A stretch of 64,000 bases of DNA from the NCBI GenBank assembly GCA_038087875.1, contig CM075992.1, positions 2,108,001-2,172,000 on the forward strand, given 5' to 3'. This document shows positions 1 through 64,000 of the stretch, piece by piece. Both the position numbers and the translations under genes were made by a program. The stretch is from Malacoraja senta. Taxonomy: Eukaryota. Each line of letters begins with the position of its first letter. Position 1 is the stretch's first letter. The notes beneath the pieces were generated by a model. That model was given only the letters and a program-made list of their open reading frames with translations, was not told the origin of the DNA and searched no databases.

Positions 1-287
1 AGCCGCTGGGGGTTCTCCCGACGCCGGAGCACCATCACCCGGCGAGAACATCGGGCGCCGTGGCGGCGACTGTGGAGGCCTCAATAGGCCCGACTCTGAG
101 TGGACAAGAGGATGGGGACTGGACTTTGTGCCTTCCCCCACAGTGGGGACCACTGTGGGGGGATGTTTTTGTGTTTTGGTGTTGAACTTCTTTTTGAATA
201 CTATGTTGTATTTTTATTGGTGTGCTGCAAGGACATCTGAATTTCCCCTGAATAAGGGGATTAATAAAGTCTAATCTAATCTAATCT
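1..287 (+). mobile_element. 3' end of a non-LTR retroelement (GC-rich body, AATAAA plus (CTAAT)n tail)
   Basis: GC-rich repeat-like body ending aataaagtctaatctaatctaatct; family not assigned. Confidence 0.5.
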
Positions 288-1019
288 CCCTCCCTTTTAG
301 TTCATCTATTCTAGTATTATCGGGATGCTGGCAGTATCTTTCATTCTGAAGGCAGATATAAACGTTTTCTTGTTCTCTCTCCCTTTGTTTCTCGCTTGTT
401 TTCTCTCTATCTTCTTTGCTCCCTGGCTCTCCTTCTCACCCCCTTCTGATTGTCTCGTTTTGTGTCTGCTTTTCTATCTTTCTCAGGCTTGGTTTTTTTC
501 CTCTTGCATCGAGTCATTTCCCCCCTCTCTCTCTCTCCCCCTCTCTCTCACTTACTGATTTGTTTAGGAAGTCAGGGGTGTGGCTATATTTCACTGTGCA
601 TTCTTTTAAATCCACCAACGCAGCCTGTGGAAGTGATATGCGATAGAGCTTTAATGTATGGGTTGAGGTTAAAAAAATGTATTGTCAAGTGTACAAGCTC
701 TGATACGTGGCTGGTTTTGCTGAAAACTTGGACGTGTTCCTGTGGAAATTCTTGGACGGAATTCCTGTGCTGCAGGCTTCCTGAGCAGAGCAGGATCGGC
801 TACCAGCGATCTTGGGAACAACACTCGTCTAATCAGGTACTTGGCGCACTGGCTCTGCCCACTCCTTTCTCGACACAGAGGCGCCGGGCAGGGGGCAGAA
901 AACCATGACATGCAGGGAAATGATGAAAGGACAGAGGTGACGGCCACAAGGGGGGGAAAGGCGTAGCCACTGGGGAGGGGGGGGGGGGGGGAGGCAGCAG
1001 GCACTCTGGAAGGGACAGA

Positions 1020-1432
1020 GGATCTTCTGTACTCGCTGGCGTTTAGAAGAATGAGAGGGGACCCTCATTGAAACGTACAGAATTGTGAACGGCCTGGATA
1101 GAGTGGATGTGGGGAGGGTGTTTCCACTGGTGGGAGAGTCTAGGACTGGAGGTCACAGCCTCAGAATTAAAGGACATTCTTTTTGGAAGGAGATGAGGAG
1201 GAATTTCTTTAGTCAGAGGGTGGTGATCTGTGGATTCTGTTGCCACAGAAGGCTGTGGAGGCCAAGTCAGTGGATATAATTAAGGCAGAGATTGATAGAT
1301 TCTTGATTAGTACGTGCCAGAGGTTACGGGGAGAAGGCAGGGGAACGGGGTTAGGAGGGAGAGATGGATCAGCCGTGATTGAATGGCGGAGTAGACTTGA
1401 TGGGCCGAATGGCCTAATTCTGTCCCTATCAC
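1020..1432 (+). mobile_element. CR1-type LINE 3' fragment
   Basis: RT C-terminal peptides (GESRTGGHSLRIKG, LPQKAVEA) and the 3'UTR shared with other copies. Confidence 0.8.
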
Positions 1433-1807
1433 TTGCGAACATGCTATGGGATGGGGAGAGGGAGGTCAAAGCGACTGATGCATGATGAAGGAGTAAAGGT
1501 GGATGGCATAGGGGAGGGTGAGAGGTTGAGGGCATTGGGGAGGGATGGAGGTGGAGGTCATGGGCATAGGGAAGAAGCAGGCGTCAATGGCACAGGGCAT
1601 AGGTCGAAATCATAGGACAAGTTCAGGGCTTGAGGGAAATGGCTGAGACTACAGGGGAGGGACAAAGGGGCAAGGATGCAGAGAAAAGATTGAGGCATTG
1701 TCAAATCAGAAGTTAAGATATCTCCTAATCTAAATAAGGGGACACACTTTAAAAAATATATATATATAAAGGGAGTAAATTAGCCCTGATTATTAGCAGT
1801 TATAATA

Positions 1808-2005
1808 TGTGTAGGAAGGAACTGCAGGTGCTGGTTTAAACTGAAGATAGACACAAAATGCTGGAGTAACTCAGCGGGACAGGCAGCATCTCTGGAGAGA
1901 AGGAATGGGTGATGTAAGAAAGGTCTCAACCCGAAACGTCACCCATTCCTTCTCTCCAGAGATGCTGCCTGTCCCGCTGAGTTACTCCAGCTTTTTGTGT
2001 CTATC
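1808..2005. mobile_element. PLE-terminus-derived short repeat, inverted (hairpin) arrangement
   Basis: ctggagtaactcagcgggacaggcagcatctctggagagaaggaatgggt followed by its reverse complement. Confidence 0.8.
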
Positions 2006-2611
2006 AGCAGTTATAGACAATAGACAATAGGTGCAGGAGCAGGCCATTCGGCCCTTCGAGCCGAATATAATATAATATAATGCCATTAATATAATATCAT
2101 GCCCTTACATAATACTACATTATCAATTTCTCCAACATGTTTAACTGAGAGAATTGCTGGAACTATAGGTTGACAGCCCTGCTCCTGATGGACTGCATGG
2201 CTGGGGTGTATTAATAAACAGCAAACGTTAGTTCTTTCTACAGAAAGAGAGGGCGATAGAAAACAGGAAACTGCAGGCTGGTAAACTTAACAGCGGAAGT
2301 GACATGGTCTTTCATTCAAGACGTCATAGCAGGAAATTTAGAAATGTTTACAGCAATTATGCGAAGTCAACATGATTTTGTGAAGGCAAAGTCAAGTTTG
2401 ACCAACTTATTGGAAGTCTATTGAAGAAGTGGTATATTGCGTATGAAGGTGAATTGGAGGATGCACTATTGCATCTGATAAGAGGCCACATTGTAAAAAA
2501 TAAAAAAACATGATGTTGGAGCTAACACACCAACATAGATAGAAAATTGTCTGGCTTACGGGAAACAGAGAGTAAGTACAAAACAGTTTTTTTAAATTGT
2601 GTTCTACATGT

Positions 2612-2956
2612 ATGGGTGCTGAAGATTGTTCCCGATGTTGGGGAAGTCCAGGACAAGGGGTCCCAGTTTAAAGATAAAGGGGAAATCCTTTAGGACCGAG
2701 ATGAGAAAAACATTTTTCACACAGAGAGTGGTGAATCTGTGGAACTCTCTGCCACAGAAGGTAGTTGAGGCCAGTTCATTGGCTATATTTAAGAGGGAGT
2801 TAGATGTGGCCCTTGTGGCTAAAGGGATCAGGGGGTATGGAGAGAAGGTAGGTACAGGATACTGAGTTGGATGATCAGCCATGATCATATTGAATGGCGG
2901 TGCAGGCTCGAAGGGCCGAATGGCCTACTCCTGCACCTATTTTCTATATTTCTATG
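2612..2956 (+). mobile_element. CR1-type LINE 3' end
   Basis: ORF 2626-2865 (FFTQRVVNLWNSLPQKVVEA); nearly identical to 10195-10625. Confidence 0.85.
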
Positions 2957-3624
2957 TAACTCTTCTCAATGTTTACAAAGTGACTTTGCTGAAAGCACCA
3001 CAGGTATGGTTAAGAAAGAACTGCAGATGCTGGAAAAATCGAAGGTAGACAAAAGTGCTGGAGAAACTCAGCGGGTGAGGCAGCTTCTATGGAGCGAAGG
3101 AATAGACGACCTTTCGGGTCGAGACCTTTATTCAAGATACTCAACGACAATGAAAGATATGAAAGTAAATTATGAAAAGCAGCTAAGGGGGCTACAAGTA
3201 GATATGGATAAGTTAAATGTGAGAGGGTAAATGCGAGATAAGTTATTTTTAAGGCAGAGATAAATTGATCCTTGATTTGTATGGGTGTTATGGGAAGAAG
3301 GTAGGAGAATGGGGTTAAGTGGGAAAGATAGATCAGCCATGATTGAATGGTGAAGTAGGCTTGATGAGGCCTAATAATGCTCCTATCACTAATGAACTTA
3401 TGAACTGGCAAATAGAGTCCATTGAGAAAAAGTAAAAAAATGTCTCTTTTTAACAATAAAAATGTATAAAATATATATGGAGAGAGATTACAGGGCTCCG
3501 AGACATGGAGAGAATTTGTTAAAGAAATGAGCTGCCAGAGGAGGTAGTTGAGGCAGGTACAATAACAATATTTAAAAGACTTTTGAACAAGTAAATTAAT
3601 AGGAAAGATTTAGAGGGAGAAACA

Positions 3625-4280
3625 AGGAACTGCAGATGCTGATTTACCCCAAAAAAAGACACAAAGTGTTGGAGTAACGCAAAAATGCTGGAGAAACTCA
3701 GCGGGTGCAGCAGCATCTATGGAGCGAAGGAAATAGGCAACGTTTCGGGCCGAAACCCTTCTTCAGACCTTCATGTTGGAGTAACTCAATGGTTCAAGCA
3801 GCAACTGGAGAACTTGGATAGGTGACGTTTCAGCTCGGGACATTTCTTCAGATTGATTATAGAGAAGGAGGAAAGAAAGTTGTGAGAGAGGAGAGGCAGG
3901 AGTAAGTGTGTAAGGTAATAGGTGGACACAGGCAAGGGGGGGGAGGGGATTGATAGGCAGATGGTTGGAACAAAGGCCACAGATTAAAGCAGGTGAGACA
4001 GACAGGTTGAAGAGTTGCAAAGTGTGAATGTAGCCACAGAAGGAATGTAGGCGAGGGGGAGGGGAGAAATAAGAGCAAGCCCAGGTGGTGCACAGAAGGT
4101 GGAGGAGAATTGGAGGGGGCGAGGGAAGAGGAGAGGGGAGGGGAGGGGAGGGGAGGGGAGGGGAGGGGGGGGGGGGGTTGTTAGAGCTTACCTAAATTGG
4201 AGAATTCAATGTTCATACTATTAGGTTGTAAAATACATAAGTGTGATATGAGGTGCTCTTCCTCCACTTTGTGCATGGTG
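3625..4280 (-). mobile_element. Penelope-like element 3' end (endonuclease C-terminus, pyrimidine tract, terminal repeat) with nested copy
   Basis: Minus strand 4185-4275 encodes EEEHLI..LQPNSMNIEFSN, matching the PLE end at 52197-52430; hammerhead-bearing repeat follows. Confidence 0.7.
3737..3768 (-). ncRNA. Minimal type I hammerhead ribozyme motif
   Basis: Reverse complement GU CUGAAGA A GGGU UUCG GCCC GAAA CG UU GC. Confidence 0.65.
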
Positions 4281-4869
4281 GAGTTTCACACTCGAGTATT
4301 TTATCAGATGATGCGGTGGTGCCAGTAGGCTAGAGGATTGTAAGCATTACACCTTTGTTTAAAGCAGCCAACGTATCAGTTATGTAATCTGCACTTTGCT
4401 GCCAGGAGGAGTGAGTGATGTACGGGGAGAAGTGCACAGTAAGCATTTATTGAGTCACACAGCATCTCTGGAGAGAAGGAATAGGTGACATTTCGGGTCG
4501 AGACCCTTCTTCTGACAGAGTTAGGGGAGAGGGGGTCTGGAGATATGGACGGGCAAGGTGTGAAAACGACAGATCAATGCAGATGATGGTAAGGAAATGT
4601 AGAATAAGGAATTTTATATGTAGGAAGGATCTGCAGATCCTGGTTTACGCCAAAGATAGACACAAAATGCTGGAGTAACTCAGCGGGACAGGCAGCATCT
4701 CTGGAGAGAAGGAATGGGTGACGTTTCTGGTCGACACCTTTCATCAGACTGGTTAGGGATAAGGGAGATAAAGAAGGTGATGTGGAGAGATAAAGAACAA
4801 TGAATCAAAGATATGCAAAAAGGTAAAGATGATAAAGGAAACAGGCCACTGTTTGTAGGGTGAAAATTA

Positions 4870-5275
4870 GAAGCTTTAAGACCTTCCTGGTAGGGGATGG
4901 AGGTGTAGAGTGATTTAACGTCCTTAGTAAAGATGAGGGAGTAGGGGCTCAGAAAGCGGAACTCTTTAAAGGGCATGTGAGGTATCTTGGACATGGGTCG
5001 GTGGAGATTGAATCAGGGGGGTCTGAAGAAGGGTTTCGGCCCGAAACGTTACCTATTTCCTTCGCTCCATAGATGCTGCTGCACCCACTGAGTTTCTCCA
5101 GCATTTTTGTGTACCAGGGGGGGTAGGATGGAGTCAAGGTACGTGGAAATCATTTCTGTGGGACAGGGGCATGCTGAAACAATGGGTGTGCCAGGGCAGC
5201 TGTGTTTGTGGATTTTGGGGAGAATGTAAAAACAGGCTGTGCGGGGCTGGGAAACAATAAGGATGGAGGCTGTGG
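4870..5275 (-). mobile_element. Penelope-like reverse transcriptase fragment, interrupted by a short repeat insertion
   Basis: Minus-strand peptides FYILPKIHK..PIVS and DVKSLYTSIP, typical PLE RT motifs. Confidence 0.75.
5021..5052 (+). ncRNA. Minimal type I hammerhead ribozyme motif
   Basis: GU CUGAAGA A GGGU UUCG GCCC GAAA CG UU AC. Confidence 0.65.
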
Positions 5276-5827
5276 AATTTTAAATAATTTATATTTTACA
5301 ATATTTTAATAAAATTATACATTTAATAAAATGAGGACATTTTCTCTCAGTCTGAAGAAGGGTATCGACCCAAAACATCGCCTATTCCCTTTCTCCAGAA
5401 ATGCTGTCTGACCCACTGAGTTACTGCAGCTTTTTGCGTCTATCTTCGGTTTAAACCAGCATCTGCAGTTCTTTCCTAAGCATTCATCGAGTCTGCAGAG
5501 GCTTATGTCCGGATGTGAGAGAACAATGGTCTGTCTCGACATGAAACATCACCCATTCCTTCTCTCCAGAGATGCTGCCTGTCCCGCTGAGTTACTCCAG
5601 CATTTTGTACCTGCAGCTCTGTTGTACGGAAGGAATGGCAGTGAAGAAGGGTTTCGGCCCGAAACGTTGCCTATTTCCTTCGCTCCATAGATGCTGCCTC
5701 ACCCGCTGAGTTTCTTCAGGACTTTTGACTACAGCAGAGAAGGATACAGCAGTCTCTGATATCAGGTGCCACTGCACACCTCTTGTGGCACGAAGGAGAA
5801 CTGCAACACTTACAACAGGATGTTTAG

Positions 5828-5956
5828 ACATCAGTCTGAAGAAGGGTCTCGACCCGAAACGTCACCTATTCCTTCTTTCCAGTGATGCTGTCTGTCCCAC
5901 TGAGTTACTCTAGCATTTTGTGTCTATTTAAAACAGCATCTGCAGTTCCTTCCTAC
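5828..5956 (+). mobile_element. About 130 bp hammerhead-bearing PLE-derived insertion with 16 bp TSD
   Basis: acaacaggatgtttag at 5812-5827 and 5957-5972. Confidence 0.8.
5834..5865 (+). ncRNA. Minimal type I hammerhead ribozyme motif
   Basis: GU CUGAAGA A GGGU CUCG ACCC GAAA CG UC AC; predicted cleavage after GUC at 5863. Confidence 0.7.
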
Positions 5957-6171
5957 ACAACAGGATGTTTAGTTTAAAGAACACAAAGTACAATCTACAT
6001 GATGCCTTCCAGTCAATGCATTGCCATTCCTCTCAGGTATTGTCTCCCTCCCCCAAATGTAACAATACACCCTGTGGTGCATTTATTTCATTGTAGCAAC
6101 TCTTGATTAATGTGTAAATTTGTGCTTGGAGCTTGAACTAATTTACTCTCAGAATATCAGGTTCAAACACA

Positions 6172-6302
6172 TCCATCCAGGAACTCCAGCGGCCCTTCCA
6201 GATGAGACAGAGGTTCACATGCACCTCTACCAATCTCGTCTACCACATGTGGTGCTCCCGATGTGGCCTCCTGTACATCGGCAAGACCAACACAGACTTG
6301 CC
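6172..6302 (+). mobile_element. Penelope-like GIY-YIG endonuclease fragment
   Basis: FQMRQRFTCTSTNLVYHMWCSRCGLLYIGKT: VY..CxxC..YIG motif. Confidence 0.8.
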
Positions 6303-6941
6303 GAGTCCGAGTCCAGCCTTTTGCTTTTGGTCAAGGTTCAATCACACTCTGTCTCCACCTGTTGGTTGCATGTAATTTCCAACACATTCATATACATCGT
6401 GTTGAGGATCCGGGAGCCTGAGAAAACTCTTTCTCCAGTGGAGTGTGCCTGAGCTAGGTCTAGCTATACATGGCCCCATACAGTGCAAGGTAAAGCCAGC
6501 AAGTCCGATCAAGGGTAGTCCGAGGATCACCAATGTGCTAGATAGTAGTACAACCAGTGCTGAACTACCATCTACCTCATTGGTAATCCTCGGACTATCC
6601 TTGATCGGACTTTGCTGACTTTACCTTGCACTAAACGTTACACCCTTATCATGTATCTATACACTGGAAATGGCTGGATTGTAATCATGTTTTATCTTTC
6701 TGCTTCTTCTTCTTTCGTGTGGCGTGCACAGCCTAAAGTTGTTGGACAACTTGTTCTATTTGATCTTCCGTTTGTGCACGTCGAGTTGATTGCATTAGTC
6801 GAAACAGGGCGGACCACGTGAAGGTTGCAATCTTCCACCCCATCTTTCTGCTGACTGGATAGCATGCAACAAAAGCTTTTCATTGTACCTTGGTGCGTGT
6901 GACAATAAACTGAACTGTAAACCAAGGATGTGACTTGTGCT

Positions 6942-7147
6942 GGTACACAAAAATGCTGGAGAAACTCAGCGGATGCAGCAGCATCTATGGAGCGAAGGAA
7001 ATAGGTAACGTTTCGGGCCGAAACCCTTCTTCGGCCCGAAACGTTACCTATTTCCTTCGCTCCATAGATGCTGCTGCACCCGCTGAGTTTCTCCAGCATT
7101 TTTGTGTACCTTTGATTTTCCAGCATCTGCAGTTCCTTCTTTAACAC
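6942..7147. mobile_element. PLE-derived hairpin insertion with 14 bp TSD
   Basis: Long inverted repeat; atgtgacttgtgct at 6928-6941 and 7148-7161. Confidence 0.8.
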
Positions 7148-7337
7148 ATGTGACTTGTGCTCTCTGGTGTATTGGGAAACGTGTACTCCACGGGCCAGGT
7201 GATCTCCCAAAGCCTTAAGTGAATGTGCAACTTTCCTTTTCACTGTACCTGGGTACATGTGGCAATAAACTAAAATGACTACTTTTGCAGCGCTTGGTCT
7301 GTGTAATACTAGTTTCAACTTTTCTTTCCAGCAGGTG

Positions 7338-7413
7338 ATGCGTGGCACCATAAGGATAGTTTGTGAACTACTACTGACTGCGGTTCTGCTGAATCAACAC
7401 AGCAACCAGACAG
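7338..7413 (+). CDS. IL27RA: IL27RA-like coding exon 1 (signal peptide MRGTIRIVCELLLTAVLLNQHSNQT)
   Basis: Acceptor cag just upstream of ATG, hydrophobic core, phase-1 donor gtgata compatible with the next exon. Confidence 0.6.
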
Positions 7414-8866
7414 GTGATAATTATGACCCTTGCACCTTCAATCCCGGATCCCTGATCAAGAAATCCAACCCTAACAAGAGCGAAAATATCACCACATGTA
7501 TATTGAAGCAAATGGACTGTTTCATTATGTGGAGCATGGATATATCTTTAAAAGATGGTTGGAAGCTGTGAAAAGTGACAGGACTGGGTTAATGTCAGAG
7601 GATGGGATTCAGAATCAGCATAAAGTGAGGAAGGTGGTGAAAACAGTAACTGGGGGAACATAGTGGATGGGAATGAACTCAGTGCTAGGTAACAGAAGTG
7701 CAATTTAGAGTGTAGAGCCTCACAGGGCATTCAAAGCAACTGATAAATCTATGAAACCAGTTAAAAGAATTCTACAAATGGTTAATCACAAATGGATTGC
7801 AATATGAAAGACAAGAGGTTATAGCGATCCTATGCAAAACCTGTCTGCAGCCAGTTAGTGTACTGTGGATGGCATATACAGCAGGCTCTGAAATTTCAAC
7901 AAATTAATTGGAATGTTCTTATTCAAGAAAATAAGAGACTGATCAGGTGAGATATTTAAACATCGTGAAAGGATAGGATAAAAAAATTGATGGCGTTTTG
8001 GAAAATGCAGAGGATATTCTTAGGCTATACAATTGTTTTGATCAGCTGTTAAATTAGATCAACTGAATTTAATCCTGATAAATACAAAGTAATTCATTTG
8101 GGGAGATCATATAAGGGTAGGACATACAGAGTGAATGATAAGGTCTTAGCGAAGTATCAAGGAAGAGAGAGACCTTGGTGTCCAAGCCTAACGATCCATG
8201 AAAGTGGCAGAACAGGCAGACAGGGTGTTAAAGAATGCATATTGGATGTCAGTGCCACACATCCAATATGCACTCCACCAAGCTATCCTGAATTGGCATG
8301 GCAGGCATTCCCTGCTCTGGACTTTGATATTTGACTGAGGCTTGAAGCCTGATAAAGGATAGTATCTCGTATGCCAGACTCATGGAACATAGGAAAGGTC
8401 AGCTGTCCCAAGAGAACAGGAAGATGCTTAAGAATATCCAGAATAGCTAAGTAGATACAGTATAAACCGAAGATAGACACAAAAAGCTGGAGTAACTCAG
8501 CGGGACAGGCAGCGTCTCTGGAGAGAAGGAATGGGTGACGTTTCGGGTCCATTCCTTCTCTCCAGAGATGCTGCCTGTCCCACTGAGTTACTCCAGCTTT
8601 TTGTGTCTATCTTTGGTTTAAACCAGCATCTGAAGTTCCTTCTTACACATAGCTACAGTCTAAACATTTGCTCTAAATGTCCAGAGAAATGAGTTCAAAT
8701 CCACTGCAACAATTGGGAATTTAAATTCTGTTAATTAACCATGTTAACTGGGTTAGGAAACAAAGTCAGGATCGTATGTTAAATCAGACCCACAGGAATG
8801 CCAATCACAATGCCGCCCCATGAAAGTACTTTACCGCCACTGTTTCCTCATCTCTTTTATCCCCAG

Positions 8867-8978
8867 ACATGTTCTGCTTCAGAGTGGACAAGGACTCGGA
8901 GGTGATCTGTACTTGGAGCCCAATCCATAACACCTGGAAGACCACTGAGTACATGTTCCACTTGGAAATGAAGAGCAG
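8867..8978 (+). CDS. IL27RA: IL27RA-like exon 2 (DMFCFRVDKDSEVICTWSP...)
   Basis: C-x10-C-x-W cytokine-receptor motif; cag/gtgagt. Confidence 0.85.
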
Positions 8979-9392
8979 GTGAGTCTTGACTTCATATCAT
9001 AACTTACTGTGGAAGGGTAACTTGGGACACAAACAGTAACTCATCTTCCATCAGAGCTGTGTCTGTTCAGTTGTCAGAATATAATCCAGACTGATACTCC
9101 ACTGACGTACTGAGTTTAACAAGGAACTGCAGATGCTGGAAAATCCAAGGTAGACAAAAGTGCTGGAGAAACTCAGCAGGTGCAGCAGCATCTATGGAGC
9201 GAAAGGAAATAGGCAACGTTTCGGCCCGCTGGGTTTCCCGCACCCGCTGAGTTTCCTCAGCACTTTTGACTACCTACTGAGTTTAACAAGTCATTCTGAA
9301 ATTTGAAGGTCCTGTTGATTGAGACAGAGGACAGACACAAAATGCTGGAGTAACTCAGCGGGACAGGTAGCATCTCTGGAGAGAAGGAATGG

Positions 9393-9424
9393 GTGACGTT
9401 TCGGGTCGAGACCCTTCTTCAGAC
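9393..9424 (-). ncRNA. Minimal type I hammerhead ribozyme motif
   Basis: Reverse complement GU CUGAAGA A GGGU CUCG ACCC GAAA CG UC AC. Confidence 0.65.
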
Positions 9425-9918
9425 TTATTAAACAAAGGACCTGTCTTCAGAATCTGAAGTAGGGTCCCAATCTGAAATGTCATCTGCTCATTCCCTCCAC
9501 GGGTGTTGCCTGGCCCACTGAGTTCCCCCAGCAGTTTGTTCTTTGCTCAAGGATCCGTACCTGCAGTTCCTTGGCTTTCCCAGATGGGGAGAGTCAAGGA
9601 ACATCTGCTCTTTCAGATGGATGAGAAAGATCCCAACAAGTGGGTTGAGTTAACCTTGCATCCTTGAGCCAATATCTATCTCTCAAGGAATATCACCAAA
9701 TAGGTCATTAACCTAGAATGAAAACTAGACTGCAAAGTTAAATTAACAAACAGTCAAGGAATGTGTTTTTGAGTTAGGATTGATTCAGTCAGAGATTTTA
9801 AGATATTGAGGGGTACTGATCAGGAAGGCAGAGATACACTATTTTCATCTACCAAGTGGTTTATTACCATGGGGCAGGTTCCCAGCTTTCAAAAGTGAAG
9901 TATCAAGACTTAGAACTC

Positions 9919-10146
9919 AATAGACAATAGACAATATAGACAATAGACAATAGGTGCAGGAATAGGCCATTCGGCCCTTCGAGCCAGCACCGCCATTCAA
10001 TGGCTGATCATCCCCAATCAGTACCCCATTCCTGCCTTCTCCCCATATCCCCTGACTCTGCTATTTTTAAGAGCCCTATCTAGCTCTCTCTTGAAAGCAT
10101 CCAGAGAACCCGCCTCCACCGCCCTCTGAGGCAGAGAATTCCACAC
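9919..10146 (-). mobile_element. CR1-type LINE 3' end with (TAGACAA)n tail
   Basis: Reverse complement of the CR1 3'UTR seen elsewhere. Confidence 0.75.
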
Positions 10147-10194
10147 TCTTACCCTACCCCCAACCAATGTGGTGAAAGGTTCTTTTCAACCAGT

Positions 10195-10625
10195 GACTGG
10201 CTTATACTCGCTAGAATTTAGGAGATTGAGAGGGGATCTTATAGAAACGTACAAAATTCTTATGGGGTTGGACAGGCTAGATGCAGGAAGATTGTTCCCA
10301 ATGATGGGGAAGTCCAGGACAAGGGGTCACAGCTTAAGGATAAGGGGGAAATCCTTTAAGACCGAGATGAGGAAAAACTTTTTCACACAGAGAGTGGTGA
10401 ATCTCTGGAACTCTCTGCCACAGAGGGTAGTTGAGGCCAGTTCATTGGCTATATTTAAGAGGGAGTTAGATGTGGCCCTTGTGGCTAAGGGGATCAGGGG
10501 GTATGGAGAGAAGGCAGGTACGGGATACTGAGTTGGATGATCAGCCATGATCATATTGAATGGCGGTGCAGGCTCGAAGGGCCGAATGGCCTACTCCTGC
10601 ACCTATTTTCTATGTATCTATGTAT
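10195..10625 (+). mobile_element. CR1-type LINE 3' end
   Basis: GLYSLEFRRLRGDLIETYKIL...FFTQRVVNLWNSLP. Confidence 0.9.
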
Positions 10626-10833
10626 CCAGTTTCAAGGCCCAAGATGACCAGTGACTGGATGCAAGATCTAGTAGCTGTAATCAAGGACCAGGAACCAATG
10701 ACCAAGGATGACTAACATGAACTAGGACCTGTGGAGGGGATGCGACCAATGATAAAGGACGTGTGCTATTGGTGCTGAGGTAACTGCAAGGCTGTGGCGA
10801 TGACTGATGAGTTTCTCTTAGTTCCATCCACAG

Positions 10834-10976
10834 CAATAAGCCGCTTCGTATTCCGACCCTCTTGCCTTCGGTGACCCTAGAAAGGAAGATCCTCTCTGCG
10901 GGCAAGTGGTACGTTGCCTGGGTAGAAGTCAACAACACGCAGCTATCAAGTCTGGAATTCATCATCGAAGACATAG
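10834..10976 (+). CDS. IL27RA: IL27RA-like exon 3 (SNKPLRIPT...WYVAWVEV...IEDI)
   Basis: Open frame, phases 2/1; an in-frame alternative start at 10822 is possible. Confidence 0.75.
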
Positions 10977-11879
10977 GTACCAGTGATATTCCGAGGGTCA
11001 CGTTTTCATGCATTGTCGTGGATGTTTTCTAAAACTGAATAACAGGGAATTAATAACGTGCTTACATTCCTGTGGCATCCATTTCAGGAAAAGTATCTGA
11101 AGGGGAGTCCAAATGTGACAGTTTCAGTAAGGGAATTCCAGAGGTTTTTTTTCTTCTTTCCTTCTTTCTTTACATCTTTATTCACTCTTTGGCCACACTA
11201 CCTTGGTAGTCTAGGGCTTCTATCTTTGCACCTCTCACTTTTTATCTCTCTTGTTCTCTTTTCTTTTCCCTTATTTTCAAGTTAAAAAGTCACAATTGAA
11301 GCTGTACATTAATAACTGTATAATTTTATATGCCGATTGTTTTATTATTGTACAATTGCTTCTAATAAATAAATAAATGGACAACTAAATAAATGGATTC
11401 CAGAGTTTAGGACTTTGATACTTGAAGGTGTGGGGGCTGGGAGGGGGGGGGGAGATTAAATGCAGAGATGTTCAAGATACCATAGTGGAAGGGGGGGGGG
11501 TGGGGGGGTGCAGGCTCAGAGGATGTAGTAGAGAAAGGGAGGGTGGCCACGAGGAGTTTGAGTTGAAGTTTTAAGAAAGCCTTGCTTAACCAAGACCAGC
11601 ATCATTCAATTAAAGCAAGATAATGAACGAACAGGACTCAATTCAAGTAAGGACACGTGCCACAGAGTTTGGATTAAGCTAAAATTTAGAAAAAATATAA
11701 AATTGAAAGCTAGGTAGCTGGGAATGATCAGGTCTATCTAAAGATAATGACAACACAGATGACAAACAGATATGGCTGATAGACACATGAAGATTACATT
11801 CAGAAGTTGCTTTTACTCAGTACTGGTTCTTTCAGGGATTGCCAATTCTTTTTGATGGCGTGTTTTGTCATTGCTTTAG

Positions 11880-12031
11880 TGAAGCCCCAGCCTCCAGTTA
11901 ATGTGTACGCCAAAACCGATGGTCCCACGAATATAGCGATTGAATGGACGAAACCTGCCAACCTCGACCAATTCGTCAATATGCAGTATGAGCTTCAGTA
12001 CAGATTGGCAGGCCAGGAAAATTGGAATGAG
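11880..12031 (+). CDS. IL27RA: IL27RA-like exon 4 (VKPQPP...YELQYR..WNE)
   Basis: FNIII D2 N-half; tag/gtaggt. Confidence 0.9.
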
Positions 12032-12979
12032 GTAGGTTGGCCTCTGGCCTGTCACTCCAACATTTAATGGTAATAAGCCTTTGGCCAGTTCCCCTGGAGC
12101 TCCGGTTGGATGGAAAGGTCTGGCTAGATACATAGGGTGAGAGGGATGTTTCACTACTCAAGTTGTGGTTAGAGAGAGGCATTGTGATCTGGCTCGCAAG
12201 AGTGCATGGATCAGGGACCTGCGCTCACAAATGATGGATCGACATGTCTGATTTAGGGTCTCAGTTAAGTCAGATTAGCCTGAACTGCAGTCCACGTTCA
12301 GGGCTGGGCTGATCCAGGGTCATTGTTCATAAGCAGTTAGCAGAGGTGCTCCGATCAGAGTCCATGTCCAGGTGATGGGATCTCTTGACGCTGTGATCTG
12401 ATAGGGCCCTTGCTATATCCAGTTCTTCAAACACACTGATTTGCCATCCCTTCAAATCTGCAAATCCCCACCCAACAGCACTGTGGCAATACTTTCACCC
12501 CACATGCCGCAGCCACTCAGTAAAGAGGTTTGGCATCGCTTACTCAAGGAAAATTGGGGATTAGCAACAATTGTTGCCAAATGACCACAATCAATAAATA
12601 AATGAAAATAAATGTCAAGTTACTCATCTGATGCCTTATTCAACAGTGTCTGTCAGAAAAACTATCCCCTCCGCATCCCATTGAGAAAGAGCAATGCTGG
12701 TAAGTTCATGTCATATGAACAGAAGTAGGCCATTCGGCCCATCAAGTCTACTCCGCCATTCAATCATGGCTGATCTATCTTTCCCTCTCAACCCCATTCT
12801 CCTGCCTTGTCCCCATATCCCTTAACACTAATCAAGTATCTGTCAAGCTCCACCTTAAAACTACCCACAGCCGTCTGTGGCAATGATTTCCACAGATTGA
12901 CCACCAAGACAAACTATGAGGAGACTCTCACTTTCTGTGAAACCAGTAGTTAATCAATAGTTCTGTTTTTATTATGAAG

Positions 12980-13145
12980 GTTTCAGATGATGAAGTTGGA
13001 GTCCATGCAGTAGGCTACGTTCTGGAAGATCTACAACCATTCACACAGTATGAATTCCGTGTCCGATGTGGGCGAGAGGGAGAAACAAACCGGAAACTGT
13101 GGAGTGATTGGAGTGCAGTGACTGGTACCATGACCCAAGAAGCCA
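12980..13145 (+). CDS. IL27RA: IL27RA-like exon 5 (WSDWS motif)
   Basis: LQPFTQYEFRVRC...WSDWS; donor gtaagt. Confidence 0.9.
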
Positions 13146-13219
13146 GTAAGTGGAAACGTGTCCTTCAACGCAACATCATCCACAACCATCCTGATAATGA
13201 TGATTTACCAAACACTTAT

Positions 13220-13517
13220 GGGCGCAGGGTGGCGCAGCGGTAGAGCTGCTGCCTTACAGTGCCAGAGTCCCGGGTTCGATCCCGACTACGGGTGCTGTCT
13301 GTACGGTTTGTACGTTCTCCCCGTGACCTGCGCGGGTTTTCTCCGAGATCTTCGGATTCCTCCCACACTCTAAAGGCGTACAGGTTTTGTAGGTTAATTG
13401 GCTTGGTATTAATGTAAATTGTCCCTAGTGTGTAGGATAGTGTTGGGTCGCCGGTTGGTGCGGACTCGGTGGGCCAAAGGGCCAGCTTCTGCGCTGTATC
13501 GCTAAACTAAACTAAAC
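13220..13517 (+). mobile_element. tRNA-derived SINE (HE1/V-SINE-like)
   Basis: A box tggcgcagcgg, B box ggttcgatccc, (CTAAA)n tail. Confidence 0.8.
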
Positions 13518-13740
13518 CTACAATAATATGGATATATCTAACACCCATCATTGCAACACTCCAAGACATATATCTCGTATCCTTCACAGTAACGTCCTTC
13601 TATCCATAAATGCTGCCTGTCCCGCTGAGTTACTCCAGCATTTTGTGTAATCTTTGGTGTAAACCAGCATCTGCAGTTCCTTCCTACACTGCATAAGAGA
13701 TGTACCTCTCCTCTTATCTGTACACTCTTTTGATTCCTAG

Positions 13741-13808
13741 AACCTGTCGGTGTTCTCGATGTGTGGTTCATGCAAGGAGGACAAGGATCTATTACCCTGC
13801 TGTGGAAG
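13741..13808 (+). CDS. IL27RA: IL27RA-like exon 6 (PVGVLDVW...ITLLWK)
   Basis: gp130-family D4 start; phases 1/0. Confidence 0.85.
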
Positions 13809-13861
13809 GTACTGGGTAACATGCTTCAACATTCAGTTCTCCAACATCCAACATTCCTTCA

Positions 13862-13893
13862 GTCTGAAGAAGGGTTTCGGCCCGAAACGTTGC
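13862..13893 (+). ncRNA. Minimal type I hammerhead ribozyme motif (sense in IL27RA intron)
   Basis: GU CUGAAGA A GGGU UUCG GCCC GAAA CG UU GC. Confidence 0.65.
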
Positions 13894-14330
13894 CTATTTC
13901 CTTCGCTCCATTGATGCTGCTGCACCCGCTGAGTTTCTCCAGCATTTTTGTGTACGTTCGATTTTCCAGCATCTGCAGTTCCTTCTTTAACACATGCTCC
14001 AACATTCTCCTGCTAATTTCCCTGCAACCTGTTCTTCCTCACATGCACATCAACTTCATATTCAACTACATTAGAAGCAATTTACAGTCAGCAAATAGGA
14101 TGTGGGAGGAAGGTGAAGCTCCTGAGGAAAACTCACATGGGCACAGAGAGAATGTGTAAACTCCACAAGGTCAAGATCTGTGTCACACATTCTGTGAGGC
14201 AGACCACAGAGCCTCCCTGTGGGCTCATTTCTTCTCCAATCTGATGATTGAGAGTTCATTTCTTTTACATCAATACCGCAATTACCTTGAGTTTAATACT
14301 TGCTTCTACTATCAATGAGTCCTACTCTTT

Positions 14331-14858
14331 TTAGTTTAGAGATACAGCGCGGAAACAGGCCCTTCAGCCCACCGAGTCTGTGCTGACCGGTGATCCCTGC
14401 ACTATCCTACACACACTAGGGACAATTTTTACATTTACCAAGCCAATTTACCTCCATACCTGTACGTCTTTAGCGTGCGGGAGGAAACCAAAGATCTGGA
14501 ATAAACCCATGCGGCAACGTATAAACTCCGTGCATAGAAACATAGAAAATAGGTGCAGAAGGCGGCCATTTGACCCTCCGTGCCAGCACCGCCATCATTG
14601 TGATCATGGCTGATCATCCACAATCAGTAACCCTTCTCCCCATAATCCCTTGATTCCACTAGCCCCTAGATCTCTATCTAACTCTCTTTTAAATTCACCC
14701 AGTGAATTGGCCTCTACTGCCTTCTGTGGCAGAGAATTCCGCAAATTCACAACTCTCTGGGTGAAAACGTTTCACAGACGGCACCCGTGGGTTGGGATTG
14801 AACCCGGATCTCTGGCGCTGCAAGCGCTGTAAGGTAGCAACTCTACCACTGCGCCGCC
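14331..14858 (-). mobile_element. tRNA-derived SINE interrupted by a CR1 3' fragment (about 14535-14770)
   Basis: Reverse complement of the SINE head and tail on either side of a CR1 3'UTR. Confidence 0.7.
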
Positions 14859-15541
14859 CTTATTGACCTATCTATTTTTTAATGTACTTTTCTCTTCAGA
14901 AATTTCTCTACTTACCTTTGAACTGTAGACCTTCATTCTCACCATTTGGCGGGTGAATCTTGACGCTGTGATATGATTGAGCCCATGCTATGTCCAGTTC
15001 TTCAAACACACTGTTTCGTTATTCTACTTTATTCTATATTCTAATATATAGTCGACACTGCTTATTGTGGGGATTGTATGTTGTTGCTCCTGCATTCTCT
15101 TGGTCTTTCTCAGCCCCTCGTTGATAACATTGGCCCATGATTCAACTTCTAATTCAAGCTTTGAATGTTCTTCCTACTGTGATTCCAACGCTTAATCTCA
15201 TTGCCTTTAACTATTGACCTCTCTCTGTTGGATCCTTCTTTGAGCCCTTCTCTCAATTATCATATATTGGTCCAACCTCCTTCACTCTTCCTTTGATGCT
15301 CCAAACCCTTGATGCAACATACTGTTCCTTTGTTCAATTTTAATCTGTGGAAATCAATGTTCTGTGCATTTCTCATTCATTCGTTATCTCTCAGGACCTA
15401 ACAACGGTGTAACCTCTCTTGTCCCTCAGCCTCTGCTCTTAAGTCTTTGGCTTTTAATTTTCAAATCCCGGTCAGCCTGTCAATGTTATGAATCTCTCCA
15501 TCAAAAGCAATCATTTTGTTTTGTGGTTTTGGGTTTTGCAG

Positions 15542-15743
15542 CCTCTTGAACAACATCAAGCAAGAGGAATAATTCAGCGATACTCTGTGAATTATACTCT
15601 CCAATGGGATGGAGAAGAAATGAGCACAGCGACGATCACCGCCTGCCGTAACATCACCCTTTCTGAGACCCCTCAACTTGTGAACGTCAGTGCATACAAC
15701 TCTGTTGGAGCCACAGACCCGGCCACACTCAATCTGGTTCAAG
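15542..15743 (+). CDS. IL27RA: IL27RA-like exon 7 (PLEQHQARGIIQRY...VSAYNSVG)
   Basis: FNIII motif; cag/gtaacc. Confidence 0.9.
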
Positions 15744-16752
15744 GTAACCCACACATCCAGCACTCACCCATTGGTCTTCCCACAGACAGATATTCCGGTG
15801 ACTACAAATAACACAACTCTGTTCATCTGTGCTTGCATATGTTTTTATTATTTATTCATTTTGTAGGATCTGGGCATCACAGACAAGGCCAGCATCATCC
15901 CTAAAAGCCCTTGATAAATGCTAGTGAGCCATCTTTTCAGCAGCATTTCTAGTGAAGATAATCAAATACTGCTGCTGGGTAAGGAATTTCTCAGACAACA
16001 AAGGAGAGACTATTTACAGGATATTTCCAATTCAGAATGCTATGCAATTCTGAATGGGATAGAAAACAAAAAAGAATAAATGCCAAGTCAGCCTTGTAGT
16101 GAGCACTTAAATCCCCAACGTAATGTACATTCCAAGCCTGGATACTTTCAGTATTTCTTCCTCACCTTGTTCAACGGCGAAGGAGCATGGTAGGAGGTTA
16201 TCATGAGATTTCTGTGGGTATATTTACCTGGATGCCTTCAAACATGATGAGTATTGAAAAAGAAGAGTACACTTGTGTACACCTATGCAAGTACAGAGCA
16301 TACATAACAAACATGGACATATCAAAAAGTGTATATGTACATATAAATATGAATTTCCACAGACTAGTGGAAATTAATGTGTCACTATATGCCTGACATC
16401 TCACCAAAGATGCGGGAAAATTTAGATTCTTAACTAATCTGTCTCCCATCCTTACCTGATCGGGTCAATATGTGATTCTAGATTCACAGCCACATGCCGT
16501 ATTCTGAAAGTGTCCTGTGAATTTACTAGTTAAAGGGGAGTTGGATTAAGGGAATACAGACTTGGCCTTGCCAAAGACACACACAATCTGGGTAAGAATA
16601 GAAGGAATAACCATTTAACTGCTTGGTTGACGTATCAGAGCATAGGCATTGGCATGGAACTAACTCAACTTTTCTTGTGAGAGCACTGGGTTGGGAGGAG
16701 AATTAAAAAAATAAACTGACTCTTTGTGTTTATTTTACATGTTATTCCTTAG

Positions 16753-16935
16753 ATCAGTTACCTGTGTTGAACATAACTGTTCTCAACTACAATGACCAGG
16801 TTCAAGTGTGCTGGGTGGCATCAGCCAAGAAAGTGCTTGGGTTTGTGGTGGAATGGATTAACATGAACTTGCCTGAAGATCCACCAGAATGGAAGAAAAT
16901 TCCAGCACTGGATGAATGCATGGATCTGAAACATG
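16753..16935 (+). CDS. IL27RA: IL27RA-like exon 8 (VCW...FVVEW...WKKIP)
   Basis: gp130-family D5; tag/gtaggt. Confidence 0.9.
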
Positions 16936-18381
16936 GTAGGTCTGGGTCAAGGAATAGGGTAAATTCCAGCCTGAGCATTTGTGGTTGTTGTACGGCTAAC
17001 TAATATATAAAAAAACAAATTCCAATCCCACTACAATTTTAGTTCAGTTAAAAATTCTGGAAACCAAAAAATTGTCAGCAGAATCATAGAATTGAACAGC
17101 ACAGAGGGGTGGGAGATTGCAACCTTCACCCTGTTTCGACGAATGCAATCAACCTGGCGTGCACAATCAAATAAGATCAAATAGAACAAGTTGTCCTACA
17201 ACTTTAGGCTGTGCACGCCGTATGCAAGAAGAGAACAGCACAGCAAAAGGCCCTTTGGGCCAACCATGTCCATGCCAACTGTGATGCCTATCTACACAAA
17301 TCCCATTTACGTGCATTACATCTGTCCTATCTACTGTAAGTACCTGTGCCAATTACTTTTAAATGGTGTTATTAGATCTGCCTCCACCTCCTCCTCCAGG
17401 TAACCACTGCACTCTCTGTGAAGAACATACCACTTAAATCTCCTTTAAATTTCTCCCCTCTCAACTCACCTGGCTGCTGTTTCTTTCCTCTAAAAGGCCA
17501 TTGCCTCAAAGTATCCTGTTAGAAAGGAAAAGGACTCCTGCATTGCCTGTCTGTCCTTCCTGACACTCGCCCATCTATTATCGAGCTAACCCTTCGGTGT
17601 CACCACCTTACCAAAGCTCCTTTCTACGACACTCTCTGCCTCCTGTATGCTCCTCAGTGAGTTCAGCTGCAGTTCCGAGAGATTTATGCTGTCTGAGAAT
17701 TACTGCAGATGAACATACTTCCTGCAAGTATAGTCTTGACTTTTCCCTGTTCTCCCATGTCTCACAGGAGGAACATGACTTCTGGATATTTGTAATAATG
17801 TCCATGAAACCAGATTGTCATAAAGACTATCCAGTCACTGATTGATTTTATTCTTTAGAGGAGAGAGTAAAGTATTCATTCATTCATTTATTCTTTAGAG
17901 GAGAAAATGTGCCATTCTTAACTAGTCTGACCTAAATGTGACTAAAATATCTGAAACAGCTTATAAAGCCATGGACAATTGGATTTGGGCTATAAACACA
18001 GGCTTTGCACATAATCCTCTCATCCTGAAAAATAAATATTGAATGCATGCTGTAACTTCCAAAGGGAGAGTTTGCTGGGAGAATGCAGAGGGAGACTCAC
18101 TGTGTATCTAACTTATGTTATACATAATATGGAAGTATTTGAAAGATATATTAATATTGTATCTCATGCAGAGATAGATTGATATTGTACCTAACCCAAG
18201 CTGTAAATGAAAATCATACTCTGTAATAATAGTCATAGTCCCAGTATTGCTGGGTACTTTGGCTATCAATTATAGGTGTGTTAAGTTTATATAAATCCAT
18301 TTGTATTGACTTACTCCTGACTTTGGTTGTAAGCAGCTGGAGGTAGTTCCAGACATCTTGACAGCCTTACCTTTTCCACAG

Positions 18382-18483
18382 ATGTTCTTCAGGCCCGGAT
18401 TCCATACAAAGTCTCCGTGTACACTCAATATCAGATTGGTCTGGGTAGGCCAGTTTCTACCCTCATCTACACAAAAGAAGGAG
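18382..18483 (+). CDS. IL27RA: IL27RA-like exon 9 (DVLQARIPYKVSV...YTKEG)
   Basis: Open frame, phases 1/1. Confidence 0.9.
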
Positions 18484-18844
18484 GTAATATAATATAATGT
18501 GCCTATTATTGTGCGTTAATAGTGGGTCTGATTGAGTAAGATCTTCAGACCAGTCTGAAGAAGGGTCTCGCCCAGAAACATCGCCCATCCCTTCTCTCCA
18601 GAGATGCTGCCTGTCCCGCTGAGTTACTCCAGCTTTTTGTGTCTATCTTTGGTTTAAACCAGCATCTGCAGTTCCTTCCTACATAAGATCTTTTAATCAT
18701 TACGTCTACAATATGACCAAAGAAAACTGAACATGGTGGGACTTAACAAATAGAAGACTTATCATTTAAATTAATAGAAGGCCTTAAGATTACAAAGGGA
18801 TTGAATAATGTAAATGTAGAGACCATGTCTTCTCATTTGTGGGA

Positions 18845-19262
18845 TAAGTAAGTAAGTAAATAAGTTTATTGGCCAAGTATTCACATACAAGTATTCCGCC
18901 CACAAGTAACAACATGACATACAGTGACAGTTACAAATGACTCAGAAAACACTAAACATTAATAATAATAAAACATTAATGATAAAACACCATTGATCAA
19001 GCATGTGAACCAACAAAATACCTGATCAAAGGGAGGCTACAGATTTTTGGCTGTTGAGTAGAGCAACTACTCGTGGATAAAAACTGTTTTTATGTCTGGC
19101 TGTGGCAGCTTTGACAATCCGCAGCCCCCTTCCAGAGGGAAGTGATTCAAAGAGTTTGTGGCCAGGGTGAGAGGGGGTCAGAGATGATCTTGCCCGCTCG
19201 CTTCCTGGCCCTTGCAGTGTACAGTTCATCAATGGAGGGAAGGTTGCAGCCAATAACCTTTG
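18845..19262 (-). mobile_element. Rex1/Babar-like LINE 3' end
   Basis: SHPGHKLFESLPSGR...ARHKNSFYP; a shorter copy lies at about 23642-23790. Confidence 0.7.
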
Positions 19263-19576
19263 GCTGAAGCAAAAGATGCTCACAAATAAATCCATTAAAC
19301 AATTCAGAAACTTCTCTATTTGAGGTTGGAGTTTGCTGCAGTCTCCTGCCTCGGTACCGGGTCGATCTAGCTTCCTGTAACTACTCCATTTTTTTTTAAA
19401 TGCAATGATGGAGAAGGCCCTTTATCTTTGATTGGGAAATAGGTGACAGCATATTATTTAACACTGGCTGGTGCCTGCCTCTCCACCCTGGGTTGTAGTG
19501 TGTACGTTTGAAACATTCAGCTGAAAAATATGATCTTTATAGTTCTCAGGACTTCCTCTTTCTTTTTGTTTTGCAG

Positions 19577-19732
19577 TGCCTCTCACAGGACCCCAGGTCT
19601 CAATATATAACATTTCTCAGACTTCAGCCACACTGTTATGGAAGAATGTTCCTTTGAGCCTCCGCCAAGGGTTTATTCTTTACTACACTCTGATTTACGT
19701 AAAGAATCCACCGGAAGGCAGCAGGCAGAAAG
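19577..19732 (+). CDS. IL27RA: IL27RA-like exon 10 (PLTGP...VPLSLRQGFILYYTL)
   Basis: gp130-family D6; cag/gtaaga. Confidence 0.9.
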
Positions 19733-20608
19733 GTAAGAGGAATAATCCAGGATCACAAACAGATTGTGCTTCCATTGGCAGGGTCCTTATCCAATTCTGA
19801 ACCAACAGCAGATGTCTTGTAGCCCCTGATAATCACTGTCCTAGGCTTAGCAAATCTTTGTCCTGGTTCCTGAGTGACTGGGTATCCTTTCTGGATACCA
19901 GAGAAGCTCATAATCAATGAGTTTAATCTTTCCTACCCGTCCACTCATCACACCTCGCCATATTACCATGATGACGGCAAAAGGGATTTACCCATTGTTC
20001 AATCAGGGCAGCAATGCTATTCCATGCGTCTCCAACAATCCAGTTGCATATACATAGACTGGAGATTGCTGGAGGGATTCACCCTGCATTGGGCCGAATT
20101 GTTAAACCTTTTCCTGCATCCTTAAATTTGACACGGTTTTGTCCTGTAACTGTTGGGAATATGACAGTGAGAACCTGTTTCCCAGTGTAGAAATGTCCAA
20201 CACTAGAGGACGTAGCTGTAAGGAGTGGGGGAAAGTTTAATGGAGATCCGCGTAAATATTTTTTTACGCAGAGTAGTGGGGGCTTTGGAACGCATTGCCA
20301 GGGGTGGTGGTGGTGTAGGCAGATACGATAGTGGCGCTTAAGAAGCTTTTAGATAGGCACAGGAAAGTGTAGAGAGTAGAAGGATATGGATCATCTACTG
20401 GCAGATGAGATCAGTTTAACTTGGCATCATGTTCGGCACCAACATTGTGGGCTAAAGGGCTTCCTGTGCTGTGTTATGACCTGAGGACATTGGTGAACAG
20501 TTGATTGATGTTACAGTGCTAATCAATGAATAGGTAAGGACATGGGAGGGTGAGAGACTGGGTGAATTCAATGTCCCTAAAGTTAAAAATATGTTTTCGT
20601 TCTCTTAG

Positions 20609-20746
20609 TTCTCAATATAAGCTCTGCATTAAATAACTTCACATTATTGAACTTGGAGCCTGCGAACACCTACAGGATCTGGATGACAGCTTCCACTCGC
20701 ATAGGAACAGGCATGAGCGGACCACACCTCAACCTGAAGACAGGAG
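20609..20746 (+). CDS. IL27RA: IL27RA-like exon 11 (LEPANTYRIWMTASTRIGTG)
   Basis: FNIII C-half; phases 1/1. Confidence 0.9.
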
Positions 20747-21550
20747 GTAATGTTGGAAAGCGGGTGTTTGGGAAGAAATTTCCTTTGGATTTCATTCTCT
20801 AAAATGAGGAGCAGTTGAGGCCCTCCCGATATCAAGACACACTACAGCGAGACCTCAAATGGCTAATATGGAGACCTAGTGACAGAGAGCAATCCCAGCG
20901 ACCCAGTACTATCAAGGGGCAGACTTGCATGACAATAATATGCAGGGGAGGCCTAATTAGCCACCCATGGCCCAACAGCCGATGGCCTTAAAATAAACTA
21001 GATACGAGATACTACAGGATAAAAATGGGTTTACGAGTCCCTGACATATGGACATCCTTCCATACAAACAGGGCCCCGTAATATTATAAAATTCAAAAGA
21101 ATTTAACTTTTTCATAATATCATCATCAAAAGGTAAAGGAATTGGGCAAGGCTATTGGTTCACAAATTTATGACAAGGTACAGTAATTACCCAATTCCCT
21201 CATGAAACATTGGCCAGACAAACAATAATTTTGAAGTGTTTTGATGTCAGCCTTGGATAAAAATGACCCCCCCCCCCCTTGGTTTTCCTCCTCTTCTAGA
21301 TTTTCATATTCTTAAGTTAGAGGTGTTATGCCAAAGCCAGCATGAAGGATCCACCTTGAAGAGCTCTTGCCTCCCATTTACCACAAGCTTATATACCCTA
21401 TTTCAAGAGGCTGGTAAATGCTCTGTGCTTCCATATCCTCAGGCCATATCCTCAACCCATCATCAATATCCTAAATGATCTATCCTTAAGATAATAACAT
21501 GATTGTGACCGTTCTTTTCTGCTTTAACATTACTTCTCTGCTGCCTTTAG

Positions 21551-21647
21551 CTTCACATATTATATCCTGGAAGCATATTATCCTGGTACTCGTGATCTTG
21601 GTTGTTATTGTTCTTAGCATCACTGGAATATGCTGCTTTCCTCAAAG
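21551..21647 (+). CDS. IL27RA: IL27RA-like exon 12 (transmembrane WKHIILVLVILVVIVLSITGICCF)
   Basis: Hydrophobic helix; tag/gtgagt. Confidence 0.9.
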
Positions 21648-23029
21648 GTGAGTCGCTCTCCTCCAAACACATAGACATGTATCGGAGAGATTAACAATGA
21701 GTTGCTCAGAGTGCATCCAGGTGTGTTTGTGCTAGTGGAGTTTTGTACATTTGAGTCTGCACGTGTCAGGCAACACAACCCTTTTGCATATCACGTGTCA
21801 GTGGGTGACAGTGGGCATTTGAGTGTAATGGCCCAATGTTTACAGATACTAAAAAAAACATAAAGTGCTGGAGTAACTCAGCGGGTCGGGCAACGTCTCT
21901 GGAGTTCATGGATAGGTGACATTTTGGGTCGGGACTGAAGAAGGCTCCCGAACTGAAACATCACCTATCCATGTTCTCCAGAAATGCTGCCTGACCCACT
22001 GAGTTACTCCAGCACTTTGTGTATTTTTTTTACAAACCAGCATGTACAGTTCCATGTTCCTACATTCACAGATGCTAGACACTATGTGGTATTCCAGATG
22101 ATAATGGGATCTTGAGAAAATATAATTAGAATATCATTAAATACAGGTAAGGAGGGACAATTTGCAACTCACATCAAGATGATGAAAGTATGATATGGAG
22201 AGTGTTTGTGATTGGAGCAAGGGATGGGGGAAAGAGGCAGGAGGAGGGGGTGGGTTCGTAGAAAGAGTGATATGGTAATGCAGGGCGGTGAATAGGGAGG
22301 TTGTGGGCGAAAATGTGGGAATTTTGAAAGGAAGGGAAGAAATAGGGGCTGAGAATGAGGGGTAACTGGAAGGTGGTGAAGAAGAGGGCATCTTGAGGAA
22401 GGATATGAGAACGCTGGCAAAAGATATGCATATGGGCATGTCCGTGCGCATATCTGTGTCGATAGAGCACAACTGGGTAAAATATGAAAAGACATTTGTA
22501 TTTATGTCCAGATATGAGTGTGTGTGAAATACAGGCAACAATGGCCACTGTCCATTTGTCGTGAATCTCATTAAAATTGGAGCAAGAACTTGGACCAATT
22601 CTGTGAACCTCATGTACTAGCTGGTTTGCAATGGTCATCCTATATGACAAGAGTTCATGCACAGGCATCTTCTACTCTGGTCCACCTAGATCCTGAGGAA
22701 CTGCCTAACAGTCAGATTCACGACCTGCTCATAAACACTGCTGCATCCTTTATTCACATGACAGACACAAAATGCTGGAGTAACTCAGCGGGACAGGCAG
22801 CATCTCTGGAGCGAAGGAATGGGTGACGCTTCAAGTCGAGACCCTTCTTCAGACTCTTCATTTATTGCCCATCCACAGGTTTTGCTTGAGAAGGAAGCAG
22901 TGAACTATTACAGTTCTTCTTTTGAACGTTGTCCCAGAATATTATTGCGTTGGCAGTTCAAGAATTTGGACCCAGCAATGAAAGAATGATGAGATATCTC
23001 CTAACACATTTCTGTCATGAGCTTGGAGT

Positions 23030-23352
23030 TTTTAGTTTAGTTCGGGGTTAAGCTTTAGAGATATAGAGCGGAAACAGGCTCTTCGGCCAATCAAGTCCGC
23101 ACAGACCTGCGATCCCCACACACTAACTCTATCCTACACAGACTGAGGACAATTTACAATGATACCACGCCAATCAACCTACAAACCTGCATGTCTTTGG
23201 AGTGCAGGAGGAAAACGGAGATCCTGAAGGAAACCCATGCAGGTCACGGGAAGAACATACAAATCTGCACAAACAGCACCCATAGTCAGGATCAAACCCG
23301 GGTCTCTGATGCTGTACAGCAGCAACTCCACCAATGCGACACCGTGCCACCC
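23030..23352 (-). mobile_element. tRNA-derived SINE (HE1-like)
   Basis: Reverse-complement similarity to 13220-13517. Confidence 0.75.
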
Positions 23353-24156
23353 ATGAGGAGGAGGATCCTTGATTGAAGATCCTTCATAAGTAACTGCTGT
23401 CCATTTTGCAAATCGTACACAATGTAGCCTTAATGCATTGATGCTGGAGAGCATAATGTTCATGCTGGTGGATGGAGCATCATGCAAAAGTGAGAAAAGA
23501 ATATAACCATATGATGATAGACCAAGACATATGCTGGAAAATGGATTACATGGCGTAGAATGTCAATATGAATCAATCCAGCTGAATGATCCAATTCAAA
23601 ACTCTGCTGTCCATAAAAGCTAACAAAGCAATGCCTAGTGCATGAATGAATGAATGAATAAGTTTATTGGCCAAGTATTCACATACAAGGAATTTGCCTT
23701 GGTGCTCCACCCGCAAGTGACAACATGACATACAGTGACATTTAGGAATGGCACATAAAACATTAAACATTAATAATAAAACATTAGCGATTACTTGCAC
23801 CGGTAATTGGTTGACTTTAAAATCCTCAACCATGTTATCAAATCAATTGTGGTGTCATCATTCTCTCATGTAACCTTCACCAGTTTTATAGCCATCTGGG
23901 ATCTCTGCATTCCTTCAGTAAAATAAATTGGATTATTTCATCTGGCGGGTAAGGCGAGGTAGGCTGGAACAAAGTGGCATATGCAAATACTGTAAATGTC
24001 AGGAAACACATTGTTGCAGAGGGTGGAAATCCAGCACTTCCTCCACAAAATATGAGCAACACCAAGATGAATGAAAATTTCAAGCAGAGGTTGGTAGATA
24101 TTAATATGTGTATGTGTGTGTGTGTGAGAGTGCGTGCCTGCATATATATATATATA

Positions 24157-25772
24157 CAGTGGCTTGCAAAGGTTTTCATACCGCTTGAACTTTTCCACAT
24201 TTTGTCACGTTACAACCACAAACGTAAATGTATTTTATTGGGATTTTATGTGATAGACCAACACAAAGTGGTGCATAATTGTGAAGTGGAAGGAAAATGA
24301 TACGTGGTTTTCAAATTTTTTTACAAATAAAAAACTGAAAAGTGTGGCGTGCAAAAGTATTCAGCCCCCCTGAGTCAATACTTTGTAGAACCACCTTTCG
24401 CTGCAATTACAGCTGCAAGTCTTTTGGGGTATGTCTCTACCAGCTTTGCACATCTAGAGTGAAATTTTTGCCCATTCTTCTTTGCAAAATAGCTCAAGCT
24501 CAGTCAGATTGGATGGAGAGAGTCTGTGAACAGCAATTTTCAAGTCTTGCCAGAGATTCTCAATTGGATTTAGGTCTGGACTTTGACTGGGCCATTCTAA
24601 CACATGAATATGCTTTGATCTAAACCATTCCATTGTAGCTCTGGCTGTATGTTTAGGGTTGTTGTCCTGCTGGAAGGTGAACCTCCGCCCCAGTCTCAAG
24701 TCTTTTGCAGGCTCTAACAGGTTTTCTTCCAAGATTGCCCTGTATTTGGCTCCATCCATCTTCCCATCAACTCTGACCAGCTTCCCTGTCCCTGCTGAAG
24801 AAAAGCATCCCCACAGCATGATGCTGCCACCACCATGTTTCACAGTGGGGATGGTGTGTTCAGGGTGATGTGCAGTGTTAGGTTTCCGCCACACATAGCG
24901 TTTTGCATTTAGGCCAAAAACTTCAATTTTGGTCTCATCTGACCAGAGCACCTTCCTCCACATGTTTGCTGTGTCCCCCACATGGCTTGTGGCAAACTGC
25001 AAACGGGACTTCTTATGGCTTTTTTTCAACAATGGCTTTCTTCTTGCCACTCTTCCATAAAGGCCCGATTTGTGGAGTGCACGACTAATAGTTGTCCTGT
25101 GGACAGATTCTCCCACCTGAGCTGTGGATCTCTGCAACTCCTCCAGAGTTACCATGGGCCTCTTGGCTGCTTCTCTGATCAATACTCTCCTTGCCCGGCC
25201 TGTCAGTTTAGGTGGACGGCCATGTCTTGGTAGGTTTGCAGTTGTGCCATACTCTTTCCATTTTCGGATGATGGATTGAACAGTGCTCCGTGAGATGTTC
25301 AAAGCTTGGGATATTTTTTAATAACCTAACCCTGCTTTAAACTTCTCCACAACTTTATCCCTGACCTGTCTGGTGTGTTCCTTGGGCTTCATGATGCTGT
25401 TTGTTCACTAATGTTCTCTAACAAACCTCTGAGGCCTTCACAGAACAGCTGTATTTATACTGAGATTAGATTACACACAAGTGGACTCTATTTACTAATT
25501 AGGTGACTTCTGAAGGCAATTGGTTGCACTGGATTTTATTTAGGGGTATCAGAGTAAAGGGGGCTGAATACTTTTGCACGCCACACTTTTCAGTTTTTTA
25601 TTTGTAAAAAAATTTGAAAACCATGTATCATTTTCCTTCCACTTCACAATTATGCGCCACTTTTGTGTTGGTCTATCACATAAAATCCCAATAAAATACA
25701 TTTACGTTTGTGGTTGTAACGTGACAAAATGTGGAAAAGTTCAAGGGGTATGAATACTTTTGCAAGCCACTA
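24157..25772 (-). mobile_element. Tc1/mariner IR/DR transposon, Passport-like, full length
   Basis: About 213 bp TIRs starting CAGTGGCTTGCAAA with internal direct repeats, set in a (TA)n tract. Confidence 0.95.
24375..25392 (-). pseudogene. Tc1 DD34E transposase (339 aa if repaired)
   Basis: MKPKEHTRQVRDKVVEKFKAGLGY*KIS...; WSDETK, QQD-x34-E; TAA at 25320-25318 and a 2-bp loss near 24460. Confidence 0.92.
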
Positions 25773-25780
25773 TATATATA

Positions 25781-25822
<42 letters not shown>
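25773..25822. repeat. (TA)n microsatellite
   Basis: Direct reading. Confidence 0.9.
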
Positions 25823-25828
<6 letters not shown>

Positions 25829-25920
25829 AAACTATAGACATATAGATATTTTATCAGATCAACTGGGGCTACATGACCTCCTCTTGTTCTGATGCTGCTA
25901 ATCGGCTGTTTGTTTTTCAG

Positions 25921-26008
25921 GATAAAACGCCTTGTCTCCATGTTAGTACCTCAGTGGTGCTGCCAGAGAATCCCAGATCCTAAAATCATCCGTGATCTGC
26001 TCCAGCAG
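25921..26008 (+). CDS. IL27RA: IL27RA-like exon 13 (box1 PQWCCQRIPDP)
   Basis: Box1 motif; cag/gtgaga. Confidence 0.9.
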
Positions 26009-26784
26009 GTGAGAACTTCAATATGTATTAATCAGGTTTTCCATGACGGTTTAGGGAGAACCTGCAATGAAGAATGTTGACGTGTGATACTTGTGGTCCT
26101 TCTTTAAAACTTTACTCTTCAGAAAGCTGTGGATTGACTTTTAACGGTTTGTTAACTGTATTTTGACTGTGACATTTCACTTTAATTGTTCCCAACCCTA
26201 GAATTGTAATTAAAAAATATTCTCATTCAATGCCCACCTTAATTTCTGTCTGGGTTCATCTGCTGCTGCAGAACTTGCATAGACACCACAGCAGCACAGC
26301 ATTTAGTGCTACTGCTTCACAGCAGAAACCTACAGGCCCAAGTTTTATCCTGACCTGGGTGGAGTTTGCACATTCTCCCAGTGACAATGTGGGTTTCCTC
26401 TGAGTGTTCGTTTTTCTCACATCCGAAAGTCATGAAGGATGATTGATTGAAATGGCCATTGTAAATTGCCCCGAGTGTGTTAGTAAATAGTAGAATTTGG
26501 GACAGAAGGAATGAGAATGTGAAGAGATTAAAAAGGGACTAATGTTGGATTCATGTAGATGGGTGGCTGATGGTCAGAGTGGACTTTGTGGGATGAAGAG
26601 CCTGCTTTTGTGCTACACCTCACTATGACTCTCATCGTTTGCCTTTGTCACCTCTAGCCTATTTTAACAAATAACGTGCTGGTCTTCTATCTTTTGCCAT
26701 CTGTAAAAAAGGTTGAACTAATGGTAATGATATAATCTCCATGGTATACCACAAACCTTAGCATCATTCTGCATATATTTTCAG

Positions 26785-27207
26785 AATCATACCACTCCTA
26801 AACATTTTACTATGATTAAGAGTGATCCAGAAATCATTAAAGTGGAAGAGGTTATACCCGAGATCATGATGCAAGTACCTCTGGAAAACAGCAAGAGCTC
26901 AAATGCTGAAGAAATGTTTTGGCCCAACAGCCCCACACTGACAGACGCCAAGAGCTCAAATGCTGAAGATCTGTTTTGGCCAAGCACGCCAACCCGGGAG
27001 GTAGACAACTCTCCACAGGTCACCATTCATTCACATAAAGAATTTGCACTAGAGCCAATCAGCACAGAATTACCAGGAGCAGGAAGAACCTGCAATACCT
27101 CAGGCTATGAGAAACACTTCATACCATCGCAAGAACAACTGCTTGAAGATGAATGGCAATTAAACAATAAAGCGCAATGGCTAGGATTGGTGGAATCCCA
27201 ACAATGA
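26785..27207 (+). CDS. IL27RA: IL27RA-like exon 14 (box2-like IIKVEE, SGYEKHF, stop)
   Basis: In frame with exon 13; GYEKHF motif. Confidence 0.88.
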   Translation, partial: NHTTPKHFTMIKSDPEIIKVEEVIPEIMMQVPLENSKSSNAEEMFWPNSPTLTDAKSSNAEDLFWPSTPTREVDNSPQVTIHSHKEFALEPISTELPGAGRTCNTSGYEKHFIPSQEQLLEDEWQLNNKAQWLGLVESQQ

Positions 27208-27423
27208 AGTTTAACCTTCAAGGTGCCTGGAGAACTTGATTAACCTGCACATTATCTCAGAGTTACTCATGGCTCACTTTATATTACATTTGTATGTGAC
27301 AGTATCTGTGAATTCCAGGATCACTCAGTTGTTCCTCGCTAAATTCAGCTGAGCAAGGAACTGATACTGGGATCCCAAGCCTGAGTGGCTCCAATTCATT
27401 GGCAGCTGTTTAATGGTTAATGC

Positions 27424-27490
27424 AATAAAGCAAGAGTAGAACATTGTAAATAAGTCATTTCCTAAACTTGATGTTCAGCCAATAAATAAA
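27424..27490 (+). terminator. Candidate polyadenylation signals of IL27RA-like gene
   Basis: AATAAA at 27424 and 27481/27485, with T-rich sequence downstream. Confidence 0.5.
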
Positions 27491-28699
27491 TCCTAATTAT
27501 TTTTTATCTCAGACTGAGACTATTATTGACTCATATATCATGCCATTTTATATATATTTTTTACGATGTGTATTCAAACACCTTGATGCCAAACAAAATT
27601 GTCCTGTAAAGTTGGAGATTGCATTTTACCAACAGAGTGGGTCCAACTGATATCCATTCTGTCTACATACACATACTATCTACTAAGCTGGCTATATGCA
27701 TATACCCCTTTCATATATTTCTTGTACTGAAAATGGAGCACAGGTATGATGTGTCATATGATGTATTCATGTGTCAGGACCATACATTAGTCCAGGGCAA
27801 ATGATGGAAGGGGTGTATCACCCCCAAACTACCTACTCGCCCATCTTTCTAACCAAGCAGGTCAAACAGGCAGCTTCAGCTTTGGTAGAGTGCAATTACC
27901 ACAATGCTAGCTCAGAACAATTGAACCTACTATCATCAGAACTACTAAAAATGTTCTAGTCTCTTCAGCCCACTCAATATTTGCACTATCCATCTTTTAG
28001 CATTTGCTCATTTTTGCTCTCTGAAGCAGGCCATGGTTAATAACTCACCATTAGGCATCTTTGTCGGCATGGACGAGTTGGGCCTGGTTCTTATTGCTCC
28101 ATGACCTGCCCCCCTTATTCCTTGCCGCTCCATCCTCTGGAGCTATCAGGCACCTCCCCATGGCTAGATGTAGAAACAAAGAACTGTAGAACCTCATTTA
28201 CACTAAAAAAGATACAAAGTCCTGGAATAACTCAGCTGTTCAGGCAGCATCTCCGGAGAACATGGTTCGGTGACGTTACGGGTCAGAACTCTTCTACAGA
28301 CTTCTTCCTCTCCTCTTCTTCCCCCCATGTCGGTTCAGTCTGGGACAATTGTAAATAATAAGTGTGTAAGGTGGAACTGTAGATGCTGGTTTACACAGAA
28401 GATGCTGGAAACAAAATGCTGGAGTAACTCAATAATAATAATTGTCTTTCTCTCTGTGTGTCTGTAATTGGTTAAACTGATTAAAAAAAACAAAATGGGC
28501 ATGTAGCTCAGCTAAGCTGTATGTGTGTAGGAAGGAGCTGCAGATGCTGGTTCACACGGAAGACAGACACAAAATGCTGGAGTAACTCAGCGGGACAGTC
28601 AGCATCTCTGGAGAGAAGGGATGGGGTGAGAGAAGTTGTGGGTCGAGACCCTTCTTCAGTCTGCAACTTTGCGAAAAGTTTGAAGCTTTGGTTGGAAGT

Positions 28700-28947
28700 G
28701 GCCACTGAGCGCTGCAGCGAGCAGGCCTCAGGCCCGGCATCTGGGCCGTCTCCTAGCAACGGGCGGGCAGCCCCTCCCCCCTCCCTCCCCTCCCTCCCTA
28801 CCTCGGGGTGGGGCTCGAAATGCGCATGCGCGGGGCGCGGCGCCTGCTGGGTAGACGAGGGCCTTCGGTCACGTGGGGGGGCAGCAGCGGCGGCCGGGGT
28901 TGGCGGGAGCGGATTTAAACCGGGGACAGGCGGCGGCGCGAGCGGAG
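28700..28947 (+). promoter_or_regulatory. TNPO2: TNPO2 CpG promoter and non-coding first exon
   Basis: CpG-rich; NRF1-type TGCGCATGCGCG at 28821; E-box CACGTG at 28870; donor GAG|gtgagt after 28947. Confidence 0.7.
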
Positions 28948-28976
28948 GTGAGTGAGGGGGGAGAGAGAGGGAGGGA

Positions 28977-29148
28977 GGGGCCCGGCGGGGGGAGAGAGGG
29001 GGCAACCGGGGCCCGGCGGGGGAGAGAGGGGGCAACCGGGGCCCGGCGGGGGAGAGAGGGGGCAACCGGGGCCCGGCGGGGGAGAGAGGGGGCAACCGGG
29101 ACCCGGCGGGGGAGAGAGGGGGCAACCGGGGCCCGGCGGTGGAGAGAA
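28977..29148 (+). repeat. 30-bp G-rich minisatellite, about 5.5 copies
   Basis: Unit ggggcccggcgggggagagagggggcaacc. Confidence 0.9.
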
Positions 29149-29829
29149 AGACGTGAGGGAGGGAGGTCAGAGAGAGAGAGAGGAGAGATGGGATGAGGGG
29201 GATGAGGGGGACGAGGGGGACGAGGGCCGGGGGGGGGGGAAGAGGCGACGTAGATGAGTGAAGAAGGGGAGAGAGGAGGCTGAGGGGAGAGAGGGAGGTC
29301 TAGACTGTGTGTGTGGGGGGTGACCAAACTTGCCTCTCGGGGGCAGGCTGCGGCGAAGGAGAGAGAAGTTTAGGGGGAGTAGGCCCGAGGGCGGTGATGG
29401 TGAAAAGGGAGGGAGGGAGGGGGGGGGGGGGGCAGCTGGTCAGAAGCAAAGATCATAGAAGGGCTCTATAATCTTTGGTCAGAAAAAGGTGCGCGCTGGC
29501 AGGATGCCCCAGAAGAAGATGTGGGGCCTGCAAGGAGGAGAGAGAGAGAGAGGAGGAAGTGAGAGATCTTGGGTGGGAGAGAGAGAGGAAATAAGGTCCG
29601 AGGTGGGGGTGGGTGGAGTAGTATGAGGCGTGGGAGAGGAGGTTAGAGTAAGGAATATCTTCGAGGAGGGAGAGTAGGATATAACGAAGATGTGGGTCCT
29701 GTGATTTTTTTTGGGGGGTGGGGGGGGGGGGGGAAGAAGGGTGGGGATTCAGAGTTTTAAGAAGGAACTGCAGATGCTGGAAAATCGAAGGTAGACAAAA
29801 GTGCTGGAGAAACTCAGCGGGTGCAGACA

Positions 29830-29861
29830 GTCTGAAGAAGGGTTTCGGCCCGAAACGTTGC
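29830..29861 (+). ncRNA. Minimal type I hammerhead ribozyme motif (sense in TNPO2 intron 1)
   Basis: GU CUGAAGA A GGGU UUCG GCCC GAAA CG UU GC within hairpin repeat 29757-29924. Confidence 0.65.
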
Positions 29862-31650
29862 CTGTTTACTTCGCTCCATAGATGCTGCTGCACCCGCTGA
29901 GTTTCTCCAGCACTTTTGTCTACCTGGGGATTAGGAGATGTGAGAACTTGGAGGAAGGGAGGCTCAGAGGTGTGAGGCCCAGGGTGGATGTGTGTGGTGA
30001 GAAATAAGGAACATCTCAGTTGTAGGGGAAGAGTTGGATCCTCTGAGATGTGCCCCCCCCCCCCCCAACAACAAGTAGTGATTTGGGGGGGGGGGGCAAT
30101 GAGGACCCCCAGGGTGGTGGCGAGGGAGAGGAGGGAGGCTCTGGTGCTTACGGTTCTGGATGGTGGTGGTGGAGGAGGAGAGAATCTGGCGTGGGGCCGT
30201 GGAGGGAGGAGGATAAGGCTCCGACGTATGGGGCCATGTGAGGGCGGTGGTTTTGAGTTGAGCCCTGGTAGAGGAGAAGAGCTGGTAGAATGGAGGAGGC
30301 GGCCTGGATATAGCTCAAGGAAATATAGCCTGAGGTGAATTGTTTTTGTTTTGGGGAGTGGATTAATAGGCACGAGTCTGGGAGAGGCGGATGTAATACT
30401 AGGCCCAGGCCCGAAATACCTATAAGCTTCGGCCTGGGGTGGGCGGGAGTTCAGGCCCAGACAGGGAAAGATTTAGGCCTTGGTCAGGAAGATAAATATT
30501 TACATTTTGGCCATTAGAGGTTTTGGGGTTGAGGATAGGAATCACAGGGCGAGGAGTGAGGGGACATAAACGCGAGAGGAAACTGAAGGCTGGTCCGGAG
30601 AGCGGGACACGAGTGGTAGCGCGGGGCCTGCAGAGATAAGGGGCTGACGGCCCGGTAAAGCGATGCGGAAGAAGGTGGGTGCCCATGCCCGGTTAGGTCG
30701 CAGAACATTTGCAAAGGGTGCTGCGATGGTGGAGTTTGGGTCCAGATGGGTGCGTGTGTTTGTGGGGGAAGTAGAAGCGACCCCAACCTTGATCGAGTAA
30801 CGATGGAGGAGAAAAGGGAAGAGACGGTAACGCGAGCTGGGATGGGGAGAATGAGCATCAGATCCGTGAAAGAGGGAGGGGGTAGTTTGTGTCGGGAAAA
30901 AGATAGGGCTGGTTGTGAGATTGAGAGCAGGCGCTCGATCCAGTGAGTGAGAGAGCAAGACTGGGCTGAGGAAGGTCAGGGACAGGCCACCGATCAGCAG
31001 GGCCTGCCTGTAATGTGAGTGCGACATGGAAGACCGCCGCCTGAGGCTAGATTGCGTGTGGCTGGCTTCATCTTTTAGCTGAGATTGAGGCCTCCACTTC
31101 TGCAGGTTTCGGGCCTCGCTCGCCTTATTCCGCTTACCGCCTGTAGGCGGAGCCGCACGCATCCTTATGGGCGGCCGCCTGAGCCCAGGCTCTGGACACC
31201 CGAACCCCGGGCGAAGTTGGTTTGTTTGGCAAAGTCTGGCCTCCGTTTGGGCTGATTTCAGGTTCTAAACCCGGTTTCTAATCCGTTGCACCATGACCCG
31301 GTCCGCCTCATTGGTTCCTGTTCATCTTCCTGAAGATAACTGGAGAGATTAATGTGAACAAAGGTGCTGATGTCTGTACACAAACTGTGGGCCTTAGTGA
31401 ACTAAACATCCTTTTGAGGGGTGATCTGCTGTGCGTGTTGTGTGAGCACTTTGTGAGCTAATTATCTGAAGATGTGGTTCAGAATATACGTTTTTTAATG
31501 CCTACATTTTTACAACCATATAACCATTACAGCACAGAAACAGGCCATCTCGGCCCTTCAAGTCCGTGCCGAAACAACGTAGCTCAAACAAATTTAAATT
31601 TTCATAGGCATTTGCGCTTTTCCGCTTGGACCAGTCTACTCAATTAAGGG

Positions 31651-31807
31651 TTTAAGAAGGAACTGCAGATGCTGGAAAATCGAAGGTAGACAAAAATGCT
31701 GGAGAAACTCAGCGGGTGAGGCAGCATCTATGGAGCGTTCACTCTGATAGATCTTCGCTCCATAGATGCTGCCTCACCCGCTGAGTTTCTCCAGCATTTT
31801 TGTCTAC
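31651..31807. mobile_element. PLE-derived hairpin insertion (perfect 52-bp inverted repeat)
   Basis: 31686-31737 vs 31756-31807. Confidence 0.85.
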
Positions 31808-33858
31808 TCAATTAGGGGATATTTTTTCTGGCTTTGTGAGATCCATAACCTGTAGTGTACATTCTGTTGATTGAAAGATTGTCCAGTAAAGCGTAGATTC
31901 TAATTCATACCTTGTGTTATAATCCGTAAAATAGATTTTGAGATTGTTCTTGAAATGAGTATGCTTTTAAGTGAGAGTGAATCCATTGTAAGCAGCTAAA
32001 GTGAAGAACCGGTGAATATAGACATGTTAAAGATGCACAACAAGGTGATGTCGCTTTGGAACACTTTTTAGAACTGCTGAACAATTGGATTCACTTTGTC
32101 ACAGGGAGCGATATAGTCAGAGACATTTTGGGACCAAAACAAAGTGGTTTCACAAAACAATTTCTGGTGTTGAAGTGTTGCAAGCAATCCTGTTACCAGG
32201 CCCTTTGTTTAAAAATATAAAGGGCAGCTTGTAATAGGCCATAATTATACTGTGAGACTAAAGAGTAAGCAAATAACTATCGTTTACCTGTAGCAGTTAT
32301 TCTCCGGATTTACAGACTTGGTTCCTCAATGCCAGAAGCTTCTCTTCATCAGTGTAGCAGATTCTTCCAATATCCAATGCTAATGGATTGATATCATTCA
32401 GTTTAGCCTCTAATCATTCATATCTGCCAGCTATATATACACCGTGATAAACTAGAAACCAAGACTTTTGTGCTACAGCGAACTCGTAGGCTTTTTGTGG
32501 CCAATATTTTTCATCTGCCTGCAGGGCAAAATTAATTTGGGTAGGATCTCATAGTTAAAGCCAGATTCCATTCACTTCTGAAGTTCAGATGGATATCACC
32601 TAAGAACAGGAACTCCCCAGTTCAGTGGAGCATAGCAGAAACGGTGCTGGCCAGTGTGGAGCGTTGTATCAGCTTCTTGGGTGAGGGGATTATACTGGGA
32701 ATGGATCAGATGCTTGGTGTAGTCTTTTGTCAACTATGGTCGACCTTGAAACTGTTTAAAGCCATTCCGCATTATGTATTATTCAATGTCATCCTGTGGA
32801 ACAGCTAAAGTGCTTGATTGTTTCAAATATGGCAAATAATGTGCAGCTCTTTGATCCTGAGGGTGCGAACACCACACTAGTTAATGGCCACACCATATGG
32901 TTTCTGTAGGCTGAAGTAGTTGGGGCACTTTTTCTGAAAGGGCTATTTGAACCCAAACTGGCAGCATGGTGAGACAGCTGGTGGTGCTGCTGCCTCACAG
33001 CACCAGGAGCACTAGTTCAATCCTCTTGACCAAAGTCTCCCTGTTCTAGTTTCTTCCACATCCCAAAGACTTTGTAGGTTAATTGGCCTCTGTAAATTTC
33101 CCCTAGTGTGTAGTGAGTGAATGTGAGAGTGGAATAACGGAAATTGTGTGAACAGATGATGGATGGTCGCGGTGCACATTGTTGGGCTGAGAGGTCGGTT
33201 CCATGCTGTATTTTTCATTCATTCAATCAGTCAATCAAAACTGATAGTAGACACAAATGCTGGAGTAACTCAGTGGGACAGGCAATATCTCTGGAAAGAA
33301 GGAATGAGATGCTGGCTGTCCCGCTGAGTTACTCCAGCATTTTGTGTCTACCTTTGATTTAAACCAGTATCTGCAGTTCTTTCTTACACATATTAATTAA
33401 AACTGATAGTTTCAGTGAGTTTGTTTAGCAATCCACAGCTTCTCTGGGGGCTCGAGTGTTGTGGTGTTGATTAATTATCAGTTGCTTTTCATTAGTTTGG
33501 GCTTTCAGGATTCGTGTGCAATCTATAATTTTTGTTTTTGTTGAACGCTTCTGCTATATTCTCAGCTACATAAGCATTAGGTTACATGAGAATCACGAAG
33601 AGCAGTGTGGGGAGCCTTGAGTGATGACTGTTTCCACCCAATATTAATTGCATCCTTTAATTAGTGGAGGTGTCTGCGGCATTTTCTATTAAGCAGGCTA
33701 AGAGTGATTGTTTTTGTCCCTTTTGATTTGAGATGATCCTATTTGCTCCCAGCATTGCACCTTCATACTCAGCAGTCAAAGAACACCTTTAGCCGTGTTT
33801 TGTTTCTCTGCTGTCCAATTTGATTTTCCTCTGCGAAAGTTATACAGTTAAAAACTGA

Positions 33859-34095
<237 letters not shown>

Positions 34096-35182
34096 TGAAT
34101 CTGTCCAACAGTTCACTTGTCTAAACCCAACCATACTCTGGCCACTTGGTTTGTGTCTCTGGTCCATCAGCTGTCAGTTTATTCTACAATGTTGGAGTGA
34201 ATTTTATGGATTAGTGTGTGATTGTTCTTTTCGGCTGTGTTTTGTGTAGTCTTTGGTTTACCAGATTGTTACATATGCGTGGAGAAAAGAATGTCCATGT
34301 ATAAAAATGCGGGTTTATTCAGTGCTCCAAGGAATAGAGACCCAGCCTACTCGACCTCACCCTATAATCCAGACCCTCTAGTTCTGGCAACATTCTCGTA
34401 AATCTTCTCTGTACCTGTTCCCAGTCCAACCTGGCCAGGACCTACACAGTGAACAATAGTGGTCTGAGTAGTATTGTAGAACAGAGAGATCGAGGAATGC
34501 AGGTGGAGTCGCAGGTAGATCGGGTGGTCAAAAAGGCTTTTGGCACATTGGCCTTCATCAGTCAGAGTATAGAAGTTGGGAGGTCATGATGCAGTTGTGT
34601 AAGACGTTGGTGAGGCCGCATTCAGAGTATTGTGTTCAGTTCTGAGCACCGTGTTACAGAGTTTGAGTAGGAACAAGTTATTGTGAACAGTTATGTTAGT
34701 GGGAATGGTTGGCAAACTCTGGATTTCTATGTTGACAAAGATTGCATTTTGAAATCATTCACCTTGGGCCAATTTCCAATTAGAATGTTTTCTAAATGGT
34801 AATACCAGGAACTGTGGGGAGAATTGTATTTGGGTCGGTGGCTACAAATGAATAAAAGTTATTGCAATTGGAACGCCAAATGAGGAATTTCTGATTGTAT
34901 CAGATTTTGTTCATCCACCATCTGACTATTGTCTTGAACTCTGCCTCTGAGGTGATGGTATAAAATGTGTTTGAAGATAATCATAAATTTGTTTTAAGAT
35001 TTGTTTAATTTCTGTTGGATATATAGTTAAACGGTGTTTCATTTTGATTAAATGCATTCAACTCCGGGGAATAAAGAAGCATTTTTAAATTCAGTAAAAT
35101 TATTCTAGAGTGAAGTGATGGGACAGTTGTCATCTCTAGAAACATAGGATTCCCTTCCCAAAAGACTGGTGATTTTAGGTAG

Positions 35183-35368
<186 letters not shown>

Positions 35369-35564
35369 TAATAAAAAGTTATCTATTCTGTAAGAAAAAT
35401 GTTTTAATTTCCACTTTGCGTCACTGTTTGGCAGAGCATGGCTGAATCTTCAAGATGTGACTTAGAAACTATTCGCTGCTTGATAGAGCAGAACTGTTGT
35501 GCGCTGTGATGCTGTATTCAGGGCAATTTCATCAAATAACATTTTGTTGTTTCTCCGCTTTCAG

Positions 35565-35714
35565 ATGAACCAACACGGTCCCTCAGTGGCCTCATTCTCA
35601 AGAACAATGTGAAGGCTCACTATCAGAGTTTCCCCCAGGGAGTTGCCGAGTTCATCAAACAGGAGTGTTTAAATAACATAGGAGATGCCTCTCCACTCAT
35701 CCGAGCAACTATAG
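35565..35714 (+). CDS. TNPO2: TNPO2 coding exon 3
   Basis: [20 protein letters not shown]...IRATI. Confidence 0.95.
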
Positions 35715-37234
35715 GTAACTTAACTAACCAGACCAGCAGTTTGGACACTAGTAGCAAGGACTTCAATCATCTGTTGTTCTCCTGCTCCCAATAACTATTG
35801 CACATAAAGTGCTCAATTATAATAAATCATCCTCTGTCTTTATGTCAGCAAGTCCCAGTGAATTTGCACTATTGCCATTTTCAGATGGAATTATGTAGTT
35901 TATTGTGTTCAACCTCTTGCTCAGTCTGATTCCTGATGTTCAACTGATGTATGAAAGCCTACACTTTTGGGCATGTTTATGTCAGGATAGTTGTCACAAG
36001 CTGCATTTTGGATTAAAAGGTGTTTTGTCTGTATTGCACAGTTTTGCATTAACTTATGATTTAGACTTGTGACTTCAATGTGACACATACCACTCACAGT
36101 ATCTGTAAGCTTTCTACAGCAGAACTGTTGTGTGTACATAAAATGCTGGAGCATCGCTGGAGAAAAGGAATAGATGACGTTTTGGGTCGAGATCCCTCTT
36201 CAGACCTAAAACGTCACCAAATCCTTTTCGCCAGAGATGCTGTCTGAACTGCTGAGTTACTCCAGCCTTTTGTGGCTGTCATTGGTTTAAACAAGCATTT
36301 GCAGTTCCTCCCTACACAAGCATGATATACATAATTGATAAAGGAAATATCTCCTGCCTGGCTGATTAATCACATCTACCAGGCTATGAAATAGAACCAA
36401 TGTTCCAAATTTCACATGAAACGCCAGAACTCCAAAAAATTGTGACTGTACAAAGAGTTAATAACCTTGGCATATGATGGGAAATTAGTGAAATTATGCA
36501 AGGTAACTGAATGAGCAATGAGTTAATGTGTTCCAAATTATCTTTCTACAATTGAAATGAGCACAGTTCCTTTTACTCCTGTCATAACACGTACCTTCTT
36601 CCTGTGGTTAATTATTGATCAATCATATGAATCTACATGATAACATTGTTTTTTATTCTTATGCAGTAGTAAATTGGCATGTATGCAAGTGTATAATTAG
36701 TTCCTTAAATAGCTAGTACTCCAGGGGTCAGTTTCAGTTCAATTACTTGTCAAAGATCAGTAGGCCACCCTTGGTCAAGTTGCAGACCCATAACATTATT
36801 GTCAGTCTTTCAAATGGGTATATTTTGCTTTGGTTACACAAGGCTCGAATGGATTTTTGTAAGTAACTTTGCCCAATGCAAAGTCCCCAGATTGGGGTCA
36901 CTTCTTTAACACAGCTTTTGATGTATTAATGGTGCTAGTGTTAAGATATAATGGAAAACCACATTGTGGTTAGCAGTCTATGGAAGTACTAATAGGCAAT
37001 ATATTGCAAGAGATCAGACTGCTTTGTGTCCACAATTCCTCTGTGTTAACCCTTTGGCTATCTTCCCATTCAAACGCTTCCCCCTTGTACTGAAAGTGAA
37101 AGGTTATTGTGGGTAAGTTGGGATGTGGAGTTGAGGTTACAGTCGGATCAGTTGTAATCTTGTTGAATGGTAGAGCTTGCCACGGGGACTAAGTGGCATA
37201 ACTGCTCCTATTTCATATTTCTATTATTTCCTGA

Positions 37235-37540
<306 letters not shown>

Positions 37541-37631
37541 TAAGAATTTATTTAACCCTGGTGGTCAGCTGTGTAAGAAATTAAATGTCCTGGATTTATT
37601 ATTCAAAAGTGTGTGTTCCTTTGTCTCGCAG

Positions 37632-37713
37632 ATCCCACGCAATTGCTTGTGTGAATCAGTTCATAATCGGCAGGGCCCAGGCACTTATGGACAATGTCGA
37701 TACTTTCATTGAG
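37632..37713 (+). CDS. TNPO2: TNPO2 coding exon 5
   Basis: [11 protein letters not shown]...DTFIE. Confidence 0.95.
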
Positions 37714-39206
37714 GTATGTGGTTTAAGTGCATGAATGGTCGGGTTGATAGCCATGATCCCACCTGTTTTAAAATCCCCAGCTACAATCCTAACCAGTGTA
37801 GCAGTGGGGATTCCTGAATTGCAGAGTGGGTACAGCCAGAGATCCTGCTCCCACTGCATACTACTGAAAATTGTGTATTGGCAGCCTGCCCGTCACATTT
37901 GCTAGCCATAGTGTGAGGAATTGGGCCTTGAGGATTTTTTTAAAGTGGTTGAGGAAGGAGACATTGAAGAGCTCAAATTGGAGGTGTTAAAGCTGTATCC
38001 CAGCACATCGCCTTCAGAAAACAAGAGAACGATGTTGGCAATTGATTTCTTGGTTTCCATCGATATGAAGTCCTTTATTTAAGGTGATAATTATTATAGG
38101 AAATGAGCAGCATGGGCACTCGGTATTGTACCTTTATTGAATCTCTTTGCTTCTGACGCTGTGTACTTCTCCAATGTGATCAGACCAAAATGATGTAAGC
38201 TCTTGGTGGTGAGGGCTGGTAGAATTGCACAACGCTTTAAATGCAGGAAGTGCTGGCTGACTTTGGTACTTTTTTTTACGAGAATTAGAGGGACATTTTA
38301 GATTTCCAAAATTATTTCTAATTGGATATTTGAAAGCTTTTGGCGCTCAAAGAGCTGTGGTTAGAATTATGGCAAGTCTGAGCCAGCTATCGGGGCAATG
38401 CCGTCAGTCCCATTCTTTGTGTGGATCTAATTTCCTTTTAAGGTAGATTTTGTTATTTGTCTCTGATGCTGCTATGGATTTATGTGTACCCAGGTTCTTC
38501 AGTCCTGTCACTCAGTAAAACTATCCCATTTGAAAATTCATCTCATCTATGAAAGTACATCTCATTAAAATTTCATTTGTCTTTTCATGCTTTCTCGCAG
38601 GCCTGTACCATCATTCTGCCTGTACCAAACTTCCAAGTTTTGCCATCTGAAAATTTTGGAATTTTACCATACATTCGTATGTTTCAGTCGTTCATTATAA
38701 AAAAAATAGTCCCATCACCCGCCCTGAGTATTACCACCTACCATCCTCCATCCGCTCTGAAGCATGACCATTTACTGCTTGCTTTCTGGCTTTATTTATG
38801 CTTCTGCATCCCTTCAATCTTATTGCTGCAATTTTACTTACCAGCCTTTTGTACTACTTTAAAAATGACCTGCTTCTTGCTCTTCAAATTGTATTTAAAT
38901 CTTTTTTTAAGATTTAATTTTCTCTCCCAGGTGATGCCTTCCATTTTTGAATAGTCACCATATTGGGTAGCTTGCCTGTGGCTGGAAATCAGCCTGCTTA
39001 AGTGTCAAGGTCAGTGTATGTATTAAAAGCCGACCTTTCACTTGGGGAGAGTTCATTGGATGTGTGTAAAAGGCAGTAGCCACTCGGCTAGCTAGTGGAC
39101 CTAGTCAGTAGCAAGATAAATACTTGGATTCACTTAGTGTTTAAATGTAGCATATATTGTGCAGTGTGTCTTGCGATTGGGTGATGATGTTACTCGTTTC
39201 CTGCAG

Positions 39207-39329
39207 CACCTATTTGCATTAGCGACGGATGAGGATTCGGAGGTGAGAAAAAATGTGTGTCGGGCACTGGTGATGCTGCTGGAAGTTCGGATAGATCGGC
39301 TTATCCCACACATGCACAGTATAATCCAG
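39207..39329 (+). CDS. TNPO2: TNPO2 coding exon 6
   Basis: HLFALA...[17 protein letters not shown]...IIQ. Confidence 0.95.
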
Positions 39330-41652
39330 GTATGATATCTGTGGTGATGCAAGTACACGCAACCTCATGTCCGATGTACACACTTCATTAGACTGATAGG
39401 GCCTCTGGCCCAAGTCATCCATTCAATCAAGATGCCCTCCAATGCTAATCCCGTTTACCCACGTTTGGACCACATCCTGATAAACCCCCCCCCCCCGTCC
39501 ATGTACCTGTCCAAATAATTTTTCCAGCACCTCTGGCAATTTGCTCCTTGTGTCCACCAGCCTCTGTAGGGGGCATTCTTTCCCCTCTCACCATAACCTT
39601 ATGCGAGTTTTAGACTCCCCTACCCTGGAAACAAAATTGGCTATCTACCCTACCTATGCTCATGATTCTATATATCTGAAGGTTACTCCTCAGCCTCCTT
39701 TGCTCTAGGGAAAACCCTGCCTGGTCACTCCTCATAGCCCAAGCCCTCCAGTTCAGGTAACATTTCTGTTACTCTTTTCTGAATCCTCTCCAGCTCATCC
39801 TTCCCATAGCACGGCGATCAGAACTGCGCACACTATTCCCAAGTATAGCAAAACCAACAATTTGCACAAATGTAACATCCCAACTGCTTTACCATGTCTC
39901 AACTGATAACGGAATGCAACCATATGTCTCCTTCACCACTCTATCGACCTGTGTTGCTGCTTGTACTAAAGTCATAAGTGATAGGAGTAGAATTCGGCCC
40001 ATCAATTCTACTCCGCCATTCAATTATGGCTGAGCAATCTCTCCATCCTAACCCTATTCTCCTGCCTTCTTCCCATAACCTCTGACACCTGTACTAATCA
40101 AAAATCTATCCGTGTAAATGCTTTTGATGGAGGGGAGGGCACGTCTGTTAAAGTATTTGGGGACATTGCTGGTGCTCTGCCTTCGTGAATGCATCTTTAT
40201 GCAGGGCATAGGACAAGTCATCCGAGATGTTAACTTCCAGGATCTTGAAGCTGCTCTCCCCACCACCACCCCGCCCTTCCTCCAACAATAGAAATTGGCC
40301 CCAGGTCTCCCAACTTCCCTTTCCTGACGTGAATGATTACTTCCTTGTTCTCATTAGTGCTGATTGTGAGGTTGTTTTTGTGCACATCTTAAGCAAGTAT
40401 TCCATCTTTCTCCTATATGCTGACTCATCACCGCCAATGATTTGGCCAACCACAGTTGTTTATAGACTATTGGAGCAATGCTTAGCCACGGAGTCGTGAG
40501 TGTAAAGAGCACGCAGCCCTGCGTAAGCGTTGTGTACCGTGTGTCATTGCGTGGTTTAACTATATAAAATGTAACTCTTTGCATCACCTATCTGTAGTGA
40601 TCTTTGACTCTGGATTTCGTTGACAGCTAGGGTGCACCTTTAAGATTGTAAGCAAAATTGTTCAGATTTGTTAGACCTGCAACAATTCGAAAAGCAAGCT
40701 ATTTGCCAATAAAATTAGTGTCGAATTGGTTATCACAGTTCATTGTGGGCAAGGATATACTCAACCCGTGGTTAATTGTGGACAATGAATTGGTGTCCGT
40801 GAGCAAGCATGTTCCTGCATCAGTGGTTGACAACCAACAGTTTGCCTTTGTTTCAGGATGGGATATTTCTTGGGCAATATGCTTTGGGGTTTTGAACAGA
40901 CGGAGCAATCAAGTGCAACTTTGGAAAAATAACCCATCAACGATGGCTCAAAGCTTCCTCTAGCTAGGTCATCAACCACTTGATTCCAGGGCAAAGTCTG
41001 TGGGTCTATTGAGTAGAAGCGGTGTTGGAATCTCAATCTTAAATTGGCTGATGTCCAGTCAATGATGCAGACTGCCTTATAAACATTGTGCAGAATTTGA
41101 TGACTTTCTGTGGGTTCGTTAGTTTCAGGTTGTAGGATTGAATGTGTTTTAAATGAAGTTCATCTGGATTGGTCGATAAATGCACATGATTGAATTTTAT
41201 GAAGATGGGCTTCCTGATTCATCAGTATTCCATTCTCGTTCCATTGGCAGGTTTGCAATTTATAGCCATTGTCTTGGGGTCAGTGTAGTGGGTACGAGAT
41301 TTAAAAAAAGTCTTCAATCATTCAGTGGCAGCTCAGAATATTTTCAGGCTTAATATTCTCAGAATATCAACAGGATTGTTTAAGGGTGGTCCTGCTATGT
41401 CAGGTTTACCTGGATTCTGGTGTCCTGGGGAAGTTGCGAGAAGTTGGTCAATGCCCCCAGACTTTTACTTTGGGGCGGGTTAGTGAATTTAATGGTTAAG
41501 CACTAACTCCTGGTCATTATCCAGTATGACACTAAATTGAGTAAGCTAGAGTTCTGGGTATTGCCAGAAACTTATATCTGCTATAATCCTGCCAGTAATT
41601 CATGAAATGACCCATTTCCTTCCTTCCACCATCTTCCCTCCCCCACCTTCAG

Positions 41653-41771
41653 TACATGTTGCAGAGGACGCAGGACAGTGATGAAAATGTAGCACTGGAA
41701 GCGTGCGAGTTCTGGCTGACGCTGGCTGAACAACCCATCTGCAAGGAGGCCCTATCAGGACATTTGATCCA
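41653..41771 (+). CDS. TNPO2: TNPO2 coding exon 7
   Basis: [29 protein letters not shown]. Confidence 0.95.
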
Positions 41772-42215
41772 GTAAGTATTTGTAGAATGGGGCTCATGAA
41801 GGCATTCTGCATTAAAAAAGGTAGATTACTATTTCCCCTCCTAGCATCCTGGTGGTCTATTGTTGCCTAATCATAGCAATTTGTGGTGGAGAGATTTGGG
41901 AAACACTTTAATCATTGTCCAAATTATTACACTGGTTCTAAATGAGATTTTTAACTTTTGTTTCTGAAATAACTTGTATGAATCAATACTAATTGCTTCT
42001 ACCATCTTAGGGAGACTGTCCAAGGAATGATTATGCACTGAATCTTTTCAACAGATCAGTTTTAAATTGCTCCTTAGGCCCTGTTGTGTTTCCACTTTTG
42101 TGAAGGCAATGAAAATAGCCATCTCCAGTACAACCCAAAGACTATCAGATACCATGATACTCTGAGGAGATTGTTTCTTCTGCACATTAATGTAGCTGAT
42201 ACTTTTGTTTTGTAG

Positions 42216-42275
42216 GTTGATTCCGATTTAGTGAATGGGATGAAATACTCGGAAATTGACATAATCCTTTTAAAG
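42216..42275 (+). CDS. TNPO2: TNPO2 coding exon 8 (1 nt short)
   Basis: LIPI-VNGMKYSEIDIILLK with one T missing. Confidence 0.88.
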
Positions 42276-42455
42276 GTGAGCGCCGTTAACTCTTGCAATG
42301 CTTTCTGGGGGTTGAGTTTGGACCTGTGACAGTGCAAGAATGGATCTCCTTTTCAGTTCTTGTCAAAAGTACGCAGAACAGCTTTTCTGAACTGCACATA
42401 ATTTTAAAAATCAGTTCTGACTGATATTAACCTATTGTCTTGCACTTGCTGCTAG

Positions 42456-42613
42456 GGTGATGTGGAAGAGGATGATACAGTCCCAGACAGTGAGCAGGAT
42501 ATAAAGCCACGTTTCACAAGTCCCTACGGTTACCCTGCAGCATGAGGAGGATGCCGCTGAGGAAGATGAGGACTTCGATGACGACGATGACACTCTCTCT
42601 GACTGGAACCTGA
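42456..42613 (+). CDS. TNPO2: TNPO2 coding exon 9 (acidic loop; 2 nt short)
   Basis: GDVEEDD.VPDSEQDIKPRF...DDDDDTLSDWNL. Confidence 0.88.
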
Positions 42614-43476
42614 GTATGTTTTCTCTACAGTGACTTTGCTAATAAGGCGCATTTACCCAGGCATTAGATGCAGTGTCAAGGTAAACTATTAGTTGCTTCA
42701 TGATGGAGGGATCCCTGAGAGCTTGCTGGCTGGGTTGGGTGTAGATCAGCTGCAATTCTTACTCCTATATGCTGGATAGCCTGGACCAATGCCTACTAAG
42801 CGAGGACATTTGCTCACGTGTCACATCACCTCTGAATACCCTTTCCTGTCACATGCTATCTGATTGATTCTGAACTACATACAAAATTGGGGCCTTTTAG
42901 ATGGAAATTGGACAAATTATGAGAGAATCAGCACTGAAACTATATAAGAGATCTTTACCCTTATTTTCCACCTGGTCTTTATGTCATCAGGTGGAGAGCA
43001 GGGAATGAGTAGAGTCTGGAGTGTTTTATTGTCATGTGCCCCAGATAGAACAATGGAATTCTTACTTGCTGCAGCACAACGAATATGTAAACATAGTACA
43101 CTGTAAACAATAATGATAAACGAGAGAGGAAAAAAGTTCCACTCACACACTCACACACACCCCTTCTAAGTGAAACTTTGGTGAGGATGGAATTGCCAAT
43201 TAATGACAAATGTCCGATCATCTTTAATGTTTAAAGAAGGAACTGCAGATGCTGATAATCGAAGGTAGACAAAAATGCTGGAGAAAATTCAGCGAGTGAG
43301 GCATCATCTTTAATGTGTGCATGTTGATAAATTTCACACATTGCCTTCCTTTGACTCTTTAGTTTTTGGGTTGGGTTGGTCTGGCATTTCCGTATGCACT
43401 GGAGTAGTTGCATGTGTGAGTCTGGGGCATGAGGTGCATGTTGTGTGAGTGCTCATGGTTTGTTCTTTCACATTAG

Positions 43477-43630
43477 GGAAATGCTCAGCTGCAGCACTAG
43501 ATGTCTTGGCCATTGTTTTTCAGAGATGATCTTCTGCCTCACCTTCTGCCACTGCTGAAAGGACTGCTGTTCCCTCCGGATTGGGTTGTTAAGGAATCTG
43601 GAATCTGGTATTGGGCGTCAATCGCTGAAG
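43477..43630 (+). CDS. TNPO2: TNPO2 coding exon 10 (several indels)
   Basis: [12 protein letters not shown]...[14 protein letters not shown]...KESGI...IAE. Confidence 0.88.
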
Positions 43631-44279
43631 GTATGATACAAATGTTAGGGTACAGAAAGTTTTCTTGTAACAAAAGAGTTCAATTCTTGAGAACCAAGTT
43701 GGAAATGAGCAAAAAAAGGTGTGTGGAAGAGTATCACCAAAACAGTTGTGACAGGAGAGTGAGCAAGCAGAGCTGCTGCTAATCATCTTCGCTGTCTCAG
43801 TGAGCAAGCGAGCCTGCTCGGAGGCTGTGTTTGGGGGGGGGGGGGGGGGGAAGGGGAAGGAAGGTGTTGAGGGAAGAGAAGGCACATGGAAATGCTCTGT
43901 TTTCACCCAGCAGAAGAGGCAAATCCATTCCCCATCCATTTTATGTCTCCCAAACGTTTGTTTGTATGCACAGAGTATTAATAAGTTTAGTGTCCGTAAC
44001 CTGGGGATGGCCTAGATACTTACAAAAACTGTTATTGTGGATGGGAGCAGTTATGGAAGCGACCTTTTTCTTAAGAAATGAGATTTAATCTTAAAGCTTG
44101 TATGTTTGTTTCTTAGCCAGGTCTTTTTTTTTTTGCCTTTTAAATTGAATCGAATAATTCAGAATGCGGTTTCTTTCTGGGCTTACGTGCAACATCCTTT
44201 GCATTTGTCAGTTTTAAATATTCTATAGGTGTAGATTTCAGCACTGGTAGGTCATGCCTTAGTGTAAGAGACCATGTTA

Positions 44280-44500
44280 GGGATGCGCAGCAGTGGAGTT
44301 GCTGCCTTGCAGCACAAGGGACCCAGGTTCGATCCTGACTACTGGTGCTGTCTGTACGGAGTTTGTGTGTTCTCCATGGGGTTTCTCTGGGCGCTCCGGT
44401 TTCCTCCCACATTCCAAAGACATACTGGTTTGCGAGTTAATTGGCTTATGTAAATTGTCCCTCCGTGGGCTGAAGGGCCTGTTTCCTTTTCTAAACTAAA
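44280..44500 (+). mobile_element. tRNA-derived SINE, internally deleted
   Basis: B box ggttcgatcc and SINE body and tail. Confidence 0.7.
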
Positions 44501-44529
44501 TCGGGCACCATGCTGAGCTATGAATCTGA

Positions 44530-44925
<396 letters not shown>

Positions 44926-45341
44926 TGAGCTGGGTCTGCAGTATTCTTTCTTGAAAAATGCAACACAGCAGTGCTAATAAGATGCCTATATCGAAAATCT
45001 CTATCCTCATCTTGGATCTATAGAGCTGTTTGTAGTGATCCTGAAGGCTGACAAGCCTGATGCTGCTGGAACTAATTTCCATCCAGTCTTACAGAGCAGA
45101 TTTGTACAGGTGTCGGGGGTTATGGGGAGAGTGCAGGAGAATGGGGTTCAGAGGGAAATAAATCATGATTTCTGTGTGTTTGTTCAGGATTCTGCGATTG
45201 TGACAGAGTATACTGGTCATGAGCCATGGAAAATATTTACAGTTAGAGCAAAGTTGATGTACTAGAAATAATTCCAGCCACAATGTAACTTAAATATTGA
45301 GCACACAAATTTCTGGCTGCAACCTGTCTGTGTAATCCTGA

Positions 45342-45812
<471 letters not shown>

Positions 45813-46306
45813 TAATCCTGGCATTCCCAATTGCATTGTACACATCTAAAATGAGGGGTCTGTCAAGTGACGTGGCAGCCCTGCTAAACAACAAGAGCGG
45901 TTTTGGGTGGACAGCTAAACAACCCCATAATTAGTGGTTCGTAACTGCATTCTTACTGGGTGTAATCATGATGGGAGGGAGGTGGGGGCTCTAAGAACAT
46001 GCCATACTTAGTAATAGCAGAGCCCAGCATTTGAATGATAAAGATAAGGGAGGATGAAGCATTTGCACCTCTTCAAGTGCAAATAAATGAGCCGTATTGA
46101 CTTCTCTTTCACCGAAGCTAATCTTTACTAAAATCAATTTACTGTTACCAAGAAATGGCCGAAGGCATTGAATACAGCAAAGGCTATCCACCCCAGCTGA
46201 TGTTTTGAAGATTTTTTTAACTCTAGAAACCAACTGTGCCTGTAACCAAAATGTTCCATTGCAGTTACAACACTGACCCAAAAAGTTTGTAAAATTAGTC
46301 AAGTAA

Positions 46307-46700
46307 AGGCAAGGCAAGGCAAGGCAACTTTATTTATATAGCACATTTCATACACGAGGCAGACTCAAAGTGCTTCACATAAAAACATGTCATACAATAA
46401 ATGAAATAATAAAATGAAATAAAATAGAAGAACTAAAAGAAAAGAAAAACAAAATTAAAAATGCATTATAAAAAGTGCAAAAGTTAAAAGTGCAATGTAG
46501 TTAAGATTTAGCTGAAAGCTAAAGTAAACATAAAAGTTTTCAGTCTTGTTTTAAAAGTGGTCAAAGTTGAGGCAAGTCTTAAATCTTCAGGAAGTTTATT
46601 CCAGCTATTTGTTGCATAGTAACTAAATCCTGCTTTCCCATGTTTTGTATTTACTCTGGGAATCACTAGCAGATTGGTTTCAGAAGATCTTAGCGGATCT
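46307..46700 (-). mobile_element. L2-type LINE 3' end with (TTGCC)n tail
   Basis: LLVIPRV..KHG..FSYYA..SWNKLP..LR....FKTRLKT. Confidence 0.75.
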
Positions 46701-47081
46701 AAAGGAGAAAGATCCAGTCTGGCCACGTACTGCTTGAGTTGCAATGGAGTTTTGTCCTGTGCCTTTGAACATTGCTTCTCCTGCCGCCTGATTGTGCTGA
46801 GTTACTGTAGCATTTGCTTAAATCTGTCTTTGTTACAGGTGTAACCTGCTATAGTCAAATTGTCCATACCCTTCAAGTTCCCTTGTCCTGGTCAGGCCAC
46901 CCAAGCAGTAATGTACGTGAGACTTGATTCTGGTTTTCTTACATAGAAAGTATGTGGAAATGATGGGAACATTTTCTACAGCGGAACTATTGTGTGTGGG
47001 GACAGCTTGCATTTTGTGGGTTGGGGTCACTTCCTTTGCACGGGTGGATGCTTATAACAGGCGCTTTCTCTGTGTCCACAG

Positions 47082-47168
47082 GAGTACATCCAGAAGCTAA
47101 TGCCGCCACTCATTCAAAAATGGAATGAGCTCAAGGATGAAGATAAGGATCTCTTCCCTCTATTGGAG
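47082..47168 (+). CDS. TNPO2: TNPO2 coding exon 13
   Basis: [29 protein letters not shown]. Confidence 0.95.
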
Positions 47169-48164
47169 GTGAGTTATCATTACGTGCTGCCGTGTCTCAG
47201 AGATATTTGGAATGATACCACCGCTATGGGTGGAAAATTGATGGCTGCATATTCTCTGTATTTGAGAGTAATTTGAGAAGTCCAAGTAGAATTAGAAAAC
47301 CTTGTAGCACATTTTTAAAGAAACATTTGGACAGATACATGGATAGGTTTAGAGGGATATGGGCCAGACGCAGGCAGGTGGGACAAGTATAGATGGGACA
47401 TATGGCTGGTGAAGTCAAGTTGGACCGAAGGCCCCTGTTTCCATACTGTATGACTATAATTCTAAAAAATATCAGACCCACCACTGCTCACGTGCTCTTT
47501 TGTATATGTCACACGACATTTGAAATATTGCTTTTAGTATTTAACCATCTGTTTCTGGTCAATCATATCCTAATATTATCCCTAACTTTTAAGGGCTTAA
47601 TTGACTCCATCCAGCTGCCAAATCATTGAGCAGTTACTACCCTGTCCTCTTTGGATATTGCAAACCTACTGTTTTCTCTTCCTGGTCGGACCGCACTGGG
47701 AACAAATGTACAAGTTTACAAACTTAGTACAATTAAAAAGAACTTGGAAATACTGTGAAAATTGGGATGTTATAGAGCATTGTTATGGAGGATGCAAGAC
47801 CTAACACAGACTGTGTCCATGCTATACTGTATAATGAACTGCTATCTTATCCTCTGCAAATGTATATAATATTTTGTAAATTGTTTGGTGTGACACTTAA
47901 CCACATAGATTAGGTAAAATTGCACTTCTGACATTTGCTGATCTCTGGATACTGAAATAAGCCATAGAGCAGAGTTCTTGCTCTTTGCTGCCATATGGAA
48001 ACCTACGCTGGAAAGTGCAGGTGTAAAAGTTTCCGCGTCACAATAAAGCACTTACCCGTATGATATGATCCACAATGATGGTTTCAGAGCAGAGGATGTT
48101 CCACTTGTTTTGAACCCTGCTCCCAGTGTGGTTGCCCTGATGACATTTGCTATTGATCCCGTAA

Positions 48165-48374
<210 letters not shown>

Positions 48375-48646
48375 TAGCTGAACACCTTCAATGTCAGGGT
48401 GCATCTTCATCGGTTGCAGAGTAAGTGCTGCCTGTAGCACAGTGGAAAGCTATGACTGTATGCAGTGGGCAAGTTGCATGGTATGCAGGGTATTGCAGGG
48501 TGTGGAGGTCCACAGCATGGTTTCAGTTGCAGACTCGGCTGGTTTAAGCTTGTGTGAAACATAAATGACCAAATGAGTGTCAGTGACATGGATTTTCGCT
48601 TTGGTTGTGCTAGTTGATCTTAAAATAGTTGAATCTGGGACATGCC

Positions 48647-48725
48647 GTTGCTCTGATGAATAGAAATGCAGACATTCGAATACTGAATAACTTCTGTTGA
48701 TTTTTTTTCTTTGTTCTGAAGCAGC
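48647..48725 (+). ncRNA. Box C/D snoRNA, copy 1 (18S rRNA guide; possibly SNORD135-like)
   Basis: C TGATGA 48654, guide GCAGACATTCGAAT, D' CTGA 48683, C' TGTTGA, D CTGA 48716, terminal stem gttgct/agcagc. Confidence 0.8.
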
Positions 48726-48829
48726 ATGTACCATTTTCAATGTTCCCCATGTAAGAATAGGGTTGGTGTCTTTCTGTGTTATCGACGAATGTTTCCTTAC
48801 TGTTTTTCTCTTATCACTTTTGTTCTCAG

Positions 48830-48988
48830 ATGTATAATACTCAGCCGGATCAATACGAGGCTCCAGACAAGGACTTCATGATAGTGGCCCTGGATCTGCT
48901 GAGCGGCTTGGCAGAGGGCCTCGGTGGCAATGTAGAGCAGTTGGTAGCTCGGAGTAACATCATGACTCTTCTATTTCAGTGCATGCAG
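48830..48988 (+). CDS. TNPO2: TNPO2 coding exon 15
   Basis: [27 protein letters not shown]...QCMQ; donor GCAAGT. Confidence 0.93.
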
Positions 48989-49542
48989 GCAAGTGAAAGG
49001 AAGCCACGCTTGACAATTTGCGCCAGAATTTTTATGGCCTTGGTGTATCTGATCGAAGTGCTGCCAAAGATTTAATCATGGTTGCATTGCCTAAAAACCT
49101 GCTGGCAAATCCCACAATGTGAATTATTGCGAGCCATACATTAATAAAGTCTAGGAGTGGTAAAATGCCCCTTATTTTGGTTTAATATCTTGTCTAGATG
49201 TTAGCAGGATCAGCAATGCACTAGTGCCTCAAATATGGCACAAGTTTTGCTTAACTCTGAGATTAGTTTACCTTTTTGACAGTGAGTAAAGAGGTAGTGG
49301 CATTTACTCTCCCAGCCTGAACCAAATGACTTCCTACTTCAAGGTGAATCTGTGCCATCTAAGTGACGCATTGATCTAACATTTGGTTATTTTGGACCCT
49401 TGAGTCTGTATTGTGCCCTGTTACATATTTTCCCACAGAGCTACTATCTACAATCTTGTTTGGTGTAGTCATTGATTTAACATAAAACGGAATGAAGTTG
49501 TTTTGTTCTTCATTATTGTAACGGTGAACTGAATATTATAGA

Positions 49543-50360
49543 GATTTGATTTGATTTATTTCTTGTCATTTGAACCTCAAAGAGGCTCAAACGAAACTCT
49601 GTTTCCACAGCCATACAAACAAAACAATTCCTACAAGACACACAAACAATTCAATTTACAGAAAAACATCCATCACAGTGAATCTCCTCCTCACTGTGAT
49701 GGAAGGCAAAGTCTTTTCTCTCCCCTGCCCCATTTTTCTCCCGATGTTGAAGCCCCAGGCGGGCAATGTTAAGTCCCACGCCCGGGCGGTATACAGCCTC
49801 GCTCCGGGCCCAAAAGTCACAAAGTTGGAGCCCCCGGCGGGCGCTGGATTTACGGCCCCGCTCCGGTCGTTCCAACCCCGCGACTCGAGCTGGAGAAGTT
49901 GCGTTGCGGGAGCTCCGGAAAGCGGTCTCTCACCCGGACCCGCGAACTCCCGATATCATAGTCCACAGGTCTGCAGCTGGAGCTCCGGAGTCGGGCAGCA
50001 GCAGCGAGCCACAACCGCTCCCCGCGCTCCGAGGCCGGCCAGCCCCACGATGGTGAGTCCGCAGCTCCACAGGCTCCGCGACTGGAGCCCCCAGGTCGTC
50101 CCGGTCGGAGGCCGCTTCACGGAGCTAGGCCCCAACGACAACGGAGACCCGACAGGGAAAAGGTCGGGTCTCCCGTGCAGGGATGAGATTTTTAAAGTTT
50201 CCCCCCCCCCGCCCCCCACATATACACAATTAAAACAGTACAAAAAAAACACAAACAACTACATTTAACTAGACAAAAATAATTTAAAAAAAATAATTAA
50301 AAAAAAGACAGACGGGCTGTAGGGGCCGCTGCAGTAATCCGCGCCGCCGCACTCCGAAGA
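49543..50360 (-). mobile_element. GC-rich non-autonomous retroelement-like insertion with (ATCAA)n tail
   Basis: Abrupt CpG-rich block in an AT-rich intron with a short tandem tail; family not assigned. Confidence 0.5.
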
Positions 50361-50450
50361 TGAACAGGGTTGAGGAAGAAGGTCAATTATGCCGTGTTAT
50401 AATCCATGGGCTTTGGGTTTTCAGTGACACATCTTGTGTCTCCTCTCTAG

Positions 50451-50538
50451 GACACCATGCCAGAGGTGCGTCAGAGTTCATTTGCACTTTTGGGAGATCT
50501 CACCAAAGCATGTTTCCAGCATGTTAAACCCTGTATAG
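50451..50538 (+). CDS. TNPO2: TNPO2 coding exon 16
   Basis: [29 protein letters not shown]. Confidence 0.95.
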
Positions 50539-51176
50539 GTGAGTATTGAGGCTACAAACAAGTCTAATTGTATGTCTGGGTGCTCCCATCTAATTTGCCC
50601 CCAAATCTTTGGATAGTGCTTGATCCCTACCACTATTCTGAAAATAATTTGTATTGGTGATAAGAGAAAGAACCAGGTACAGGTACAATATTTAAAAGAT
50701 ATTTGCACTGGTACATGGATAGAAAAAAATTAGAGATGTGCCAAAAGAGACAATCTCAGATAGGCATCTTGGTCGGCATGGACGAGTTCAGCCAAAGAGC
50801 ATGTTTCCATGCTGTGTTACTCTGGCTTGTAAATTTATTTAAAAAGTCCTGTGTTAGGCCATCACATTCAGGAATGCTTCCTAATATTGCTGAGCTATGT
50901 GGTTTACAGTAATAGTCTGGTTTTCCTTTAATATTCCCTGTCTACCATGCATACCCCACTCCTTGCCCCCTCCAGATCCTGAATTGCTGGTTTGTGCCAG
51001 ATTCAAGGCTGGTTAGAATGGCTGCCCTTCTTGCATTAACAAGGAGCTGTTTAAATGTGGTATGGTTCTCCCCTCTGTGCAGACCACGTGGTCACTACAT
51101 CTCTGCTTTTGGTAGTGTGGATGTGAATGAGTATGAAGCAGTTCTGTTTTCACTATTGCGACGTTTAAAAAAATAG

Positions 51177-51473
<297 letters not shown>

Positions 51474-51636
51474 TAAGAGTTAAAACTAAGGGTTTTAAAT
51501 TACAGGAGATTGATATTAAAATTGTGCTCGATGCTCATTAACGTGAGCTTTTTTTTAAACAAGTATCTTAGCTGTTGCCTTGTTGTTCAGTTTTGGGGAA
51601 TATTGTACTTTGAACATGAACTTTGCTTTTCATTAG

Positions 51637-51732
51637 GTGCTGAGATGCAGCCATATGTGTCGCTAGTCCTGAATAACTTGGTGGAGATCATCAACAGACC
51701 AAACACTCCCAAGACTCTGCTTGAAAACACTG
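51637..51732 (+). CDS. TNPO2: TNPO2 coding exon 18
   Basis: AEMQPYV...[10 protein letters not shown]. Confidence 0.95.
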
Positions 51733-51929
51733 GTAAGAAACTGAAGCTGCTGAGTACCAGCTGAGAGCTCGGGGTTAAAATGATCATGCATTTTCAAAAC
51801 TTGTATTTATCTGTCTGAATTTTCCTGTGCAAGTACAAAAGACCAACAGAGAACAGATATATTGGCCCCCATCCTGATCTGCCCTTCCCTCTCTGACAGA
51901 ACGATGGAGTGCTACTAACACCTGGGAAT

Positions 51930-52002
51930 ACTGCAGTGATGATGAGAATATGCAGACATTTGAATCCTGAATTAAATGTTGAGCTTTTCTATTCTGAGCA
52001 TA
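51930..52002 (+). ncRNA. Box C/D snoRNA, copy 2
   Basis: C GTGATGA 51936, guide GCAGACATTTGAAT, D' 51967, D 51994; D box 73 nt upstream of the 3' splice site. Confidence 0.8.
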
Positions 52003-52070
52003 ATAACTGAGGGCACTACTCCAACTGATTGTGTTGATGTTTGTTGAGATTTCTCGTTCCTCCTCCACAG

Positions 52071-52146
52071 CTATTACCATCGGTCGCTTGGGTTACGTGT
52101 GCCCTCAGGAGGTAGCGCCCATGCTGCAGCAGTTCATCAGGCCGTG
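52071..52146 (+). CDS. TNPO2: TNPO2 coding exon 19
   Basis: [26 protein letters not shown]. Confidence 0.95.
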
Positions 52147-52196
52147 GTGAGTGTTTCATAAGTAATCCTTGAACATAACCCCACTCAACCAAGAGC

Positions 52197-52622
52197 AGGC
52201 TCGGAGAATCGTTTCGCTGAGCACCTCCGCTTAGTCCGCCTTAACCTAACCGATCTCAAGGTTGCTCAGCACTTTAACTCCCCCTCCCATTCCCAATCTG
52301 ACCTTTCTGTCCTGGGCCTCCTTCATTGTCAGTGAGGCCCAGTACAAATTGAAGGAACAGCATCTCATATTTCGCTTGGCTAGCTTACACCCCAGTGGTA
52401 TGAAGATTGACTTCTCTAACTTCAAATAACCCTTGCTTTCTCCCTCTCTCCATCCCCTCCCCCTTCCCAGTTCTCCCACCAGTCTTGCTGTCTCCATTCT
52501 ATCTCTGTCCCGCCCACTCCCCTGACATCAGTCTGAAGAAGGGTCTCGACCCGAAACATCACCCATTCCTACTCTCCAGAGATGCTGCCTGTCCCGCTGA
52601 GTTACTCCAGCATTTTGTCTAC
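52197..52622 (+). mobile_element. Penelope-like element 3' end: GIY-YIG C-terminus, pyrimidine tract, hammerhead-bearing terminal repeat
   Basis: RFAEHL...VAQHFNSPSH...EQHLIFRL..L.P.GM.IDFSNFK*; hammerhead core at 52531-52562. Confidence 0.8.
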
Positions 52623-52795
52623 CCCAATCTTCACCTTCTCTCTCTTCCCCCACCTTTGCTACATTCCCAAAGTGGCCACTGGTCTAGTGCCAATAATGTC
52701 TTTGCTCCAGGAGGTCGTGTGGTGTGGAAGCTGCACCCGGGCAGTGGTGGGTGAGGTTCTCAAAAAGCCTACGGTCCATGTGATGCTACTTTTAA

Positions 52796-52957
<162 letters not shown>

Positions 52958-53341
52958 TGAATCCCACTAACAAGGCTATCCCTAGTTGGTATTGAGTGAA
53001 CTGATAATCTGTTAGCCTTCACCCCAAATCACCGAGTTAAAGATGACTTCTTTTCATGATGCTTGTATAATTCAGTAGTTGTCTGTATGGATGGGATACT
53101 GGTGAAAGCAAGCATTAGCAACTGCACTGTGGGGGTGGGGGGGGGGTGGGGGGTGGATGTTGTGGTGGATGTTGTGGTGGACCTACAGATTCAGAATTCC
53201 TTGGGCATTTTTGGGTGAGTGCAGAATGATGGTTCATTTTCTGCATTTCCTGCTCCACTGGTTTCAAGCAAGGTGTATGCATGGGTGAACCATGCAGGTT
53301 CTGTGTGTGCAAATGAAAACTGAACAATTTGTTCCTTCTAG

Positions 53342-53416
53342 GACTTCATCTTCTTCTGCGATGCTGTTGCGTCATGGGTGAACCCAAAGGACGACCTGCG
53401 TGAGATGTTTTACAAG
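53342..53416 (+). CDS. TNPO2: TNPO2 coding exon 21
   Basis: [25 protein letters not shown]. Confidence 0.95.
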
Positions 53417-53595
53417 GTAGGTGACTGTTCTGTGGACTCTAACTCTACCCTGAGATGGCCATTTCACTCACTCCCCTGGCTGCATACTGGATTCTTTGAC
53501 ATTTGTAGCTTGCATAATTAAATTGATGGTAGCTATTCCTATGTTGAGAGTGGTATTTCACAAGAGCGATGGCGTGCTGCTAACACCTAGGAATA

Positions 53596-53666
53596 CTGCT
53601 GTGATGATTAGAATACGCAGACATTTGAATCCTGAATTAAATGTTGAACTTTTCTATTCTGAGCAT
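53596..53666 (+). ncRNA. Box C/D snoRNA, copy 3
   Basis: C GTGATGA 53601, same guide, D' 53632, D 53659. Confidence 0.72.
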
Positions 53667-53749
53667 ATTAACTGAGGGTGATATTCCAACTGATTGTGTT
53701 GGTTTGTTGACATTTTCTGTTGCTCCTCAGCAGCTATAACCTATAAATA

Positions 53750-54170
53750 TTGTGAGAGGGTCCAGAGGAGGTATACAAGAATGATCCCAGGGGTGATTGG
53801 GTTAACATTTGATGGTACTCAGCCTGTATTCGCTGGAGTTTAGGATGACCTCATTGAAATTTACCTAATGGTGGAACCTCTGGATAGAGTGGATGTGGTG
53901 GATGTTTCCACTAGTGGGAGAGTCTAGGACTTGAGGCCATGGCCTCAGAATAATAAGAGGGTGGTGAATTTGGAATTCATTTCCATAGAAGGCTGTGAAG
54001 GCCAATTGATATTTTTACAGTGGAGATTGATAGATTCTTGATTAATACGGGTGTCAGGGCTTATGGGGAGAAGGCAGGAGAATGGAATTGAGAGGGAAGG
54101 ATAGATCAGCCGTGATTGAATGGCGGAGTAAATTTGATGGGCCGAATGGCTTAATTCTGCTCCTGCAACT
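53750..54170 (+). mobile_element. CR1-type LINE 3' fragment (degraded)
   Basis: Similar to 1020-1432. Confidence 0.7.
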
Positions 54171-54951
54171 TATTTGCCCCACACCATCCAGATAGAGTGA
54201 TAAACAACCCTTTTGTCATTTAAGTTGGGTATGGTTAAAATATCTCTGCATGTTATATCTGTTGACTGAGTGACTTGAATTAGTGGCACATCAGCTGGAT
54301 GTTGTTGGGGGCTCTTTGACCATCTTGTATCTCAAACAGTCAATCTTTGTGCATGTGTACAGCTCTGACATTTCACAACATTGTCTGTATCATCAGAATA
54401 CTTGCCCCACATCCAGTATGGAGTGAACCAAACTGTTCCTCTTCAATATTGGGATGTTCAGGAGCCATTGATGTCTGCAACACATTTTACTGCTTAGCCA
54501 CTTGATATGCCTGTTCAAAGCCTGTGTGATGTGGAGTTAAGCTTCCAACTGTATTCTTCAATGTGTTGGCTCATAGTGCACATGCTCCAATCAGCTTTTT
54601 TTTGGTTGCTGAAGCCCTTGTACTGAAAGCCCTAATCTTATTCTATACTTACACATTCAATTTCTATCTAGGTTCAGTTTTCTCCTCCAAACCATTCCAC
54701 TCTACCTATTCTGATGTGCTTAATACGCACTGCTTGATTATGTGTTTGGGTTGATACTTTTGGGCAGTGCCTTGACTTGTTCTATGGTGTTAAGTATATG
54801 TGCTTTAGGACCCCCACAGCCAAGTCCATTCATTATGACCAGGTGCAGGATCTAGAACTCTGGGGGCTCAAGTGACATACCATGTGCCTCATTATCCTCT
54901 GCCTTATGCCCCACTAAAGTAAATGTTTGGTCCATGACGGTTCTATCGAAA

Positions 54952-55654
54952 GTGGCACAGGGTCGCCTGGGTAGAGTTGTTGCCTTACAGCACCAGAGCC
55001 CCAGGTTCGATCCTGCCTAGAAATGCTGTCTGTACGTTCTCCCCGTGTCCTGCATGGTTTTCTCCGGGATCTCCACAATTTCCTCCCACACTCCAGGGAC
55101 GTACAGGTTTGTAGGCTAATTGGCTTGGTAAAATTGTAAATTGTCCCTAATGTATGTAGGATAGTATTCATTCATTCATCGTTGAAAACATTAGCGACGC
55201 AGTGGTGCTGGTTTCTGATGGGAATGGTGACGGACGCACCACACATCTCTGTCCTCCAGTTCCTGCGGACTTCCGCTGCTGGAAGTATAGGATTTTGATG
55301 TGTGTGTGTGCGTGCTTTATCATCATTCCTTACAACGCTATGTACAACAATAATCGCAACTTCTACTGAAGTGTGGATGGCCGTTGGCTCGCTAGAAGCT
55401 CATCCGCCCTTTGACAGGTCTTGTTTTTGGTCCTGCTGGGGGTCCACAGCCCCCCCCCCCCCTCACCTGGCAAACCAGGTGGGGGAGACGGTTTAGTCGC
55501 TGACTATCCGACCATGGAGCAGGTAGCACGGGATTACATGCTACCCGTGGCAGGGGGGGGGGGGCCTGACCGTAAGTATTAGTGTGCAGGGATCACTGGT
55601 TGGCGTGCCCCCAGTGGGCCTGTTTCTGGTGCTATGTCTCTAAACTAAACTAAA
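54952..55654 (+). mobile_element. tRNA-derived SINE with nested unclassified insertion (about 55167-55575)
   Basis: SINE head with B box, tail ctaaactaaactaaa; gtatt flanks the insert. Confidence 0.6.
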
Positions 55655-55726
55655 GAGCTCAGACAAGAAGATAATCTTTGTTTAATTCTAGGTAGTTTCA
55701 ATCTTTATCATTGTATTTGTCTCTAA

Positions 55727-55837
<111 letters not shown>

Positions 55838-56511
55838 CTGAAGTTAAGGGACATAATGTCAGGTAGGTATTCTGTGACAGAGACCAGTGGGGTACAAGGA
55901 TAGCATCTAGTGAAGTGGCAAGATCTGGTGTTTCTCCAGGTTGTATCTCATTGATCGGGCTTGCCCTGTATCTGAGGTTTGGAGTTGATGACTGCTGTCC
56001 ACCTCCTCTTCACTGGCTTTGGAATGGAAAGCTATCCTCTTGGGAGAAGTATCTGGAATAGAATGACATTTGGGATTGAAAGAATGCTGGCAATACTCGA
56101 GATCAGGGCACATCTGTGAGAAGACAAATGGCTAACATTTCCAATTGAATGGTCTTGGAGCTGCAGCATTAAAACATAATTCTTTCTCTTCCCACAAATG
56201 TGGCCTGAACTGTGTGGTGTCAGCATTTTTGGTTTTATTTGGGGTTTGCAGTGTTATTTTGATTCTCAGCGGTTTGGGTTGGCGGCAGAAAGCAATCTTG
56301 GTGCCTGATGCAAGACTGGTCATTTCCTTTGGCTTGAATTCCAGGCTTTAAGATATCTTCTGTGGGTGGAGGGAAGGGGGGGTGGGGGGTGGGTGGTGGT
56401 TTAATACAAGCTATTCAATTATTTTAATGTTTAAAGCAATTTATTTTTATTTACTTCTGTAATACTCTGGATAAACACTAAAGTCTCTTTTTTCCCCCCT
56501 TCTTTTGGCAG

Positions 56512-59500
56512 GTTTCTGTTGCTGGGAGGGCTACTGGGAAATCATCCACATCTAGGAGTTGTACTGCCCTGTCAATGGGGGGTTAGGGTGGAGTTGGTGG
56601 GACAAAAAAAAAACACCCCCTTTCTCCGGAAATATCGGGGGGGAAACCGCCTCTAAACCAGAGCAAACGGGATCAATTAGGCTGAAAGATCTTGCACGCC
56701 TTTCTCTGAAGTGGCAATTGCCACTACACGCGGAATAATCCAAAGATCCTGAGGGTCAAATCTCTCGGACAATTCGGGAGGGGGCAAAACGTGTGGGGGG
56801 AATTTAGGGGAAAAAATTTAAAAATATAGGCAAGCTTAGTGAAGAATTCCAAAAGATTAATAAAATTGGCTAGGTTTAAACAGCCTTGACCATCTAAATT
56901 TGGGTAACACCAAGTCTGATGCTTGTGCCGTGGTTTAAGAGTAGAAGTTTTTAAAAGTCAAAACTTTTTTTTTTAAAACACATTAAAGCTAGAAAGCATA
57001 CTGAGCTTTGTACTGTTGCATAGATACCCCAGCAGTCATCTAAAAAGAGTCACTGTTTCAAGCTAGACTGCATGGTGGCGAACTGTAATAGTCTAGCGAT
57101 CTCTGAATAGAATGTAATGAACCATAACGTATGTGTGTAGATCAAGGCTTCACTGTCATTTCCGATGGTTTGTAACGGATCGGTCCAATGCGGAGTGGCG
57201 CTCGGCTTTCTGCTCCCCTCGTGCCTGGGAGTGGACAGGAGATATCGTCGGGGCAGGAGGGTGTGGGGTGGGAGTGCTGGGATGAAAGCCTGTACCTTTG
57301 ATCCTGTAATGAAGCATGTCTGTACTGTCGGGCTCTGGCAATGCCCTGTTAAACGATGAACTGTTCGAGTTTGTTCCTAATTATTTTTTGTGATAATGTG
57401 CTGCTGCGCTCTTTTTAAAAAAAAGTGTAAATTGAAATGGCAAGTGTTTAAAAAAAAAAGCTTTTTTAAAAAAAACACCCCTTGCTAGGACCTGTGACTT
57501 TTTTAATTGTTCTATAGATGATTCCATGTTCCTGAACTGCAGTTTGACACAGGTGTGCTATTGGTGAGAGGTAGGAGATATTTGCTCTGTGCTGAATGGA
57601 TTAAGGATTAACTGATGGAGCTACTGTATTGGTAGATGATGGCGGGGGAATACGACTAGTGTTTAAGTAGCCACAAACAGGCAAAAATTTAATTAAGTTG
57701 TATTCTAGATGGGTTCATGGTTATTATGGCAACCCATTTGGTCAGTGTATTGGCTGAGATGTTGTACTTGCAGAGTAGGGTCCTTCCAATGAGGACTTTG
57801 GGCAATATGTTTCCAATTTAGGAAAATAATGGGCGCAACAATAGTTTCACGCTAGTTTCCATTTTTGCTTTTCAAACCTCCTATCATCAGAATCATTCTG
57901 AATTTGATCACTGTATCCTCTGCTATAGATGATAACACTAGATCTGACCAAGCATTGGAGAACTGAGTCCTGTGGCAATACAGTCCAGTAGGCAACTCAT
58001 GAAACGGCCTCAGTCCAAATCCTGCAAACGATAAAAATAAATTTAAATGGCCCGTTTCTTCCCTCTAGTCATGAGTGATGTTCAGCTCCATAAACCACGT
58101 GGGCTCTCAATGTTTGCCTGCTAGTTGTGAGCATTGTGCCTCTCATCTGTCTGCTAGTTGTGAGCATTGTGCCTCTCATCTGTCAAACCACGAACCCAGC
58201 CTGCCATGGACTGATCAGAAGCGCACACGTGTCACTGGTTTTGTGTGGACCAGGTAGAGATTTCCAACACCACACCCCCCCTCCCCCCCCCAAGAAATAA
58301 TGTGCTGTATAACTGGCTTACAATGAAACGTACAAGTTCCCACCTGCTTGCTGAGCCATTAGTTTATTAAGAACCACTCACTGGATCTTTTGCTACATTG
58401 ACCAGTGTAAACTATTATTACAGTGCCCATTATTCTTGTCCCGGGAAAGTAGTGGTGTCTTTAGTTCAAATCCTGTAACCATTCCTGTTTTCTCTTAGCA
58501 GGTTTGTCCCTTGCTTGTGGGAAATTTTTTGTAAAATTATTTTCAACAGTTAAGTGAAGTTCTAGGGGCACAAGGATTAAATCGATGGTCACATTTTGCC
58601 CAGGTTCTAGGTCTCTCCTACATTAGAGTGAGGCAAGATGCTCTGGGCCTCATTCCTCTGGTCTTTGTGTCTCTAAAAAGCTTACGGTGAACATTTTGTC
58701 TCTGAATTGTTGTGATTCGTGTCCTATTTAATGTGATAAGGATATTAGTCTGCAGGTGAGAAATTTAGTTTTGCTAATAAATGAGGAGAGTCTGGCTCCA
58801 AGTGCCCCTGGGAGCAGAGCATGTATAGGCTCTGGTCACTGGTGCATTTCCCCAGCTGCGTGAGGCCAGGCGATAGATTGTTAAACCCTTAATGTCTAAC
58901 AGGACTTGGTGTTGGCAGGTATTCTATTTGCTTGCTGTTGGCAAGTGGTAATTGAGCAGGAATTTGGACCAGTCCTGACTATTAGTTTTATTTCCATGTC
59001 CATATGACCCCCCCTCAGCCTCCCAAAATGGGATGGTTCTCAATTATTTTCATTGATTTCTGGGGTATTGTGGTATTGGGCAGAGTGCTATCTGGCTGCT
59101 GTCACGGACCCTGGTGTGGTCTAATAGTATCTACCATTGCCACTGGACTGGAGGTCCACAGACCTGTCAGGAATGTACTGATCTTGCTCATTTTGGACAG
59201 TGCTTGTGTGTGGAACTCTAGTGGGACAAAAGAGAAGGTGGAACAAAGAGCCCAGCTCTCCTCTATGAAGCAAATCCAAATCTTTACCAGCAACCACCAA
59301 GACCAGGGCTGTGTTATATTTTGTGAAGCTTGCAAAGGGCCCTGATGTAAACTGTGCTTGGAGTACCTGCCAATAGATTGTGTGTTAGTTGTGAGTCTGT
59401 GTTTTAATTTATTAATGTTTGTGTTCAGCTGTGGCTCTCTACAATAGCAGTAAGGAGGTGAGAGTGAGTTTGGAGGGTGAGTGAATCTGTTGGAGGGATT

Positions 59501-61315
59501 GTGGTGCTCCTGTGCCATGACATGGAGAAGCAAACAGTTGTCTTTATCTGGCTGTACCTCAAACTGTCTGAGCACTTGCAGACTGAATGTTGCATGCTCA
59601 ATGTGGTGCATATGTTTCTAATCCTTAAATGTTATTCATAGAAGTAAACAGCAGTGTTTCTTTGTCATGCTGATGTAATCACGATGTAGCCTGAGTATGT
59701 TGTTTGAACCAAAATGGGAAGGTGGTGTTTTGGAGGGATGGGGAAGGGAGGAAAATGATAATTGGGAATGTTAGTGACAGCATTGAACAGATATTGAGCT
59801 GCTTTGTTTTAACTGGGTGGTAAGAGGTTTTGGCATTTTTGCCTCTTCACTCACTGCCATTTTCACGAGCGAAGTCACACCCGAAAAGTCAAAGGCCTGA
59901 AAGGTATTCTTCCGTTGTTGGATGGCGATGCCGTGAGCAATTGGAATTAAGGCAGTCTGATTTCCCCTCAGTGATCTGCAGGGCAGTCATTTTCCCTGGG
60001 GAGGGAGGGGATGCAAAGTGGGAACTCGCCTGGAAACAACGAGCATTTTTACAGGGGTGTCTTGAGATGGGTAACTAAATCGTATTATACATTATGAATA
60101 AAAGGGAATGGGGGGGGTGGAATTCCAGGTCCCCTCTCCTCTGTTGGCTGAGAGTTGAGCAGCATTTACTGTGGTCATCTCCCTGGCTATGCCAGATGCT
60201 GGTCTGACTGTCACTGACACCAGGCAGATTTGAAGACTGAATTGGAATTTTGCTGCTCCACAGTTGCACTGATGCTGGGCACAGATGCCGGTGTTCTGAA
60301 TGCGGACGGTGCATCCATGCACAGAGCTTCAGTGGGCAGATGGTTGGCATTTTCTCTAGCCACCCAATTGGGGTGGATCTTTGGGCCTGTGGGTTGTCCA
60401 GTGGTGTGGATCAGTAGTAAGGAGCTGGGTTATGCCAGTTGCATACTGTATTGTATTAACAATATCACTGACACTAATCTCAATGGTCTGTAAAAGGATG
60501 GTATAGCTTGATTCTGATGTCAAAAATATATTGGTTACCAGTTTGCACAAGTGAAAAGTGACTATTTTAACAGCCCTGCGTGGGATTGAGTTTGCAGAAT
60601 GGATTGAGGGTAAAAACACTGTCTAAGCTGTAAACGTTGGTTCAGGCAAGGAGTATCTGAGAAAAGGCATGTCTCCCCGCTGCGTCTTGCTGTGCCTAGT
60701 TGCCTGCTCTTCCCCGCACATGTCCGCATTCAAATAGAAATTCTCAGTGCCTGCTCACACATTGCTACTGTTGTGATGACGCATTTTCCTGCGAAAAGCC
60801 AAGCAGGAGACTATTTTGAAAACGACATTCACTAAAGCTATGCAGTCTCTGATCCTGAGATGTGGGAACTGGGTACATTATAAAGCAGGAAGGCAGTCTG
60901 TGTTTGATGGCAAGGCTGTCCAGTGAGTGAAGAGCCAGGCTATGTTTGGCCTGTTTGAAATAGACGCTCTGGTCAGCATGCAGGCAACCTTTCCTAGGTA
61001 TGCTATTCCATTGATGAAGGGTGCTGGGAGGAGATAAATGCTTTGGAGATGTTTCTCAGATGCTCTTATTGCTGGACTTGTGACTAAAACTGACCCCATC
61101 CCTGAACTCCTGTACAAGTGTTATGCCGTTGTCCCCTTTTAACTTTGAGTTGTATATTTGTAAATGTGCGGTGTGTTTCCTGTGAATTGATCAGTATAAT
61201 GCCGGCCGTTTGCACCTTTGCTCAACTGAGATTTTTTTCTCATTTTTATATAAATTTGTTTTTTATTTTATTTTTTCCTTTATTGACTAAAATTGGTTTC
61301 TTGTGACTCTAGTTT
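56512..61315 (+). other. TNPO2: TNPO2 terminal non-coding exon (long 3'UTR), end approximate
   Basis: Strong acceptor at 56511; TE-poor; U-rich end with variant ACTAAA at 61286 followed by a GT/T-rich tract. Confidence 0.55.
58118..58183 (+). repeat. 33-bp perfect tandem duplication
   Basis: ctgctagttgtgagcattgtgcctctcatctgt x2. Confidence 0.9.
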
Positions 61316-64000
61316 GTGTAGTCCTGTTCTTTTTTTTCCTACTATAAAAATGGATTTTGATATAACTGGGGGTCCCATCTTTGAGCTCAGCTTCAGCTGC
61401 ATTGACCTCCACGCAGTGAGGGAAGCTCTTTCAGAATTAAGCGCTATCTTTAGCTGTCTACGGAAGATTTGGAAGGTATAGCATTGAAAAGAACAACAAA
61501 TGCAGCAAAGATTAAAGGTTGCCTAGGTTAGAATAATTTTACAAATCTAGTAAAGGATGACAAAATATGAATAGATGGTAAAGCAGCAAATAATACGTTA
61601 AAAAATAATCTTTACTGGCATATGAATATAAAGAGAATAGCTAAAGTAAATACTAGATTCTTAAAGAATGGGACTGGAAAATTAATTTTAAGTTGCTCTT
61701 CAGTAGAAAGCACTAATAAAAACACCGTGATGGTAAAAGATGATCAAGGGACAAGGAGGAGCATTTTAAAACAATCTCTTAACACTAGAGAGAGGCACTA
61801 GGCAGACAGCTGGAGCTAAAGTCTGGCAAGTACATTTGACCTGATCCTGGCTGATAAAGTGACTGCAGATATCATGAATGCATTGTAATTTACAAAAATG
61901 CCCTGCGCTGTGGAGATGTCCCAAAGGATTGGAAAACTGGAACTACCGCCACTTCAAAAAACAAACCTAATCTGCCACTAAGAAAAACTGGAATCCATTA
62001 TTGAGGTAATCCCAGAACAATTAGAAGGTAGGTAAATAAAGCAGAATCAACATGGTTGATGAAAGGGAAATAGAATTTGACACATCTGGTTTGGTTTAAG
62101 GATGTAATGTGAGCATTGGTTAAAGCTGAACCAGTAGATAACTTACCACACGAAAGGTCACCTCAATGATAACATGGGATTGGGGTGATGTTGATGCAGA
62201 TAGCTGATTTTCTAACTCAATACCGTTGGAACAAATGGAGACTCGGAACTCCAGATGCTGGAATATGGAGCAACAAACTCAGCGAGTTGAACATCGTCTT
62301 GTCAACATTTTGAGTGGAAACCCTGCACTGGGACCCTGAGTGGAAAGGGGCCAGAATAAAGGGGGGGAGTGATGATCTAATGTCCCTTTGGGATAACCTG
62401 CGGATGGAACCAGGTAGGGATGGGAATGGATGATAGATGGAGGCAGGCAAATAAAGGCAGGTGGAGACCGAACTTTTTGAATGATGGAACAAGCTACTTC
62501 TGTTTTTGTTCTTATTAATCCATGTACATTTTATTTGCAAGTTTGTTGCATCTTCCATAGGGATTTGAGTTGGGACTTGTGTCGGGGCATTTGGAATAAT
62601 TGGTAGAAAAAATATTTTAAGGATGAGGGAAGTGATATATGGTGGTGTACTGTGCAATCTTGTTGTGCAAATATCAATCGGTAGTCACAACAAGCGATCA
62701 TGAAAACAAGTATGCCAACCTTCATTGCACAGAAGTTTACATGGCAAGATAAAGGAAGACTTGAGATGGTACAAGGCTTTGGGATAACACTTGGAATTGG
62801 TCTGTGTATTTGAGGATGCCTTGCATTGTAGGTACAGTATATTCCCGTGACAAGGGTAATGATCTACAAGTGCATTATTAGCTACATGGGAGTTCAGAAG
62901 AGATTGAGATGTAAAGATTCTGGGAGGAATTGCTTGGATGCTTGCTGAGACTAATATCAAGCTAGAGACATCTTTAGGTGGCACAATCTTTATAATGAAT
63001 GGTTGGTTGTTTAGATGAAGTTTCTTTATACGACTTTTTTATTTTGGACACTCCCTCCCTCCCACCCCACTCTGGGGACTGTGGGTGCTCCGTCACTGAG
63101 TATATTCAAGTCTGCCGGATCTGATATCGGACTGAAGAAATTGGATGAGATGGTGATCAGAATGGGAGGGTAAGTGGTGAGGCAGTTTCATTCCCTAATC
63201 GAGAACCATTAAAGTAAATTGTTTCTCTGACGCCTTCACATCCTAAAGTGTGTGTTCAGGATTGGGTAGTTGCCGCATAATTTGTGTTTTTTTAAAGCCC
63301 AAAATTTCCTTCATACCCATTATATATCCCAAAATCCAATATGTTTAAATCATTCCAAGTATATCCTGTCAACAATAGACATATACACTCAGTCTTTTAT
63401 TTGTTCTTTATTATCTCAGTTTGTTCTTGTCAAAATGTTTTGCATTGCAGCTCAGCATTGATTAAAAGCATTGCAGACATGATTAGACTTTGGTGCTCTC
63501 ACTAAGTAATATAACTTACAGAACAGGTAAGGTTTGTTTAAAGATCTCATCCAATAGATGACGTTGGGGGAATTCTATAATTGGCCCCAGGAGCGATTCA
63601 GCCCTTGGTGCTTTTCACTAAGGGGTAACTGACATCTTCAGCCATGCTCGACAAAAATGCTAGAGAAACTCAGCGAGTGAGGCAGCATCTATGGAGAGAA
63701 GGAATAGGTGACGTTTCAGGTCGAGACCCTTCTTCGGACCATGCTGGTACTCCTATCTGAAATCTATTAGAGTGATTTGATCTCTACTTTGCCCGGGAAA
63801 TGGGGTATGGGTATGCTAAATACGGACCACAGCTGCTTGGAACAGCTGGATATGCTAATTCCTGAAGTCTCAAAAGTGCAGCAGGCCTGGGCTTCTAGAT
63901 CTTGGTCAGTCTTGACACTCAGTTGTACAGATCTTGGATTCTGGTAAGGAGTCGAAGGTTTAATTTGATTGTGCAATAGTTGGATCATATTTTACACATT

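What the first reader, a model, noticed from the sequence alone, without database searches (positions are those of the whole stretch)
7338..27207. Intact IL27RA (WSX-1) orthologue candidate in a cartilaginous fish
Seen: complete 14-exon ORF with the signal peptide spliced directly to the cytokine-binding domain (no Ig), C-x10-C-x-W-x-P, no second Cys pair in D1, WK before the TM, box1 PQWCCQRIPDP, IIKVEE, and only one cytoplasmic Tyr, in SGYEKHFIPSQEQL. From recall, human IL27RA has C-x10-C-S-W-E-P, PRWVWEKVPDP, ILEVEE and SGYEKHFLPTPEEL (STAT docking site). It keeps canonical WSDWS where human has WGEWS. Automated pipelines may label it gp130-, IL12RB- or IL31RA-like. Inference: IL-27 receptor signalling dates to the jawed-vertebrate ancestor.
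Basis: partly seen in the sequence, partly recalled or inferred. Interest (0 to 1): 0.7.

Follow-up and report, generated by a model that had tools for sequence, protein, structure and literature searches.

The report
Skate IL-27 receptor alpha gene

Summary
A 14-exon, 705-residue open reading frame lies on the + strand at 7338-27207, and every intron is GT-AG. It encodes a signal peptide joined directly to a cytokine-binding module, with no Ig domain. It also has WSDWS, three further FN3 domains, a membrane span, a box-1 motif, and one cytoplasmic tyrosine in SGYEKHFIPSQEQL.

The IL27RA reading is supported by four lines of evidence:
- Three non-human mammalian IL27RA proteins carry the recalled motifs, including SGYEKHFLPTPEEL.
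- Trees place the skate and shark proteins with mammalian IL27RA and ray-finned-fish "il12rb2-like" proteins. Support is 85/90 on the ectodomain alone and 90/92 with the tail. IL12RB2 is the sister group.
- Mammalian IL27RA finds the shark and ray proteins as its best non-mammalian matches.
- A transportin gene (TNPO2 by recall) follows the receptor in this skate, in another skate and in tarpon.

The weak points are that a test of the IL12RB2-sister alternative does not reject it (p 0.08-0.10), and that no IL12RB1, IL23R or CSF3R sequences could be obtained.

It is not new. Redmond et al. 2018 reported IL-27Ralpha and p28 orthologues in cartilaginous fishes, and NCBI names the great white shark copy "IL-27 receptor alpha-like". 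The scan had not reported this gene before.

The parts
7338..7413 (+). Exon 1: start codon and signal peptide (aa 1-26)
   Evidence: GT donor at 7414
8867..8978 (+). Exon 2: first half of CHR domain D1, with C29-x10-C40-T-W-S-P at 8875-8922
10822..10976 (+). Exon 3: second half of D1 (no second Cys pair)
11880..12031 (+). Exon 4: first half of CHR domain D2
12980..13145 (+). Exon 5: second half of D2, with WSDWS at 13100-13114
13741..13808 (+). Exon 6: first part of FN3 domain D3
15542..15743 (+). Exon 7: rest of D3
16753..16935 (+). Exon 8: first half of FN3 domain D4
18382..18483 (+). Exon 9: second half of D4
19577..19732 (+). Exon 10: first half of FN3 domain D5 (donor GTAAGA at 19733)
20609..20746 (+). 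Exon 11: second half of D5
21551..21647 (+). Exon 12: WK and the membrane span (aa 513-533 at 21577-21639)
25921..26008 (+). Exon 13: box-1 JAK-binding motif PQWCCQRIPDP at 25949-25981
26785..27207 (+). Exon 14: cytoplasmic tail and stop codon. It holds IIKVEE (26833-26850), a two-copy KSSNAE..FWP..PT repeat (26887-26997) and the single Tyr in SGYEKHFIPSQEQL (27100-27141).
33964..51761 (+). Neighbouring gene downstream on the same strand: a transportin (TNPO2 by recall), running on beyond these exons. It is used here as synteny evidence.
   Evidence: the same gene follows the receptor in tarpon (L001) and in Rhinoraja (L003)

Best explanation
The window, from a skate (family Rajidae), holds the intact orthologue of IL27RA (WSX-1/TCCR), the ligand-specific chain of the interleukin-27 receptor.

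Shown here:
- The gene is complete and spliceable.
- It encodes a type I membrane protein with a two-domain cytokine-binding module, three membrane-proximal FN3 domains, a box-1 motif and one C-terminal tyrosine motif.
- That motif is the same as in mammalian IL27RA and in the ray-finned-fish proteins named 'il12rb2-like'.
- The protein groups with these in trees.

Inferred from what is known of mammalian IL-27R:
- The D1-D2 module binds IL-27 (p28 plus EBI3) together with gp130.
- Box 1 holds a JAK.
- Phosphorylated Y673 in GYEKHF recruits STAT1, as Y613 does in the human receptor. The chain would then give the STAT1-biased output that sets IL-27 apart from IL-6.
For: Gene model: 14 exons, all GT-AG, one stop, 705 aa. 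It is 87-91% identical to three other skates' proteins.

Constraint: dN/dS against Rhinoraja is 0.25 in D1-D2 and 0.30 in the last 45 residues, against 0.59 overall.

C-terminal motif: SGYEKHF[ILM]P[ST] is present in the tail of all 14 shark and ray orthologue records and 2 fragments. It is also in 6 ray-finned-fish proteins and 4 mammalian IL27RA sequences. It is absent from the IL12RB2, IL6ST, IL31RA, LIFR and LEPR rows and from the other outgroup proteins retrieved.

Trees: on ectodomain columns only, sharks and rays + mammalian IL27RA + ray-finned fish form one clade at 85/90 (UFboot/SH-aLRT), sister to IL12RB2. With the membrane span and tail columns added, support is 90/92, and 98/95 for the join with IL12RB2.

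Reverse searches: mammalian IL27RA, whole or ectodomain alone, scores shark and ray proteins at 77-179 bits. Its top hits (127-179 bits) exceed the best IL12RB2 hit (86-138 bits) in every search.

Pfam: family PF28570 (IL27RA_FN3_3) is recorded without a weak mark for the Rhinoraja and Scyliorhinus orthologues, as for opossum IL27RA.

No Ig domain: skate residue 25 aligns to gp130 residue 130. There is no Ig-like exon in 1-11000.

Synteny: the receptor is followed by a transportin on the same strand here, in Rhinoraja and in tarpon.

Literature: IL27Ralpha and p28 orthologues exist in cartilaginous fishes (PMC6238376). Human Y613 is needed for STAT1 activation (PMC8099432). Box 1 is needed for JAK-dependent signalling (PMC4582978).
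Against: - By plain similarity the skate protein scores higher against IL12RB2 and gp130 than against mammalian IL27RA. Human IL27RA reaches only about 30 bits over the CHR.
- Support for the IL27RA clade is moderate. The AU test does not reject a shark/ray + IL12RB2 clade (p 0.098 and 0.076).
- The tree has only three IL27RA sequences, all mammalian. It has no IL23R, IL12RB1, CSF3R or shark IL12RB2.
- Mammalian IL27RA is not next to TNPO2; it lies between an insulin-family gene and a paralemmin gene.
- No transcript, ligand-binding or signalling data were available.
Confidence: 0.88

Rival explanations
1. It is a fish lineage of IL12RB2-like receptors, sister to IL12RB2/IL23R rather than to IL27RA, as the NCBI names suggest. 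Its resemblance to IL27RA in the tail would then be retained ancestral sequence or convergence.
For: NCBI names the orthologues IL-12R beta-2-like. The best match outside sharks and rays is gharial IL12RB2, at 204 bits for P0001 and 181 bits for the window's ectodomain. The AU test does not reject shark/ray + IL12RB2. Ray-finned-fish members keep an N-terminal stretch that aligns to the end of the IL12RB2 Ig domain.
Against: The ML trees put it with IL27RA even without the tail columns. No retrieved IL12RB2 has the GYEKHF tail. It has no Ig domain and only one cytoplasmic Tyr. It sits next to a transportin gene, not next to IL23R. Reverse searches from mammalian IL27RA prefer it over IL12RB2. 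Published trees find separate IL27Ralpha and IL-12Rbeta2 orthologues in cartilaginous fishes.
Confidence: 0.07
2. It belongs to another Ig-less or gp130-side branch: IL12RB1, IL31RA, or the fish-only gp130-like gene (IL6RBL).
For: IL12RB1 and IL31RA also lack an Ig domain (from general knowledge). Leucoraja's copy is named gp130-like. gp130 gives the highest PDB score. No IL12RB1 sequence was available for the tree.
Against: In all trees gp130, IL31RA and the Chiloscyllium gp130-like protein form a separate clade, starred in the careful trees. No IL12RB1 chain appears among the 60 best PDB matches listed in each of two searches, whereas IL12RB2, IL23R, IL27RA, IL31RA and gp130 do. There are no YxxQ motifs; the only cytoplasmic Tyr is in YEKH. 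Published trees place IL12RB1 in a different major clade from IL27RA/IL12RB2/IL23R.
Confidence: 0.03
3. It is an IL27RA-derived gene that no longer works: a young pseudogene or a decaying copy.
For: dN/dS in D3-D5 (0.58) and in most of the tail (0.94) is high. The tail carries a variable tandem repeat. No expression data were seen.
Against: There are no stops or frameshifts, and all 26 splice sites are canonical. The same intact gene is present across skates, rays and sharks. The ligand-binding module and the docking motif are constrained (dN/dS 0.25 and 0.30).
Confidence: 0.02

Closest known systems
Mammalian IL27RA (WSX-1/TCCR), e.g. P0070 Gracilinanus and P0074 Muntiacus; human structures 7U7N and 8D85
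   Same: Both have no Ig domain and a CHR plus three FN3 domains. Both have one Cys pair in D1 with C-x10-C-x-W-x-P, and WK before the membrane span. Box 1 has the form P-x-W-x4-IPDP. An acidic (I/L)-x-V-E-E stretch is present. The C-terminal SGYEKHF-x-P-x2-E-x-L tyrosine motif is shared. Both have the Pfam IL27RA_FN3_3 hit.
   Different: Overall identity is only about 28-30%. Mammals are on a long branch. WSDWS is canonical here but is WGEWS or WSEWS in some mammals. The human protein has a second cytoplasmic Tyr, Y543. The neighbours differ: an insulin-family gene and a paralemmin gene in opossum, a transportin here. The skate tail is about 60 residues longer and contains a repeat.
Cartilaginous-fish IL27Ralpha orthologues of Redmond et al. 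2018 (PMC6238376), and NCBI models in sharks and rays (P0001, P0009-P0022, P0067)
   Same: They are the same gene. Identity is 87-91% in skates, 70% in sawfish and 48% in catshark. Motifs and architecture are the same.
   Different: This is another skate species. The public names are inconsistent: gp130-like, IL-12Rbeta2-like, and IL-27Ralpha-like in only one case.
Ray-finned-fish 'interleukin 12 receptor, beta 2a, like' (il12rb2l), e.g. P0025 Megalops and P0026 Acipenser
   Same: They have the same C-terminal GYEKHF motif and box-1 form. They fall in the same clade. In tarpon the same transportin gene lies immediately downstream on the same strand.
   Different: They have about 90-100 extra N-terminal residues that align to the end of the Ig domain of IL12RB2. 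Identity is 30-33%.
IL12RB2
   Same: It is the sister family. It has a similar box 1 (PQWYSKAIPDP) and a canonical WSDWS. It gives the highest sequence score among bony-vertebrate proteins.
   Different: IL12RB2 has an N-terminal Ig domain (Lep_receptor_Ig). It has a longer tail without GYEKHF. It lies next to IL23R (PMC12162339).

Membership tests
IL27RA (IL-27 receptor alpha) | Class I cytokine receptor module: two FN3-like domains, a conserved Cys pair with C-x10-C-x-W, and WSXWS | tested here: met
   C29-x10-C40-TWSP and WSDWS at residue 206. fn3 Pfam hits on orthologue P0001. The whole CHR aligns to human IL27RA 7u7n_A residues 5-192 and to gp130.
IL27RA (IL-27 receptor alpha) | No N-terminal Ig domain; the ectodomain is a CHR plus three FN3 domains | tested here: met
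   The signal-peptide exon joins directly to D1. Residue 25 of the Leucoraja orthologue P0001 (89% identical) aligns to gp130 residue 130. No Ig-like exon lies in 1-11000. Caveat: ray-finned-fish orthologues have extra N-terminal sequence.
IL27RA (IL-27 receptor alpha) | Third FN3 domain matches Pfam PF28570 (IL27RA_FN3_3) | tested here: inconclusive
   Precomputed hits without a weak mark exist for the Rhinoraja orthologue (87% identical) and for Scyliorhinus, as for opossum IL27RA. The local Pfam copy lacks this model, so the window's own protein could not be scored. One monotreme IL12RB2 also carries the hit.
IL27RA (IL-27 receptor alpha) | Box-1 JAK-binding motif after the membrane span | tested here: met
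   PQWCCQRIPDP at aa 546-556 aligns with LPHWVWEKIPDP of mammalian IL27RA. The function of box 1 is taken from PMC4582978.
IL27RA (IL-27 receptor alpha) | C-terminal STAT1-docking tyrosine (human Y613) in GYEKHF | tested here: met
   Y673 in SGYEKHFIPSQEQL is the only cytoplasmic Tyr. The motif is found in mammalian IL27RA and not in other families retrieved. The role of Y613 is from PMC8099432. That Y613 is the GYEKHF tyrosine rests on my recall of the human sequence.
IL27RA (IL-27 receptor alpha) | Groups with tetrapod IL27RA in a phylogeny of the gp130/IL-12R group | tested here: met
   The clade has support 85/90 (ectodomain only) and 90/92. It is moderate: AU p is 0.098 and 0.076 for the IL12RB2-sister alternative. 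IL12RB1, IL23R and CSF3R were not sampled. The published tree gives BPP 1.00 and UB 97%.
IL27RA (IL-27 receptor alpha) | Conserved genomic neighbourhood | tested here: inconclusive
   Transportin follows the receptor in two skates and in tarpon. Sturgeon has a GADD45GIP1-type gene beside it. Opossum IL27RA has other neighbours. That human TNPO2, GADD45GIP1 and IL27RA all lie in 19p13.1 is from recall only.
IL27RA (IL-27 receptor alpha) | Binds IL-27 (p28/EBI3) and signals with gp130 | not testable with these tools
   Papers report p28, EBI3 and gp130 genes in cartilaginous fishes. There are no binding data.
IL12RB2 | N-terminal Ig-like domain ahead of the CHR | tested here: not met
   Lep_receptor_Ig is found in IL12RB2 rows but not in the skate orthologue. 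No Ig exon was found.
IL12RB2 | Groups with tetrapod IL12RB2 | tested here: inconclusive
   The ML trees place it outside IL12RB2, but the AU test does not reject a sister position.
gp130 (IL6ST) and gp130-like | Ig domain, second Cys pair in the first CHR domain, YxxQ STAT3 motifs | tested here: not met
   There is no Ig domain, a single Cys pair in D1 and no YxxQ. It sits in a separate clade, starred in the careful trees.
IL12RB1 | Groups with IL12RB1 | not tested
The only evidence is indirect: no IL12RB1 chain appears among the 60 PDB matches listed in each, and published trees put IL12RB1 in another major clade.

The most novel reading that the evidence does not exclude
The Ig-less build that is taken as a hallmark of IL27RA may not be ancestral. 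Ray-finned-fish orthologues (same tail motif, same transportin neighbour) keep about 90-100 N-terminal residues that align to the end of the IL12RB2 Ig domain. The domain would then have been lost independently in cartilaginous fishes and in the tetrapod line. Alternatively, the ray-finned-fish gene is a separate old duplicate, which the weak (shark/ray + mammal) grouping would fit.
Probability: 0.35. Interest if true: 0.3.

Novelty: already known. Interest (0 to 1): 0.15.

Why it matters
It adds a clean, fully resolved gene model of IL27RA for one more skate. It shows that the STAT1-docking tail motif and the box-1 form are unchanged from sharks to mammals. This fits the published view that the IL-27 / gp130 / STAT1 axis was already present in the jawed-vertebrate ancestor.

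The practical value is for curation. Most public shark, ray and ray-finned-fish copies carry misleading names (IL-12Rbeta2-like, gp130-like, il12rb2l). Surveys that go by gene name will therefore undercount IL27RA outside tetrapods.

Tried and rejected
- Single exons searched against solved structures gave gp130 as the best match for the WSDWS exon, and nothing useful for the frame I first took for D3. The D3 guess was wrong; its first half lies at 13741-13808.
- I spent the one exhaustive protein search on the tail exon. It found only the skate orthologue and one shark fragment. A full-length query would have served better.
- A search restricted to the tail of P0001 found only rays.
- The full-length word-indexed search missed every tetrapod IL27RA. 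A profile of the C-terminal halves was needed to reach them.
- The local Pfam copy lacks PF28570, so the window protein could not be scored against it.
- Exact-sequence look-ups failed for P0044 and P0001.
- My first dN/dS run was invalid for exon 14 because of repeat indels, and was redone.
- Searching papers for the motif letters returned only chance hits. A search for il12rb2l found gene lists only.
- I did not predict a structure. All members of this receptor group share the fold, so it would not separate the candidates.


Full report
**What is there**

The window is vertebrate DNA with no N runs. Open frames on the + strand between 7.3 and 27.2 kb carry pieces of a class I cytokine receptor. 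The tail exon, searched against 1.84 billion representative proteins, found a 708-residue protein (P0001) at 85% identity and a 225-residue shark fragment (P0002). Six weak matches came after these.

Mapping P0001 back onto the window and refining each junction gave 14 exons. All have AG acceptors and GT donors. The CDS is 2118 nt with a single terminal stop and encodes 705 residues.

The protein has these parts:
- a signal peptide (exon 1) joined directly to D1;
- C29-x10-C40-T-W-S-P and no second Cys pair in D1;
- WSDWS at residue 206;
- three more FN3 domains;
- W510-K511 and a membrane span at 513-533;
- box 1, PQWCCQRIPDP, at 546-556;
- IIKVEE at 582-587;
- one cytoplasmic tyrosine, Y673, in SGYEKHFIPSQEQL.

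**Whose genome**

The model is 90.6% identical to the Amblyraja radiata protein, 88.8% to Leucoraja erinacea and 87.1% to Rhinoraja longicauda. It is 70% identical to sawfish and 48% to catshark. The window therefore comes from a skate that is not one of those three species. Earlier notes of this scan on the same genome also call it a skate.

**Is it IL27RA?**

*Names and forward similarity.* NCBI calls the Leucoraja protein 'IL-6 receptor subunit beta-like' and about ten shark and ray orthologues 'IL-12 receptor subunit beta-2-like'. Only a Carcharodon fragment is 'IL-27 receptor subunit alpha-like'. It also reflects a real asymmetry. In forward searches the skate protein scores higher against IL12RB2 and gp130 than against mammalian IL27RA. 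The word-indexed search returned no tetrapod IL27RA at all.

*Motifs.* A profile of the C-terminal halves of the shark, ray and ray-finned-fish proteins retrieved opossum, muntjac and a third mammalian IL27RA. The GYEKHF tail occurs in all shark and ray orthologues and in six ray-finned-fish proteins named 'il12rb2a-like' or misnamed. It occurs in none of the IL12RB2, IL6ST, IL31RA, LIFR or LEPR sequences retrieved.

*Trees.* A 41-row maximum-likelihood tree on ectodomain columns only leaves the tail motif out. It unites sharks and rays, mammalian IL27RA and the ray-finned-fish proteins at 85/90 (UFboot/SH-aLRT). IL12RB2 is the sister group at 87/95, and gp130, IL31RA and a gp130-like shark protein fall in a separate starred clade. 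With the membrane span and tail columns added, the values are 90/92 and 98/95. A quick tree agrees.

*Reverse searches.* Mammalian IL27RA, whole or ectodomain alone, finds shark and ray proteins as its best non-mammalian matches. Its top hits score 127-179 bits, above the best IL12RB2 hit at 86-138 bits. The long mammalian branch (about 1.6-1.8 substitutions per site) explains the asymmetry.

*Pfam.* Family IL27RA_FN3_3 is on record, without a weak mark, for the Rhinoraja and catshark orthologues and for opossum IL27RA. The local Pfam copy lacks that model.

**Weak points**

- The AU test does not reject a tree in which the shark and ray clade is held with IL12RB2 (p 0.098 on the ectodomain, 0.076 with the tail).
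- Only three IL27RA sequences, all mammalian, were available.
- For IL12RB1 there is only indirect evidence. No IL12RB1 chain is among the 60 PDB matches listed in each of two searches, while IL12RB2, IL23R, IL27RA, IL31RA and gp130 are. Published trees put IL12RB1 in a different major clade.

**Surroundings**

Downstream on the same strand, from 33964, lies a transportin gene. One exon is 70/75 identical to human transportin-1. It differs from transportin-1 at three positions where, from my recall, TNPO2 differs.

The same arrangement occurs in other species:
- In tarpon, the 'il12rb2a-like' gene is followed 3.9 kb downstream, on the same strand, by a transportin gene whose first coding exon is 94% identical to the skate's.
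- In Rhinoraja, the orthologue is followed by a transportin in the same way.
- In sturgeon, a GADD45GIP1-type gene lies beside the orthologue.
- In opossum, IL27RA lies between an insulin-family gene and a paralemmin gene. From recall, this is the RLN3-IL27RA-PALM3 order of human 19p13.12, about 1.3 Mb from TNPO2.

Gene order therefore ties the skate gene firmly to the ray-finned-fish genes. It ties it to mammals only at the level of the chromosome block.

**Constraint**

Against the Rhinoraja coding sequence, taken from locus L003, dS is 0.11. dN/dS is:
- 0.59 overall;
- 0.25 in D1-D2;
- 0.58 in D3-D5;
- 0.94 in the tail as a whole;
- 0.30 in the last 45 residues, which hold the tyrosine motif.

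The counts are small, but the pattern fits a working immune receptor. The ligand-binding module and the docking site are held; the rest drifts.

**How it most likely works**

Shown here: the anatomy above. Inferred from mammalian IL-27R: the CHR binds IL-27 (p28/EBI3) and pairs with gp130; box 1 holds a JAK (PMC4582978); and the phosphorylated tyrosine of GYEKHF recruits STAT1. In the human receptor, mutation of Y613 removes 80% of STAT1 activation but little of STAT3 activation (PMC8099432). By my recall of the human C-terminus, Y613 is the GYEKHF tyrosine. The skate chain has that tyrosine and no other, so it is a minimal form of the same design. Papers report p28, EBI3 and three gp130 genes in cartilaginous fishes.

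**Novelty**

Redmond et al. 2018 state that direct orthologues of IL27Ralpha (BPP 1.00, UB 97%) and of IL-27 p28 exist in cartilaginous fishes. A 2025 survey lists a Callorhinchus IL27RA homologue. A 2025 study of the receptor paralogon dates IL27RA to the jawed-vertebrate duplication.

The finding is a correct gene call in one more species, and the evolutionary inference is already in print. What remains of modest interest:
- the misleading public names;
- the exact conservation of the docking motif;
- the extra N-terminal sequence of the ray-finned-fish orthologues, which aligns to the end of the IL12RB2 Ig domain. The Ig-less build may therefore have arisen more than once.

No earlier report of this scan covers this gene.

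Noticed in passing
window 24457-25317, minus strand (intron 12 of the receptor gene): An uninterrupted 287-codon frame of a Tc1/mariner-type transposase: HTH_Tnp_Tc3_2 at 88 bits, DDE_3 at 53 bits, and part of a Sleeping Beauty-type HTH.
   Followed up: partly
window 26887-26997 (exon 14, cytoplasmic tail): A tandem repeat of about 19 residues (KSSNAE-x-x-FWP-x-x-PT...). There are two copies here and in Leucoraja, and three or four in Amblyraja and Rhinoraja. Tail length therefore varies among skates.
   Followed up: partly
window 28000-32000, with a 30-bp repeat at 28977-29147: A G+C-rich, G-skewed island (up to 57% GC) between the receptor and the transportin gene. It holds 5.7 copies of a 30-bp G-rich unit at 97% match. 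It is probably the transportin promoter region.
   Followed up: no
window 33964 to beyond 51761, + strand: A transportin gene (TNPO2 by recall) with many exons. The same gene follows the receptor in tarpon (L001 from 24620) and in Rhinoraja (L003 from 41364).
   Followed up: partly
P0025 residues 1-135, P0026 residues 1-120 (ray-finned-fish orthologues); L001, L002: The ray-finned-fish orthologues have about 90-100 extra N-terminal residues. Their end aligns to the last strand of the IL12RB2 Ig domain (C-x3-C ... G-x-PP-x-x-P). Pfam gives no significant hit, and the skate window has no such exon.
   Followed up: partly
window 10130-10528 (+, intron 2); also 2623-2862, 1055-1276 and other copies: Repeated open frames with the same peptide (…RGDLIETYKI…SRTRGHSLRI…FFTQRVVNLWNSLPQ…). 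They look like the 3' end of an abundant retroelement ORF scattered through the introns and flanks.
   Followed up: no
P0069 (Nibea albiflora), P0001 (Leucoraja), P0009-P0022: The public names of this orthogroup are inconsistent. One teleost copy is labelled 'leukemia inhibitory factor receptor, partial'. Skate, shark and ray copies are labelled gp130-like or IL-12Rbeta2-like. Only the Carcharodon fragment P0067 is labelled IL-27Ralpha-like.
   Followed up: yes
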